Shown in pieces: positions 1 through 59,646 of a DNA stretch of 59,646 bases. Position 1 is the stretch's first letter. Every line of letters starts with the position of its first letter. The stretch lies in the IMG/VR virus record IMGVR_UViG_3300005613_000073, positions 1 to 59,646 of that record; one strand, written 5' to 3'. The translations under genes and the position numbers were made by a program. The notes beneath the pieces were generated by a model. It searched no databases and was not told the origin of the DNA. It saw only the letters and a program-made list of their open reading frames with translations. This DNA comes from a virus. Lineage: Duplodnaviria > Caudoviricetes.

Positions 1-284
1 TCGATGTCTAGTTTATACGATGGACTAGCTGTGCCTATTCCTAAGCGTTTGTTACTGTCATCCCAGAACAGTGCTGAGTCATCATCAAAGCCATCACCAC
101 CGGAGGCACCAAACAGTACCCTACCTTCTGTGATTGCGTTAGTATTCTGAAATTTATATTTAGTAGAACCATCACTTATAAATAAGTTTCCTTCATCCGT
201 TATGAACGCCGGTTCGCCCGAGTCCATTACCGCTGCAGCTAAGTCAGCAAAAGGTCCTTTTCTTAATGTAATCTTATTTGCCAT
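1..284 (-). CDS. Tail fibre-type protein, N-terminal part (runs off the window)
   Basis: Not in ORF track. GGAGG RBS, ATG at 284, reads MANKITLRKGPFADLAAAVMDSGEPAFITDEGNLFISDG...WDDSNKRLGIGTASPSYKLDI; Mtd_N-like start plus GIGTxSP fibre motif. Confidence 0.75.
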   Translation of the reverse strand, partial: MANKITLRKGPFADLAAAVMDSGEPAFITDEGNLFISDGSTKYKFQNTNAITEGRVLFGASGGDGFDDDSALFWDDSNKRLGIGTASPSYKLDI

Positions 285-296
285 TGTATTCCTCCA

Positions 297-1757
297 TTAT
301 AATGAACCACCGTCAATTACTTCGATGTATCCTGGGTTAGTGCTTAACACACCACCATCTATAGCTGGGTCACTAAAGACTGTTGTAGTCAAAGCTCCAC
401 CATCAATGTCACCACTATAGGCTGTCACTGGTGTTAAACCTATTAATATAGTATTACCAGATTTATCTATGTTCCACATTATACCATTGGTTATATCATC
501 AACAAAAGACAGTTGGTCGCCTGTCTCATGTACAGCACCATTAAGTCCAACAGCTATTGTGTTTATTGAACTAGCATCAGCCTCTACTGACATAGTACCA
601 CCATCATCAGTGACAGTAAATACTACAGATGAACTATCATTGAAATTCAAATTCTTTTCATCACCAATGCTAACATCATTATGCTTAATGTTTACTTTCT
701 GGACACTTGAGCCTTCAACAACATCTGCTGTTAAGACATTACCTGTGTAATCTAAAGTTACAGTTGAGGTATCGTCTATTACATTTCCTAGTGATGCGTT
801 GAATAATGATTGGTCGTAGTACAGATTAACAGTACCCTCGGTCAAGTCATCAGTATCTTTAGCACCAAAGGCTGAATCAAATCTAGCCTGAGTGTAATAC
901 AAGTTAGAACCCTCAGTCAAGTCATCAGTATCTTTAGCTGCGAATGATGCGTTAAACCTTGTTTGTGTGTAAAACAAATGGCTTACACCCTCAGCTAAAT
1001 CATCAGTATCCTTGTTACCAAAGGCTGTATCGAATCGACCTTGGGTGTAATACAAGTTAGAACCCTCAGTTAAATCATCAGTATCCTTAGCACCAAAGGC
1101 TGAATCAAATCTAGCCTGAGTATAATACAAGTTAGAACCCTCGGTCAAGTCATCGGTATCAAAAGGACTAAGTGATATAGTAGGTGTTAATTCGTTAGAA
1201 ACATCTGAATAACTCCAGCTAATACCAGTGCCATCTTGAATAAGATTAGCTACAGCATCGTCTACTCTCTCTGTTGTAAAGTAAAGGTTACTTGAGCCCT
1301 CACCGATATCATCTGTATCAAAGTCATTGATGTCAAATGTAAATTCTAATGTATTGTTACTTGCGTCATACTCCAGTGCTAGTCCATCTCCACTGACCCC
1401 TAGGTAATCATTAGCTAACGTAGCATTGAAGTTCTGAGACTTAGCGAAAGCTAGTGCTTCCTGTGCTAAGTAAAAAGTCTGGTCACTATCTATATTTAGT
1501 GTTTCTGCTAAGCGTATACTTGTGTTTGTAAATAAAATGTCTCTAGTTTCTTTAGTTGTTTCTCTATAGACTATGACCTCTGAACCATCAGCAGGTGCTG
1601 TAGCGAAAACAGCATTACCACCTGAAGGAGTAACTGATGTTACAACCCCATCTACAGTAGCCTTTATTGATGACCTATCAGAGTCATATGATGGGTGAGC
1701 AAAAGCAACTTGGTTGCCGTCACCCTCATAGATTAAAACAGCAGGGTAATAACTCAT
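297..1757 (-). CDS. Tail fibre protein with T7 gp17-type N-terminal anchor and acidic tandem repeats
   Basis: N-terminus YEGDGNQVAF...TAPADGSEVIVYRET...LNIDSDQTFYLAQEA resembles the T7 tail anchor domain; DTDDLTEGSNLYYT repeats; GGAGG RBS. Confidence 0.85.
   Translation of the reverse strand: MSYYPAVLIYEGDGNQVAFAHPSYDSDRSSIKATVDGVVTSVTPSGGNAVFATAPADGSEVIVYRETTKETRDILFTNTSIRLAETLNIDSDQTFYLAQEALAFAKSQNFNATLANDYLGVSGDGLALEYDASNNTLEFTFDINDFDTDDIGEGSSNLYFTTERVDDAVANLIQDGTGISWSYSDVSNELTPTISLSPFDTDDLTEGSNLYYTQARFDSAFGAKDTDDLTEGSNLYYTQGRFDTAFGNKDTDDLAEGVSHLFYTQTRFNASFAAKDTDDLTEGSNLYYTQARFDSAFGAKDTDDLTEGTVNLYYDQSLFNASLGNVIDDTSTVTLDYTGNVLTADVVEGSSVQKVNIKHNDVSIGDEKNLNFNDSSSVVFTVTDDGGTMSVEADASSINTIAVGLNGAVHETGDQLSFVDDITNGIMWNIDKSGNTILIGLTPVTAYSGDIDGGALTTTVFSDPAIDGGVLSTNPGYIEVIDGGSL
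815..1325 (-). repeat. Coding tandem repeat, five 75/78-bp units plus one degenerate unit
   Basis: Equivalent positions at 841, 916, 994, 1069 and 1144; unit DTDDLTEG(x)NLYYTQARFDSAFGAK; degenerate DTDDIGEGSSNLYFT near 1270-1325. Confidence 0.9.
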
Positions 1758-1766
1758 TGTCCCTCC

Positions 1767-2249
1767 TTATTTCTTCAATTGTTCAACGATTCGTTTACCT
1801 CGGTTTTTAACCTGTGCATACCAGTTAGAGCACTTAGCACACATAGCTACTTTACCCCAGTTAACTTCATCTTTGTTAAGCTCAGATAGCATACCTTTGA
1901 ACTTGGCTAACCTTGGTCTACCTAAGTTATAACACATATTTATCAATGCTAGCTGTTTTTCATATGGAAATAGCTTGAGCTTTTCCTCTGGAATTAAAAC
2001 AGCTAAATCCTCAATTGCAATCTTAAGCCATTTTATGCATCTCTTTTTAGCTTCCATTATAGATATAACCTCAAAGTATGCTCTGGCTGGTGTACCGTAG
2101 CCTATGCTCCAGCGCTGTTCACCGTTGATTACACCATCTTTGTATGCTGTGTGATGTGGTGCACCATTAATGTATATCATATCACCTGGACCTTCATCTA
2201 GCATTATTCGTTCTAGTAAAAGCTTGAAGTTTTCCCTATTAACATACAT
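1767..2249 (-). CDS. Lysozyme/endolysin, GH24 (T4 lysozyme-like)
   Basis: DEG...AYKD...WSIGYG, ALINMCYNLGRPRLAKFKGML, SNWYAQVKNR motifs; start probably 2249 or 2267 rather than 2588 because the longer ORF overlaps the upstream gene. Confidence 0.85.
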   Translation of the reverse strand: MYVNRENFKLLLERIMLDEGPGDMIYINGAPHHTAYKDGVINGEQRWSIGYGTPARAYFEVISIMEAKKRCIKWLKIAIEDLAVLIPEEKLKLFPYEKQLALINMCYNLGRPRLAKFKGMLSELNKDEVNWGKVAMCAKCSNWYAQVKNRGKRIVEQLKK

Positions 2250-2697
2250 ATGTTTTTGTATAACCATGGTGTTCAAGCGCTTTAAAGAGTCTCTCAGGAT
2301 AGTATACGTGGTCTTCTTTTTTAATACATCCTCTAGCTTTAGTTGATCTTGCGATAGAAGCAGCGAACTCTGAGCAGAACCATTTATCAGGATGCTCTCG
2401 TCTCCAAGGTGTCCAACACGTGAGTGCACCGAGGAAGTCATAATCATAGCTACCATTGCAAAAACTATCCAACATTGCTTTAACATTAGCTGTATTACAC
2501 TCGAGTTTAATAATTTTGACTTCACATCCTTTATACGGGTGATTACATGACTGTATTTTTCTACAGCCAACAAACGGATATGCTTCATAATATGTACTCC
2601 CTATCTTAATAGCCACATGAGTTGACCACCCTGTAAGTCCTATAATTTTATCCAAAAAAGATTTACCTTTCATAAAATGTAGTTCAATATAATTCAA
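2239..2697 (-). CDS. Permuted papain-like amidase (YaeF/YiiX, C92 / permuted NlpC-P60)
   Basis: His before Cys: STHVAI...YDY...WFCSEF; probable TTG start at 2697 after AAGGAGG. Confidence 0.8.
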   Translation of the reverse strand: MNYIELHFMKGKSFLDKIIGLTGWSTHVAIKIGSTYYEAYPFVGCRKIQSCNHPYKGCEVKIIKLECNTANVKAMLDSFCNGSYDYDFLGALTCWTPWRREHPDKWFCSEFAASIARSTKARGCIKKEDHVYYPERLFKALEHHGYTKTYVC

Positions 2698-2716
2698 AGT
2701 TTCCTCCTTAGGTTGC

Positions 2717-2738
2717 ATGGGTGACCGAAGCCACCCAC
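2717..2738 (-). other. cUUCGg tetraloop hairpin without U-tract
   Basis: Minus strand GTGGGTGGC-TTCG-GTCACCCAT between the gp16-like gene and the amidase RBS. Confidence 0.7.
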
Positions 2739-2748
2739 ACGTTTCTAG

Positions 2749-5700
2749 CTATCTTTGCTCTAGTTTTGCTTGTTCAACTAGTATTCTATATTTAGCTATA
2801 TCTTCATACTTCTGTGTCATCTGTTCTTTAGCTTTAGCTTTAGCAATAGACATTATACTACTAAACATTTCAGCACGAGAACCTCTATTCAAGGAACCCA
2901 TGATATACTGAGACTTACTACCTTTATCCCATGCTTGACTCTTAACTACTTTAGACATCATAGCCTTAAAGGAATCTCCAGTCATCTTGAGATAATCATG
3001 CCTCTGCTGTGCAGTTAGTTGTTTACCATCTATTTTTCTAGTGTCAGAATAATGACTACCTAAGTTATACTTGTCATTAGCAACGTACCACTTAAGGTAA
3101 TTGCTTATGTTATCTTTATCTGGTTCTTGTATTAAAGGATTACTAATGTTTGGTGCGAATGGTATTTTGTTGAATGAGTCTCTAGGTTCACCTAAGAAGT
3201 CAAGTTTCTCTATTGAGCTATAAGTTTTAGTGAAGTTACCAGAAACCTGCCTTGCTCCGGCAAACATGTGATCTAGAATAGTAACATACTCATTAACAAC
3301 ACCTGGTCTTTCTGTGTTACCTGATAACCTTTTAACAGCTACATCAACTTCACGCATGAACTGAGTAGAACCTAAGAAAGGAACTGGAGTAGATGCAGCT
3401 AACACTTGGCCAGCTAATCTAGTCGTCTGTCTTCTAGGGTCTTTAAGCCAACTAGCTAAGTTCATAAAACCCTGCATAGCAGCTTTGTCTGTCAAAGCGT
3501 GTGCTAATGATGCCATAGCTATTGAGGTAGCTCTTGTCATACCATCTTCATCTACATATTCTGATTCAGCCATCAATTCAAGGGCTTCCATGGTGTCTGC
3601 TGTCAATGCTAAGAATCCAGATAATGGGTCCATTGCATCAAAACTCATAGCACCTTCGCCAGGAACGTAGATGGAATAAGGCATAATACCTGCTTCCTGT
3701 AACTCAGGTTTCTCTAATGGTAGTCTACCATAGATAAGACCATTCTTTTTCATATAAGCACCCATACCTATAACTGAAGCACCTATCATGATTTCTGCAT
3801 GAGCTCGATGTGGGTCAGTCTTAAGTAAATGCTTATACCATTCTGTAGCATGTTGTACAGTAGCCGTTGGTAACTTAATACCACCTGTGCCTTTGAAGAA
3901 ATCTCTCATGCGCTCTGTTGGTGCTTTTTCTGCTAATAGGGTCATCGCTTTACCTGTGCCCTCTTCAAAGAAGAATGACATAGGACCTATAGTTCTGTTG
4001 GCAACAAACATAAGCGCATTGATTGGTTGCTTTATAACAGGAAACAATATCTTAACAAGAGGTACCTCATTAGATATCTTCTGTAATTTCCTTGCTACCG
4101 ATTCCTCTGGTAAGTCACCAGACATTGTGAAATCCTCTGGTATCTGTTTCCATAGATCAGGTTTCTCAGCTATAAGGCTTTTGTTTCTAATAAGAGCATC
4201 TTCAAGAAGCTCAGGAGTTAGTGTCCCACCTTTCTTTGTAAGTTCAGCTACAGCCATGTCATAGGCTAGAGCATTTATCCTTACATTAGCGTTCATTACC
4301 TTAGCCATTTCATCTGTAGCCAGGAGTATATTTAAACTAGTTCGCATTAGTTTACCATACATATCAACCCTACCAGCACCTACGGCTCTAACTAGAGATT
4401 CTCCAGCAGCACCAAAGTTCTCACTAATAGCTGTTGCTGTTACTGATTTAGCATAATAATCTTTATCTGTATGTAACAAAGCGTCTGAGAAAGCAGCACT
4501 CATGTTGTTCTCAATACTGAAGTTAGGTAGCTCTGTTTTAAATGCTTTCTTAGCGTAAGCCCAAGCACTTGCACAAGTGTCACCATAGTTATGGAAAAGG
4601 TATCCTACTCTATCTAGATCACCTTTGAATAGTGAAGAGAGTGACTCAACGCCAACATTCCAAGTATATCCAATAGAAGTACCAAGGACATTCTTCATAA
4701 CAGCTTTACCGGCAAATAAGTTTGCAGCAAATACTTCAGTCCAAGTCTTAACCATTCCTTCCCAGCTACCATTGTTTACTATAGTTCGTATAGCTTTAGC
4801 TGTGCCACCAGGTGAGTGTTTAGCTGTTTTAGCTATGTTCTCCATTATCTGGAGTACTTCTTCTTTACTAATGTCCCCACCTTTGAGTTTAAAGAATTGT
4901 TTAATCTTAGCTAATGCCATAGTAGAGTTACCATCACCAGAGATACCACGTAATATATTAGTATCACGCATAAGCCTAGTTGTACGTGCTGAAGCTGACT
5001 TCATCCTGATGTAGTTATCAAAAACAGTAGCCATTTCAATAACACGAGTAAGGTTCTCTGTCACAGCTTCGTCTGTCATTTTGTGAGCGCCTATAGTACG
5101 GTAGTTCAATACAGTCCTGTCTAGTTCTTCACTCAATGCTTTAACATAGTATGCTGTAGCAGCTAATCTGACAGGAGCAAGTTCAGCATCCCTACGCCAC
5201 GATCTGACAGCCTTAGGGACATCAGAATCACCTAAGTGATTCAACAAGTCTTTACCCATATCAAGTAGCTCTGGTATTGCATAGTTTTCTTTGTCCTTAA
5301 ACAGCGCTGTACCAAGTGCATCTAAAACAAAAGCAAACTCTTCATCACTATCGTAATTATGTCTGCTTAACCAAGTAGCATCTGTTATAGCTTCATTATC
5401 TAAGAACTTCTTAATGTACTCTGCTGTACCTTCTTTATCTCTTTTAGTCAACTTAGCTCTGAACTTAGGTTCTACCTTGTTATACTCATACTTAGATACT
5501 TCGAGTGTAACCTTAGGTCTACCTTCTTTAGAAATCACCTTTGGAGCTTCAGTTACATTAGACTCTGGCACACCTTTAGCATCAGCTGTTTGAGTAGCTG
5601 TGTCTGGTATTGTAGATTCTTTAGCAACATTATCGGCAGCACCTGTTGTTTCTTTAGTTGACTTAATTAGGTCATTTATCAATCCCTGAGCTTTCTTAAA

Positions 5701-7956
5701 GTCTTCAGGGTTTTCTATCATTTTGTTTATCTTTTGTATACTTGCTTCAACATTGTCAAACATCTTAAGAACATTATCAGGGGCAACACCTTCAAGTAAA
5801 TCTGGGTACTGCTCAAGTAAAGCTCTTTTAGATTCTTCTGTCATTTTCAATGTGCTTTTAAGGAAGTCAATAGTATTCTCAGTCATAAGCTTCTTAAAGC
5901 TCTTCCTAGCTGCTCTGTAGCCTTTAAATTTGCCACCCATGTATGCTGTAGCACACAAGATAACAGCAGATGATATCAGGTCATCAGTATCTATGAAACC
6001 ATCTTCATTAAAGTCTGCTAGTGATAACATTGGGCTTGCAACTATAGGAGCTAAAGCATGTGAGAAGAACCTGGCTCCACCTGAGCCTGTCTTATGAAAG
6101 ACATCTGCAGCTTCACCAGCTTTCAATTCAGTAGTTTTAACTAGGTTAATAGCACCTGAGTCTGCACTGAAACCGTTATCAACTCTATGTTTATTAAAAG
6201 CATCATAAAGTAAACCCATTTCAACAGTTCTCACCTGTCCTTTCTTTGGTATACCTTTACCTATAGTGCTCTTATATCTAACATGATGCCCTGTGTTGTA
6301 AGCAGACATTACCTTACTTGCTCCAACCTCGTTTACATCAAACGCATGTACTAACTCATGATATGCGTTAGACAAAACAGCATCATCTGTAATACCTTTA
6401 CCATTTAAAAGTATCATACTAGCTGATTTATTTGGGTATTTCTTTACAGATGCTATTAGACCTTTAACTTCGCTTCTAATTTTAGCATAAGCACCAATGT
6501 TAGTATTACCTTTGAGATACTTCTCCTTCTTAATACGTTTCATTATACTATCAACTGTATCACCTTTTCCTATAACGATTGTCCCACCGTCAACAGTACT
6601 TTTACTAAGGTCTAGTCCAGATACCATCCCAACTAGTGGTGCATCAGGACCATTAGCGTAATGCATTTTAACCCAAGTAGCCATATCTTCTGGAGTATGT
6701 ATATCGTTAGCTCTAAAGAAGTTACCCATGAGGCTATCCATTAAGTCCTTAGATTTCTTGAACTTAATATGTTTCTCAGCAACACCTTCGGCATGCTTGA
6801 ATTGATTGCCAGCGATCTCAGCAAAAGCAGACATTAGCTTCTTATCTGAGACACCCTCTAAGGTTTCAACACCTAAGATTTTCTTAGCCTTTTCCATGAC
6901 AACTGAGATTACTGATCTAGCGTCTTCAACATCTGGTGACTGGTATGGTACGCCATTGTTGTGTAAACCAATGGACGCTCCTGTCTCAGGGTTGTCTAAA
7001 ACAGTAAAATTATCCTCAACATCTATCAATGGATGTGCTGGAGTTTCACTTATCTGGTCAACACCTTTAGTAGGTGTAACCTCTGGAGCTACTGTATCTG
7101 CCTTGATCTCATCAAGTATTTCTTTTGTTCTTGATGTCATAGCTTCATCATAGGATTCTCCTAAGGTTTCACCTGCTTCAACTAATATCTTTTTGGTATT
7201 CTCAAGTTTATCAACTGAACCTATTACTTTACGTAATTTACCTAAGCCACCAATTACGGTATCAAAGGTTAAACCTACAGCAGAACCAACCATTGCCTGT
7301 TTAAGCCTACCTGTAGCCTCTGAATCTTCCTCATCAGCTGCTAAGTAATCTGAAACTGCACCAAGTAATGGCACATCAGCATCTCTTATAAAGTTTGCAA
7401 GGTTTTCAGTTGATGGTTGAATCATATCAACCACAGCACCTACACCTGCGTCTTGTATAACTCTACCCCAAAACTTATGTTCTTTAGCTAACTGTGTTAA
7501 CTTGCTAAACATTTTAAATTTAGTTAAAGCTTGTAGTTTACTAAGTTTATTTACTAGAGCAGTACCTGTCAAAAACGGTACTAGAAATCTTGTTGTTTCA
7601 TATGCGAAAGCATCAAGCATGTCATCAGGTCTTTCAAAGGTTAAGTCAAAACTATGTGGATCAACTTTAGCACCAAAGGCTCTCATTGTCCCTTTTGATA
7701 TCCACGATGCAGTGTCTGCAACATCAGCTACAGATTGACCAGCGCCTTTACCGATAGCTCCTGTGAACTCGCCAAATTGTTGCCACATTGTCTTATCAAC
7801 GCCAATATCCATACCAACAGCATCACCTATACCACTGATGTTATTAAGTATTCTGTTGTTCTCTCTGTTTAGTTCTTCGATAGACATATTAGCATATGGA
7901 TTAACACCTTGAGGTTTACTCTGGTTATTCTCATTATAAGCTTGGTCTAAAGCCAT
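2749..7956 (-). CDS. Large internal virion / DNA ejection protein (T7 gp16-like)
   Basis: 1735 aa, helical, syntenic after gp14/gp15-like genes; contains HELVH (HExxH) and DFNEDGFIDTDD. Confidence 0.75.
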   Translation of the reverse strand: MALDQAYNENNQSKPQGVNPYANMSIEELNRENNRILNNISGIGDAVGMDIGVDKTMWQQFGEFTGAIGKGAGQSVADVADTASWISKGTMRAFGAKVDPHSFDLTFERPDDMLDAFAYETTRFLVPFLTGTALVNKLSKLQALTKFKMFSKLTQLAKEHKFWGRVIQDAGVGAVVDMIQPSTENLANFIRDADVPLLGAVSDYLAADEEDSEATGRLKQAMVGSAVGLTFDTVIGGLGKLRKVIGSVDKLENTKKILVEAGETLGESYDEAMTSRTKEILDEIKADTVAPEVTPTKGVDQISETPAHPLIDVEDNFTVLDNPETGASIGLHNNGVPYQSPDVEDARSVISVVMEKAKKILGVETLEGVSDKKLMSAFAEIAGNQFKHAEGVAEKHIKFKKSKDLMDSLMGNFFRANDIHTPEDMATWVKMHYANGPDAPLVGMVSGLDLSKSTVDGGTIVIGKGDTVDSIMKRIKKEKYLKGNTNIGAYAKIRSEVKGLIASVKKYPNKSASMILLNGKGITDDAVLSNAYHELVHAFDVNEVGASKVMSAYNTGHHVRYKSTIGKGIPKKGQVRTVEMGLLYDAFNKHRVDNGFSADSGAINLVKTTELKAGEAADVFHKTGSGGARFFSHALAPIVASPMLSLADFNEDGFIDTDDLISSAVILCATAYMGGKFKGYRAARKSFKKLMTENTIDFLKSTLKMTEESKRALLEQYPDLLEGVAPDNVLKMFDNVEASIQKINKMIENPEDFKKAQGLINDLIKSTKETTGAADNVAKESTIPDTATQTADAKGVPESNVTEAPKVISKEGRPKVTLEVSKYEYNKVEPKFRAKLTKRDKEGTAEYIKKFLDNEAITDATWLSRHNYDSDEEFAFVLDALGTALFKDKENYAIPELLDMGKDLLNHLGDSDVPKAVRSWRRDAELAPVRLAATAYYVKALSEELDRTVLNYRTIGAHKMTDEAVTENLTRVIEMATVFDNYIRMKSASARTTRLMRDTNILRGISGDGNSTMALAKIKQFFKLKGGDISKEEVLQIMENIAKTAKHSPGGTAKAIRTIVNNGSWEGMVKTWTEVFAANLFAGKAVMKNVLGTSIGYTWNVGVESLSSLFKGDLDRVGYLFHNYGDTCASAWAYAKKAFKTELPNFSIENNMSAAFSDALLHTDKDYYAKSVTATAISENFGAAGESLVRAVGAGRVDMYGKLMRTSLNILLATDEMAKVMNANVRINALAYDMAVAELTKKGGTLTPELLEDALIRNKSLIAEKPDLWKQIPEDFTMSGDLPEESVARKLQKISNEVPLVKILFPVIKQPINALMFVANRTIGPMSFFFEEGTGKAMTLLAEKAPTERMRDFFKGTGGIKLPTATVQHATEWYKHLLKTDPHRAHAEIMIGASVIGMGAYMKKNGLIYGRLPLEKPELQEAGIMPYSIYVPGEGAMSFDAMDPLSGFLALTADTMEALELMAESEYVDEDGMTRATSIAMASLAHALTDKAAMQGFMNLASWLKDPRRQTTRLAGQVLAASTPVPFLGSTQFMREVDVAVKRLSGNTERPGVVNEYVTILDHMFAGARQVSGNFTKTYSSIEKLDFLGEPRDSFNKIPFAPNISNPLIQEPDKDNISNYLKWYVANDKYNLGSHYSDTRKIDGKQLTAQQRHDYLKMTGDSFKAMMSKVVKSQAWDKGSKSQYIMGSLNRGSRAEMFSSIMSIAKAKAKEQMTQKYEDIAKYRILVEQAKLEQR

Positions 7957-9814
7957 AGTCTCCTCCTTGTGGTGCTGTTGGTTTCTTAAGTTTCATTTGA
8001 TATGCTTCATGTAACATTTTATAATCATTTAGGTTTTTATCTACCGCTTCTAGGTGTGTCCTAAGATGTTCTTTAGCAGCTTTATCTGTTTCACTTGCAA
8101 TCTTGTCTTCTATGTGATTACGTAATGCGTTTAAAGAAGCAAAATTCTCAGAAGATGCTTTGTCATTTAGTTTAGCCTTAAGGTTAAGTTTCTTAACAGC
8201 AGCCTCAACTCTGGCGCTACTATGCTTAATTGTATTATACGCACGTACCTGACCTTTGTTAAACTCAATATACTTATCAGTGATATCCTGTTTTTCTTTC
8301 TCAGATAGTTTAGCATAGTTGTTAATTGCATATTCGTTAGCTAACATGAATGTGCCTAAAGCTTTATTATAGATTGAAACAAAAGGATGTTCACCAAGCA
8401 GTCTTGACTTCTGATCACCATTCTCAGCATTTTTGAGATGCACTAGTAATTCACTGAAGCCATCACCATATTCTTCATCAACAACTAAAGTAGCCTTAGC
8501 TCTCTGTTGGTAACCAAAGGATGCTGGATAAGAAGAACCCATTAGTGCAGAAGTGAGTACATTATCATAATTAGTTAACTGCTGTATAAAAGCTTTTGTT
8601 TCTTCAAATGTGAAACCTTTAGCCTGGAAGTCAACTACTTGCTGTTTCAATTTTAGATACTCAGGTGAACCTATTTTAACTTTAATGTCTTCGCCTTTCT
8701 TCTCAGCATTAAGTTTTTCCATTACTGTAACATATGTTGCTCCACTTATGGATGCCCTGTTCTCCTCAAGAAACTCAACTACAGCATCAGTTGAGCCAGT
8801 GGTTACCGAATCCCCATATATTCTAAGTAATTCGTTAGTAGTGTCACGTTCATTTTTCATTGCTGCACGCTCTACTTCAGCCTCGTTCTTCTTCATAACA
8901 GCTTCAGCACTTCTAAATGCTCTTACTATTGTATCAGCGTAAAGTAGGTTACCACTTTTATCTGTGACAGACATTAATGATAAACCGTTTTTACCTTTGG
9001 AGTTTACAGCTTCTACCCACTTTTCTATAGCAGCGGTATTGTTAGTCTCAGCTAACTGTTGTAACTCATTAGGTAACCTGTTAACAATATAATTAATATA
9101 AGTCTTTTTATTTCCACCTGCAGAAGTAACCATGGCACCAACGTTATCCCATTGTGCCTCAATAGCTTGCATTGCGTTCTCGCCCTCACCTAAGACATTA
9201 ACTATCTTACTAACTCTATCAGTGAGGGAGTTTAAGGTGTACTCCAAGTGCTGACCATGTAATCTAACCATAGCTTCTTCCTTAAGTCTACCACTAAGGT
9301 TAGAAAGCATCTGAGCTGCCCCAATCTTCTTATGGTCGCTTGCTGTTTCTTTGAACTCTGCTAGTGTACTGTCTATTGTATTTTGAATATGTTGCTCAAT
9401 AAATTCTTTCTTAGTCTCATAGTCAGCGTTTGGTTGGAAGTCCTCTAAGTTCAAACCGTAGTTTGATTTACTTAGTGCATCTGATATAGCTAAACCATAA
9501 TCAGTTGCTTGTCTTTGTCCTTCAAGCTGATCCCAAGCTGCTTTATAACCTTTCTTAAATATCTTAGGTTCTTTAAATTCACCACTTAAGAAATCTGCTT
9601 TAGCTTTCTCTATGTTCTTAAACTCTTTATTGTTGTGTATACTTTCAATTGCTTTAGCACCTTCAGCGACTAAACCTAGTGTTTGTCTAAGTATAGCAGC
9701 TTTATTCGCCTGCACAGATGATGGCTCAAGTCTAACATCTTCAACATAAGGTGAACTCGGCGTACCGAAATTATACGATTGAGATTCTAGTTTTACCTTC
9801 CTATCTATAGGCAT
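7934..9814 (-). CDS. Internal virion protein (T7 gp15-like)
   Basis: 626 aa, helical; position in the ejection-protein cluster. Confidence 0.65.
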   Translation of the reverse strand: MPIDRKVKLESQSYNFGTPSSPYVEDVRLEPSSVQANKAAILRQTLGLVAEGAKAIESIHNNKEFKNIEKAKADFLSGEFKEPKIFKKGYKAAWDQLEGQRQATDYGLAISDALSKSNYGLNLEDFQPNADYETKKEFIEQHIQNTIDSTLAEFKETASDHKKIGAAQMLSNLSGRLKEEAMVRLHGQHLEYTLNSLTDRVSKIVNVLGEGENAMQAIEAQWDNVGAMVTSAGGNKKTYINYIVNRLPNELQQLAETNNTAAIEKWVEAVNSKGKNGLSLMSVTDKSGNLLYADTIVRAFRSAEAVMKKNEAEVERAAMKNERDTTNELLRIYGDSVTTGSTDAVVEFLEENRASISGATYVTVMEKLNAEKKGEDIKVKIGSPEYLKLKQQVVDFQAKGFTFEETKAFIQQLTNYDNVLTSALMGSSYPASFGYQQRAKATLVVDEEYGDGFSELLVHLKNAENGDQKSRLLGEHPFVSIYNKALGTFMLANEYAINNYAKLSEKEKQDITDKYIEFNKGQVRAYNTIKHSSARVEAAVKKLNLKAKLNDKASSENFASLNALRNHIEDKIASETDKAAKEHLRTHLEAVDKNLNDYKMLHEAYQMKLKKPTAPQGGDYGFRPSL

Positions 9815-10363
9815 TTACCCTCCCATGCTAGCATATGTCATTAACCCTGATGTACCAACCTGTAGTGCACCTAGTACTGGGCTAACGTGATTTGATTTAA
9901 CTACACTGGCTTCATTAATAGCTTCAACATTACGGTTACGTCTGTTTAACCAGTTTATTGCATTGGTGTCCTCAAGCTTACCTAAGAACGCCTCTTTCTC
10001 GCTGGCGACTTTACCTAGTTCAAAACCTGTCTGAACGTCTATACTATTAACCGAAGCTAACAAAGACTTTGAGCCTGAGCTTATACCAGCACCTGCACCA
10101 GCAGCCTCAACTGTAGCTTTATTCTTTAAACTAGTGCGTGCCAGATCAAACTTGGCTTGCATCTCATTCTTTATTGCGTTTACTTCCTGTCCTTCTAACT
10201 GTGAACGCCTAGTGTCGTAGGCTATATCAGCCTGAGTGTCACGCTGCTCGATAGCACGTAACTGAGCTCTAACAGTAGCGTTCTGTTGTTTTATTTTAGC
10301 ACCTTCAGCACCCATAGAGGCAGCTGTGGCTATGATCTGTAGTGTAGCTGGGTCTAAGCACAT
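9815..10363 (-). CDS. Internal virion protein B (T7 gp14-like)
   Basis: MCLDP start, Ala/Gly-rich, size and synteny. Confidence 0.75.
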   Translation of the reverse strand: MCLDPATLQIIATAASMGAEGAKIKQQNATVRAQLRAIEQRDTQADIAYDTRRSQLEGQEVNAIKNEMQAKFDLARTSLKNKATVEAAGAGAGISSGSKSLLASVNSIDVQTGFELGKVASEKEAFLGKLEDTNAINWLNRRNRNVEAINEASVVKSNHVSPVLGALQVGTSGLMTYASMGG

Positions 10364-10836
10364 ATGTCCCCCTCGTAAGTAAACTCAAAGTACTGGTTAT
10401 CGTTGATCTTAGGGCCTAGCCCTATGACACAACCTAGGTAAGCTAACAGTTTCAAACCATTGTAATTATTAGCCCACATATAATTCTTCAAAGTACCTTT
10501 TCTACTTAGCTCAGTAAATATCTTTTTTATCTTTCTTAGTTTAAACACTGGGTTTACATCAGCCATACTATTTTGGATGTACCAAGGATAAATAAAGCCC
10601 CCTCTTTCAGAGTAACCCCATACGCCTATAACCTCTGGAGCATCATCAATAACTCTACCAACCATATATGCGTTATCTGAGTTATACGCAGATAAAGCCA
10701 ATGCCTCAACAGGATAAGACTTAGGGTAAAAATCTATACATTCCATTGATTCAGCGTAGTTGATAGCGAATTTCCTCAATTTAAGTTCGTCTAGTATTAA
10801 ACCAATACCCCAATTGCTTATATCTATTGTAAACAT
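10354..10836 (-). CDS. T7 gp13-like GNAT-fold virion assembly protein
   Basis: IGVWG...PW...LKNYMWANNYNGLKLLAYLG matches the gp13/DUF2833 pattern; follows the nozzle gene. Confidence 0.7.
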   Translation of the reverse strand: MFTIDISNWGIGLILDELKLRKFAINYAESMECIDFYPKSYPVEALALSAYNSDNAYMVGRVIDDAPEVIGVWGYSERGGFIYPWYIQNSMADVNPVFKLRKIKKIFTELSRKGTLKNYMWANNYNGLKLLAYLGCVIGLGPKINDNQYFEFTYEGDICA

Positions 10837-10853
10837 TGTCTCTCCTAAAGTAG

Positions 10854-10874
10854 AGCTAGGGAGTTACCCTAGCT
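10854..10874 (-). terminator. Hairpin after nozzle gene (weak terminator or processing site)
   Basis: AGCTAGGG-N5-CCCTAGCT perfect stem; poor U-tract. Confidence 0.4.
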
Positions 10875-13800
10875 ATACAGTATTAATAATCTCGTCTATC
10901 TCACATTTAAAAACTATTGTATCAAAACTATGGAATAGTCCTGAAGAACACTTTAGTCTAAACTCAGCTGACCTTAGATTACCTTGTAGTGGTAAGTCCA
11001 CTATCTGGTTTCTAAAGTAATTACTATACAAATCACCGTAGTCTTCTAGTAAAGTAACATTCAACGTCTCTGTGCTGAACTTATCTGCTAGAGTAACTTC
11101 AACTTCACCATCACCGAAGTGTGACAAAGTTATAGAACGTATAGCAGGATCAGCGGTAACATCACCTATGTTCTGCGGTGTCTTTAAAAGTATATTTCTT
11201 AGTATAGCTTCTGAATCATACAGAACACCAATACAGTAATCATTATATGTGATGGAACCATTATCAGGAATAAACGTGTGATAGCTAGTATTGTTTACTA
11301 TATCAGTCTCTAACACAACAGGTAAGTGGTCGTCGTCTGTGTAAGCTAAGGTTATAATATCCTCATACTTACTAAGTACAGTTAGCAAACCATTAGCCTC
11401 ACCTATTGAGCTATTTGAGGCATCAAATATTATAGAGCCATCAAGACACACTGGGATAGGTTTATCTGGTGATAAATGTTCATTGACATAACCATGTTGG
11501 AATACATCTAATAAGAAGTAACCAACGCCTACGCCGTGCACAGTATCAACCATGAAACCTAAAGTATCATTAAGTTTAAAACAGTAACTAGAGTTTAAGC
11601 GTAAACTAAATTTACACCACTGATTCTGTACTCTCTGGTTATCTGGAGTTTTAAACTCTTTAAAAACAGTAAATATCTTTTCAACAGGCGACCAGAAAAC
11701 CAATGTATCTAAGTTATCAAATGTTGTCATTCTTATATCATCTATAGCTATAGGATTACTTAACCCTGTCATGTATTGTGGCACATGTGCATTAAGCTGG
11801 TTGCTGGCAACGCCACCATTGTTTTGTATGACCAACTCATATACACCGTATTCTCCACCGATCTTAGAGATATATACTATAGTATCATTAAACGTCTGAG
11901 GCTTAACACTAGCTACAGTGTCTACCTGTTTTAAGAAGTCTATACCACAGTTAGTAGGGGTTAAACCTAAGTCACCATGGATTAATCTAAACAAACCTTT
12001 GCTTGACATTGCAAATACATTAGCACCAATCAAATGTGTTGATATAAAGGACGAACCATTGTTCTGTCCTGATGCAATATCTATAGGGTCTGTATCAAGC
12101 ACGTCTGTCGCTGTCTCAGCAAAGAAGTTAAAGTAATCTCCAGTCCTAGATAGTATGAAGTTCTCACCAGAGATAAAACCTAGTCTATTCTGATAGAAGA
12201 ACATATCTGAAATACCTTTACCCACAAATGATGGCTCAGGTACAGACTCGGAATCACCAACCATTCTGTGACCCCAAGGGTTTGTTTCTTGTGTGAAAGT
12301 TGCAGTACCAGCACCAATGGCTGACACATTAAACACTAATGGCATCGTACTAGCGGATAACCATGCCGAATCTCCTGCACCAGTAGCATCAGAAGGTTCT
12401 ATGGTTTCTTCCCATCGCCCATCTTGTGTATCAAATCTTAAGTAATAAGTACCAGTATCATCTTTAGCATCTGATGTTACCTTAACAATAGAACCATCAG
12501 CTACATCATACGGTGGTAAGTCGTTGAACTTTGAAACAACACCATTGTATACTGACAATGCCTGGTTACCATAGCTATCAGAACCACTGAACTCATCAAA
12601 TCTAGCATAGTTAACTACCGCAGGATTAGCATTAGTATCCACAGGTGTAACAGTTACCACATTACCTTTATGATATACATCTGCAATAGTTGAAGGTATC
12701 CCAGTTGTTACAGTTACACTAGTATCTGTTGCTGTAATAGTAACACCTATCTTGAACCAATTAGGAGCAACCCCACCCTCTACTTCGGTTATAACATGTT
12801 TACCATTAGCAGCTGCTGTTGAACATCCAGATATTTCTACAGTACTGCCTACAACAAAAGCTCTACTGTTTAAACCAGAGTTTATGCTGATTATATCAGT
12901 ACCTGTTGTTGCGGTGCAAGTGTAGGACTGGGGTTCCATAGCAGCAGCAATGAAGCTTGCTACGTCTTCTGATCTCGGGTTAGGATGATCATCTCTAATT
13001 TCAACACCAGAGTTAACAACTGGCATTATTACTGCAGGCGTTCCTATTGCGTAGTCTATGTAGAATATATTAGCAGGAGTACATTCAACTCTTTTAATGA
13101 AGTGATACTTCTGGTCAACACCTGTGTGTCCTGTACCATCAATGTATACTCTACTACCTTCATAGAAATCTCTATTAACATTAACTGTGAACTTAGCTTC
13201 ACTTGTTGTACCAACTGGCGCAACACTACCGGCTACTGTACCGTTTGATATCTGAGGAACAACATGTTCAAACACATAATCATCTGTACCATGTGTAAGC
13301 TTAACATTATATTTAGCCCCAGCTATTGGTCTTTTAACATACACTATGCCTGCGTAAGGCGCTGGTGGATGTAAGTCTACAGGAGTAGTTGACATAGCCA
13401 CAGTAGTGTTCCTATTAGAAACTATAAGTCTACTACCTAAAGTATACACGCTTATATCTGATGCTTTAGTGTTAGCTGTTGACAAGTAAGAAGAGCCTGT
13501 GAAAGCTAACAAATCATCAGTAACCATGTGCATAGGAACCAGTGTCAAAGCGTCTGTATCTTCATGTTTATAAACACGTAAATCTCCAGCCTGGAAGTCT
13601 ACTAAAACAGTAAACTTACCTGTAACTCCAGAGCTATCCTGAAGTTCAACTTCTTGTGTGTATACATATTGATGCTTAGGAATATCCTGTGGAGGGGTTA
13701 AGTTTATGCTACTATTATTATAGTCGTACAATGGTCTACAACCTGGTCTCCTGCTGAGCCCTGTGGTTATATCACCAATCATATTTTCTTGTTTATGTAA

Positions 13801-13881
13801 CTGGTTGTCAAGCTTAAGTGCAGCAATTTGTTCGGTTACACCATTGTACAATCCTGCTATCATTTTGTTTAACTTTTGCAT
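10873..13881 (-). CDS. Tail tubular protein B / nozzle (T7 gp12-like)
   Basis: GLYNGVTEQ...GLSRRPG start; RMVGD...PEPSFVG...FFYQNRLGF...LSRTGDYFNFF...DTDPID. Confidence 0.92.
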   Translation of the reverse strand: MQKLNKMIAGLYNGVTEQIAALKLDNQLHKQENMIGDITTGLSRRPGCRPLYDYNNSSINLTPPQDIPKHQYVYTQEVELQDSSGVTGKFTVLVDFQAGDLRVYKHEDTDALTLVPMHMVTDDLLAFTGSSYLSTANTKASDISVYTLGSRLIVSNRNTTVAMSTTPVDLHPPAPYAGIVYVKRPIAGAKYNVKLTHGTDDYVFEHVVPQISNGTVAGSVAPVGTTSEAKFTVNVNRDFYEGSRVYIDGTGHTGVDQKYHFIKRVECTPANIFYIDYAIGTPAVIMPVVNSGVEIRDDHPNPRSEDVASFIAAAMEPQSYTCTATTGTDIISINSGLNSRAFVVGSTVEISGCSTAAANGKHVITEVEGGVAPNWFKIGVTITATDTSVTVTTGIPSTIADVYHKGNVVTVTPVDTNANPAVVNYARFDEFSGSDSYGNQALSVYNGVVSKFNDLPPYDVADGSIVKVTSDAKDDTGTYYLRFDTQDGRWEETIEPSDATGAGDSAWLSASTMPLVFNVSAIGAGTATFTQETNPWGHRMVGDSESVPEPSFVGKGISDMFFYQNRLGFISGENFILSRTGDYFNFFAETATDVLDTDPIDIASGQNNGSSFISTHLIGANVFAMSSKGLFRLIHGDLGLTPTNCGIDFLKQVDTVASVKPQTFNDTIVYISKIGGEYGVYELVIQNNGGVASNQLNAHVPQYMTGLSNPIAIDDIRMTTFDNLDTLVFWSPVEKIFTVFKEFKTPDNQRVQNQWCKFSLRLNSSYCFKLNDTLGFMVDTVHGVGVGYFLLDVFQHGYVNEHLSPDKPIPVCLDGSIIFDASNSSIGEANGLLTVLSKYEDIITLAYTDDDHLPVVLETDIVNNTSYHTFIPDNGSITYNDYCIGVLYDSEAILRNILLKTPQNIGDVTADPAIRSITLSHFGDGEVEVTLADKFSTETLNVTLLEDYGDLYSNYFRNQIVDLPLQGNLRSAEFRLKCSSGLFHSFDTIVFKCEIDEIINTV

Positions 13882-14465
13882 TACAAAGGTCTCCTATCAA
13901 CAAGTCTCTGATATGTTGGGTTATCTGATAACGCTGGACGATCGTTGTCCATCTCATTCTCATGTATCCTGTTTAAAGCAGACAATCGTTTTGCTTCAGA
14001 GAACTGGATAGGAACCGCTTTACCTTTGAGTACTAAATAGTTACCTATTGCAGCTATCTTAATATATTCTTTAACTACTTCGGACATGTCATCGAAGTCC
14101 ATAAGTATGCTGTAGTCTAAATAAAGTTCATCGTAATCACTAAAGTCATCAGTCAATTCTGCCATATCGTATAGCTTACCATCTTTAATAGTCATCTTAT
14201 CTAGTTCTGTGTTTTTGTATAAACATATGAGATTAAGTCTAACTGTGTAAGTATCTGCAGGTAAGTTTATGTGACCAGAGGTGTCTGGTATAAACCGCTG
14301 ATTTGAGTAAAACGCACGACGTAAGTCCATACGCTGGACACTTGCTATTACTGACTCTAGTACTATAAGAGCTGGGGATATTAAGTTATAATTTGTTGTA
14401 AGGTCTGATACTGGAGGACTACCTGTCCACACTAGCATCTCATTAATGATGTCAAGTTTTGTCAT
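13881..14465 (-). CDS. Tail tubular protein A / adaptor (T7 gp11-like)
   Basis: TKLDIINEML...G.PPV; position after capsid terminator. Confidence 0.85.
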   Translation of the reverse strand: MTKLDIINEMLVWTGSPPVSDLTTNYNLISPALIVLESVIASVQRMDLRRAFYSNQRFIPDTSGHINLPADTYTVRLNLICLYKNTELDKMTIKDGKLYDMAELTDDFSDYDELYLDYSILMDFDDMSEVVKEYIKIAAIGNYLVLKGKAVPIQFSEAKRLSALNRIHENEMDNDRPALSDNPTYQRLVDRRPL

Positions 14466-14475
14466 GACTCCTCCA

Positions 14476-14508
14476 ATAAAAGTAAAGGGACACCCGAAGG
14501 TATCCCTT
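14476..14508 (-). terminator. Rho-independent terminator after capsid gene (T-phi position)
   Basis: AAGGGATACC-TTCG-GGTGTCCCTT followed by TACTTTTATT. Confidence 0.85.
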
Positions 14509-14516
14509 ATGTTTTC

Positions 14517-15539
14517 TTATGAATAAGATAAAGTTGATCCAGCGAACTGTACACAACCTGATGGATTAATCCAATCACTTCCGTACATTTCTCTTGCAAC
14601 TATGATGTCGGACTGACTTAAGATATGCCTACCGACTTCAAAACCGAGTCCTTTACGAACTAAGTTTGCAATACACTCTTTCTGCCAAGCTATACCTACA
14701 GTCTTAGAAGCATCGTAAGTATGGTTCAACCATTTGCTTGTGTCAGAAACATCAGTGTGAGGGATATTGTTTGACTGGATAATTCTGAAACCTAAAAGCA
14801 TATTAATAACACCTTTAGAGATAGAACCTGATCCATCAATATCTTTGTCGATTACGGATACAACTTCATTCTTAGCGTACTGAAGCAGTGAACGATACTG
14901 TTCTGAAGGAAGTGCAACGTATCTGTCTTCCCCAGGAACGTTCTGCTTGTTCATAGCGTCATATGCTAATCCAATAGCTTCATATACAGAAGCACCAAGT
15001 TCGTTCATTGTTGCTGCTCCACCGCCGGATGGGTTAAGAATGAGCTTGTCACTTTCAATCTTAGTACCAGAACCGGCTTCACTATCGTCAAGAACGTGAG
15101 AAGCTTCGGAACCTTTAAGGATTGAAAGGAAGTTAATGTAATCTTTTTGTCTAGCAAGTGCTCTAGCAAGCTTCGTAATAAGAGGCTGTCTAACATCATA
15201 ATGTAAGATGAACTGCTCAACATCATGGAGAATACCATGTGATACTCTAAGTCCATCAATTAAGATATTTTTCTTAGCGAAGTTTACTGCACTTCCAGTC
15301 ATTTCATAGCCAGAAGCTAAGAGTTCAGCGTCTGCTTCACCCATTGCGTCGAATGTGGCTGATTCACCATAAGCAATGTTCTTTTCAGTGAACATGCCTT
15401 TTGTAACTAGTTTCTTATGGTAGATGGACAGGAGCTCGAACAATAACATATCACGAAATAGTTCTGTCATGTCTCCACCGCTCTGATTTAATTCCCCTGG
15501 TCTAATGGCAGAGAAATCAGTAATTGCTTGTATACCCAT
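14517..15539 (-). CDS. Major capsid protein (T7 gp10-like)
   Basis: GESATF..G, ILIDG, HYDVR...LARALA...D, VP.EDRY, LLGFRIIQSNNIP; 340 aa after scaffold. Confidence 0.92.
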   Translation of the reverse strand: MGIQAITDFSAIRPGELNQSGGDMTELFRDMLLFELLSIYHKKLVTKGMFTEKNIAYGESATFDAMGEADAELLASGYEMTGSAVNFAKKNILIDGLRVSHGILHDVEQFILHYDVRQPLITKLARALARQKDYINFLSILKGSEASHVLDDSEAGSGTKIESDKLILNPSGGGAATMNELGASVYEAIGLAYDAMNKQNVPGEDRYVALPSEQYRSLLQYAKNEVVSVIDKDIDGSGSISKGVINMLLGFRIIQSNNIPHTDVSDTSKWLNHTYDASKTVGIAWQKECIANLVRKGLGFEVGRHILSQSDIIVAREMYGSDWINPSGCVQFAGSTLSYS

Positions 15540-15595
15540 TAGTATCTCCTTGTTTTAGTTGTTAGCTAAAGGACGTATGATTAAAACAAAGGTAT

Positions 15596-15655
15596 CCGTG
15601 CAATCGTCATTCCGTAGAAGGACAAAGACGGGCTAAGGTAACCATGAGTACCTAG
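15596..15655 (-). promoter_or_regulatory. Structured leader upstream of capsid gene
   Basis: Minus-strand hairpin CTAGGTA..TACCTTAG, then nested stems CCGT/ACGG and GTC/GAC with TTC-TACG-GAA (UNCG loop). Confidence 0.45.
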
Positions 15656-15665
15656 TTGCTTATAG

Positions 15666-16436
15666 TTATCTAATAGCTTTCCTATTAGTAACACTCAATC
15701 TGTTCTTAACGTGTTCGGTGTAGTGCATATCTTCACCGTATCTTTTATCATGCATAGCATTAAGTACTTCAGTTTTTGAATTGAAAGGCTTAACGACTGC
15801 TGCGTTTCCACCACCGCCACCTCTTAAGAGGTTAGGGTTAGCTTTATTGTATTGTGTATGTAAGTCCTTAACTGCTTTCTTGATTGTACCTAAGTTAGTA
15901 GACTGGAGCATTTCATTGTAAGTTTCCTTTTCTTCCTGACTTAAGTTCGACCCAGCCCAGTTAAGTATAGTTTTAAAGTTCTCTTCGCCACCAACTACTT
16001 CAGCTACTTCTTTTCTATTCTGCTGTTGGTTGACTTTTGATGTCTCTATAAAACTATTAATAACCTCATCGTTAACACCAAGTTTATGTAATGATGCTCT
16101 AGTTGCTTCAGACACTTCACCTGTCTCATGGAACTCAAGTGATGCTTTAGTAACAGCGTCATTCATAGAGGATGGCTCTGCATCATCCCTAGTTGCAGCG
16201 TCTTTGACATCCTTAGGGTCTACCTCTGGTGGTGTATTTGGATCATCACCATTAGTTTCTGTGTTCTGGTTAGAACCCAGCTTCTTCTGTAACTCTTGAT
16301 ATCCTTTCTCAAGTTCTTCTACACTTTTATATTTACCTGCTAATAGCTTTACATCATCATTGTTATCTGATGGCTTATCTACAGTAGTGTCTTTTGTAGG
16401 TTCATTGGTTGGTATCTGTAAGTTAAGTTCTGGCAT
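15666..16436 (-). CDS. Capsid assembly scaffolding protein (T7 gp9-like)
   Basis: LLAGKYKSVEELEKGYQELQKKLG; VGGEENF..ILNWA..NLS; AMHDKRY. Confidence 0.9.
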   Translation of the reverse strand: MPELNLQIPTNEPTKDTTVDKPSDNNDDVKLLAGKYKSVEELEKGYQELQKKLGSNQNTETNGDDPNTPPEVDPKDVKDAATRDDAEPSSMNDAVTKASLEFHETGEVSEATRASLHKLGVNDEVINSFIETSKVNQQQNRKEVAEVVGGEENFKTILNWAGSNLSQEEKETYNEMLQSTNLGTIKKAVKDLHTQYNKANPNLLRGGGGGNAAVVKPFNSKTEVLNAMHDKRYGEDMHYTEHVKNRLSVTNRKAIR

Positions 16437-16642
16437 TATGCGTCTCCTTGAGGTTTATTAGGTGCTTCTTTTTTCTTATTAGTCTTCTTAGTTTTAACTG
16501 GTTTAGTTGTGTCAATAACTCCGGCTCCTGGCTGTCCTGCCTTGGTTACTGTGAAATCCCCCTGCTGTGTAATTACAGTAGGTCTCTTTTCTAAAGGTAC
16601 TTTAGCTGTAAGTGATTTTTTACTGCCTCTCTGTGTTCCCAT
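16436..16642 (-). CDS. Small basic hypothetical protein
   Basis: GGAGG RBS; overlaps portal end and abuts scaffold start. Confidence 0.6.
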   Translation of the reverse strand: MGTQRGSKKSLTAKVPLEKRPTVITQQGDFTVTKAGQPGAGVIDTTKPVKTKKTNKKKEAPNKPQGDA

Positions 16643-18173
16643 CTTGCATTGCCTCCTTAGCTATTACTGGTGCGAGATTTCCAGCAACCTCATTTGCCTG
16701 AGCTGCCTGCATCTCTTGTTGAATATCTTCGTCAGACTTAAGTAAATCACCTTCGTCTAACTGCATTGCTCTTGATAAAGCATCAAGAAATGTACCATCT
16801 TTAAGTCTCTGGTTCCACTTAGGATTATTAGCTATGAATGATCCAAATGTCATAAGTCTTTCAGCATTGTGTCCTTTACCTAAGACCTCATAACCGCCAA
16901 CAATCTTTAGACTTACTCCAGCTTTGTCTAGTACTGTAGTTATACCAGTGACTAAACCTTTCTTACGCATGATTCTGAAAACAGTATGAATCATAGGTAG
17001 CTGTAGTGTAGCGGATAGTTTGCTGTAGATACCACCTAAGGCGTTTTCTAAAGCTAACGCTAGTCTCTTGATTTCTTCTGCAGTTACCCTCTCCCCAGAG
17101 CGTTGTATTGATATTTTGTCAGCATAAGACATACCTAATTCTCTCTTAGTATTAGTTATATGTTCAAGTAAAGCTCTCATGTCCTGAGTCTTGTTAGGTG
17201 ATATAAAAGCTAAATCATCTGACTCACCTGTCTCGAATGGTATATCCTTTTTACTATCAGCTAAGTCTCTAGCTAACTTACTATTTCTACACAGACCTAC
17301 TGTCATAGAAGATATAGTAATAATCTTATTTAAAACACGAGAAAATTCCTCTACTGTATAGGCATCACCGTAGTAGTCCTCAGCAAATGCTCTACCATAT
17401 GATGCATTAGGTAACAGTATTAAAACAGGAAAAATGTATGGAGATTCTCTTTCTAGCACAATAGTTTCTTCAGTGACTACAATATCATTAATCTCTTGCC
17501 AAATCTTTACTTTGTCCTTGTTGACTCTCTCAATACCAGTGTATAACTTAACTGAATCAGTCTCCAGAGTTTTCTTATCACCAGTGAATACATCAGTTGT
17601 TAGTAAGTCTCTAGTCTCTTGATCTAACATACGTACTGACATTGTTTCTTCAATGACTGCCATGATGATATTGCCTCTACAATCCCTACTAACAGTGTAC
17701 TGCCAAAGCGGTATTACACTAGTAGACCCATCATCTTCAGTGTAAAGACACGTATTACCACCAATGATGAGCTGCCGTAAAGCTTCGTATAGACTTGAGT
17801 TAGCCATCTGGTTTCTAAAATACGAGTGGACTGCGTCTTCTTCTTTGAATAACTTCTTTCTAATCTCTTGAATATCTTTAATGTTTACATCATCAGGATC
17901 GAGTGCAAAGAATCGTCCTTGTGGAGGAAACAAAGTAAGCAACAAACTACCTGCTAGGGTATTAACATAGCGTGCAGTTGAGCTCTGATAAGTCGTGTGT
18001 AACTTCATTTCATCCGATGTATTGACATCGCTTGGAAACAGTGAGGGTATGGTATACATTGACATCTTTTGAGCACGTGCCAGTACCATGTCCCTTGTAC
18101 TTTTCATTGTTTGATACCTTGATTCTAGTGAACCATTTAGTACATCTTTAAAATCTTTTATGTTCATTTCCAT
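16620..18173 (-). CDS. Portal / head-tail connector (T7 gp8-like)
   Basis: YTIPSLFP, VNTLAGSLLLTLFPP, SYGRA, RSGERVTAEEI...LENALGGIYS. Confidence 0.95.
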   Translation of the reverse strand: MEMNIKDFKDVLNGSLESRYQTMKSTRDMVLARAQKMSMYTIPSLFPSDVNTSDEMKLHTTYQSSTARYVNTLAGSLLLTLFPPQGRFFALDPDDVNIKDIQEIRKKLFKEEDAVHSYFRNQMANSSLYEALRQLIIGGNTCLYTEDDGSTSVIPLWQYTVSRDCRGNIIMAVIEETMSVRMLDQETRDLLTTDVFTGDKKTLETDSVKLYTGIERVNKDKVKIWQEINDIVVTEETIVLERESPYIFPVLILLPNASYGRAFAEDYYGDAYTVEEFSRVLNKIITISSMTVGLCRNSKLARDLADSKKDIPFETGESDDLAFISPNKTQDMRALLEHITNTKRELGMSYADKISIQRSGERVTAEEIKRLALALENALGGIYSKLSATLQLPMIHTVFRIMRKKGLVTGITTVLDKAGVSLKIVGGYEVLGKGHNAERLMTFGSFIANNPKWNQRLKDGTFLDALSRAMQLDEGDLLKSDEDIQQEMQAAQANEVAGNLAPVIAKEAMQDGNTERQ

Positions 18174-18175
18174 AG

Positions 18176-18394
18176 TTATATCCTCGGTATACCTAAGCCA
18201 GTAACATTAGGTGTATACTTAGTAACACCACTAGCTCTTGAGGTAACTTTTTTCTTTTTCTTGTTTACCGCTGAGTCATCACCTAACAGTGGCATCTCAA
18301 CTTCAGACTCTTTCATGGGTATGATTGGTTCAGGAGAAGGAGGTTGCTTAGGAATTTCATAGGTGGGTGCTTTACGATTACCAAATAAACACAT
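18176..18394 (-). CDS. Small virion protein (T7 gp6.7/7.3 position)
   Basis: MC start, Pro-rich, ends TGLGIP; directly upstream of portal. Confidence 0.65.
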   Translation of the reverse strand: MCLFGNRKAPTYEIPKQPPSPEPIIPMKESEVEMPLLGDDSAVNKKKKKVTSRASGVTKYTPNVTGLGIPRI

Positions 18395-18397
18395 AAA

Positions 18398-18592
18398 TTA
18401 TAACCCCTTTAACTCTTTAATAAAGTTTCTTTTGAAATCCTGTAGTGCTGCCATTTCTCTTAGTTCATTATCTGTCATCTTTCTTGATATACGATCTGAG
18501 TCGATCATCTTATTTAAAACAGAAAGAACTGCTTTACCTGATAAAGACTTCACAGTTAAGTCGTCTTTGTCACTGTTGATGGTATACTCCAT
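18398..18592 (-). CDS. Hypothetical protein (T7 gp6.5 position)
   Basis: AGGAGG RBS, 64 aa, synteny. Confidence 0.6.
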   Translation of the reverse strand: MEYTINSDKDDLTVKSLSGKAVLSVLNKMIDSDRISRKMTDNELREMAALQDFKRNFIKELKGL

Positions 18593-18615
18593 ATAAACCT
18601 CCTAAGTGTTATACA

Positions 18616-18648
18616 TAAAAAAACCCACCTAAGTTAATAGATGGGTTG
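18616..18648 (-). terminator. Rho-independent terminator between exonuclease and structural genes
   Basis: AACCCATCTA-TTAACT-TAGGTGGGTT followed by TTTTT on the minus strand. Confidence 0.7.
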
Positions 18649-18737
18649 TAATGCTAAAGTGAATACTTAAGTATACATCTTAGATATTACTTAAGTGTTT
18701 GTTTTCCCTTCGTTAGTCAGGGGATGAGTTATGTAAA

Positions 18738-19577
18738 CTATTCTGGTGGATTCCAAAGTACCACTTGACCATCGAGATTTTCTTGACTTCTTAATATAAA
18801 TGCCATTCGAGCATTTCTTATTGCATCATTGGTACTATGGTCTTTGTCAAGAAAAGTTTGCACGACCGCTGACCAAAGACCGACCGGATTACCAAAGTAA
18901 GGTCTAAGTATCTTATCTGCACGCTTTTCACCAATACCTTTACAACCACCAAAACCATCAGTAGGGTCACCTTTCAAAATTTGTTTGTAAAAGAAGAAAT
19001 CAGCTTCGTCTTCCGATGGTTTTTCAAAAGTTCTTTTATACCAGTTGTAACAATGGCATGGAACTTGCTTGAGGTCTTTATCAATAGTTGCAATAACAGA
19101 ACCGTAGCTACCATAGATGCCCATGATATCATCAGCTTCCAAGTGTCTTACAAACATTACAAACACTGGTATACCTAGCAATTCACTTATGTACCTTATC
19201 CTGTTTTTATTACCAATGTTATGCATAGTTTCCTTAAGAGTATCAAGTAAACTTTTGTATGGTAAAGTGGTGTTTTTTCTGTTTGACTTGTAGTCTGGAT
19301 ACAAGCCATGTCTAAAGTACTTACCAGATGGACATGACACTGCAAAGATTACACAGTTGACATCATCGTCACGTCTGTATAGTACTTCGGTTGTTATTGT
19401 GTTAACAAGTTCATATATCATCTGTAGTGCTTGTTCTTCATGTTGTATTAACTCTGGTTCTGTACCGTCTTCCCAGTCGATTACATCTGATGATAGGTAA
19501 CTTGCTTTGTGAAACAGGATATCTCCGTCGATTACTAGTGTCTCCTCTGGGTGGAACTCGTCTAATGCTCTGGTCAT
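18738..19577 (-). CDS. 5'-3' exonuclease (T7 gp6 / flap endonuclease family)
   Basis: LVIDGD, FRHGLYPDYKSNRK, LEADD, IDKDLKQVP, GDPTDGFGGCKGIGEKRA; start at 19577 after GGAGG. Confidence 0.93.
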   Translation of the reverse strand: MTRALDEFHPEETLVIDGDILFHKASYLSSDVIDWEDGTEPELIQHEEQALQMIYELVNTITTEVLYRRDDDVNCVIFAVSCPSGKYFRHGLYPDYKSNRKNTTLPYKSLLDTLKETMHNIGNKNRIRYISELLGIPVFVMFVRHLEADDIMGIYGSYGSVIATIDKDLKQVPCHCYNWYKRTFEKPSEDEADFFFYKQILKGDPTDGFGGCKGIGEKRADKILRPYFGNPVGLWSAVVQTFLDKDHSTNDAIRNARMAFILRSQENLDGQVVLWNPPE

Positions 19578-19753
19578 TTTACCTCCCCAAATGTCTCTAT
19601 ACATTTTTTACACCTTTTATAATACCCTTCTATGTCTTGTTTGCATAATAAACAATAATTAAGTCTAGTTTCTAAAAAAGGACAATGTAGAGAACAACCA
19701 TTAACACTTGACACTACAATTGTTGTTTCCACTTTTTTTGTTATTCGTTTCAT
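19574..19753 (-). CDS. Cys-rich 59-aa hypothetical protein
   Basis: Not in ORF track: MKRITKKVETTIVVSSVNGCSLHCPFLETRLNYCLLCKQDIEGYYKRCKKCIETFGEVK; GGAGG RBS; ATGA overlaps with both neighbours. Confidence 0.75.
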   Translation of the reverse strand: MKRITKKVETTIVVSSVNGCSLHCPFLETRLNYCLLCKQDIEGYYKRCKKCIETFGEVK

Positions 19754-20163
19754 TTTTCCTCCAGAAGCTCTGGGTTTTCGTATATGTTGCCGATTATTTC
19801 GTAAGTAACTTCAAATACGCCTTTACCATACCAACGGCACAAACAACCTTGGATGCCAGTTTTAACCGCTTCCACCGTGTTACTATTTTTAATAAGCCAT
19901 TTAGTCGAACAACCATCACCGCAGAATAACTTTGTTTTTACTATATGCCCTTCGTATATCAAATCACCGTTCTTATCTTTTAGTCCTGTGCATTGTATTG
20001 CTTTGTAATCCGTATTAGCGTATCTGATGGGATTATGGCAACTAATGTGTTCAATACATAAATTTCCTTCAAAATCTATATAAAAGTAATCTGCTTCTGT
20101 TTCCTCTAAAAATTTATTTGTCGTAGTGTCTAAAACCTTAAACTTAAATCTGTCGTTGTTCAT
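19750..20163 (-). CDS. YopX family protein
   Basis: RFKFKV.D, QCTGLKDKNG..IYEG.IV, EIIGNIYENPELL. Confidence 0.92.
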   Translation of the reverse strand: MNNDRFKFKVLDTTTNKFLEETEADYFYIDFEGNLCIEHISCHNPIRYANTDYKAIQCTGLKDKNGDLIYEGHIVKTKLFCGDGCSTKWLIKNSNTVEAVKTGIQGCLCRWYGKGVFEVTYEIIGNIYENPELLEEK

Positions 20164-20184
20164 TTCCCCTCCTCATATATCATT

Positions 20185-22161
20185 TCATTCTCCTTTTTGA
20201 AGAGCGATAAATCCATCCTGGTTACTGACAAGTACGCCATAGTAATCAATCGGATCTTCGCTAATTAATCTGTTCACGTGCTTTCTCACTGTGGAAAGCT
20301 TTCTATCCTCTCCCATGTTTTGAAGCTCTGGGTATATATCATTGAGTCTATACTTACCAGGATTTAACTGGACTAATATGTTCAGGAAATCTTTGTCCTT
20401 GTCAGGAAGTTCTGCAGAAGCTTCTTTCTTAAGTTCAACTGGCTCAAGAATACCTATGGATTCGCCGTTAATGATAGATACTGATTCACGCTTATACCAT
20501 TTTGTCCTGTCTGTAGGAGCAGCCAGGTTCAGCTTTGCATCATCCATTCTTACATACCACTTAGAATATTCTTTTGGTATGGAAAAATCTTTGGCTTCCT
20601 TCTCTGACATAACGGATAAGGTATGTGAAAGCCTGGCAGCTGATATAAGTGAGCTGGCTCCCCTTGCTGTGTCTTGGTCTCCAGGAGCTCCAACACCATT
20701 CTTTTTTCTGGAGTGATGGACAAGAACTATACCACAGTGTGCTTTGTCTGCAATGTCCGTAAGTTCAAATACAACTCTATCAATTGCAGAGTTATCGTTC
20801 TCGTTGCAGTCATGGAGTCTGACAAACGGATCCATGTACACAAGAGATATCCCATAATTCTTAATCATGGTTACCAAATACTCTGAAACAGCCTTATCGA
20901 CTTGGAGTCCATCTTTAGTAGATCTAACCAACCTGAGAGGCAATTCCCTGCCTGAAGTGGTAAATAATTTCCCTTTCAGTTCTGACAATGGGATATTGTA
21001 GTATTTACATGCAGCTTCAAGTCTCATATCTATTTCTTCTTGAGGATCCTCAGCATTGTATACCCAGACCTTTCCAGGTTTTCTGATGTGTTCTCCTGAA
21101 ATGTTTTTTCCTGTTGCGTAAGATATTGCATCCATGAAAGCCAAAGTAGATTTTCCAACTCCACCTGGTGCAATGATTACTGATAGGTATTTCTTTAATG
21201 CTCTGAAACCAATAAGCCATTCTCTGGCTGGTGTTTTATGTGGATCAATATCTCCAGCATCGTGCATCCAAGACACGTTTTGCGTGAAAGCTTTGAAAGC
21301 TTCTTGAGCTTTTGCCTCTGGAGTAGCAGACCCTGGTCTTTTCTTAGCAAAGTTATAAGCGTTCTTTACTTTTAGTTCTATGCTCCCTTCCCAGGAGCTG
21401 TATGATTCTATCTTCTTAGCGTAGTAGTTATGCATTATTTCCGTGCATTGCAGTTCACTGACTGCAAGATCTCTAACAGAACAAGCTACTTTGTATATTG
21501 CATTATCTCTGTTCCCTTCATAAGCAGGCTCAGCCTGTTTAACATACTCGATAGCCCTTTCGATGTTTTCTGGAAGATCCCATTCTACAAGAGACACATC
21601 AGACTGTTCATCTCTTTTCATTTCTGTTCCTACTATCTTTGCGAGCCAGGCAGGAATGTCTCTAAATGGTATCTTGTTTATTATTTCATACTTTCCTTTT
21701 TCAAATTCGCAATCGAAAAGTACCACATAACCGCCAATACTTTTCATGTCCAGACCTTCTTTAAAGTTTGTCCTGGATGGTAAGCGACCCTTGAAGTAAT
21801 GATGAAAGCCACCAGATGGTGTTTTGACGGTGAAAGTTTCTTCCAGATTCTCGTTCTCTGTTTGCAGATCTGACAGTACTATAGATCCCTGCTTACCCTT
21901 GTGGTTGTCAACATCTAGCACAGCTAGTCCTGATTTCTCACAGTCTAATGCCCAGGAACAATTTGGATACTGCATACCCCAAGTCTTGACCTGTTCTACA
22001 TCATTAGAAGAGAGAGATCTCCAGCTGAACTTGTAGTGCGGGATCTTTTTTCCTGCTTGCAATGGAAAAACATATAATCCTGATTGAGCAGCTATTATAG
22101 CATTGTTCAATGTTCCCCCTTGATTATGAGGACACTTAATAGTATTATTAAGATGACTCAT
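20185..22161 (-). CDS. Bifunctional primase-polymerase fused to AAA_25/RepA-type helicase
   Basis: Prim-Pol motifs VFPL..GKK.P, VLDVD, TPSGGFHHYF, GGYVV; Walker A APGGVGKS; NAED, MDP, LVHHSRK, ARGASSL; alternative TTG start at 22110. Confidence 0.92.
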   Translation of the reverse strand: MSHLNNTIKCPHNQGGTLNNAIIAAQSGLYVFPLQAGKKIPHYKFSWRSLSSNDVEQVKTWGMQYPNCSWALDCEKSGLAVLDVDNHKGKQGSIVLSDLQTENENLEETFTVKTPSGGFHHYFKGRLPSRTNFKEGLDMKSIGGYVVLFDCEFEKGKYEIINKIPFRDIPAWLAKIVGTEMKRDEQSDVSLVEWDLPENIERAIEYVKQAEPAYEGNRDNAIYKVACSVRDLAVSELQCTEIMHNYYAKKIESYSSWEGSIELKVKNAYNFAKKRPGSATPEAKAQEAFKAFTQNVSWMHDAGDIDPHKTPAREWLIGFRALKKYLSVIIAPGGVGKSTLAFMDAISYATGKNISGEHIRKPGKVWVYNAEDPQEEIDMRLEAACKYYNIPLSELKGKLFTTSGRELPLRLVRSTKDGLQVDKAVSEYLVTMIKNYGISLVYMDPFVRLHDCNENDNSAIDRVVFELTDIADKAHCGIVLVHHSRKKNGVGAPGDQDTARGASSLISAARLSHTLSVMSEKEAKDFSIPKEYSKWYVRMDDAKLNLAAPTDRTKWYKRESVSIINGESIGILEPVELKKEASAELPDKDKDFLNILVQLNPGKYRLNDIYPELQNMGEDRKLSTVRKHVNRLISEDPIDYYGVLVSNQDGFIALQKGE

Positions 22162-22185
22162 TTATTTTACCTTTAGACCTGTTCA

Positions 22186-22422
22186 TCAGGTCTTTTTTTG
22201 TTTCAGATAGTTCTTGAAAAGCGGATTATCACTAGACTCTGGACAGTTCCAGTCAAACAAACTGGTCTGGTAACCTAGTTCATAAGCAGCTTTGTTCAAT
22301 CTTTGTGCGTGCTTCAGTTTACATCTCCTCCTTCCTGATAAGATATCGCATACTAATTGTGGTGAGATCCCTGACTTTCTGGCCATTTCTGAGATGTCTC
22401 CATGCTTGAATTTCTTTTCCAC
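22186..22422 (-). CDS. Cro/XRE-type HTH regulator
   Basis: ISEMARKSGISPQLVCDILSGRR; GTG start with GGAGG; first gene of the leftward operon. Confidence 0.82.
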   Translation of the reverse strand: MEKKFKHGDISEMARKSGISPQLVCDILSGRRRCKLKHAQRLNKAAYELGYQTSLFDWNCPESSDNPLFKNYLKQKKT

Positions 22423-22452
22423 TTTATCCTCCTATAAGTTTTGCGTAAATTA

Positions 22453-22481
22453 ATAATACGCAGATATGTCATTTTACGCAA
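22453..22481 (-). promoter_or_regulatory. Leftward sigma70-type promoter, overlapped by a TTGCGTAAA inverted repeat (22441-22449 / 22473-22481)
   Basis: Minus strand TTGCGT-17 bp-TATTAT. Confidence 0.65.
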
Positions 22482-22522
22482 GTGGTTTTTTGGTACGAGG
22501 TCAATACTAAGGAATATTTTTA

Positions 22523-22550
22523 TTGACATGTATTACGATAGGAGTATACT
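22523..22550 (+). promoter_or_regulatory. Rightward sigma70-type early promoter
   Basis: TTGACA-16 bp-TATACT with an AT-rich upstream tract. Confidence 0.7.
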
Positions 22551-22598
22551 TAGAAGTATGAAGGTCAGATGACCGAACAAAATTAAAGGTGGTACATC

Positions 22599-22760
22599 AT
22601 GAAAAACCAATTTAAACATTTCAGTAAAAGTCAGTTGAATCTTATTGCTGGCAATTTAGAAAACTTACTCAGTGACAAAAGCATACCTTCCTATATAAGA
22701 GCAGAGAAAAAAGAAAAGCTTGAAATAATAGAAAACATTTTAAAAGGAGAAAACAAATGA
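22599..22760 (+). CDS. Hypothetical early protein, 53 aa
   Basis: AAAGGTGGT RBS; MKNQFKHFSKSQLNLIAGNLENLL... Confidence 0.6.
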   Translation: MKNQFKHFSKSQLNLIAGNLENLLSDKSIPSYIRAEKKEKLEIIENILKGENK

Positions 22761-22812
22761 ATGAATTAGAAGGTTTCAAAAACTGCTTAGATCATAGTGA
22801 AGGAGTGTAATT

Positions 22813-22959
22813 ATGAAAAAACACCAAGTAACAAAAGAAATGATCGAAAATGCTGATGTTGTAGACGTGGAAATAGTATGGGATGATAAGCTTCAGGAAA
22901 TACAGGACAGAGCGCATGCTCTGTTCGCAAAGCTTGATAGCCAAAATATAGAATATTAA
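22813..22959 (+). CDS. Hypothetical early protein, 48 aa
   Basis: AGGAGTG RBS; MKKHQVTKEMIENADVVDVEIVWDD... Confidence 0.55.
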   Translation: MKKHQVTKEMIENADVVDVEIVWDDKLQEIQDRAHALFAKLDSQNIEY

Positions 22960-22973
22960 AAGGGAGTGTAATC

Positions 22974-23630
22974 ATGAAAAGTAAAAAATTTAAAAATCTA
23001 GAAGAAGTAAGAAACTGGATTATTGAAAATCTTGAGCCAGCAATGGTTCAGCACCCTTTAAGCAATTCAACCGCTTTCTGGAATTTACCAGAAAGTTTGG
23101 TAACAAATTGGGTATATTCGGCAGAATTTGAGGAAAATTCTGGTAATATAATAGGTGATTATGTGAGAGAAGTTATAATCTTTTCTGGGTATTCGGAAGG
23201 AAAGGTATTTTATTATCTAAAATACAATACCTTAGGCGATGATATGATCGGATATGCAGGGAATACTAATATACCTATTATATCAGAAAATAGTCTGTTT
23301 TCTTTTCAAAAACATTCAACAAATTCAGGGTCTTTCTCCAATCCAGAATTTATACCCAAAATTTACAAAAAGATAACAGAACCTAAGTTTGAGTATAATA
23401 CAACTTCAAACGGATCTGCTTTTTCACGAAGTATAGAAATCGTTTGCGTATCTTTGATGCGTAAATTCGATGGAAGAAGTTATAAGAATATAGTAGAATT
23501 ACCGGGAAGAAAATATGCAATAATCTCCTATGTAGAAGGAGATGCTTATTACTTTGATAGTTTAAAATTCCGAGAAATCTCGGAAAGAGAAGCATACGAC
23601 TATATACAAAAATGGAAAATAGAAGATTAG
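22974..23630 (+). CDS. Hypothetical early protein
   Basis: 218-aa ORF with GGGAG RBS. Confidence 0.7.
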   Translation: MKSKKFKNLEEVRNWIIENLEPAMVQHPLSNSTAFWNLPESLVTNWVYSAEFEENSGNIIGDYVREVIIFSGYSEGKVFYYLKYNTLGDDMIGYAGNTNIPIISENSLFSFQKHSTNSGSFSNPEFIPKIYKKITEPKFEYNTTSNGSAFSRSIEIVCVSLMRKFDGRSYKNIVELPGRKYAIISYVEGDAYYFDSLKFREISEREAYDYIQKWKIED

Positions 23631-23636
23631 TATTCC

Positions 23637-23669
23637 AGCCTTGCAGGTTCAAAGCTTGCAGGGCTTTTT
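23637..23669 (+). terminator. Rho-independent terminator
   Basis: GCCTTGCAGG...CTTGCAGGGC stem with G-U pairs, then TTTTT. Confidence 0.55.
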
Positions 23670-23696
23670 AATCAAAAAAAAATAAGGTGGTTAATT

Positions 23697-23897
23697 ATGA
23701 AATGTTTAGGATTAAGTTATTCAAAAGTTAGTTTTTATTTAGATGACAAAAAAGTCATCGTTGAGTGTCCGGAAAGTTTCCCAGTCTGTGCTTGTTCAGA
23801 ATACGAATTAAAACAAGTCCAATCGAAGTATATTTATAATATTATTTTAACTGAAAAGCAGAAAGACAAGTATTTGCATACTATTAAAGTATATTAA
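23697..23897 (+). CDS. Hypothetical protein
   Basis: AAGGTGGT RBS; 66 aa. Confidence 0.6.
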   Translation: MKCLGLSYSKVSFYLDDKKVIVECPESFPVCACSEYELKQVQSKYIYNIILTEKQKDKYLHTIKVY

Positions 23898-24055
23898 AAA
23901 AACTTAAAGGTGGTACTATTATGAGAAAAGAAAAAACAAGTCCAATCGAAGTATATTTATAATATTATTTTAACTGAAAAGCAGAAAGACAAGTATTTGC
24001 ATACTATTAAAGTATATTAAAAAAACTTAAAGGTGGTACTATTATGAGAAAAGAA
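23810..24055 (+). repeat. Exact 123-bp tandem duplication
   Basis: 23810-23932 matches 23933-24055, including the RBS and ATGAGAAAAGAA (ATGs at 23921 and 24044). Confidence 0.92.
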
Positions 24056-24709
24056 CAACTTTACAGACTATCAAAGGGTATAAAAAAGAAGTCAAAAAAA
24101 GAGATTTATACAGATATTATTAATTCCGCTGTAATTATTGAAAACGATTCTTCTTTACAAAATTTGTTTGTTGATTTATTTAATTTCTTTCAACCAACAA
24201 TAAGTAAAAAAGATAAGTTCATTGTTAATGCTATAGATAAAAATCACTATAAACCATCATTACTTTACGCTAGAGTTGAGAACGGTTATATAAGTTCAAC
24301 TGATGGTAAAAGGTTGCATCAGGAAACAACAACTTTAAAAAATGGCTATTATGATAGGAATATGAATAAAGTATATGAACTAGATACAAATGAAGTTTGC
24401 TTTCCAGAATGCAATGAAATTACAGAATCAGCGGTTAAAAAAAATAAAAGTCATTTAAATATTACAGTAAAAGATTTTATTGTTATGCTTGAAATGCATA
24501 ATCCAGCTCAGAATCAAATAAAAATAAAGTTTGGTGATGAGAACTATTACTTTAACCAAAAGTATATATATGATGCCTTATCTGGTTTAAAGGATGATGA
24601 TATAATAGATATATATTATAATGAAAATAATACTTTAGCACCATTGCTTATTAAAGTTGAAACCAAAAATAAAAGATTGGCATTAATTATGCCAATGCGA
24701 AAACAATAA
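24044..24709 (+). CDS. Beta sliding clamp-like protein (partial fold)
   Basis: STDGKRL, FPE, FNQKYIYDAL, APLLI and C-terminal LIMPMR mirror DnaN motifs. Confidence 0.6.
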   Translation: MRKEQLYRLSKGIKKKSKKEIYTDIINSAVIIENDSSLQNLFVDLFNFFQPTISKKDKFIVNAIDKNHYKPSLLYARVENGYISSTDGKRLHQETTTLKNGYYDRNMNKVYELDTNEVCFPECNEITESAVKKNKSHLNITVKDFIVMLEMHNPAQNQIKIKFGDENYYFNQKYIYDALSGLKDDDIIDIYYNENNTLAPLLIKVETKNKRLALIMPMRKQ

Positions 24710-24793
24710 AAGGGAGTAAACAAATGAACGATGAAATAAAAGTATTAAAAGCCAAAATAATTAAATTTGGAAGATGAACTAGGAGGATAAATA

Positions 24794-25183
24794 ATGGCTA
24801 CAAAAAAAGAAATGGAAAAAACAATTAAGATCCTGCGAGGGGAACTGAAAGCTGCCAATGATAATGCTAGAATGCTTTTTGAAAAAGCAAACATTTTTGA
24901 TGAAATTAAAGCTGAATTAGATAAGAAAGCTAAATTAGTGTCATGGTATATAGAAGAAAACACCAGATTAGTAAATACTTTAAGGCACTCACAGGACAAA
25001 GTCAAAGCTCAGCAGATAGCAATAGAAGAAAGGGACGAATTAATTCAGGGCTTGGAGTCCTCACTCGAAGCCTTCCGGCAAAATGAGAATGAAATGGCTA
25101 CAAAAATCATTGAACAGGAAGGAATTATCGAGGCACTTAATCACGCATTGCACCTCATGTTTGAAAAACAAAGAGTCAATTAA
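24794..25183 (+). CDS. Coiled-coil hypothetical protein
   Basis: GGAGG RBS; heptad-rich. Confidence 0.7.
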   Translation: MATKKEMEKTIKILRGELKAANDNARMLFEKANIFDEIKAELDKKAKLVSWYIEENTRLVNTLRHSQDKVKAQQIAIEERDELIQGLESSLEAFRQNENEMATKIIEQEGIIEALNHALHLMFEKQRVN

Positions 25184-25198
25184 AAAGGAGAAAGAATA

Positions 25199-25546
25199 AT
25201 GAATAATAAAATTAAAGAGATATATATTGATGTGTTTGACAAAGAGCCTATAGGTACAGAACAGGAAGCACTCAGAGACCTCTTCAAGGAGGCCTTAGCT
25301 CAAGAGAGCTTCCACGGGGTATTATATTGTACTACGCATAAGCCAGAGGCTGTGAAGTATAGCGAAAATTCAAGCAAGCTTTTTGGTCCAAAAGAGATCC
25401 TGGAGCTGAGCAATCAGGCTTTTAATTATTGTCAGGATGTAATACGAAATGAATTTTACGTCATTAACAAAAAAGAAGATAAATACTATTTCAGCTACTA
25501 TCATTTACCCTGCAAGATTGATGTAAAAGGAGAAGACAATGAATAA
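25199..25546 (+). CDS. Hypothetical protein
   Basis: AGGAG RBS; 115 aa. Confidence 0.65.
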   Translation: MNNKIKEIYIDVFDKEPIGTEQEALRDLFKEALAQESFHGVLYCTTHKPEAVKYSENSSKLFGPKEILELSNQAFNYCQDVIRNEFYVINKKEDKYYFSYYHLPCKIDVKGEDNE

Positions 25547-25697
25547 AATGATTAAAGTGAAAGAGACAACCTGGTCTTTATTGAAAGACATAAGAGATAT
25601 AGAGCGCAAAAAACAGGACAAAACACTCACTTTAGGTGCTACTATCAGGCACTTATGCTTAATATATCTTAAAGAGGATCTGAAAAACAATGATTAA
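25539..25697 (+). CDS. Putative ribbon-helix-helix DNA-binding protein, 52 aa
   Basis: Not in ORF track: MNKMIKVKETTWSLLKDIRDIERKKQDKTLTLGATIRHLCLIYL; strand-helix-helix pattern; GGAG RBS. Confidence 0.5.
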   Translation: MNKMIKVKETTWSLLKDIRDIERKKQDKTLTLGATIRHLCLIYLKEDLKNND

Positions 25698-26277
25698 AAA
25701 AGAAGTTTTAAAATACATAAAAAGAGTAAATGCTATTAACCAGAAAAGCATAATGAGTAGAGTTCATGTTGAGAATGGTATACTTTGTGCCTTGTCGGAA
25801 GATGGTTCGATAGGACTTACAGCCCCTACAGAACTTAGAGACGGGCAGTACAACACAAGAGGACTGCCAGACTCTACTATTTTTTATAGCAAAAGGCCAA
25901 AAGAAAACAGCCTGGTTGATAAAAATGGAATACCTCTATCTTTTATACAGGAGGTAGTTAGTCCTCCAAGAGCATCAGTTCTTTTATCAATTTTTCCTGA
26001 TGCTTTTCATGCCAGATTGTTCAATGATAGGTCTGAACTTCTTAAAGAAGATATAGAAGCTGAAAAAAGAACATCAATAAAAGTTGAAAAGCAAAAAAAC
26101 TTCATCAACATTAACGGCAACATGTTTTATGAATCGAAAATAAAAAGAGTCTGGGATCCTGAAGAATGCATGGATCTGATAATCAGTGCCGATAAAAAGC
26201 TGAAACATAAAGTGCTAATTCTACGACCCCAGGATGCCGCAGGAGTTTCTATAGTTTTGGCTCCTGTTAGGGTTTGA
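25690..26277 (+). CDS. Hypothetical protein, possible degenerate paralog of the clamp-like protein
   Basis: RVHVENG...DG...GQY and C-terminal VLAPVRV parallel 24044-24709. Confidence 0.55.
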   Translation: MIKKEVLKYIKRVNAINQKSIMSRVHVENGILCALSEDGSIGLTAPTELRDGQYNTRGLPDSTIFYSKRPKENSLVDKNGIPLSFIQEVVSPPRASVLLSIFPDAFHARLFNDRSELLKEDIEAEKRTSIKVEKQKNFININGNMFYESKIKRVWDPEECMDLIISADKKLKHKVLILRPQDAAGVSIVLAPVRV

Positions 26278-26323
26278 AAATGGAGGTGGGATGTGAACGG
26301 AACAGAAAACATGAGGAGAAAAA

Positions 26324-26398
26324 ATGAACAAAACAAGAAACATAATATTTTTAACGGTGCTATTTAGCCTATTCTTACTGGCTTTGTGGGTGGCGTGA
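26324..26398 (+). CDS. 24-aa single-pass membrane peptide
   Basis: GAGGAG RBS; MNKTRNIIFLTVLFSLFLLALWVA; TGATG coupling to next ORF. Confidence 0.4.
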   Translation: MNKTRNIIFLTVLFSLFLLALWVA

Positions 26399-26604
26399 TG
26401 GAAAATAATTTTTCTAATTTTTGTAAAAAAGTAAAAGATAAATTGCCCAATAAATGTAACCACATGGGCAAATGCATTGAAGAGGAATACGGAGATATTA
26501 TGGAGCATATCGAAAAAACAAGAGACAGGCGAAGAGCTGTAGAAAGAAGAATGAAAAGAAAATGTAAAAACTGTTGGAGGAAAAATGAAAAATCACACAC
26601 ATAA
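26398..26604 (+). CDS. Hypothetical Cys-containing protein
   Basis: ORF track 26386-26604; coupled ATG at 26398. Confidence 0.45.
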   Translation: MENNFSNFCKKVKDKLPNKCNHMGKCIEEEYGDIMEHIEKTRDRRRAVERRMKRKCKNCWRKNEKSHT

Positions 26605-26755
26605 AAAAGTAGAATGGAACCTGCCGGCCGGTAAAGCACCTAATACAGGTCAGAAGCTTCATAAATGTGCAAATTGCAAAACCAGGCAATTCTTCTGCAT
26701 TGACGAGACTGAAAAGATGTGCTGGAAATGTAAGCATAAGGAGTTTGTTGTATGA
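26585..26755 (+). CDS. Zinc-ribbon protein, 56 aa
   Basis: Not in ORF track: GGAGG RBS; CANC...CWKC; ATGA overlap with next gene. Confidence 0.65.
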   Translation: MKNHTHKKVEWNLPAGKAPNTGQKLHKCANCKTRQFFCIDETEKMCWKCKHKEFVV

Positions 26756-26943
26756 ACTTCTATAAAACAGCAAGAAAGATAAACGGCTTCTCGAAAGAGG
26801 AAGCTGCTCAAAAAGCTGGGATTACTTGCGAAGAATTGACAGCTATCGAGACAGGTAAATTTGTGCCAGATCATAAACTCAGGGACAAATTAATGTCAAT
26901 ATATTATGTTATTTTCTGTGCAGAAGATAAGGGGGTATTATGA
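26752..26943 (+). CDS. XRE-family HTH protein
   Basis: KTARKINGFSKEEAAQKAGITCEELTAIETGKFVP. Confidence 0.85.
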   Translation: MNFYKTARKINGFSKEEAAQKAGITCEELTAIETGKFVPDHKLRDKLMSIYYVIFCAEDKGVL

Positions 26944-27425
26944 CCTTTTTCAGCCTCGAGAAAATAAGAAATGCCTCAACCATAGTATCCGGACATGTGG
27001 CACGCAAAACATGCCAAATGGCACGAATTTGCGTAAAACATACCTGCACAACTACTGCACCAAAGGGAGTAGCGATCAGCATATTACGCAGAATACCCCT
27101 GGAGGTATACAAGAATCCTAAAAATGCTCTCAAATGCCAGATGGCACGCATTTGCGTAAATTGTACCGCACACCCTCTGCACCTAGGTGCACACTTGTGC
27201 CAGATGTCCGTTTTGCGTAATATCGCATGCCAGGTGGCACGCATTTGCGTAAAGTGTGCTAGAGACCTACTGCACCATAGTCTGCACAGGTGTCGCCTTT
27301 TAAGTGGCATTTTGGTACTAAGTGTACCCCCTAAAGGGGGTAACACACTTAGTATCTTCCCTGAAGGTCGATACACGTGTTCCGCCTCGGCTCACTTAGT
27401 CCAGTTCCCAGGGTTGATTTTATGA
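26940..27425 (+). CDS. Possible Cys-rich repeat protein overlapping the putative origin
   Basis: 161-aa ORF, AGGGGGT RBS, ATGA overlaps at both ends; C-Q-(M/V)-ARICV three times; atypical composition. Confidence 0.35.
   Translation: MTFFSLEKIRNASTIVSGHVARKTCQMARICVKHTCTTTAPKGVAISILRRIPLEVYKNPKNALKCQMARICVNCTAHPLHLGAHLCQMSVLRNIACQVARICVKCARDLLHHSLHRCRLLSGILVLSVPPKGGNTLSIFPEGRYTCSASAHLVQFPGLIL
26997..27354. repeat. Iteron-like repeat array plus hairpin (putative replication origin)
   Basis: 27-bp units at 27011, 27134 and 27227 (degenerate at 27197); five CTGCAC; hairpin at 27316-27354. Confidence 0.7.
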
Positions 27426-27859
27426 AATGGATATTATATCTTGAACCTGTTTCTCAGGGTAGACCGAGAACAGTCAGGATGAAAAATGGTCATGTCATGA
27501 CTTACACTCCTGAGAAAACAAAGAACTTCAGGGAAGCTGTTCTGCTCCTGCTGCAACAGGACAGACCTGAATATCTTTTGGAAGGTGCAATCAAATTGAC
27601 AATCAGGTTCTACAGATCTATACCGAGATCCTGGAGTAAGAAGAAAACTAGAGCAGCAGTTGAAGGTGATATCATGCCTGTCACCAAGCCTGATCTGGAT
27701 AATTATACGAAAGCAGTCAAGGATTCAATGAAAGGTGTGGTCTGGGTAGATGATAGCCAGGTTGTTGAGTATGGTGTAGGTCATGGGAAGTACTACTCAG
27801 AGGTTCCCAGGATAGAAATAGAAGTTGAAGAAATCAAGTCCAGGAATCCCCTGGCATAA
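27422..27859 (+). CDS. rusA: RusA family Holliday junction resolvase
   Basis: PVSQGRPR, YTPEKT, KPDLDNY.KAVKD, WVDDSQVV, PRIEIEV. Confidence 0.92.
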   Translation: MKWILYLEPVSQGRPRTVRMKNGHVMTYTPEKTKNFREAVLLLLQQDRPEYLLEGAIKLTIRFYRSIPRSWSKKKTRAAVEGDIMPVTKPDLDNYTKAVKDSMKGVVWVDDSQVVEYGVGHGKYYSEVPRIEIEVEEIKSRNPLA

Positions 27860-27873
27860 AATGGAGGAAACAA

Positions 27874-27996
27874 ATGAGAGACAGAATCGAAGAATTAATT
27901 AAAAAGTTCACACAAAAACACAACAAGCTATGTACGTGCAAAGTGTGTTGCTTTGCTCGTGCTATCAAAGAAGCGATGGAGGCGACTCATGGCTAA
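27874..27996 (+). CDS. Small Cys-rich hypothetical protein, 40 aa
   Basis: GGAGG RBS; MRDRIEELIKKFTQKHNKLCTCKVCCFARAIKEAMEATHG. Confidence 0.5.
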   Translation: MRDRIEELIKKFTQKHNKLCTCKVCCFARAIKEAMEATHG

Positions 27997-28318
27997 GATA
28001 CTTAATTTTAAAGGCCTTAAAAACGAAGAAAGCAGATTGGACAACTTGGATCTCTCTTCACCTATTGGACAGATTGCTCAGAAATTTAAGGATGGAGAGC
28101 TTGACACAAGATACCAGGTAGCTTTGATACTTGCTGCTCTGGATATCAGTCTTGTTCTTGAAGCAGATCTTAAGGCAAAGAAAACAATGATAATTCATAA
28201 GAGAGATATCATCAGGAGACAGATCTCTCAGGAACTGCTCACAGTTGTCAAGACTCATCTGGATACTGCATCAGACTTGATAGTTGCTGAAGAGACAGAG
28301 GTTGAAAATCCTGAATAG
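27989..28318 (+). CDS. Hypothetical protein
   Basis: GGAGG RBS before ATG at 27989. Confidence 0.65.
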   Translation: MAKILNFKGLKNEESRLDNLDLSSPIGQIAQKFKDGELDTRYQVALILAALDISLVLEADLKAKKTMIIHKRDIIRRQISQELLTVVKTHLDTASDLIVAEETEVENPE

Positions 28319-28330
28319 ATAAGTTATTAT
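28302..28330 (+). promoter_or_regulatory. Putative late promoter upstream of terminase genes
   Basis: TTGAAA-17 bp-TATTAT. Confidence 0.5.
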
Positions 28331-28343
28331 TGATAGTGTGGAC

Positions 28344-28384
28344 AGGTGCAGCATTTTCCTACCATCTTTAGTGCTGTGCCTTTT
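28344..28384 (+). terminator. Leader hairpin / possible attenuator before terS
   Basis: AGGTGCAGCATT...AGTGCTGTGCCT stem followed by TTT. Confidence 0.4.
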
Positions 28385-28402
28385 CCGCATCAAGGGGGAC
28401 AC

Positions 28403-28984
28403 GTGAAGCATTTAACTGAGCAGCAAGCATTGTTTGTGGCTGAATACCTGAAAGACAGGAACAGGTATAGAGCTCATGAAGTTGCTTATGGCAATAGAGA
28501 TCCTGGCAATACCGGCAAGGTCTTTAAGAATAAGAAAGTTAAAGCAGCAATTGCAAGGATATCCAAGCGTATGCAGAGAGAGGCTAAGGCCAATGCTCTC
28601 GATGTTTTAAAAGAATTAATGAAGCTTGCCTTCTCGGACATTTCGGATTATGTAGAGGTTTACCAGGAGAAGGATCCGAAGACAGGCAAACTTAGAACAG
28701 TGTTCAGTGTGAAGCCTGAAGATGAATGGTCTGACACATCTGCTTGTATCCAGGAGATAGCCTGGAAGAAAGGTCAAGTCAGTGTAAAGCTTTACGACAA
28801 GAAAGCAGCTCTGGATAGTATAGCTAAGCATTTAGGTATGTATCTGGATAAGATTGAACATTCAGGAAAGATCACAGCTGACACAATTGTCCAGGTCATG
28901 ACAGGCATCACTCGACAGCCTACTGATCCTGTGCCTGAACTTCCTGATAAATATGATCCAGAGAATGACCCATGCCTACAATAG
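28403..28984 (+). CDS. terS: Terminase small subunit
   Basis: LTEQQALFVAEYLKD.N, VLKELMKLAFSD, VKLYDKKAALDSIAKHLGM; GTG start after AGGGGG. Confidence 0.9.
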   Translation: MKHLTEQQALFVAEYLKDRNRYRAHEVAYGNRDPGNTGKVFKNKKVKAAIARISKRMQREAKANALDVLKELMKLAFSDISDYVEVYQEKDPKTGKLRTVFSVKPEDEWSDTSACIQEIAWKKGQVSVKLYDKKAALDSIAKHLGMYLDKIEHSGKITADTIVQVMTGITRQPTDPVPELPDKYDPENDPCLQ

Positions 28985-30300
28985 CTGTTGATACGGGATA
29001 CAGGCCTAACATCTATCAGCAGTATATCCACGATCACCTTAAAAGGTTTTCAATCCTTGTATGTCACAGAAGATTCGGTAAGACCATACTGGCTATCAAT
29101 GCCTTGATTGATTCAGCAATCCGAAGCAAGAAGGTGCTGCCTAAGTATGGATACATTGCTCCTCAGCGTAATCAGGCGAAGATGATTGCATGGGACTACT
29201 TGAAGTATTACACCAGGAACTTCCCTGGCATCAAGGTCAATGAGTCTGAACTCAAGGTTACCTTCCTGCACAATTCAGCATCTGTCACATTGTATGGAGC
29301 TGACAATCCTGACTCTATTAGGGGTGGATACTATGATGGTGTTGTGCTTGATGAAGAAGCGGACATGAAGCCTGATATGTGGACTAAGGTAGTCTGGCCA
29401 ATGATTACAGATAGGCAAGGCTGGGTGCTGTTCATCGGAACACCGAAAGGTCAAAACCAATTCTACAATAAGTACAATGCAGCTCTTAAAGATCCTGATT
29501 GGTTCGCAGGGATATATCCTATCTGGGATACAGTTGATAACATCTCCTGGCTGAACAGAGAGGATATCATAAAGATTCAGAACGATCCTAATGTTGATGA
29601 AGCTACATTCAGGCAAGAGTGGGAGTGTGACTTCACTGCTTCATGTGATAATACTTTAATCACTATAGATATGGTCAACGCAGCCAGAGGTAAGAACTTG
29701 ATGCTGCATGAATATGATTATGCTCCAAAGGTCATAGGTGTGGATGTTGCCAGGTACGGAAGTGATTCTTCTGTAATCTTCAGAAGGCAGGGTCGAGCTA
29801 CCTGGAAACCTGCAAGATATAACAGAGTTGATAATATAACATTAGCTAACTATGTGATGCACGATACCAGGGATTTCAAGTCCGATGCTGTGTTCATTGA
29901 TGGTGGGAGAGGAGAAGGCGTAATTGATTACATGAGAAGTTTGCACCATTCACCAGTTGAAATACAGTTTGGAGGCAAAGCTCCAGATCCTAATCACTAT
30001 GTAAACATGAAAGCTTACATGTGGGATAAAATGAAACTGTGGCTTATCCAGGGTGGAACACTTCCTGATGATGATATACTCTGTCAACAGTTGACAGCAG
30101 TAACTTACTCTTTCGATTCGTCGAGCAGGCTGAAGCTTGAAAGTAAGCAGGATCTGAAGAAGAGATTAGGCTGGTCACCTGATGAAGCTGATGCATTAGC
30201 ATTGACTTTTGCAGCAGAAGTGGAGAGAGATGTTAGAGATCCGATGCTTTCATTCTTGAGACCACATACCAATGTGAATAATGAATACGATGTATTATAG
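28972..30300 (+). CDS. terL: Terminase large subunit
   Basis: Walker A CHRRFGKT, Walker B VVLDE, FIGTPKG, nuclease GVDVARYGSD and SPDEADALAL. Confidence 0.96.
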   Translation: MPTIAVDTGYRPNIYQQYIHDHLKRFSILVCHRRFGKTILAINALIDSAIRSKKVLPKYGYIAPQRNQAKMIAWDYLKYYTRNFPGIKVNESELKVTFLHNSASVTLYGADNPDSIRGGYYDGVVLDEEADMKPDMWTKVVWPMITDRQGWVLFIGTPKGQNQFYNKYNAALKDPDWFAGIYPIWDTVDNISWLNREDIIKIQNDPNVDEATFRQEWECDFTASCDNTLITIDMVNAARGKNLMLHEYDYAPKVIGVDVARYGSDSSVIFRRQGRATWKPARYNRVDNITLANYVMHDTRDFKSDAVFIDGGRGEGVIDYMRSLHHSPVEIQFGGKAPDPNHYVNMKAYMWDKMKLWLIQGGTLPDDDILCQQLTAVTYSFDSSSRLKLESKQDLKKRLGWSPDEADALALTFAAEVERDVRDPMLSFLRPHTNVNNEYDVL

Positions 30301-30329
30301 TTGCAATCTGTGTTATAGTAAGCTATATT
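30301..30329 (+). promoter_or_regulatory. Putative sigma70 promoter
   Basis: TTGCAA-17 bp-TATATT, 20 bp before the next ATG. Confidence 0.5.
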
Positions 30330-30348
30330 TGATGTAGGGGGTATAATT

Positions 30349-30609
30349 ATGTGCACACCGGTAATAGCAGCAATACTGACAAGTGCGGTAGCTGTAAAAT
30401 CGCTAGTCAGTAAGAATAAAACTCCTGATGCTCCGGCTCAGGCAACAATGCCAGAGACTATGAAGCAAGCGGACTCTAGGGTATCCTTAGCAAGGGATAG
30501 ATCTAAGAGACAAGCTGCTTTAATCGGCATGGGTGGAACAAATAGGACAGGTGGACTTGGATTACTTTCAGGTGCTACCTTAACTACTAAAACATTGCTA
30601 GGCCAATGA
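30349..30609 (+). CDS. Small virion protein preceding portal
   Basis: MC start; ends TGGLG...KTLLGQ, typical of podoviral pre-portal proteins. Confidence 0.75.
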   Translation: MCTPVIAAILTSAVAVKSLVSKNKTPDAPAQATMPETMKQADSRVSLARDRSKRQAALIGMGGTNRTGGLGLLSGATLTTKTLLGQ

Positions 30610-30737
30610 GCGATTATAGTGTAGAGCTAATAAAGTTCGCTAAGCGGACTATAAGTATATTCCTGAAGATTTGTAACGATAAGGAATTGAGAGAGATAGA
30701 GATCTGGGTAAACCAGGAAAAGAGAAATAGAGAGTAA
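30606..30737 (+). CDS. Hypothetical protein, 43 aa
   Basis: ATGA overlap; MSDYSVELIKFAKRTISIFLKICNDKE... Confidence 0.45.
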   Translation: MSDYSVELIKFAKRTISIFLKICNDKELREIEIWVNQEKRNRE

Positions 30738-30752
30738 CTTAGACTTTTAAGC

Positions 30753-30814
30753 AAAAGAAACTAGGCCTCAGAACAAGTACAATCATTTGTGCTATTCTGA
30801 GGCTTTTTCTTTTT
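30753..30814 (+). terminator. Long hairpin / terminator just before the portal RBS
   Basis: GCCTCAGAA...TTCTGAGGC then TTTTTCTTTT; upstream AAAAGAAA can extend the stem. Confidence 0.65.
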
Positions 30815-30824
30815 AGGGGATTAC

Positions 30825-32501
30825 ATGAAGCCAAATGCAGAACTAAAGAAGCAGATTGATGCCAGATGGAGCGAGCTGGATAAGCAGTTTTCCACCTGGG
30901 AGCAGCATTACATGGAAGTTAAACAGAATGTACTTCCCTGGAATGGCCGAGGGCTAGATCATCAGGGGACTTATGAATATAACAGGGGTGACAAAAAGCA
31001 GCAGAAGATATTTGACTCTGTGCCTTCAAGAGCATTGGGTGTTCTTGCATCAGGTATGCAATCAGGACTGACAAGTCCAGCCAGACCCTGGTTCATAATT
31101 AAGCCTAGTAATCCTGATCTGAATGATGTGTATACTGTAAAGAAATATGTTGATGAAGTCACAAGAAGAATGCTCACTGTCTTTGGCAAGAGTAATCTTT
31201 ATAACAGCTTGCATCAGTTGTACATTGAGCTGGCAGGATTTGGAACAGCATCAATGGCTGTGCAGCAGGACTTCAATGATATTATAAGATGCAGAACTTT
31301 TACTACTGGAGAGTTCAGGCTGATCCTTGATCACCATGGAAGAGTTACAGGATTTTACAGAAAGTATAACAGCACAATAGGCCAGGTAGTGGAGCAGTTT
31401 GGTAAAGAGAATTGTTCTGAAGCTGTTGTGAAAGCTTATGATCTTGGTAAGCTTGAAGATGCTGTTCGAATTGGACATATCATTGAGAAGAACGATAGCA
31501 GAATTAAGATAAAAGAAATACTGAACAGGCCTTTCAGATCTATTTATTATGAGATTGGTAAAGAGAACCTGGGGCTTTTAGAGATATCAGGATATGAAGA
31601 AATGCCGGTTATGGGATGTAGATGGAATCCTGTGGCCAATGATACATATAGCACAAGTCCGTCAATGGATATGCTGCCAGATATAAAGACATTGTATAAA
31701 CTCGTAAAGAAATACTTGATAGCTACAGATAAAGTGATAGACCCACCATTAAAAGCTTCAAGTTCATTAAGAAAAAGTATGATTAATCTGATACCTGGCG
31801 GAGTAACATTCTATAACGATATGAATGGTTCAGGCGGACTTGAACCTTTGTACAATGTAAACTTTGATTTAAATGCTGCCCAGGCTAAGATCTTAGACCT
31901 GAGACAGTCAATCAGTCAAGGCTATTATAATGATCTGTTCCTGATGCTTGCAGGACTTCCACCTAATCATCAGATGACAGCTACTGAAGTAGCACAAAGA
32001 CATGAAGAGAAACTTATGATGCTTGGTACAGTTATCCATAGACTCCATAGTGAATTGTTGAATCCTTTGATTGATAGAACATATAACATTATGTACAGAA
32101 TGGGAGCCTTGCCTGAAGCACCTGTGGAATTGCAGGGTGCAGATCTTAAGATAGAATACATTAGTATCCTTGCTCAAGCTCAGAAGATGGTAGGTATAAC
32201 CGGAATGGAAAGATTTCTCGGATTTGCCGGAAACATATCTTCAGTATTCCCTGAGGTTCTGGACAAGATTAATCCTGATGAAGCTCTGGATGAATACGCT
32301 GATGCTCAAGGTGTTGCAGCCAGTGTGCTCAGACCTGATGAGGAAGTTCAAGCTATCAGGGAGCAGAGAAGGCTACAGCAGGAACAGCAGGCAAATGCTG
32401 AAGCTGCACTTGCAGTAGCAGATGGAGCAAAGACTTTAAGTGAAACACCCGTTGGTAATAACTCAGCATTAGATATGCTAATGAATAGGCCTCAACAATG
32501 A
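30825..32501 (+). CDS. Portal / head-tail connector (BPP-1-like)
   Basis: LASGMQSGLTSPARPWF, SNLY, GFGTA, MTATEVAQRHEEKLMMLG, IEYISILAQAQK. Confidence 0.95.
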   Translation: MKPNAELKKQIDARWSELDKQFSTWEQHYMEVKQNVLPWNGRGLDHQGTYEYNRGDKKQQKIFDSVPSRALGVLASGMQSGLTSPARPWFIIKPSNPDLNDVYTVKKYVDEVTRRMLTVFGKSNLYNSLHQLYIELAGFGTASMAVQQDFNDIIRCRTFTTGEFRLILDHHGRVTGFYRKYNSTIGQVVEQFGKENCSEAVVKAYDLGKLEDAVRIGHIIEKNDSRIKIKEILNRPFRSIYYEIGKENLGLLEISGYEEMPVMGCRWNPVANDTYSTSPSMDMLPDIKTLYKLVKKYLIATDKVIDPPLKASSSLRKSMINLIPGGVTFYNDMNGSGGLEPLYNVNFDLNAAQAKILDLRQSISQGYYNDLFLMLAGLPPNHQMTATEVAQRHEEKLMMLGTVIHRLHSELLNPLIDRTYNIMYRMGALPEAPVELQGADLKIEYISILAQAQKMVGITGMERFLGFAGNISSVFPEVLDKINPDEALDEYADAQGVAASVLRPDEEVQAIREQRRLQQEQQANAEAALAVADGAKTLSETPVGNNSALDMLMNRPQQ

Positions 32502-32821
32502 TTGATAGAGAATTAGTACTTAAACAGATCAATGAACTGCAAGCCATTAAAACAGTAATGCAGACAAAACAAGGAAGATCAGTAATGTTCAATATCCTGG
32601 AAAGGTGTGGAGTGTATAGATCCATTATGACAGGATCCTCTAAAACTTTCTACCTGGCAGGTAAACAGGATATGGGACATGAGATATTAGCTTTGCTGCT
32701 TCAGGCAGATCCTGAAAGCTATAAACAAATGGAAACCGAACATTTAATAAAAGGAGAATCTCACCTGGAGAATCTCCAAAGAAAACTAACGGAGGACAGT
32801 GATGGAAGATCAAAACGTTGA
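32498..32821 (+). CDS. Bbp19-like phage protein
   Basis: VMQTKQGR.V...LERCGVYR...TFYLAGKQDMG; follows portal. Confidence 0.75.
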   Translation: MIDRELVLKQINELQAIKTVMQTKQGRSVMFNILERCGVYRSIMTGSSKTFYLAGKQDMGHEILALLLQADPESYKQMETEHLIKGESHLENLQRKLTEDSDGRSKR

Positions 32822-33446
32822 TGTGATGCCTGAGCAGACTAACACCGATCAGGACACTAACAATCAAGATCCGGCTGATGTGATGTATCCTGAAAAAGAT
32901 ACAGAAGTGAAAGAGGAAAAAACAGAAGAACCAGTGAAAGAGGAAAAAACAGAAGAACCAGCTGAAGAAGAGAAAACTGAGGAAAAGCAGACGGATACTG
33001 AAGAAGTAGCTTATGAGTTCAAGGCTCCTGAAGGTATGGAGATGGATGTTGATACTAAACTACTTGAAAGTTTTAAACAGTTTGCTAAGACAGAAAACAT
33101 TTCTCAGGAGTCTTTCCAGAAGCTGGGTGATATGTATGCAGAACGTATGATGGAGATGCAGAAGTCCTACAAAGCTGCTGAAGCTGCACAGCTTGAGAAG
33201 TGGGAAGCGGAGATCAAGGCTATGCCAAACTCTGAAGAATCCCTTGCTCATGCTAAGAACTTCCTTAGCAAGTTTGGGGACGAGGAAACTATTGCTCTTT
33301 ATGAAGCTGAAAAGATAGGCAGTCATCCAGGAACTATTAGGATGCTGGCTAAAGCTGGAGCATTGTTATCCGAGCCTTCAATTAAAGAAGGTGCTGTCTC
33401 TAGTGATTCAGACATTCTGAATACTATGTATAATAATACACCATAA
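32799..33446 (+). CDS. Scaffolding protein
   Basis: Acidic N-terminus with KEEKTEEP repeats, YEFKAPEG, GSHP..IRMLAKAG..LSE; precedes capsid. Confidence 0.82.
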   Translation: MMEDQNVDVMPEQTNTDQDTNNQDPADVMYPEKDTEVKEEKTEEPVKEEKTEEPAEEEKTEEKQTDTEEVAYEFKAPEGMEMDVDTKLLESFKQFAKTENISQESFQKLGDMYAERMMEMQKSYKAAEAAQLEKWEAEIKAMPNSEESLAHAKNFLSKFGDEETIALYEAEKIGSHPGTIRMLAKAGALLSEPSIKEGAVSSDSDILNTMYNNTP

Positions 33447-33458
33447 AGGAGAGACGAT

Positions 33459-34454
33459 ATGTCAACAATTTTAAGTAATGAATGGCCTACCCTTGCGACA
33501 TTAGCAAGGAGAATGGATTCAAAGGGAGCTATAGCAAATATAGCAGAAGTGTTAGAGAAGATGAACCCTATGGTAGAAGATATGCCTTTCATGGAAGGTA
33601 ACCTTCCTACAGGCCATAAGAGTGTTCAGAGAATTACTTTACCAGCTGGTCAGTACAGAGCCTACAATGAAGGTGTAAATGCTGAAAAGAGTGAAACAGA
33701 GGACATCACAGACAACTGTGCTATGATGGAATCTTATGCTGAAGTTGATATGGCTTTAGCAGACCTTAGTGGGAACGCTAAGAGTTTCAGGTACACCGAA
33801 GATCTTGCCTTCATGGAAGGGATGAGTAACACTTTCAGTGATAACATGATCTATGCTAACTATGCTGCCAGTCCTAAGAAGTTTAATGGATTCACAGTAA
33901 GATATAATAGTATATCTACAGACCAGGAAAACAGAGATTTCAATGTTATAGACGGCGGGGGAAGTGGATCAGATAATACTTCTATCTGGCTTGTCAACTG
34001 GAGCCCTCAGTACTGTTTTGGTATTTTCCCGAAAGGATCTAAAGCAGGTATGCAAATGAAAGATCTCGGTCAAAAGACTAAAGTTATGGATGATGGTTCC
34101 CAGATGGAAATCTATAGAAGCCATTACAAATGGGATCATGGACTTGTAATCAGAGACTGGAGATATGTTGTAAGAATAGCTAATATAGACTATTCAGACC
34201 TTGCAGGCGGTTCAGCAGCTAACTTAGTTAACTTGCTTATCGATGCTCAGGAAAGAATCCCTACTACTGGCTTATCAAGACCTGTTCTTTATTGCAACAG
34301 ACAGATCCTTTCTTACCTCAGAAAGCAGATCATTGCTAAGTCTAATGTTAATCTTACCTTTGAAAATGTTGCTGGTAAAAGAGTAACAATGTTTGACGGT
34401 ATTCCAATACGCAGATGTGATTCAATTATGAACACAGAAAGCACAGTATCATAA
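33459..34454 (+). CDS. Major capsid protein (BPP-1 Bbp17-like)
   Basis: EGNLPTGH, SYAEVD..LAD, DNTSIWLV.W, RDWRYVVRIANID, FDGIPIRRCD. Confidence 0.92.
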   Translation: MSTILSNEWPTLATLARRMDSKGAIANIAEVLEKMNPMVEDMPFMEGNLPTGHKSVQRITLPAGQYRAYNEGVNAEKSETEDITDNCAMMESYAEVDMALADLSGNAKSFRYTEDLAFMEGMSNTFSDNMIYANYAASPKKFNGFTVRYNSISTDQENRDFNVIDGGGSGSDNTSIWLVNWSPQYCFGIFPKGSKAGMQMKDLGQKTKVMDDGSQMEIYRSHYKWDHGLVIRDWRYVVRIANIDYSDLAGGSAANLVNLLIDAQERIPTTGLSRPVLYCNRQILSYLRKQIIAKSNVNLTFENVAGKRVTMFDGIPIRRCDSIMNTESTVS

Positions 34455-34464
34455 GGGGGAAATA

Positions 34465-34857
34465 ATGTTTGATAAACTATTACAATTCAGTGCATCTCAG
34501 GCAGTACTAGCTACAGCAGTAGGTGATGGTATTGCTCAGGTTGAAGCAGGTGATGCTTATAAAGGTTTGTTCTTTGAGGTTCAGATCCCTGAAGCTTATT
34601 CCGGTGGCACGTCAGTTAAGATCCAGCTCATGACAGCAGCTACTAAAGATGAGATTGATGCAGGAACAGGAACAGTGCTTATTGATTCTGGAGCTATTGC
34701 AGTTGCAGATCTTACACTTAATGCCAGACCGATAGTCCAGAGAGTTCCTTTTGGAATGAAAAAGTATTTAGGTGTCTACTACACAGTAGTTGGCTCACCG
34801 ACAGCAGGAAAAATCTCTGCTCATCTTAGAGCTGATGTTCCTCTTAACCAATCATAA
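34465..34857 (+). CDS. Capsid cement/decoration protein (Bbp16-like)
   Basis: FD.LLQFS.SQAV.ATA...YLGVYYTV.G.PTAGKISA; directly after capsid. Confidence 0.8.
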   Translation: MFDKLLQFSASQAVLATAVGDGIAQVEAGDAYKGLFFEVQIPEAYSGGTSVKIQLMTAATKDEIDAGTGTVLIDSGAIAVADLTLNARPIVQRVPFGMKKYLGVYYTVVGSPTAGKISAHLRADVPLNQS

Positions 34858-34868
34858 GGAGATTGAAA

Positions 34869-35696
34869 ATGAATAAATTATTAGTAACTTTTATATTAGT
34901 CCTTTTAGTTTGTTCTGTGCCAGGTGCTTCTGCATCTTGGTACAGAGCTGACAGAACAGCTCTTGTGAGTGATGTTCTTTATACTAAAGGTGAGTTTTAC
35001 TATGGCGCTTCTAATCCTTCCTCGAGCTATTTCACTACAGTAGAGGCAGCAGATTACACTACCAGCTATTTTGGTGATACTAAGATAGATCTTGATGGTG
35101 TTGTGTATACTCAGAGCACAGGTAGATCATTAGCTAATGTGCATGTATCCGCTTCATCCTACAAATTCCTGAAAGGTTTTACAGTTGATGGTTCTGCTTC
35201 TAACTTCAATGAAGCAGGTGGAGATTATGACTTTAAGATCGAAGGTGATACAGACACAGCTTTATTCTATGTAGATGCCGGTAATGATAGAATCGGTATC
35301 TCTACTTCCACACCTGCGACAGCTTTTGAAGTTCAAGGGACATCAACAGTTGATGCAATTACAATCGGTGGAGCAGTATCTCAGGATGCTGGTGCGGTAG
35401 CTTTCAATGAAGCTGGTGCAGACTATGACTTTAAAGTTGAAGGTGACACAGAAGCCAGTTTACTTTATGTAAATGCAGGGACAGATAATGTAGGTATAGG
35501 AACTAATGCACCTACTGCTACCTCCATACTTGATGCAGCCGGTACAGTAGAAGCCACTTGTTTCAGAATTGAAGCAGCTTCCACACCTGGTGACTCTACA
35601 GAAGTTGGAGTATTGGGCGAAATGAAATTCGATGCAGATTATATATATATTTATACTACCGATGGCTGGGAACGAGTAGCTATCGCAGCATGGTGA
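34869..35696 (+). CDS. Fibre-like protein with N-terminal signal peptide
   Basis: MNKLLVTFILVLLVCSVPGASA then SWY; two FNEAG.DYDFK.EGDT...GI.T repeats; C-terminal G..GEMKFDADYIYIY...W.RVAI..W. Confidence 0.7.
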   Translation: MNKLLVTFILVLLVCSVPGASASWYRADRTALVSDVLYTKGEFYYGASNPSSSYFTTVEAADYTTSYFGDTKIDLDGVVYTQSTGRSLANVHVSASSYKFLKGFTVDGSASNFNEAGGDYDFKIEGDTDTALFYVDAGNDRIGISTSTPATAFEVQGTSTVDAITIGGAVSQDAGAVAFNEAGADYDFKVEGDTEASLLYVNAGTDNVGIGTNAPTATSILDAAGTVEATCFRIEAASTPGDSTEVGVLGEMKFDADYIYIYTTDGWERVAIAAW

Positions 35697-35705
35697 GGAG
35701 GATAG

Positions 35706-36050
35706 ATGCCGATTAAAACAGTTAAAAATCAAGGTGAATTAGCACATTGTATCAATGACACTTTCCAGAACGGGCATATGTTCCAGAGAGGATATTCATA
35801 TCCTGTGCCAATGGTACTGAAAGATGTTCATGTAAGTGGGTACAAATTCTTTGAGAACCTTCCAGCTAAAGCAATGAAGCTTTATGAAGAATGGAAGAAA
35901 GAAAAGGATGAATTGAAATCCGTTAATGAAGCTAACGAAAGTGAAGTTATCCAGCTCAAGAGAGTGGTAGCAGAGCTTAAGGCTCAGAACGAAAAGCTGA
36001 TTGCTAAATGTGAAGCACAAATGGCAGCACAGCCTAAGTTTAAAAAGTAA
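35706..36050 (+). CDS. Hypothetical virion-module protein with C-terminal coiled coil
   Basis: GGAGG RBS; 114 aa. Confidence 0.7.
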   Translation: MPIKTVKNQGELAHCINDTFQNGHMFQRGYSYPVPMVLKDVHVSGYKFFENLPAKAMKLYEEWKKEKDELKSVNEANESEVIQLKRVVAELKAQNEKLIAKCEAQMAAQPKFKK

Positions 36051-36058
36051 GTTAAGAT

Positions 36059-36083
36059 AGGGGGGATTAATTTCCCTCCTTTT
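36059..36083 (+). terminator. Terminator ending the head module
   Basis: AGGGGGGA-TTAATT-TCCCTCCT followed by TTT. Confidence 0.6.
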
Positions 36084-36098
36084 CCTGAAGGGGGTTGT

Positions 36099-36710
36099 AT
36101 GGCTAAGACTAAGATAGATGCGTGTAATATGGCTCTTGCTCATTTAGGGCAGAGTAAAATTCAAAACCTTCTGGAGAAAAATCCTTCTTCCAGGTTCTGC
36201 AACTTGTTCTTTGATGCAGTCCTTGAAGCTGTCCTATCTGATTATACCTGGAGTTTTGCAACTAAGTTCTCTGATGTGCTTGCTGAAGTATCAGGTGAAA
36301 CTACTGAATACAGTTATGTATACTCCATACCTTCTGATATATTGCTACCGATTAAGCTTGTCATAGTCAATGAGTCTGATGCCTCTGAGATTATAGACTG
36401 GTCAACGATAACAAAGAATGAAATAGCATATGAGATTATTGGTGACTACCTGCATACAAACGAATCGAATGTGAAGTTATTGTATATTTTTAAAAATGAA
36501 AACACAGCTAAGCAGAATAGTATATTCTACATAGCTTTCAGTTATAAGCTGGCATCAATGCTGGCTATGCCATTGACCAATAAGAAAGATCTTAAAGTGA
36601 CAATGGAACAATTCTATCAAGCTGAAGTAGCTAAAGCCAGAGCAGCTGATACTTCTACAGATAGAACTGAGTTAAGACTGGGTTATGACCTGGTTGATGC
36701 GAGAGATTAA
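36099..36710 (+). CDS. Tail adaptor (P22 gp4 / T7 gp11-like)
   Basis: DACNMALAHLG, W.FATK, YVYSIPSD.L, F..AFSYKLA..LAMPLT. Confidence 0.88.
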   Translation: MAKTKIDACNMALAHLGQSKIQNLLEKNPSSRFCNLFFDAVLEAVLSDYTWSFATKFSDVLAEVSGETTEYSYVYSIPSDILLPIKLVIVNESDASEIIDWSTITKNEIAYEIIGDYLHTNESNVKLLYIFKNENTAKQNSIFYIAFSYKLASMLAMPLTNKKDLKVTMEQFYQAEVAKARAADTSTDRTELRLGYDLVDARD

Positions 36711-36712
36711 AT

Positions 36713-39301
36713 ATGCCAGTTAAGTTAATACAGCCTTCTTTTGCAGCAGGTGAGTTGGCTCCTTCCTTGTTCGGAAGGGTTGACCTGGCTAAATACCACA
36801 CAGGTGCTAGATACCTTAGTAATTTCTTTGTGCATAGACATGGTGGAGTATCTACTCGACCAGGTTTTAAATTTATAGGAAAGTGTCCAGGTGTAAGCAG
36901 GCTCATACCTTTTGAGTTTTCTGTAACTCAGGCATACATTCTTGAGTTCTCTGATGCTCTTATGAGAGTAGTTAAAGACAGTGGTTATGTGTTGACTGAG
37001 ATAGTTAAAGCAGGGACATACCAGTGGGATGCTTCAGGTGTGGCAGGGGAATACTACCTCCAGCTCAACGGTGGTGGAGACCCTGGCGTATTAGAAATAA
37101 ATGGACTGTTTGATGCAGATGGGGTAAGCTATACTGAAGGGACTCTTGGAAGTTTAGCAGAATCTGAGTGGGCGTATGGAGATAATGATACTCTAGGATT
37201 CAACACATTCTATGTTAAGATACCCGGAGGAACTGATCCTGATGCTGAGGCAGATGGCTTTCTGAACATGATATATTCAGTAACATCGCCGTATGCTGAA
37301 GCTGATGACTTTATGTTGATTAAGTTCACACAATCAGCAGATACAATGTATCTTGCACATCCCAAGTATAAGCCAAGATCATTGACCAGAACAGATCATG
37401 ATGCTTGGAGCTTTACATCTTTGACTTTCGCTCCAGTTGCTACTGCTCCTACTGGGCTAGCAGGGACAGTTAACAAGGTGTTAGTAGCTTCCCACACAGC
37501 TGATTGTGATTATTCCGTGTCTGCTATTGTGGACAATGAAGAGTCATTGCCTTGTGCTGCTGTGACTGTTACGGTCAACAGGCCATGGCAAACAGGTGAT
37601 ACAGTAAGTTTAACATGGAACGCAGTGGCTAATGCTAAGTATTATAGAGTATATAAAAAATATAACGGGAAGACAGGGTGGATAGGTGATTCAGATACTA
37701 ATAGTTTTATTGATGATTATATCGGCAGTTCTCCTACAGATGGAGTCCAGTCAAGCAATGATCCTTTCGGGGCTGATGCTTCTAATGATTGCCCTGGTAC
37801 TGTGGGTATATTCCAGCAAAGGGTAATATGGGCAAGAACCAATAATCTCCCTCAAACAGTATTCACTACTCAGACAGGATTACTTAAGAATATGAGTACT
37901 TCAATACCACTTAAGGATACTGATGCTATCCAGGTTACAATAGCTTCAAAACAAGTTGATGAAATAAAACATATACTACCTTTAGACAAATTAGTAATAA
38001 TGACAACAGGAGCAGAATGGCTGATGACTAATGGAGGAAACTCTGAAGCATTAACACCTACTTCTGTACAATTCTTACTCCAGTCTTATAGAGGATGTTC
38101 AGATGTTGTGCCTATTACAATAGGCAATACTGTTATATTCCTGCAAAGAGGTAAACAGATTGTGAGAGATCTGTATTATGCTCTTGAAACAGATGGTTAC
38201 ACAGGCAATGACTTATCGGTATTGGCTAACCATTTATTTAAGGATCGTACAGTAGAGGACTGGTGTTACCAGGAAAAACCTGATTCCATAGTGTGGTGTG
38301 TAAGAGATGACGGTAAGTTACTAGGCTTCACATACTTGAGAGAGCATGAAGTCTGGGCATGGCATCAGCACGAAACACCTAATGGTGAGTTTGAAAGTAT
38401 AGCTTCTATTCCAGGAACTAATCTTGATGAGGTTTATGCTGTGGTCAAGAGAACTATCAACGGATCTACAGTAAGATATCTTGAACAATTGACAGAGAGA
38501 TTACCTAATACAGAAATTAGAGATGCTTTCTTCCTGGACAGTGGAGCAACACTGGATAATCCTATTACAATTACAGATATAACACAGGCTAATCCTGGAG
38601 TTGTTACGGCAGCATCACATGGTTTCAGTGATGGAGATTATGTGGACATATTTGAAGTGGAAGGAATGACAGAGTTAAATGGTATCAGGTTCAAGGTTGC
38701 TAATGCCACTACTAATACTTTCACACTTCAGGATCAAAATGACAGCAGTAATATTAATACTTCTACTTATACTGCATACGCAACAGGCGGTAAGGTCAGA
38801 AAAGCAGTGACTACTGTAACAGGACTTAGTCATTTAGAAGGTGAGTCTGTCAGTGTAATGGCTGACGGATCTTATAAAGGTGAAAAGACAGTAAGTAGTG
38901 GAAGTATAACTTTAGACAGGAGAGCTTCCAGGATCCATATAGGCTATAAATATAACTGTGATATCGAAATGCTTCCTATAGATATGCAAGCACAAGGCAC
39001 TGTGCAGGGCAGAAAAAAGATAATACCTAATGTATCTATCAGGTTTGAGAATACCAGACAGCTTCATGTCTGGGCAAGCAGATCCGATGCTACTGGAGAT
39101 AATTCAGAAAATAAGGTGACAGTAGTTAAGTTCAAAACCGATGAAGCTTATAATGCACCAACAGCAATGTTCACAGGAATTAAGAGCATACCTTTTGAAT
39201 CCTCTTATGGATTTGATGGAAGCATGTATCTTAGAGTTCCTGACCCTGTTCCCACTACCATACTGGCAATAATGCCTAACCTGGAGGTAGGAGATGGTTA
39301 A
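36713..39301 (+). CDS. Tail nozzle (P22 gp10 / T7 gp12-like)
   Basis: QPSFAAGELAPSLFGRVD, HGGVSTRPG, RLIPFEFS, TQSAD, FQQR, V.AWHQH, FLDSG. Confidence 0.92.
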   Translation: MPVKLIQPSFAAGELAPSLFGRVDLAKYHTGARYLSNFFVHRHGGVSTRPGFKFIGKCPGVSRLIPFEFSVTQAYILEFSDALMRVVKDSGYVLTEIVKAGTYQWDASGVAGEYYLQLNGGGDPGVLEINGLFDADGVSYTEGTLGSLAESEWAYGDNDTLGFNTFYVKIPGGTDPDAEADGFLNMIYSVTSPYAEADDFMLIKFTQSADTMYLAHPKYKPRSLTRTDHDAWSFTSLTFAPVATAPTGLAGTVNKVLVASHTADCDYSVSAIVDNEESLPCAAVTVTVNRPWQTGDTVSLTWNAVANAKYYRVYKKYNGKTGWIGDSDTNSFIDDYIGSSPTDGVQSSNDPFGADASNDCPGTVGIFQQRVIWARTNNLPQTVFTTQTGLLKNMSTSIPLKDTDAIQVTIASKQVDEIKHILPLDKLVIMTTGAEWLMTNGGNSEALTPTSVQFLLQSYRGCSDVVPITIGNTVIFLQRGKQIVRDLYYALETDGYTGNDLSVLANHLFKDRTVEDWCYQEKPDSIVWCVRDDGKLLGFTYLREHEVWAWHQHETPNGEFESIASIPGTNLDEVYAVVKRTINGSTVRYLEQLTERLPNTEIRDAFFLDSGATLDNPITITDITQANPGVVTAASHGFSDGDYVDIFEVEGMTELNGIRFKVANATTNTFTLQDQNDSSNINTSTYTAYATGGKVRKAVTTVTGLSHLEGESVSVMADGSYKGEKTVSSGSITLDRRASRIHIGYKYNCDIEMLPIDMQAQGTVQGRKKIIPNVSIRFENTRQLHVWASRSDATGDNSENKVTVVKFKTDEAYNAPTAMFTGIKSIPFESSYGFDGSMYLRVPDPVPTTILAIMPNLEVGDG

Positions 39302-39779
39302 TGTGAATAAAGCCAAGCTTTCTGATGTGTATGAAATATCTGCTAAACTCAGAGAAGAGGATGTACGAGAAGTACGTGCTGCAGAAAACAAATGTGCTTT
39401 TGAAGCAGTCCTTGTTTCCTTTGATAGATCTAAAGAATGTTACACCATAAGACATAATAACAATGCTGTGGCTATGTTCGGTGTTGCACAGGTAGATATA
39501 GACTCAGCTTTCTTTTCCCCTTGGCTATTGGGGACTGATGGGATAAAAGATATTAAGAAATCATTCTATAAGATAACTAAGTCATATGTGAAGGACTTTC
39601 TGGACAGATATGAAAACTTAGGTAATTTTGTAGATGTGAGAAATAAAACAAGCATAGCCTGGTTGAAAGCATTAGGTTTTACAATCCTTGATCCTATTGA
39701 ATATGGACACGAGCATAAGCCATTTCATCCAGTATATTTAGTCAAGGAGGTTGATTATGTGCATTGTTGCAACAAATGA
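39294..39779 (+). CDS. gp13-like GNAT-fold protein (DUF2833-like)
   Basis: LREEDVREV, AMFGV, PWLLGT, NFVDVRN..SIAWLKALGF. Confidence 0.85.
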   Translation: MVNVNKAKLSDVYEISAKLREEDVREVRAAENKCAFEAVLVSFDRSKECYTIRHNNNAVAMFGVAQVDIDSAFFSPWLLGTDGIKDIKKSFYKITKSYVKDFLDRYENLGNFVDVRNKTSIAWLKALGFTILDPIEYGHEHKPFHPVYLVKEVDYVHCCNK

Positions 39780-40263
39780 TACTAGTAACTTAGATAAGTT
39801 TTCCTCCCTGTTCAATACTATAGGATCCTATAAAACAGCACAGGCACAGAGGCAGGCAGCTAACTATAATGCAGCAGTTCTTGAGAACAATGCTGCTATC
39901 ATTGATATGCAGAAAAAACAGTCAGCTACTAAAGCTGAGATTGAAAGAAAACGATTCCAGGAACAGGTAGCTAAACAGGTTGCTAAGGGAAGAACTAACT
40001 ATGCAGCAGGTAATGTAGCTCTAGGTTCAGGATCTCCAGCGGACTGGGAAGTTGATATGGCTACTCAAGAAGCGGATAATCTTTTATGGTTAGATTACAA
40101 TGAAGAGCTTAATCAGTGGGGCTATGGAGTTCAGGCGGATAATCTGAGACAGCAAGCAAGCATGACAAGGAAAGCGGGAAGCCAAGCTTATACTTCAGGA
40201 CTTCTTGAAACAGGTAAATCAATACTGGGTGCTGCTAAGCTGCATGGCTTTAAATTTGGGTAG
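39757..40263 (+). CDS. Internal virion protein (gp14-like)
   Basis: MC start after GGAGG; AANYNAAV.ENNA, GSGSP. Confidence 0.8.
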   Translation: MCIVATNDTSNLDKFSSLFNTIGSYKTAQAQRQAANYNAAVLENNAAIIDMQKKQSATKAEIERKRFQEQVAKQVAKGRTNYAAGNVALGSGSPADWEVDMATQEADNLLWLDYNEELNQWGYGVQADNLRQQASMTRKAGSQAYTSGLLETGKSILGAAKLHGFKFG

Positions 40264-40271
40264 GGGGTAAT

Positions 40272-42191
40272 ATGCCAAGAGTACCAGAACAAGTTCAGCA
40301 AGTTAATGTTGCATCAGCTCCTTCTGTACGTCAAACACCAGGTGCTACTGCTCAGGCTTTTGGAGCTGGAGTAGGGCAGTCGATGAGAAGTGTGGCGGAA
40401 GCATTGCGAAAATTCGCTATACAGAAAGATAAGGCTAAAGCTACTGAAGCTTTTAATAGTATTAATGCTGATATCAATAGCTATTTGCATGATCCTCAGG
40501 AAGGTGTTTACACTCGAAAAGGTAAAAATGCATCAGGACTTCCTCAGGAATTAAATGGATATTTAGAATCTGCTTATGGTAAGTACACAAAGGATATGAA
40601 TCCACGTCAGAAAGAGATGTTCAATCAGATGTATGAGCCTAAGAGACAAGCTACTACTAACAATGTTATGACTCATACCCGAAGAGAGTTTGAATCGTAT
40701 GCCATAAGTGAAGCGGATGCTTTCATTAAAAATGCGGCCAGAGATGCAGAGGTAGCATACAACAATGAAGCTTCTATCCAGGAAGCTATGAACAGAGGTG
40801 AGTGGAAGATAAAAGAGATAGCTTCAGATCTGGGAATGTCAGCAGAGGAAAAAGAAAACAAGTTGCATACTTTCAGGACTCAGACATATACTAATGTGAT
40901 TAACAGGCTGATATCTGAAGAGCAGCTGGATCAGGCTAAGAACTATTTTGAAAAGAAAAAAGATATGATAGATCCTAAGCAGAGACAGGCATTAAAAGAA
41001 AATCTGGAACGTAAAGATAAAACTGTTGAAGCTCAGGAAGCTACAGATATACTGGTATCCAAGCATGGGTTAGATGGTGAGTCTTTAGCATTAGAAGAAG
41101 CCAGAAAGAAATACTCAGGTGAGTTGGAAGATGATATTGTGAACAGGATCCAAGCCAGATACATAGACATGAAAAGACATCATAATGAGGTGTTGGTTAA
41201 ACAGCAGACAGAATATCTGGATGCTATAGATGCATCTCCTACTTTAGCTGAGCAGCTTAAAATAGTTGGAGATATAAAGAATAGGACAATAAGAGAGAAC
41301 GTTGAAGATTATGTTATTGCTAAAAATCAACCTCCGCCTGAGAAGAAAACTTTTGCTAATTCAGTAGCTTCTGATGGCATACTTGATCTTATCAGAGCAG
41401 GTGTTATTCAGAATAAAGCACAGCTTACAGTGATGGCTAAGAAGGGTGGCCTAACCGGAAGTCAGTATGAATCCTGTGCTAATTTTCTCGATGGCCAAGG
41501 TAAGATTAAAGGCGTATCACTTAACAAAGCAGAAGAGGTTCTTAAAACTATAATGGGTAATAAAGCAGAGATGCAGGACTACCCTGGATTTTATACGACA
41601 CTTACAGATCTCCTTCCTGATGATGCAGAAAGGATAGATGATAGAAAACTGTTCGATGCTGCTACTGTAATACTTAAAGAGACATTACCAGCCAGAGTTA
41701 AACCTAAAGGTTTCTTTAACTTTAAGGAAACTGTTATGGAACAGGCAGAGAAGGGTGTGCCTTTTGCTGAGGTGGATCTGGAGATATCCAGGCAGGACAG
41801 AAACAATATTATAAAAGCCTTGAAAGCGAATAAGAAGCCAGTGACAGAGACTATGATCCAGAAAGTATACAAGTCAGGAATGATAAAAGATGTGACAGGC
41901 ATGGACTATTCAGGACTCAATAGACAAAGCATAACTAAGCAGATGGAGAAGGAAGCAGAAAAGGTAGCATATCCTGGATATGTTGAGCCTCCTAAACCTA
42001 CTGAAACAAAGATACCTGTAACTAAAAAAGATCCTACGGTTGAAGAGAATGTCAAGAAAATAGAAAAGGAAGAACAGAAAGGTGGATTAAGCGAAGTTAT
42101 AGATGCGTATAAGAGGCTGGGCAAGGACACAAAGAAATTTGTATTCGATGCTTTTAAAAGAGGATACAGAAATATTAGGGGTAATGAATGA
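40272..42191 (+). CDS. Internal virion protein (gp15-like)
   Basis: MPRVP start, AFGAG, G...RKGKNA; synteny. Confidence 0.75.
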   Translation: MPRVPEQVQQVNVASAPSVRQTPGATAQAFGAGVGQSMRSVAEALRKFAIQKDKAKATEAFNSINADINSYLHDPQEGVYTRKGKNASGLPQELNGYLESAYGKYTKDMNPRQKEMFNQMYEPKRQATTNNVMTHTRREFESYAISEADAFIKNAARDAEVAYNNEASIQEAMNRGEWKIKEIASDLGMSAEEKENKLHTFRTQTYTNVINRLISEEQLDQAKNYFEKKKDMIDPKQRQALKENLERKDKTVEAQEATDILVSKHGLDGESLALEEARKKYSGELEDDIVNRIQARYIDMKRHHNEVLVKQQTEYLDAIDASPTLAEQLKIVGDIKNRTIRENVEDYVIAKNQPPPEKKTFANSVASDGILDLIRAGVIQNKAQLTVMAKKGGLTGSQYESCANFLDGQGKIKGVSLNKAEEVLKTIMGNKAEMQDYPGFYTTLTDLLPDDAERIDDRKLFDAATVILKETLPARVKPKGFFNFKETVMEQAEKGVPFAEVDLEISRQDRNNIIKALKANKKPVTETMIQKVYKSGMIKDVTGMDYSGLNRQSITKQMEKEAEKVAYPGYVEPPKPTETKIPVTKKDPTVEENVKKIEKEEQKGGLSEVIDAYKRLGKDTKKFVFDAFKRGYRNIRGNE

Positions 42192-45100
42192 AAGACGTGA
42201 TAGAAAATGTAGATCTTCAGATAAGGAAAAATGCAGAAGCTGCTGTCAATATGAGCAGCTTTCTTAATCCAGATAAAGAAGCTGAGATGTTTGAACTTCA
42301 TAAGAGTACAGAAGTTCCTGTTAATCTACTTAAGAATTTGTCTCCAGATCAGATAAGATCTTTGAAGCACGGCAATCCTCTGGACAAGATAAGCAGAGAG
42401 TCAGCTTTAATAGATTACTACTCTGTGCCGGAGAATGCTGCGATATCAGGAGATGATGCTGATAATCTGAGCAAGGTAGAAGCGGACTGGAAAGCATTAA
42501 AGGCTAATGACTCTAAAGACAAAAGTATCTTTGATGAACTTAAGGAAGCTGGTACATCAATATCTGAAAAGTTTGAGCAGGGTCAGATAGAGAATACACT
42601 TGGAGATCTTTATTTCAAAAAGATACTACTGGGACAAGAGATAGATGAAAATGAGATTGCAGAACTGGAAGCCAGGCTAGAAGAGATTACTTTAACTGCT
42701 AGTCCTGATACTGCTGATTATGCTCTAGGTGAAGCTTCTAAGATAGCCGGTCAGATGTTTGATGCTGTATGGAAACATAAAGGAGCAATTGCGGGATCTA
42801 CTGCTATAGGTGCAGGAATAGGTTCTCAGATACCTGTTGCAGGTACGCTTACTGGTGCTGGGTATGGAGCTTTAACAGGCTTTGTAGGAAGTCAGGCTAA
42901 AAATGCTTACTTTGTTGAAGCTGGTATGGCAGCCAAAGACCTTTCAGATATCAGAGACGATAACGGTGTACCTATAGATCCTGAGATAATTAAAGTAGCT
43001 GCTCATGCTGTTGGTGCTATCAATGCCAGCTTAGAGTTAGCAGGGATAGGTTTCTTATCGCTAATAGCTAAAAATGTTGGCGGTAAGGTAATTGCTAAAG
43101 GTACTGTCAGATCTCTAACAAAGAAAGCTCTCAGGGATAAAGTAGTTATTGAAGCATTAGGGAAGGTTGCTAAGGATTATGCTATCGGTGTGGCAGGTGA
43201 CGCTGTGACAGAGGGTATGCAGGAAGCTGTCAATATATTAAGTGAATACATCTCCAAAGAGGTATCACAGAAAATAGAAGGTACAGAATTTTCAGAGAAT
43301 GAATTGTTCACTGCTGAGAATTTCGGAAGAGTAGGCACGACAATGAAAGACGTTTTTGTTGGTAACACAGTGCTTACCATACCCGCTGGTGGAGTAAGTA
43401 CTTATAACACTTTCACTAAAGCCAGAAAAGCACAGCAATTCAATGATGCAGTTAAAGGCATAAACGAAACATTGGAGAACTCAACAACAAAGCAGAGAAG
43501 TCCTAACAAAGTTGCAGAAGCTTTAAGTGTGCTTGGTATGGAACAGGATGTGTTTATTGATCCTGACGATGCTAAAACAATGTTCCAGGATAATCCTGAG
43601 TTATTGGCAGAGCTGGAGCTGGATGATGCTACCATAAGTAATTACAGTGCAGAAGGTAAGCTTATACCTTTTAAACTTAATAAGCTGTTTGCAAAACTTA
43701 ATAAGGAACAGTTCGATATTGTAAGACCCTGGATAAGAGCTTCAGAAGCTGCTATGAATATTAAGGATCTTCAGAACAAAGATATGCAAAAAGAGCTTAA
43801 TAATGTTATTGAACAATATGAAACGGCTACTAAGGATGAAGATTATTTTCAGGAAAATATTAAAAGAGTTAAACAGGAATTGGTTGACTCAGGATATACA
43901 GAGCAGGATGCTCAACACGTTGTTGACCTTTGGGAAGCTTTCAGTAGAAGAATGGCTTTTGAGGGTAGAGAACTAAGCGAAACGTTAGAACGAATAAATA
44001 TTGAAAGAATTAAAAGAGATGAATTTAAGAAAAGGCAGAAGTCTGGTGTGCAGCTACCTTTGAACACAGCAAGGGTACAGAAAAGAAAAGCTCCTAAGGT
44101 AACTGTCCCAAAGGAAAAGGTATTTAAACCTAAGACAGTTACAGAAGTTAAGAAAGTTAAAGACATTAAAAAAGATATGCCAGGTGTAACGGTTCTAAAA
44201 TCTAAAGAGATTATATATGATCCCGAAAGATTTCAGTTTAAAGTTACTGGCAAAGAGAAAGCAGGAAAAGGACTTTCAGGTAAAAAGTTTAACGTCAAGC
44301 TACTTGGTGTTTTGGATGTTTGGAAAGATCCAGAGACCGATAAGATATATGTTGTCAATGGTCATAACAGGTTGCAAAAAATAAGAGAAGAGAACTTTCC
44401 TTATGTGCCTGTTAATTTTATAGATGCTAAGTCAGCTAAAGAGGCTAGAGCAATAGGTGCTTTGCTTAACATAGGAACTGGTTCTGGTTCAGCAATTGAT
44501 GCAGCTATATTCATTAAAGAAAGCGAATACACTATTCAGGAAGTTACAGAAATGTTACCTGAAAAGAAAGTTGTAACTGATGGTATAGCTTTAAGCAGGT
44601 TATCCAGGAAGGTTTTACTAGAAGTCCAAAGAGGTGAGTTTGATGAGGATCTGGCTGTTCTTATTGGTGCTAATCTGGAAAACATTGAAGACCAGAAAGA
44701 AGTTATAAGTGCAGTTAAAAGAAAAGAAAATCCATCAAAGAAATGGTTAAGAGAATATATTAGACAAGTTCAGTTTGCTCCACAGATAGAAGAGTCTACA
44801 ATGGGATTGTTTGGAGAAATGGTATCAACCAGATCACTGTTTAATGAGAGAGCTGAAGTAAGTAATGCTATTGTTACCAGGTTAAGTAAAGATAAACAGC
44901 TTGGTACTATTGCAGCTAAAGCTGGTTTTATTGAGGAGAAGGGAGCAGGGAAAATAAATGTTAAAACTGCTAAAGGATTAGCTCAGTTCGCTAAACAGGC
45001 AACAGAAGTTTTTCAAAAGTTATCTGTAACTAAGGGTGAGATATCGAATATAGTTAACAAGTATGCTATGGAATTACAAAAGTCAAAAGATAAAAATGCT

Positions 45101-48100
45101 GTCTATGATGCAGCATATAAAGAGATACGAGATGTTTTAGCAGGTCAGTTAGAGTCTGGTAAAACTTTAAAGCAATCTCAGGCTGAACGTACAGCGAAGT
45201 TACGGCAAGAGCATAACAGATTCCCTGGTGATACTAAAGCTTCAATGGTCAAAGAATTTTTTGACACAGGAAAACTTGTTAATAAAAGAAAAGATGGTTC
45301 TATAAAATACACTTTTACTAAGTCTGCTAAAGATAATAGCCTTATCCAGAGAACTACTTTTGATAGTAAAAACCAACCGATGAGTGACAAGGAAGCTCCT
45401 TTCACTAAAGAAGGCTTGGAAAGTCTTATTGATGATAGTGATATCCTGGTAACAGAGAAAAGAATTAAAAGACCAGACATTCCAAAGTCAATGCGAGTAA
45501 GGGAAGGTTCACCACTTAATTTCTTATACAAAATAAAAGAAACAGCTCCTGAAGGTCGCATAGCCACAAGAGGAGATGTTGTTGTATATGATACTGTACT
45601 ATCTCAGGAAGAGATTGACCAGCATGGACTTACTCCTATTGGCTATGAAGATAAAACGCCCGTATTCTATCAGTTCGGTGGGATAATGGCGGAAAGAGCA
45701 GACTTAGGGAAGCATGATATAGCTGAACGGATGGAGTATGAGAACAAGAGTCCTGAAGAAATAAGGAAAAAAACAGGATGGTTCAGAGGCTTAGACGGTA
45801 AGTGGAGATTTGAAATATCTGATAAAGGGATGAAGCTAAAAAGGAAAGAGTTTAATAAACACATGAGCACAATTCTCTTGTCAGGCAATTCCACCACTCT
45901 CGGAAAGCTGATTGACCATAAAGCATTATTCAGCCAATACCCTGTGTTAAAAGGTACAGAAGTTGAATTTGAACATAGTGTGAACAAAGAACCGGGGACG
46001 TGGGGTGCACAGGTTATAAGTCCGTCTGGTTCGCCGTTTAACAAGAAGATAGTACTTAATGTTAAAAACCTGAAAAACAAAAGATATATAATTGAAGATG
46101 TGTTAGTCCACGAGATACAACACCTTATTCAGACTAGAGAAGGCTTTGCACCTGGTGGTAGTACAGACACAGGTAATGCCGTACTGACAAAAGTTATACA
46201 GGGTTTTCTACCTGTTATCCCTCGCTTAAGGATGTTTTTCAATGAGGAATATTTTAAGAATCTGTTTGAGATTGTTGACGGACTTAACGAGAAAGACTTG
46301 GAGAAAAACTATATAAAGTTTAAATCCGATTTTGAAGAGGCTATAAAAAAATATATGCCTAAGCACGACACAGAAATGAAAGACTTGATATATAGTGTTA
46401 GCAAAAAAGGTGTTGATCTTAGTATGCAGAGTTTTAAAGAGTTAATGAGAAACAGGCATTACCAACTAGGCTATGAAATATTTGTCAGAAGAAAAGAGCT
46501 TTTGGAGAAAGCAAGAGAACGGAACGAGTACAAACAGATGTTAGCAGATAAATATAATACTACTGCATATGGCAACCTCATCACAAAAGAAGAACATAGA
46601 ACACTCGTCGAGAAATCGGACGAATTGTTTAGAGTCAAAAAGGATATGCGAAATTATGCGACATTGAGATTACGTAATGACACATATGCGCATGCTATGT
46701 ATTTAGAGGATGCTGATAATCCTAGAAATGGGTATAATCGAATGTATCAGTATTATCTTAAAGACTTCCTGAAGACTCCTTTTGAAATATATGAAAGTAT
46801 CAAAGGCGAATTTGAAGCAAGGGAAACTTCTAATAGATCAAAGATGACTCAAGCCGAAAGAAAAGGTTTAGAGCCATATGTTTTAACCTTCCAGAAAGAA
46901 GGGCTGCAGCCGGGTGAACTAGTGGAAGTTGATGAGGGTATCTACTATCAAGACGGAAAAGCGGATATAGAAAGACTCAAACTTGAAACTGAAAAATACT
47001 TAGATATAAGCAGTTATGCTGAATTATCTGAAGGTAAAGAACTAAAAACAGCGGAGCAGATAGCTCTTCATAATACAGTTGTTGAGATAAAACAGGTTCT
47101 TTGGGATACTGGCTATTTTAGTGACAACGCTCTTTATGAGATGAGAAACGTAAAGAGTCTTGACGACATGGAGTATGTAGAAGAATACTTAGAACAGGCA
47201 GGAGACCTAAGAACAAAAGAAGAGATATACGAAAGCAATCTTGAAGTTATAAGTGAAGATTTAGAAGCTGGTATAGCTCCCGAAGAATTAGTTAATGAGT
47301 TTTATGAGGAAGCTTTAGAAAATCCTTTTGAACTATCAAAAAAAACTATGGGTGTCACTGAAGACTTAATGGAAGCAGGATACATACTTCCTGATGGTAC
47401 GCTGTTAGATTTTTCAGGAAAACGAGAAGGTGGTCCTATAGGCAAAAGAAGTATGGATCATAGGCAGATAAGCTTGCCTTTTAAATCAGGCATAAGCGGA
47501 ACAGACGCTATGGTGGCTTTTCAGAAAATGGGAGCTATGCGTATAGATGTTCGTTCAGGATTAGTGGATTTAGAAACTAAACCTACCAGAAGCCAGTTAG
47601 ATAATTTAAAAGATATGATTCTTTTTTCTGAAGAGGGAGTTCTTACTGTTGATTTACAAGACGGGGATAGAAAACTTTCCTTTGATACGACATCCGCTTC
47701 TGAAGCTATCAGGAAGATAAGCGATTTTTACAAGGTGTCCGAAACACTATTCCAAGCAGGAACAGAAGATATTTACTATCAAGACGGAAAAGCAGATACA
47801 TACTTTTATGGTGGCACAGATTTAAACCTCAGAGAGCCTGCCCCTTTTGATACTGGTTTTGGTAAAGCTGTTGTATTAGCCAGAAGTGATGCTGAAGCAA
47901 GGGAACAAGGTGGCAACTATGTACAAAGAGTTTCTGTAAATACTAATAAAATCTTGAACTTAGATGAAGGTGTAAAGTATGAAGATGCAAAAAACACTAA
48001 AGCCTGGAAAAAGAAAAAAGCTGAACTTCAGGAAGAAAGAAAGCAAGCTGTTCTTAGAGAGGAAATAGATCCAGAATATACTTTTTTGAGTGCGGAAGAT

Positions 48101-51100
48101 CTTGAAGACTCTTTCAAAGAAGAAATGGGTAATGAGGGCGATTTTGTTTTCCAAAGAGAGCTGATAGAAGAATTAGGATATGAGGGTGTAGTTTTACAAA
48201 AAGGTGAAAGAGATGAGATGCTTTATGTATTTGATCCTAAGAATGTTTCTTTTGATCCGCAGAGCAACAATATATACTTCCAGACCTATAACACTTTAGA
48301 CCGGATTAATGAGGTTCGGGATACTGGGAAAGCAAGCAGAGATACTGAATACTTAGAAGCCGTAGAGAGCGGTGACACAAGTAAAGCCCAGCAGTTCGTT
48401 GATGATGCAGCTAACAAAGCAGGATATAATGTAGAAGCTTTTCACGGAACTACTCACGATTTCAGAGTTTTTGATCCTGAGAAAAAAGGAAATGTTGAAG
48501 GATTTCTGGGTAAGACCAATTACTTTACATCGGATCAGACAGACGCTGAAAGTAACTACGGCTCGATTGGAGGTGCTGACTTAGCAATAAGAGTTGAAGA
48601 AGCGACAGAACAATTACTTAATAATCTAGAAGGTGAACAGTTTGATATAGATGATATAACAAGATTGACAGGCTTGACAGAAGAACAGCTTCAAGAGCGT
48701 AATTACATAGACCAGGATTTAGAAGTCATTGATGAAAACAGCAGAGAGCTGGCAGAATTAATGGCTCAAAAAGATTTGTATGGCGGAGAGGACAAAGTTC
48801 TTGATGTCCGTTTAAAAATGGAAAAGCCTGTTACTGTAATGGCCAACAAAGACAGAAGGGGTGTAGCAGTATTTACCAGTGATGAATATATTGATAATGG
48901 AATCGAAGGGCTCGACTTAGAGGAAGCTTGGCAAGATGTTAAAGAAGAGCAAGGGTTAGAAGATTCCGACAGGGGAGATTATGCTTCTGAAATCAGACAG
49001 TTTGCTTTAGAAACTTCAATGCGAGAACCGAGAATTGTGGAAGTATTAAGAGAAGTGATAGGTCAAGAGTATGGTGGAGAGGAAGCTGTTCAAGACATAC
49101 TCGAATCGTTAGACTACAGTGTATACGAAGATGAAATCAACGCAGGTGAGTTGATGACGGTTATGAAGCAGTCAGAGCATTTAAATTATATTCAAGATGA
49201 ATACGATGGTGGTTTGATAAGCAGTGATCTAATAAGAAAAGTATTTGAAGAATTAGGATATGACAGCATTATATTAGAAAATGCTGAAAACGCTTTTTCA
49301 AATATGGGTTTAGATTACGACACTACTCATTATCATATTTTTGATTCTAATAATATTAAATCTGCTGATCCAGTAACATACGATACAGAAGGTAATGTTA
49401 TACCTTTATCCGAAAGGTTTGATACAGGGAAAGAAGATATCTACTATCAAGACGACCTTGGCTACTTCTCGGCTTTAGAACAATCAGTATCTGATCTTCA
49501 ATTCAAAACCATGCCCGCCAAAGACCTGGCTAACAGAATTAAAAAGATCCCAGGGCTCAAGCAAGAAGAGATGGAATGGACAGGTGTTATTGAATGGTTG
49601 GAGCTTCAAGGAAATGAGAAAGTAGCAAAGGCTGATGTCATGACTTTTATTGAGGCTGGTGGGGTTCAGTTGAGTGAAGTTGGATCCATACTAAGCAAGG
49701 AGGAAAGAGAGGAAAGAAGGCAGGAGTTTAGGGAAAATCAAGAAGAACAAGCTCGAGAAGATGTGCGAGAGGCTTTTGAAGATATATATGTAGATAAGAC
49801 AGGGCGTCCAGGGCCTGATGCATGGGAGCACTTTATAATTGACGAGGATGCGGATGTTATTTCTTTGTTGAATAAAATAAAACATACCGAGGAATATAAG
49901 GAATGGGATGAACAATATGAGAAAACTCTTACTGATGCTGAGGTTATAGAAAAGATAAGTGAATCCTATGTCTTTGCTGTTGAGATAGCACAATTATTTG
50001 ATGATGCGAATAATGATGGTGCTATATCACTTGAAGACACAAATATGGGAAGGGAGGAGTGGTTTGAATATCTTTACGATGATTTGTATGAAGCTGCTTT
50101 AGAAAGCATACAAGAGGCAGATGCTTGGGAAGAAAATGCCCCTAGCGGTAAACACGAAGATTACATACACCCTTCGCCAGAATATAAAAACTACAATGAA
50201 AAATTATTGACCGCGCCTAGGATAAAAGGGGATTTTTACCATCAGCAACATTGGGGTTCTGTCCGAAACGTATTAGCGCATCTAAGGAGCACAGAAAGAA
50301 AATTATTAATTCAGAAAAGTGATTTGCAGGATACTTTCCATATCGAAGAAATCCAGTCTGATTGGCATCAGAAAGGGCGAGATTATGGGTATATAGGAGG
50401 CCCACTTGGTCTAAAAATAAAAAACTTAATTAAACAGTTGGAAAAAGTCGAAGCTGAGTATCGTACTGAATTAGAAAGAGTGTTAAGTACTGAACTTAAA
50501 AAGATGACAAGACTTGAATATGGCCTTATGAGGAAGCCAAATGCAACTGAAGCTAGAATGGAAGCGTATCTAAGGGAGCAAGGGATAGACCCTAATGCTG
50601 AAGTGTATTACGATACTGAAAGCAGACAAATGTTTAGAGAACCAATTAGCCCTAAGCGCAGAGAGGCTGAAGTATCTATCACAGTAGGTGCTTTGTTGAG
50701 AGATTTAAAATACAAGATAGATGACCTCAAAACAGAAATACGAATACAGAAAAGGCAAGAGGTGCCTGATGCCCCTTTCAAAAGTTCAAATGCTTGGGCT
50801 TTACTAGTATTCAAAAGAGCTTTAAGACTTGCTATTGATTCGGGGCATGATTATATTTCATGGAATCCTGGCGAAGTTAATGCTGATATGTATAATATAA
50901 GAAAACAAGTTAGAAGTATAAGCTACAACAGAAGTAGTAAAGCATTTGCATATATTACACTAGCAGGAGACCAAAGAGTTAAGAGTAATGTATCAGAAGA
51001 AAAACTGAAGGGTTATGTAGGCAGAGAAGCAGCTGAGAAGTTGCTGACTAAGGAAGGCGATTACATAACCCTAGAAGAAGAAGGTCTTGAAGTTGGTGGG

Positions 51101-54100
51101 CATGGCATGAGAGCTTTTTACAATACAATGATCCCTAATATAGTTGGCAACTACCTTAAAAAATTAGACAAAAAAGCAAAAGTCTCTGTGAGCAAACTTT
51201 CTACAGGTGAGGAAGTCTGGTCAGTTAATATAACTGATAAAATGAAAGACAAAGTTCTTGAAGGCCAAACCCTGTTTCAAAAAGCACAGGGGCTGGAGCC
51301 TAGAGGATCTATAAAGATGTCAAAAAACAGAGCTCAGTATTTTATATCCCTTTTCCAGAGAGCTAACCTTTCAACAGCTCTGCATGAACTTGGCCACGCT
51401 TTTCTTTTAGAATTAACTGAGTTAGTCCATTCAGGAAACGCACCTACTAAAATGCTCCAGGACTGGGAGATTGTCCGCAATTATTTGGGTACTGAAATTG
51501 GAAAACTCCCAAACCGAATGCAACATGAAAAATTTGCAAATGGCTGGCTTCAGTATCTCAGGACGGGTAAAGCTCCTAACAGCAATTTAGTACCTGCCTT
51601 TGAGCATTTCAGAAAGTGGATGACTTTTTTATTTAAAGACTATGAAGATCTTCCTGGTATGACTCCTGAAATGGAAACATTCTTTAACCGGATGCTCAAT
51701 GCAGATCAGGAAGCGAACGCAGCTATTGAAGATAATACTTTGAGCCTATTAACTCCTTCTGTTCGCAAAGCTTTAAATTTAACCAATGCAGATGCCCAGG
51801 ACATTGATTCTTTAATCAAGAAAATGAAACTACAGACCAGAGTTGATGTAGAGTCTGACAGAAACAAGAATCAAGAAAAGCAAAGAAAAGAATGGGCAGA
51901 GGAAGCAAAGCAACAAAGAAACTCAGAGCCTGTATATAAATTGGCTACTTCATTAACGGAAAACAAAGGGCTGGACGAAAATGAAATTTTTATGGAAGTA
52001 GGTCAAGAAGGGCTTAATGAATTAAAGCGTAAAGATCCAAAACTTGTGCAGAAAAATGGAAGATCTGTAAAAGCGGCAGCAGATACATACAATTTTCAGA
52101 GCCCTATGGATATGGTTGTGCAACTGTTAGACATGCAGACTGAAAAGCAGTATGTTGAAGAATACGTACAGCAGAAGCAAATTATATCTGATTCTGAAAC
52201 AAAAGCCGAGGCAGTAGCTTACGAGCAGAAAGCATACGAGCAGATCTTACGCAAGACCGCTGAATACATTCAGCGTAATAACAAAGGGTCCGACACTCGT
52301 GTATCTATGAAAGAGATAAAAGATCAGGCAGAAAAACTTATTGCTAATATGACAATGAGAGATGCCACAGCTTCCTATAAGTATTTAGGCGCTTTGAAGA
52401 AAGCCAATAGGCTTGAAAAGAAAGCTATTATGAAGCAAGACTGGTTCGAGGCTGCAAGACAGAACAGAATGGCCAGGCTTAACTTTGAGCTTTACAAAAA
52501 GTCTATGGACATGAAAAAGAATACAGAAGCCAAAGCCTTAAGCAAGGCTAAAAGATATGCTTCTGCTAATCCATCTAAGACTTTGTCTTTTGAGTTCTTA
52601 CAAGGCATCAAAGAATTGGCTACTAGATATGGCCTGGTCCCTGATGGTGTTCAGAAATATTTACCTGATAAAATAAACAGAAAAAGAAATCTCACAGATC
52701 TTTTAAGTTCTGATGATGATCTTCTGGATACAGGGGCTGCTTTTTCTGACAGATTCTTTACAGATGAGTATGTGAACTATAAAGATCTTACAGTGGGTGA
52801 ATTTAAAAACCTTACAGATTTTATAGATCATTTATACCACAGGGGAAGAAGTGAAAAGCAGAACACTATTGAAGAGGGTGAAACAAAACTTATTGATGCA
52901 GTTATGGCTTGCATAGAACCTATGGAGAAAATAGGGGATATCGCTAAAGTCGATGATAACTCTAGATGGGGTAAAACTGTTAGGCAATTAAGAGACTGGT
53001 TTGCAGATCTCAGTATGTTTCAGTTCATTGTTCAAAGAGCAGATGGCTTTAAAACAGATGGACCTAATCACAGATACATCTGGAACAGATTGTCTGCTGC
53101 TGACAGTAAAAAAGCGGAGTTAAAAGAAAGAGTAGCCAAACAACTTGAAGGTCCTCTTAAAAGATTGCAGGAAAAAATAAGTTCAATGCCTGCTACTCTC
53201 AGGACAAAAGTTCCTGTTCCTTATTTCATGCAAAATGAAGGGATTAACTGGACACCTGAAAGAGCTCTTGCAATAGCTCTAAATATGGGTAATGATTATA
53301 ACTTTGATACAACAATACAAGGATATGAAATATCAAGAGCTGAAGCCTTTGAATTGACCTCTTTCCTGTCTGATTCAGACTTAGATGACATTCAGGTCAT
53401 CTGGGACACTGTAAACAGCTTATGGCCAGAATTAAACAGAGAATTTTACAAGATTAATGGCTACTACCAGGACAAGGTTAAGGCTAAAGAAATAATATTC
53501 CCTAGTGGTAAGAAATTAAAAGGTGGATATTATCCTATAAAATATGATCCTAAACTTTCGGACATAGCAGGTGAGTGGAAAGAAAAAGAAGATATTATGA
53601 ATGCTTCGGGCGCTTTGTTTCCTGTTGTATCTGTTAAAGCAGGGCACATGAAGGGGAGACTTGGGGGCGCAGGACGACCTGTTTATTTAAGTTTATCTGT
53701 GTTATCTGAGCATATTGAGACTGCTACAAGTTATATCGCTTTTGGTAGTGCAGCCAGAGAAGTATATAAAATAATGAATCATGGCCAGTATAAAGAAGCC
53801 ATGACTAAAACTTTTGGAAGTGCTTTAAAAAGTAAAGTAAGGCCAATACTAGCTTCTGTGGCAAGACCTCAGCCAAATAAAATGACCGCAATAGGCAGAC
53901 TCATGAACAAGCAAAGATCTTTGGCTACTGCTTACATATTAGGTGCTAATGTGTCTGTGGCGCTTAAGCAGCCATTCTCAGTGTTTGGTTGGGCTAATAG
54001 AGAAGGTATGAGTGCCTTATTAGATGCTTTTTATTTTTGCTGTTTTGACAGGGGTGAAACTTTCAGAGTAGCTACTGAATACAGCACAACAATACGCAAC

Positions 54101-54940
54101 AGAGATACAAATTTATCAAAGTCTATTAATGAAACAATGGCCAATATAGATTTCAGAGATGCCAAGTTTTTAGGTGTTAATAAGAAAGATGTAGCTGATT
54201 GGCTATTTGCTTTGATTAAGTTTGCAGATATGTTTACTGTACTTCCTATATGGAGAGCCTCCTACAAAAAAGCAACATCTGAAGGGCTTACGCACAAGCA
54301 GGCAGTTATAAAAGCAGACAGTGCAGTATCTGCTACTCAGCCCATGAACAGAAAAATAGATCTTTCAAATCTGCAAATAAGTGGAGATGGAGCATATCAA
54401 ATGTTTGCAATGTTCAGTTCATTTACAATGAAGTATGGTAACAGGCAGTCATATCACTGGAGCGGGTGGGCCAGAGGAGCTATTAACAATAGGGATTTCT
54501 TAACATTCTTACTGGTAGAAACAATGGCACCTGTGCTGGGTATGCATTTATTGTTTGGATTATTGCACGGAGAAGATCCAGAAGATTTAATTAAAGACCC
54601 TAAAATGATAGTAGATCTTTTATTGTATGCAGTATCGGGTACACCTATCGTAAGAGATGTGGCTTCTGCTGCTGCTAAGGGGTTTGGAGTTAACAGCCCT
54701 ATTATGGAAGGTATGGATCTCGCAGGAAATGCCCTTGGCTCTTTGATTGCTTTTGCTAAAGATCTTGGAGATGATGACTCTTTTGAAAAAGCCATGTGGG
54801 CTTTCTTTGAATTGTTATCTTACGGCACAGGAATACCAGCCAGCAGGCTTGTACATAAATTCAAAAAAGGAATGGAACAATACAAAAAAGGTGAGGGTAC
54901 AGCATTCAATATTCTGGCACCGGCACCAAGGAGGAATTAA
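42188..54940 (+). CDS. Giant polyvalent ejection protein (gp16 position) with ParB-like, DarA_C-like, LPD23-like, ART-like and zincin domains
   Basis: 4250 aa; VVNGHNRL; YDTVLSQEEI..GLTP; TGWFRGLDGKWRFEISD with HEIQH; FHGT...G..YFT; EEIQSDWHQ; STALHELGH; GGYYPIKYD. Confidence 0.82.
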   Translation: MKDVIENVDLQIRKNAEAAVNMSSFLNPDKEAEMFELHKSTEVPVNLLKNLSPDQIRSLKHGNPLDKISRESALIDYYSVPENAAISGDDADNLSKVEADWKALKANDSKDKSIFDELKEAGTSISEKFEQGQIENTLGDLYFKKILLGQEIDENEIAELEARLEEITLTASPDTADYALGEASKIAGQMFDAVWKHKGAIAGSTAIGAGIGSQIPVAGTLTGAGYGALTGFVGSQAKNAYFVEAGMAAKDLSDIRDDNGVPIDPEIIKVAAHAVGAINASLELAGIGFLSLIAKNVGGKVIAKGTVRSLTKKALRDKVVIEALGKVAKDYAIGVAGDAVTEGMQEAVNILSEYISKEVSQKIEGTEFSENELFTAENFGRVGTTMKDVFVGNTVLTIPAGGVSTYNTFTKARKAQQFNDAVKGINETLENSTTKQRSPNKVAEALSVLGMEQDVFIDPDDAKTMFQDNPELLAELELDDATISNYSAEGKLIPFKLNKLFAKLNKEQFDIVRPWIRASEAAMNIKDLQNKDMQKELNNVIEQYETATKDEDYFQENIKRVKQELVDSGYTEQDAQHVVDLWEAFSRRMAFEGRELSETLERINIERIKRDEFKKRQKSGVQLPLNTARVQKRKAPKVTVPKEKVFKPKTVTEVKKVKDIKKDMPGVTVLKSKEIIYDPERFQFKVTGKEKAGKGLSGKKFNVKLLGVLDVWKDPETDKIYVVNGHNRLQKIREENFPYVPVNFIDAKSAKEARAIGALLNIGTGSGSAIDAAIFIKESEYTIQEVTEMLPEKKVVTDGIALSRLSRKVLLEVQRGEFDEDLAVLIGANLENIEDQKEVISAVKRKENPSKKWLREYIRQVQFAPQIEESTMGLFGEMVSTRSLFNERAEVSNAIVTRLSKDKQLGTIAAKAGFIEEKGAGKINVKTAKGLAQFAKQATEVFQKLSVTKGEISNIVNKYAMELQKSKDKNAVYDAAYKEIRDVLAGQLESGKTLKQSQAERTAKLRQEHNRFPGDTKASMVKEFFDTGKLVNKRKDGSIKYTFTKSAKDNSLIQRTTFDSKNQPMSDKEAPFTKEGLESLIDDSDILVTEKRIKRPDIPKSMRVREGSPLNFLYKIKETAPEGRIATRGDVVVYDTVLSQEEIDQHGLTPIGYEDKTPVFYQFGGIMAERADLGKHDIAERMEYENKSPEEIRKKTGWFRGLDGKWRFEISDKGMKLKRKEFNKHMSTILLSGNSTTLGKLIDHKALFSQYPVLKGTEVEFEHSVNKEPGTWGAQVISPSGSPFNKKIVLNVKNLKNKRYIIEDVLVHEIQHLIQTREGFAPGGSTDTGNAVLTKVIQGFLPVIPRLRMFFNEEYFKNLFEIVDGLNEKDLEKNYIKFKSDFEEAIKKYMPKHDTEMKDLIYSVSKKGVDLSMQSFKELMRNRHYQLGYEIFVRRKELLEKARERNEYKQMLADKYNTTAYGNLITKEEHRTLVEKSDELFRVKKDMRNYATLRLRNDTYAHAMYLEDADNPRNGYNRMYQYYLKDFLKTPFEIYESIKGEFEARETSNRSKMTQAERKGLEPYVLTFQKEGLQPGELVEVDEGIYYQDGKADIERLKLETEKYLDISSYAELSEGKELKTAEQIALHNTVVEIKQVLWDTGYFSDNALYEMRNVKSLDDMEYVEEYLEQAGDLRTKEEIYESNLEVISEDLEAGIAPEELVNEFYEEALENPFELSKKTMGVTEDLMEAGYILPDGTLLDFSGKREGGPIGKRSMDHRQISLPFKSGISGTDAMVAFQKMGAMRIDVRSGLVDLETKPTRSQLDNLKDMILFSEEGVLTVDLQDGDRKLSFDTTSASEAIRKISDFYKVSETLFQAGTEDIYYQDGKADTYFYGGTDLNLREPAPFDTGFGKAVVLARSDAEAREQGGNYVQRVSVNTNKILNLDEGVKYEDAKNTKAWKKKKAELQEERKQAVLREEIDPEYTFLSAEDLEDSFKEEMGNEGDFVFQRELIEELGYEGVVLQKGERDEMLYVFDPKNVSFDPQSNNIYFQTYNTLDRINEVRDTGKASRDTEYLEAVESGDTSKAQQFVDDAANKAGYNVEAFHGTTHDFRVFDPEKKGNVEGFLGKTNYFTSDQTDAESNYGSIGGADLAIRVEEATEQLLNNLEGEQFDIDDITRLTGLTEEQLQERNYIDQDLEVIDENSRELAELMAQKDLYGGEDKVLDVRLKMEKPVTVMANKDRRGVAVFTSDEYIDNGIEGLDLEEAWQDVKEEQGLEDSDRGDYASEIRQFALETSMREPRIVEVLREVIGQEYGGEEAVQDILESLDYSVYEDEINAGELMTVMKQSEHLNYIQDEYDGGLISSDLIRKVFEELGYDSIILENAENAFSNMGLDYDTTHYHIFDSNNIKSADPVTYDTEGNVIPLSERFDTGKEDIYYQDDLGYFSALEQSVSDLQFKTMPAKDLANRIKKIPGLKQEEMEWTGVIEWLELQGNEKVAKADVMTFIEAGGVQLSEVGSILSKEEREERRQEFRENQEEQAREDVREAFEDIYVDKTGRPGPDAWEHFIIDEDADVISLLNKIKHTEEYKEWDEQYEKTLTDAEVIEKISESYVFAVEIAQLFDDANNDGAISLEDTNMGREEWFEYLYDDLYEAALESIQEADAWEENAPSGKHEDYIHPSPEYKNYNEKLLTAPRIKGDFYHQQHWGSVRNVLAHLRSTERKLLIQKSDLQDTFHIEEIQSDWHQKGRDYGYIGGPLGLKIKNLIKQLEKVEAEYRTELERVLSTELKKMTRLEYGLMRKPNATEARMEAYLREQGIDPNAEVYYDTESRQMFREPISPKRREAEVSITVGALLRDLKYKIDDLKTEIRIQKRQEVPDAPFKSSNAWALLVFKRALRLAIDSGHDYISWNPGEVNADMYNIRKQVRSISYNRSSKAFAYITLAGDQRVKSNVSEEKLKGYVGREAAEKLLTKEGDYITLEEEGLEVGGHGMRAFYNTMIPNIVGNYLKKLDKKAKVSVSKLSTGEEVWSVNITDKMKDKVLEGQTLFQKAQGLEPRGSIKMSKNRAQYFISLFQRANLSTALHELGHAFLLELTELVHSGNAPTKMLQDWEIVRNYLGTEIGKLPNRMQHEKFANGWLQYLRTGKAPNSNLVPAFEHFRKWMTFLFKDYEDLPGMTPEMETFFNRMLNADQEANAAIEDNTLSLLTPSVRKALNLTNADAQDIDSLIKKMKLQTRVDVESDRNKNQEKQRKEWAEEAKQQRNSEPVYKLATSLTENKGLDENEIFMEVGQEGLNELKRKDPKLVQKNGRSVKAAADTYNFQSPMDMVVQLLDMQTEKQYVEEYVQQKQIISDSETKAEAVAYEQKAYEQILRKTAEYIQRNNKGSDTRVSMKEIKDQAEKLIANMTMRDATASYKYLGALKKANRLEKKAIMKQDWFEAARQNRMARLNFELYKKSMDMKKNTEAKALSKAKRYASANPSKTLSFEFLQGIKELATRYGLVPDGVQKYLPDKINRKRNLTDLLSSDDDLLDTGAAFSDRFFTDEYVNYKDLTVGEFKNLTDFIDHLYHRGRSEKQNTIEEGETKLIDAVMACIEPMEKIGDIAKVDDNSRWGKTVRQLRDWFADLSMFQFIVQRADGFKTDGPNHRYIWNRLSAADSKKAELKERVAKQLEGPLKRLQEKISSMPATLRTKVPVPYFMQNEGINWTPERALAIALNMGNDYNFDTTIQGYEISRAEAFELTSFLSDSDLDDIQVIWDTVNSLWPELNREFYKINGYYQDKVKAKEIIFPSGKKLKGGYYPIKYDPKLSDIAGEWKEKEDIMNASGALFPVVSVKAGHMKGRLGGAGRPVYLSLSVLSEHIETATSYIAFGSAAREVYKIMNHGQYKEAMTKTFGSALKSKVRPILASVARPQPNKMTAIGRLMNKQRSLATAYILGANVSVALKQPFSVFGWANREGMSALLDAFYFCCFDRGETFRVATEYSTTIRNRDTNLSKSINETMANIDFRDAKFLGVNKKDVADWLFALIKFADMFTVLPIWRASYKKATSEGLTHKQAVIKADSAVSATQPMNRKIDLSNLQISGDGAYQMFAMFSSFTMKYGNRQSYHWSGWARGAINNRDFLTFLLVETMAPVLGMHLLFGLLHGEDPEDLIKDPKMIVDLLLYAVSGTPIVRDVASAAAKGFGVNSPIMEGMDLAGNALGSLIAFAKDLGDDDSFEKAMWAFFELLSYGTGIPASRLVHKFKKGMEQYKKGEGTAFNILAPAPRRN

Positions 54941-54943
54941 ATT

Positions 54944-57820
54944 ATGACTGTAGCAAGCAGTGTAAACAAGACAGCGCGGTTAGCTTGTGACGGTGTAATC
55001 ACTCGTTTTGACTTTACTTTCAAGATCTTTGAATCCGCAAATCTTCAGGTTTATTTAACGAACGTGCAGACAGACGCGGAGGCCTTGCAGACTGAAGTCA
55101 CTGATTACACTGTAACAATTAATGATGATTACACAGGATACATCACGTTCGGCACAGCTCCGAGTTCTGCATATGTTGTCACAATTATTAGGGAATTAGA
55201 TATTGTGCAAGAAACAGATCTCAGTAACCAGGGTGCGTTTTTTCCTGAGGTACTTGAAAAACAACATGATAAAGGCATTATGATAGCTCAGCAACTTAAA
55301 GAAGAGCTAGACAGATGTCTTAAAGCTCCTTTGACAAGTACCGATGACCCCACTACTTTATATGGCGAACTAGAAGCGGCTGCAAATGCTTCAGAAGCGT
55401 ACACCAGCACTTATGAAGAAACTGTCACCGACTTAGTTAAGCAGACATTTACAGTAGATTTTAACATAGATGCTACAAAACGAAATGTAGCCATACATGT
55501 GAATGGCCTGAAGCAAGCAGGATCTGCTTTCACTTTAGTAGACGCAAGTGGGAATGTGGTAGTTTCAGGCACAACTAAATATGTGAAGCTTAACGAATAC
55601 ATCAATCAAGGAGATCTTTTTGAGGCTTCTTCTCTTGATATTACAGGAACAGGAACAAGCTCTTACAGTGCTGAAACTTTATTATCTACCTTTGGAGGAG
55701 ACTTGGCTACTGCAATAACAACAATAGGTGCTCTTGACAGAACACTATTGATGGATACAGCTATTAATCTTACTGAGGATGTAACTGTACCTAGTAATAT
55801 AAGTCTAAGATTCACACCTACTGGAGTAGTTACAATTGCTTCAGGTAAGACTCTTACCATTAATGGCAATATTGATGCAGGAGCTTATCAGATATTTGCA
55901 GGCAGTGGAACTGTTGCAGGAATAGAAGGGCATGACATATGGGTTGAGTGGTTCGGTGCTTATAACGACCCTGCAAATGTTGGAGGTGCAGCAGCCATAT
56001 TAGCTAATACTACTGCTTTTCAAACTGCTTGTTCTTATGAGGGTAGTAGAGTTACTACTCTTAGAAGTACCTATTATCTAGATGAACAAGTGAACTTATA
56101 CCCTGGGGTGACTTTAGATTGTGCGGACAGTGTTATACATTTCAATAAGAAAATAACTTCTGTTGGCTCTGGTTTTTTCTTGATTCGAGATAACAAGCTT
56201 TGCAATATTCAGTTGCTATTTTTTAATTGTGCTAATGCTGCTGCGGGTGCAGCTCTTTCGATAATTCAGATAGGCAGACATTATACTGATTCTGGTGTAG
56301 ATGCTCCTATACCTGTTGGATGGGTTGAAGCCAAAAACTGTATTGTAGAGAATATTACTTTTGACGCTGAAGGACTTTTGGACGCAGGTGGTCAATATGT
56401 CAATCCAATTTTTTATTCCAATAAATCTTATAACATTACAATTAGAAATATTGAGGCTATTGGTAGAGACATATTCTATAACCTGATACACAATGAAGGG
56501 TCGCAGGATTATTCTGGGGCAGGTACAGTTTTTGATTTCAGTTATAATGTTTTAATAGAAAATATTAGAGCATATGATTTTGACACACTCGATAAAGAGT
56601 CAGTAGTTATAAGTGTTAGATCAGGTAATACAGTTATAAGAAATGTTGAGGTAGAAGGGTGTGGCCAGACAGTGCATTTAACTACTGCACCTGTGTCTCA
56701 AAATGAAAGTGACAACGCTTACATATCAGGCAATCACCAGTTAGTGGACAATGTTATTTGCATTGATACTAAAGTTAAAGCGGTAGCAGGTCCTCTTGCT
56801 ATAATCAAAGTATTTTCTCAGACAACTGATGAAACAGACACGGAAGAAATAGCAATGCAGACCGTGAGAAATGTGAGTATAAGAGCTAATACTCCAGGCG
56901 TAGGGTATACAGGTTTTTTCCATGGCGTGCAAATTAACGAAACAGCCTTTATAGCAGGTTCTGTAACTCGTAATGTAGTAGTAGATCAATGCGACATTGC
57001 CAACTGCGATGTGGGGATATGGGCTTATGGCGGTAGAAACATTACTATCAGAAATTGCCGTAGCAGAATGAACAGAGGAAATGGGATATCTATTGTAAAA
57101 ACTGACTTAGCCGTTATAGATAACTGCCATGTATACAACAACAATGTGGATTCTGATTATTCTAACGAAGCCAGTTATTCTGGGCATGGTATACAAGTTA
57201 GACCTTATCTTAATTCTATGTTCTATATTACTAATTGTAGACTTGGAAGTTCAGAACAAACGATTGGAGCAGAAACACAGTTAAATGCGATACATATACA
57301 CACGCATGACGGTGATAAGCACCAGGGTGTATATGGGCATATTCAGAATTGTATTATTGATAACTACAAATCAGGAAAGTATGAGGTGTATTGTATAGAT
57401 AATGATTCTTTTATAACTATGGATAATGTAATTAACACTAATAAAGAATTAAGACTATCCGGCATATATGACCACACAGCTAAGCCTACAAAATATATGA
57501 TTGAAAAATATCATATCACATACAACAGAAACCTGGCAGCAGCAGCCACACCAGGTTGGCAGTGTGTGAGTAGATATGACGATGCTTTAACAGGGACCAC
57601 AACAGCAGGTAATGCTACTTTAGCTTTTGCGGACACTTCAGGTATGTTGGCTACTGATGTTGTTGGGGTATTGAATGATAGCGGTGATTTTGAATGGTTT
57701 ACCATTTCAAGTGTAGATTCAGGTATTCAGATAACATTGTCAGGTAACTTGGCTGTTACAGCCACTACAGGCAATAGAGTTGTTTTTTGTAGATGGGCTG
57801 CGTTAGCAGTATTAACATAA
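54944..57820 (+). CDS. Tailspike / tail fibre with T7-type anchor and beta-helix (putative depolymerase)
   Basis: DG..TRFDFTFKIF...QETDL.NQG.F.PEVLE...D anchor; VEWFGA; repeated I.N/I..C beta-helix pattern. Confidence 0.85.
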   Translation: MTVASSVNKTARLACDGVITRFDFTFKIFESANLQVYLTNVQTDAEALQTEVTDYTVTINDDYTGYITFGTAPSSAYVVTIIRELDIVQETDLSNQGAFFPEVLEKQHDKGIMIAQQLKEELDRCLKAPLTSTDDPTTLYGELEAAANASEAYTSTYEETVTDLVKQTFTVDFNIDATKRNVAIHVNGLKQAGSAFTLVDASGNVVVSGTTKYVKLNEYINQGDLFEASSLDITGTGTSSYSAETLLSTFGGDLATAITTIGALDRTLLMDTAINLTEDVTVPSNISLRFTPTGVVTIASGKTLTINGNIDAGAYQIFAGSGTVAGIEGHDIWVEWFGAYNDPANVGGAAAILANTTAFQTACSYEGSRVTTLRSTYYLDEQVNLYPGVTLDCADSVIHFNKKITSVGSGFFLIRDNKLCNIQLLFFNCANAAAGAALSIIQIGRHYTDSGVDAPIPVGWVEAKNCIVENITFDAEGLLDAGGQYVNPIFYSNKSYNITIRNIEAIGRDIFYNLIHNEGSQDYSGAGTVFDFSYNVLIENIRAYDFDTLDKESVVISVRSGNTVIRNVEVEGCGQTVHLTTAPVSQNESDNAYISGNHQLVDNVICIDTKVKAVAGPLAIIKVFSQTTDETDTEEIAMQTVRNVSIRANTPGVGYTGFFHGVQINETAFIAGSVTRNVVVDQCDIANCDVGIWAYGGRNITIRNCRSRMNRGNGISIVKTDLAVIDNCHVYNNNVDSDYSNEASYSGHGIQVRPYLNSMFYITNCRLGSSEQTIGAETQLNAIHIHTHDGDKHQGVYGHIQNCIIDNYKSGKYEVYCIDNDSFITMDNVINTNKELRLSGIYDHTAKPTKYMIEKYHITYNRNLAAAATPGWQCVSRYDDALTGTTTAGNATLAFADTSGMLATDVVGVLNDSGDFEWFTISSVDSGIQITLSGNLAVTATTGNRVVFCRWAALAVLT

Positions 57821-57832
57821 GGAGATTTTAAA

Positions 57833-59365
57833 ATGAAAAGATTATTAGTAGTATTTTTAATTGGCTGTAGCATTTATGCAGCAAGTGCTGATCTGCCAAG
57901 TTGGGACACAGATAAATCCTACCCGCCTCAGTTGAGGTTCGGGTGGAGTGATACAGATCCTAAGGCTTTCAATGTAGGCACAGACGGGATCTTAAAAGTT
58001 ATATTTAGTTCACCACTTCAAGCTGCTCCTACTTGGAGCAGTAGTAAACATTATCCTTTCAGTTCTATGTTTGGGTATGATACTGATGCGGGGGATGGAA
58101 CTCTAAAAGGTATAGCGACAGACTCAGACGGTGCAGTATATGTTCAGGCTTTAGGTACAATGGAAGTGGATACAATTGAAGCTACATTCATCGGGGACAT
58201 AAGGACAAACAGCATTTGCAATTGTACAGGTTCACAAACTTTAACCATAGAAGTCTCAGACAATATGGAAAGAGCTTTCTGGATTGTTGGAGATGATGGA
58301 CAAAGATACATGTGTGTTGACACACTTAACACTGATCCTGCTGTCAGGTTAGGTTGCGTGTCCGGCGAGAATGTGTTTGAGGTTGGTTCTTCAGGTATAG
58401 TTATTAATGAACTTGGAGCATCCTACAACACAAGAATTGAGGGCGACACAGACGCAAACTTATTCTTTGCGGATGCTTCTGCTGATAAGATTGGCATCGG
58501 CACGAGTAGCCCTGGTACACTTTTAGAACTTGCTCAAACTAATCCGGACTTTGCTTTAAATTCAACAGGTAATTCAGACTGTTATCAATATTTTAAACAA
58601 AATGGAACCGTTAAAGGTGCTTTTTGGCTTGATGAAAATGTAATCGGTGGAAGCGAAAACGAGTGTATACGGCTCGATGTTGGAAGTTTGGGAGATGGCG
58701 ATTTTATTTTTACTCCAACTGGAAAATTAGGCATAGGCACGAGTAGTCCATATACACCTCTTCACGTTGAGAAAAATGATGCAACTGCTTATGATGAATC
58801 AACAGCATTAACAACTTACAAAGAAGTATCAAGATTAGTTAATTCAAATACAACTGCGCAATCATTTACTGGTTTAAATTTACGTGCTGGTTCAGCAGAT
58901 ATGGGAATTGTTGGAATATATGAAGCTGCAAATCAAGGAGAACTCGCTTTTTTACTCGATAATTTCGAAGCGATGAGAATTAATCATTCCGGCTATGTTG
59001 GCATCGGCACGAGTAGCCCAACGCAAAAGCTACAACTAGAAACAGGTAATTCCGCAGGTGTTGGAATGAATTTAAAAAACACTACAGGTAATGGTGTAGT
59101 TGGTTTGGACGGTGGTGAGGATATATATTTGGATGCTCAGACAGCAGGAGCGGGAATTGAGTTTAGAACGCAGACTGTCAACAGAGCTATTGTGACCGCT
59201 ACCGATTTTAGACCAGGTGCTGATGATACATATTATGTGGGTAAAAACGATGACGACAGTCCGGCAGCATGGAAAGGTATTATCTTAAAAGACACTACCA
59301 ATGGGACTTATTACAGAATAGAAGTTATCAACGGCACTATAACTGCAACTGATTTAACGGATTAA
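57833..59365 (+). CDS. Fibre-like protein with N-terminal signal peptide and GIGTSSP repeats
   Basis: MKRLLVVFLIGCSIYAASA then DLP; three GIGTSSP; INE.GA.Y..RIEGDTD.NLF. Confidence 0.75.
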   Translation: MKRLLVVFLIGCSIYAASADLPSWDTDKSYPPQLRFGWSDTDPKAFNVGTDGILKVIFSSPLQAAPTWSSSKHYPFSSMFGYDTDAGDGTLKGIATDSDGAVYVQALGTMEVDTIEATFIGDIRTNSICNCTGSQTLTIEVSDNMERAFWIVGDDGQRYMCVDTLNTDPAVRLGCVSGENVFEVGSSGIVINELGASYNTRIEGDTDANLFFADASADKIGIGTSSPGTLLELAQTNPDFALNSTGNSDCYQYFKQNGTVKGAFWLDENVIGGSENECIRLDVGSLGDGDFIFTPTGKLGIGTSSPYTPLHVEKNDATAYDESTALTTYKEVSRLVNSNTTAQSFTGLNLRAGSADMGIVGIYEAANQGELAFLLDNFEAMRINHSGYVGIGTSSPTQKLQLETGNSAGVGMNLKNTTGNGVVGLDGGEDIYLDAQTAGAGIEFRTQTVNRAIVTATDFRPGADDTYYVGKNDDDSPAAWKGIILKDTTNGTYYRIEVINGTITATDLTD

Positions 59366-59376
59366 GGGGGTGAGGT

Positions 59377-59646
59377 ATGAAAACAATTCTAATTATAATG
59401 TTATTGTTGGCTACTCTTTTGCAGGCGAACACAAAGATCAGAAGATCATCACTTGATTCTTCTATCTTTGCGGATACAGCAGAGGCTCAATATATGACAA
59501 TTGAAACTTGCATCATGAACCCTGTCAATGTGCAACAAGCCATAGATAATTATTCATATAATTCTACAGAAGTATGGACAACAGCAGAGGTAAGATCTAA
59601 TACTATTAATACCAGTGCTGAAGTCCGCACAATCATAGATAATTAT
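59377..59646 (+). CDS. Signal-peptide-bearing protein, truncated by window end
   Basis: Not in ORF track: GAGGT RBS; MKTILIIMLLLATLLQA then NTKIRRSS...; open to the edge. Confidence 0.65.
   Translation, partial: MKTILIIMLLLATLLQANTKIRRSSLDSSIFADTAEAQYMTIETCIMNPVNVQQAIDNYSYNSTEVWTTAEVRSNTINTSAEVRTIIDNY

Follow-up and report, generated by a model that had tools for sequence, protein, structure and literature searches.

The 59.6-kb contig analyzed here (the window, 59,646 nucleotides, which is the entire viral record) encodes two podovirus morphogenesis modules, both real and intact, that belong to widely divergent lineages. We favor, at about even confidence, the explanation that two phages occurring together and having an early region in common were mis-joined in the record. 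The initial annotation had proposed a composite phage, a fusion of two phages or a misassembly; the evidence partly supports these readings and leans toward the last without settling among the three.

Two virion gene sets on one contig

Both complete head-tail gene sets are present where annotated, based on PHROG, Pfam and PDB matches, and we confirm that they run in the same order and face outward, from a divergence point at 22.2-22.6 kb. The arms share no similarity detectable by BLASTP (E<=0.01). The contig encodes a single terminase pair (TerS and TerL, in the right arm), as was also annotated. The record has linear topology and is rated 94% complete; each end is cut within a fibre gene, leaving both ends open, and the true size is 59.6 kb or more. 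We reject a circular genome, and also a rotated circle as the origin of the 123-bp duplication discussed below, because the window ends share no direct or inverted repeat. Joining the ends would also create convergent, overlapping reading frames, an implausible continuation.

No close relative of the record was found. Near and distant DNA searches of a phage collection gave no match; a further DNA search of the collection gave matches of about 47 nt, in YopX only. Scans of viral contigs with single proteins (PrimPol-helicase, left portal, TerL and ORF221) or with exact 40-44-mers of the window also gave no match.

The T7-like left arm

The left arm (3-18592, minus strand) has a full T7-like set of portal, scaffold, capsid, gp11 to gp16 and fibre genes, preceded by an exonuclease gene:

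3-284, minus: second fibre-like ORF, N-terminus cut by the contig end
297-1757, minus: fibre, 486 aa, with the N-terminal domain of T7 tail fibres and a DUF285 match below threshold
1767-2588, minus: 273-aa protein, weak lysozyme-like C-terminus
2749-7956, minus: gp16-like internal/ejection protein, 1735 aa
7934-9814, minus: 626-aa internal/ejection protein in the gp15 position
9815-10363, minus: gp14-like internal/ejection protein (PF24072)
10354-10836, minus: gp13-like internal/ejection protein
10873-13881, minus: nozzle, gp12-like
13881-14465, minus: adaptor, gp11-like
14485-14508: terminator-like hairpin after the capsid gene
14517-15539, minus: capsid (phrog_267; PDB matches to T7-like capsids)
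15666-16436, minus: scaffold
16620-18173, minus: portal (phrog_449, E 6e-102)
18622-18647, minus: terminator-like hairpin separating the exonuclease from the late genes
18738-19604, minus: T7 gp6-type 5'-3' exonuclease

The portal, scaffold, capsid, gp11 to gp16 and fibre genes are collinear, with matching families, and the same order occurs in the loci of relatives. The capsid is homologous to T7 gp10, with PDB matches to 8i4l (E 2e-31), 2xd8 (E 7e-18) and 2xvr, which is T7 gp10A (E 3e-14). The gp13-like proteins, initially annotated as GNAT proteins, have no Pfam signal for that domain in either arm. The best non-self homologue of the portal among 5.8 billion proteins is 35% identical, and identity to the portals of Pelagibacter, Ralstonia and Pseudomonas T7-like phages is 31-34%.

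Including the exonuclease and the terminator after the capsid gene, the arrangement is that of T7-like podoviruses (T7, P-SSP7 and the Pelagibacter phage HTVC019P group). Unlike in these phages, a phage single-subunit RNA polymerase, a T7-type DNA polymerase and a DnaB-type primase-helicase were not found on the contig. The two polymerases had no match among the scanned ORFs of this incomplete contig, and on this basis the arm does not qualify for Autographiviridae. Also unlike T7-like podoviruses, replication is predicted to rely on a PrimPol and AAA_25 helicase with YopX, a divergent promoter region and rightward genes lie upstream, and the terminase of this arm, which would be expected downstream of the fibre genes where the contig ends, is absent from the contig.

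The BPP-1/epsilon15-like right arm

The right arm (28346-59646, plus strand) has a full BPP-1/epsilon15-like set including TerS and TerL, with RusA located upstream:

27422-27859, plus: RusA, followed by a 121-aa ORF
28346-28984, plus: TerS
28972-30300, plus: TerL
30825-32501, plus: portal (phrog_332, E 2e-151)
32498-32821, plus: Bbp19-like protein
32799-33446, plus: scaffold/protease-like protein (phrog_458)
33459-34454, plus: capsid (PDB 3j4u, E 2e-92; 3j40, E 1e-72)
34465-34857, plus: Bbp16-like protein
36099-36710, plus: adaptor, gp11-like
36713-39301, plus: nozzle, gp12-like
39294-39779, plus: gp13-like protein (PF11090)
39751-40263, plus: gp14-like protein
40272-42191, plus: 639-aa protein, lysozyme-like N-terminus
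42188-54940, plus: 4250-aa polyvalent protein in the gp16 position (LPD22, LPD23, weak ART-PolyVal)
54944-57820, plus: tailspike, 958 aa, beta-helix
57833-59365, plus: fibre, 510 aa
to 59646, plus: further ORF, cut by the contig end

The initial annotation described this set as BPP-1/P22-like. The BPP-1 part holds, as BPP-1/epsilon15-like, and the P22 part does not: the capsid matches 3j4u and 3j40, which we take to be the BPP-1 capsid (T=7) and that of epsilon15, and the Bbp16-like and Bbp19-like proteins match PF21190 (E 7e-15) and PF25181 (E 3e-8). The capsids of T7, BPP-1 and epsilon15 are all T=7. The late operon is headed by TerS, TerL and portal, an order also found in three other loci (L001, L004 and L082). 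From TerS to the Bbp16-like gene the order follows that of BPP-1 and epsilon15, and the portal is 39-41% identical to those of Vibrio phages and epsilon15.

Unlike BPP-1 and epsilon15, the arm has the 4250-aa polyvalent protein in the gp16 position, and the contig has no integrase or lysis genes. In relatives the PrimPol-helicase is co-directional with the terminase and 4-8 kb upstream of it, whereas in the window it is on the opposite strand. No integrase or reverse transcriptase, which would indicate a lysogeny module or a BPP-1-type diversity-generating retroelement, was matched among the scanned ORFs of the incomplete contig, and no lysis genes were found on it. The 5.7 kb upstream of TerS contains no replication helicase belonging to this arm.

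The central early region

Between the arms are two divergent sets of early genes and their predicted control sites:

19750-22422, minus: early operon of YopX (19750-20163), PrimPol and AAA_25 helicase (20185-22161) and HTH (22186-22422)
22437-22598: divergent control region with an inverted TTGCGTAA pair and a rightward promoter
22523-22550: rightward promoter, TTGACA-16-TATACT
22599-26943, plus: AT-rich early genes of unassigned function (ORF53, ORF48, ORF218, ORF66, ORF221, ORF129, ORF115, ORF195 and HTH_19)
26752-26943, plus: HTH_19 protein
27011-27276: three repeat copies, about 50 nt each

Six of the eight occurrences of the 8-mer TTGCGTAA are in two spots, the control region (about 22440-22441, plus, and 22473-22474, minus) and the repeats (27029-27245), which lie just upstream of RusA and the terminase. 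The core TTTGCGTAAA is common to the control region and all three repeats. The repeats also contain TGCCA-NN-TGGCA (3/3) and ACGCA-TT-TGCGT (2/3). We considered ACACTTA as a late-promoter motif common to both arms and rejected it, as its weak enrichment at 18.6-18.7 kb and 27.3 kb is unconvincing.

An ancestry boundary bridged by a second contig

The genes on either side of 19500-20250 have different affiliations. Among 80 loci of T7-like relatives, 47 have an exonuclease homologue upstream of the portal, and none has the PrimPol-helicase or YopX. Relatives of the PrimPol-helicase occur upstream of a TerL or portal of the right-arm type in 11 of 80 viral loci, as well as in L082 and L083. Because the exonuclease fits T7-like loci and the PrimPol-helicase fits loci of the right-arm type, homology places a true ancestry boundary at 19500-20250.

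A second metagenome contig, L081 (20,483 bp), is 99.7-99.98% identical to the window, although both may share one sample. The part of L081 examined covers 14749-22760 and includes the T7-like arm, exonuclease, YopX, PrimPol-helicase, HTH and divergent promoter. L081 thus confirms the connection of the T7-like arm to the PrimPol-helicase cassette as far as 22760. The initial annotation had also suspected a chimeric join at 19500-20250; the ancestry boundary stands, and the chimeric join is ruled out because the separately assembled contig bridges it. Differences from L081 cluster at a single place in the window, with six substitutions at 21426-22072 (there is one in 5439 bp of the T7-like arm), consistent with a community that holds two forms of the central cassette.

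Since L081 bridges the boundary, 19500-20250 is not the weak point of the record. That is 22760-24055, because L081 stops at 22760, within a translationally coupled operon and at no natural boundary, and a join-like duplication lies at 23810-24055. We found no independent sequence that joins 22760 to the right arm (22760-27400).

The 123-bp duplication and a proposed mis-join of two phages

The roughly 6 kb between the arms contains an exact 2 x 123-bp tandem duplication (23810-24055). Its identity run equals its period exactly, so it has no flanking microhomology. In a scan of 200 records (2.65 Mb), no other exact duplication had a period above 75 nt, and no other had a run equal to its period. 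A report on assembly describes de Bruijn assemblers as breaking at branching paths, which leaves shared ends of length maxK or maxK-1, and notes that joins suggested by shared contig ends may not be legitimate (PMC10914622). The duplication looks like a candidate untrimmed contig-end overlap, and we suspect that it marks a stitch of two halves that come from different genomes.

Under this explanation, phage A would have T7-like virion genes downstream of an operon of HTH, PrimPol-helicase, YopX and exonuclease, and phage B, of the BPP-1/epsilon15 type, would have early genes, RusA, TerS, TerL and virion genes. The two may share, or have recently exchanged, part of the AT-rich early/regulatory region. 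The assembly graph would have branched in this common region, and two assembly contigs would have been stitched at 23810-24055 via a 123-nt end overlap. Each arm would then be the ordinary virion gene set of its own genome of about 35-50 kb.

Together with the duplication and its resemblance to assembler end overlaps, the stop of L081 at 22760 and the substitution cluster support this mis-join. An identical copy of the left portal is recorded on a 15,321-bp contig, and the PrimPol-helicase of the window, unlike this portal, has no recorded copy, complete or fragmentary, which also favors it. Two PF12236 portals occur in none of the whole records of 43 relatives (exactly one occurs in 24 of the 43), and complete relatives are 34-48 kb, compared with at least 59.6 kb for the window. 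The length is a further argument, because the right capsid is of the BPP-1 kind, and a T=7 capsid of this type would be too small for 60 kb or more.

Other features count against the mis-join. L081 may come from the same sample as the window, and the duplication could have arisen naturally and very recently. No gene is truncated within 18-29 kb and the operons run continuously through the center. The TTGCGTAA sites connect the control region, which L081 supports, with the repeats near the right-arm terminase. The PrimPol-helicase subfamily accompanies a TerL or portal of the right-arm type in relatives, and since the right arm has no other replication helicase in the 5.7 kb upstream of TerS, this one looks like its own. 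Tetranucleotide correlations across the arms (r 0.33-0.56) approach those within arms (0.48-0.70; the median for unrelated contigs is 0.23), and Shine-Dalgarno sites are of the same style in both.

Alternative explanations

The same features make it possible, although we consider it less probable than the mis-join, that the record is correct and represents one replicon of about 65-70 kb encoding two complete, unrelated podovirus virions. A BPP-1/epsilon15-like phage (control region, PrimPol-helicase, early genes, RusA, terminase and virion genes) would have captured a T7-like exonuclease-to-fibre block as an extension of its leftward early operon, behind the replication genes. Such a replicon could be a transitional form in a structural-module swap, or a helper and passenger on one DNA, and it would probably be kept as a prophage or plasmid, being too long for either capsid type. 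In its favor, two separately assembled contigs (possibly of one sample) connect the T7-like block to a replication cassette of BPP-1 type, coupled small ORFs run across 22760, and the long ORFs of both arms are all intact. Against it are the unbridged stretch at 22760-27400, the join-like duplication at the center, the lack of a second portal in the records of relatives, the size of complete relatives (at most 48 kb), and the absence from the contig of a left-arm terminase, integrase and lysis genes.

A limited literature search found no described phage with two head-tail modules, and one locus with RusA divergent from a PrimPol-helicase (L005) proved not to be a second case. Sulfitobacter phage PhiGT1 represents mosaics in which podovirus structural blocks of different lineages were joined by ancient recombination, as may be the case here; its blocks complement each other to make up a single virion and meet at two adjacent tubeA genes, whereas those in the window are complete, redundant sets (PMC10386132). 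A phage satellite is not indicated, since each arm of the window is complete for head, tail and ejection genes and there is no integrase match. Capsid-forming satellites of the cf-PICI type resemble the record in that an extra capsid gene set travels with another phage or depends on it; they have an integrase and lack a full tail and ejection set.

A fragment of bacterial chromosome holding two prophages, head to head or nested, each excising and packaging alone, is improbable. In its favor, prophages are not limited in size, both contig ends fall in phage genes, beyond which there could be host flanks, and relatives of both kinds include some that are classed as proviruses. Against it, the window has no integrase match, tRNA or host gene, no att-like repeat lies between the arms, the arms meet at a single compact divergent promoter/operator region, and the record is classed as a linear virus, not a provirus.

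Implications

If the contig is a stitch, as we favor, a record rated nearly complete is a composite of two phages, which calls for caution in viral catalogues, and an exact duplication of this kind could serve as an inexpensive marker of such joins. Should the join be real, the limited search suggests that no tailed-phage replicon carrying two complete head-tail systems has been described before, and the record would offer a direct view of whole virion-module exchange. The replicon would be a living intermediate of a whole-module swap or the maker of two particle types, perhaps with different host ranges and under one proposed regulator that binds the TTGCGTAA sites, and its length relative to either capsid would raise the question of what gets packaged. 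Either way, the T7-like virion module is linked to a PrimPol-helicase cassette that otherwise accompanies BPP-1-like phages, and this unusual mosaic is real, because the link is present in two contigs, possibly of one sample.

Two head-tail gene sets on one contig

The record is a single linear virus contig of 59,646 bp, all of it within the window, with a CheckV completeness estimate of 94%. Fibre-like ORFs are cut through at both contig ends, and the window has neither terminal repeats (direct or inverted) nor a tRNA. A circular genome was rejected, as the frames become convergent and overlap when the ends are joined. Searches with PHROG, Pfam, and PDB sequences identified two complete head-tail gene sets, as the initial annotation had claimed, and BLASTP found no similarity between left-arm and right-arm proteins at E<=0.01.

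Left arm and leftward early operon
22186-22422, -, HTH protein, leftward early operon
20185-22161, -, PrimPol + AAA_25 helicase, leftward early operon
19750-20163, -, YopX, leftward early operon
18738-19604, -, 5'-3' exonuclease, leftward early operon
18622-18647, -, terminator-like hairpin after the exonuclease, before the late genes
16620-18173, -, portal, T7-like series
15666-16436, -, scaffold, T7-like series
14517-15539, -, capsid, T7-like series
14485-14508, -, second hairpin, next to the capsid gene
-, gp11-like, gp12-like, gp13-like, and gp14-like proteins, T7-like series
-, 626-aa protein, then 1735-aa gp16-like protein, T7-like series
-, lysozyme-like protein, T7-like series
-, fibre with T7 fibre N-terminal domain and start of a second fibre

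Diverged tandem repeats with a 75-nt period occur in the left fibre gene (834-1205, -; a 144-nt family has 76-78% identity), which also gives a DUF285 match below threshold.

Right arm, BPP-1/epsilon15-like
+, TerS and TerL, head of the arm
30825-32501, +, portal
+, Bbp19-like protein and scaffold/protease-like protein, between portal and capsid
33459-34454, +, capsid, then Bbp16-like protein
+, gp11-like, gp12-like, gp13-like, and gp14-like proteins
+, 639-aa protein with lysozyme-like N-terminus
42188-54940, +, 4250-aa polyvalent ORF at the gp16 (ejection protein) position
+, beta-helix tailspike and fibre

On the + strand, the packaging genes come after a 5.7-kb stretch of small AT-rich genes and RusA. 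The right capsid protein matches PDB entries 3j4u (E 2e-92) and 3j40 (E 1e-72), which we take to be BPP-1 and epsilon15, respectively. The 4250-aa ORF contains LPD22 (residues 16-107), LPD23 (1161-1218), and, below threshold, ART-PolyVal (2078-2192); for this type of podovirus, such a polyvalent virion protein is very large. A 277-aa protein (34863-35696, +) encoded between the Bbp16-like and adaptor genes has a 56-residue stretch in common with the 510-aa distal fibre (57833-59365, +), at 48% identity by BLASTP; this may be a common attachment domain.

A gp13-like GNAT had been proposed in each arm, and Pfam gives no GNAT match for either gp13-like protein. Among 80 loci of T7-like relatives, 21 have a homologue of the right one (39294-39779) at the position of gp13, and none has a homologue of the left one (10354-10836) at E<=1e-4.

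The phage collection holds no near DNA match to the window. The left portal reaches no more than 34% identity with the phage records listed and no more than 35% with any non-self protein (among 5.8 billion); the right portal reaches no more than 41% with the phages listed, and the closest PrimPol-helicase homologue is 42% identical.

The T7-like arm is joined to the replication cassette

An exact 44-mer of the left portal located a single metagenome contig, L081, compared here over its bases 1-8257 of 20,483. Bases 1-2583 correspond to window 22760-20180 (99.69% identity) and bases 2819-8257 to 20187-14749 (99.98%). The match spans 14749-22760, and therefore the T7-like module is truly joined to the HTH/PrimPol-helicase replication and regulation cassette. 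Over 5.4 kb, the T7-like arm differs by one substitution; elsewhere there are a 2-bp indel at 22424 and ~235 additional L081 bases, which follow the helicase stop and precede the YopX start. All six substitutions in the 2.6-kb central cassette lie at 21426-22072, within 650 bp of the PrimPol domain, and could reflect a recombination tract or two collapsed cassette versions. Given the additional bases, substitutions, and indel, we take L081 to have been assembled separately, from a near-identical population in the same or another sample. The additional L081 bases encode an 88-aa CxxC...CxxC (zinc-ribbon-like) protein (gene at L081 2580-2846) between PrimPol-helicase and YopX, exactly on the T7-like/BPP-1-like ancestry boundary (window 20180/20187).

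That boundary is placed by gene neighbours in both sets of relatives' loci. All window proteins were searched against 80 viral loci around PrimPol-helicase relatives. A right-arm-type TerL or portal lies downstream on the same strand in 11 (L001, L002, L004, L009, L024, L031, L038, L044, L056, L058, and L062), with the HTH homologue immediately upstream in L009; left-arm head or tail proteins occur in none of the 80. A further 33 loci came from bacterial genome contigs, among them L082 (PrimPol-helicase, then right-type TerL and portal) and L083 (helicase, then right-type TerS). Around left-portal relatives (29-34% identical), 80 loci were searched, many of them short fragments with little upstream DNA. 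These encode homologues of the scaffold (68), capsid (60), gp12 (42), and, upstream, the exonuclease (47); PrimPol-helicase or YopX occurs in 0/80 of these often short loci. By these neighbours, T7-like ancestry stops at the exonuclease (<=19604) and BPP-1-like ancestry starts by the helicase (>=20185). The junction initially annotated at 19500-20250 thus stands as an ancestry boundary but not as a chimeric join, as L081 runs across it.

A weak link at 22760-24055

The start of L081 falls precisely on window 22760, where a 53-aa ORF has its stop codon. This ORF overlaps the next start codon in a tight rightward operon (promoter TTGACA-16-TATACT), and the position is no natural boundary. An exact 2 x 123-bp tandem duplication lies ~1.05 kb to its right, at 23810-24055; its identity run equals its period, so there is microhomology at neither edge. 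When 200 records (2.65 Mb) were scanned for exact tandem copies with periods of at least 30 nt, it was the sole one with a period above 75 nt; the few elsewhere have periods of 30-75 nt, and every run is longer than its period. The duplication looks like an untrimmed contig-end overlap, presumably of a length that would fit k=124. De Bruijn assemblers break off where the graph branches, leaving shared ends that are maxK or maxK-1 long, and joins suggested by such ends "may not be legitimate" (PMC10914622).

The protein collection gives one further, indirect hint: it lists an identical left portal from a 15,321-bp contig. That contig probably ends before ~20.3 kb, near the site of the additional L081 bases, because the PrimPol-helicase is missing from the collection, both whole and as fragments.

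ORF221 (24044-24709, +) weakly matches a DNA polymerase processivity factor PHROG (phrog_947, E 2e-7). By eye, we take its C-terminus and that of ORF195 (25690-26277, +) to resemble sliding-clamp ends; BLASTP found no similarity between the two.

Repeats at 27 kb and the control region

Three ~50-nt repeat copies at 27011-27276, spaced 123 and 93 nt, have the core TTTGCGTAAA. TGCCA-NN-TGGCA is present in all three and ACGCA-TT-TGCGT in two, and a long hairpin (~27318-27360) follows just upstream of RusA. A TTGCGTAA core of these repeats is found again in the divergent control region. The four 8-mers conserved throughout the three copies are found outside the repeats only at 21114, 22440-22442, 22473-22474, 23443, 23458, and 52247; the sites at 22440-22442 and 22473-22474 form an inverted pair within the control region. 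One regulator probably serves both this region and the stretch just upstream of RusA/terminase, and the repeats may act as an origin or as a regulatory array.

One molecule or two phages

We put at about an even chance that the arms stem from two phages mis-joined at a node of the assembly graph. A genuine dual-module replicon seems to us rather unlikely, and several features would accord with it. No gene is truncated across 18-29 kb, the control region and the repeats upstream of RusA/terminase have conserved 8-mers in common, and the ribosome-binding sites are of GGAGG type in both arms. There are exactly three occurrences of the ribosome-binding context TAAAGGTGGTAC (22584, 23905, and 24028), the last two in the duplicated 123-bp unit. 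TETRA correlation between arms (0.33-0.56) is about as high as within arms (0.48-0.70) and exceeds that of unrelated contigs (median 0.23, n=253 pairs; same-contig halves, median 0.63, n=23). The helicase is of a type that goes with right-arm-type phages, and the right arm itself encodes none. All these features would, however, also be expected from two co-occurring phages of a single host with a homologous early region in common.

Portal counts and genome size argue against a dual-module replicon. PF12236 identifies two portals in the window; among whole records of 43 relatives, one portal was found in 24 and two in none. Relatives' records rated 100% complete span 34.6-47.9 kb, whereas the window, open at both ends, already measures 59.6 kb. 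Phage records among the portal matches listed are mostly 37-44 kb (epsilon15, 39,672 bp). The right half by itself, which includes the 12.7-kb gene, would require ~45-50 kb. Capsids of the T7, BPP-1, or epsilon15 kind, which we take to be T=7, would be too small for a genome of at least 60 kb. The literature searched yielded no phage with two portals or two structural modules. In the nearest published case, PhiGT1, the two blocks are reported to be complementary parts of one virion (PMC10386132), whereas the window has two complete sets.

Adjacent or nested prophages are improbable, with no integrase, tRNA, host gene, or att repeat seen in the window. Whether or not the arms were mis-joined, both modules are real, and so is the connection of the T7-like arm to the PrimPol-helicase.
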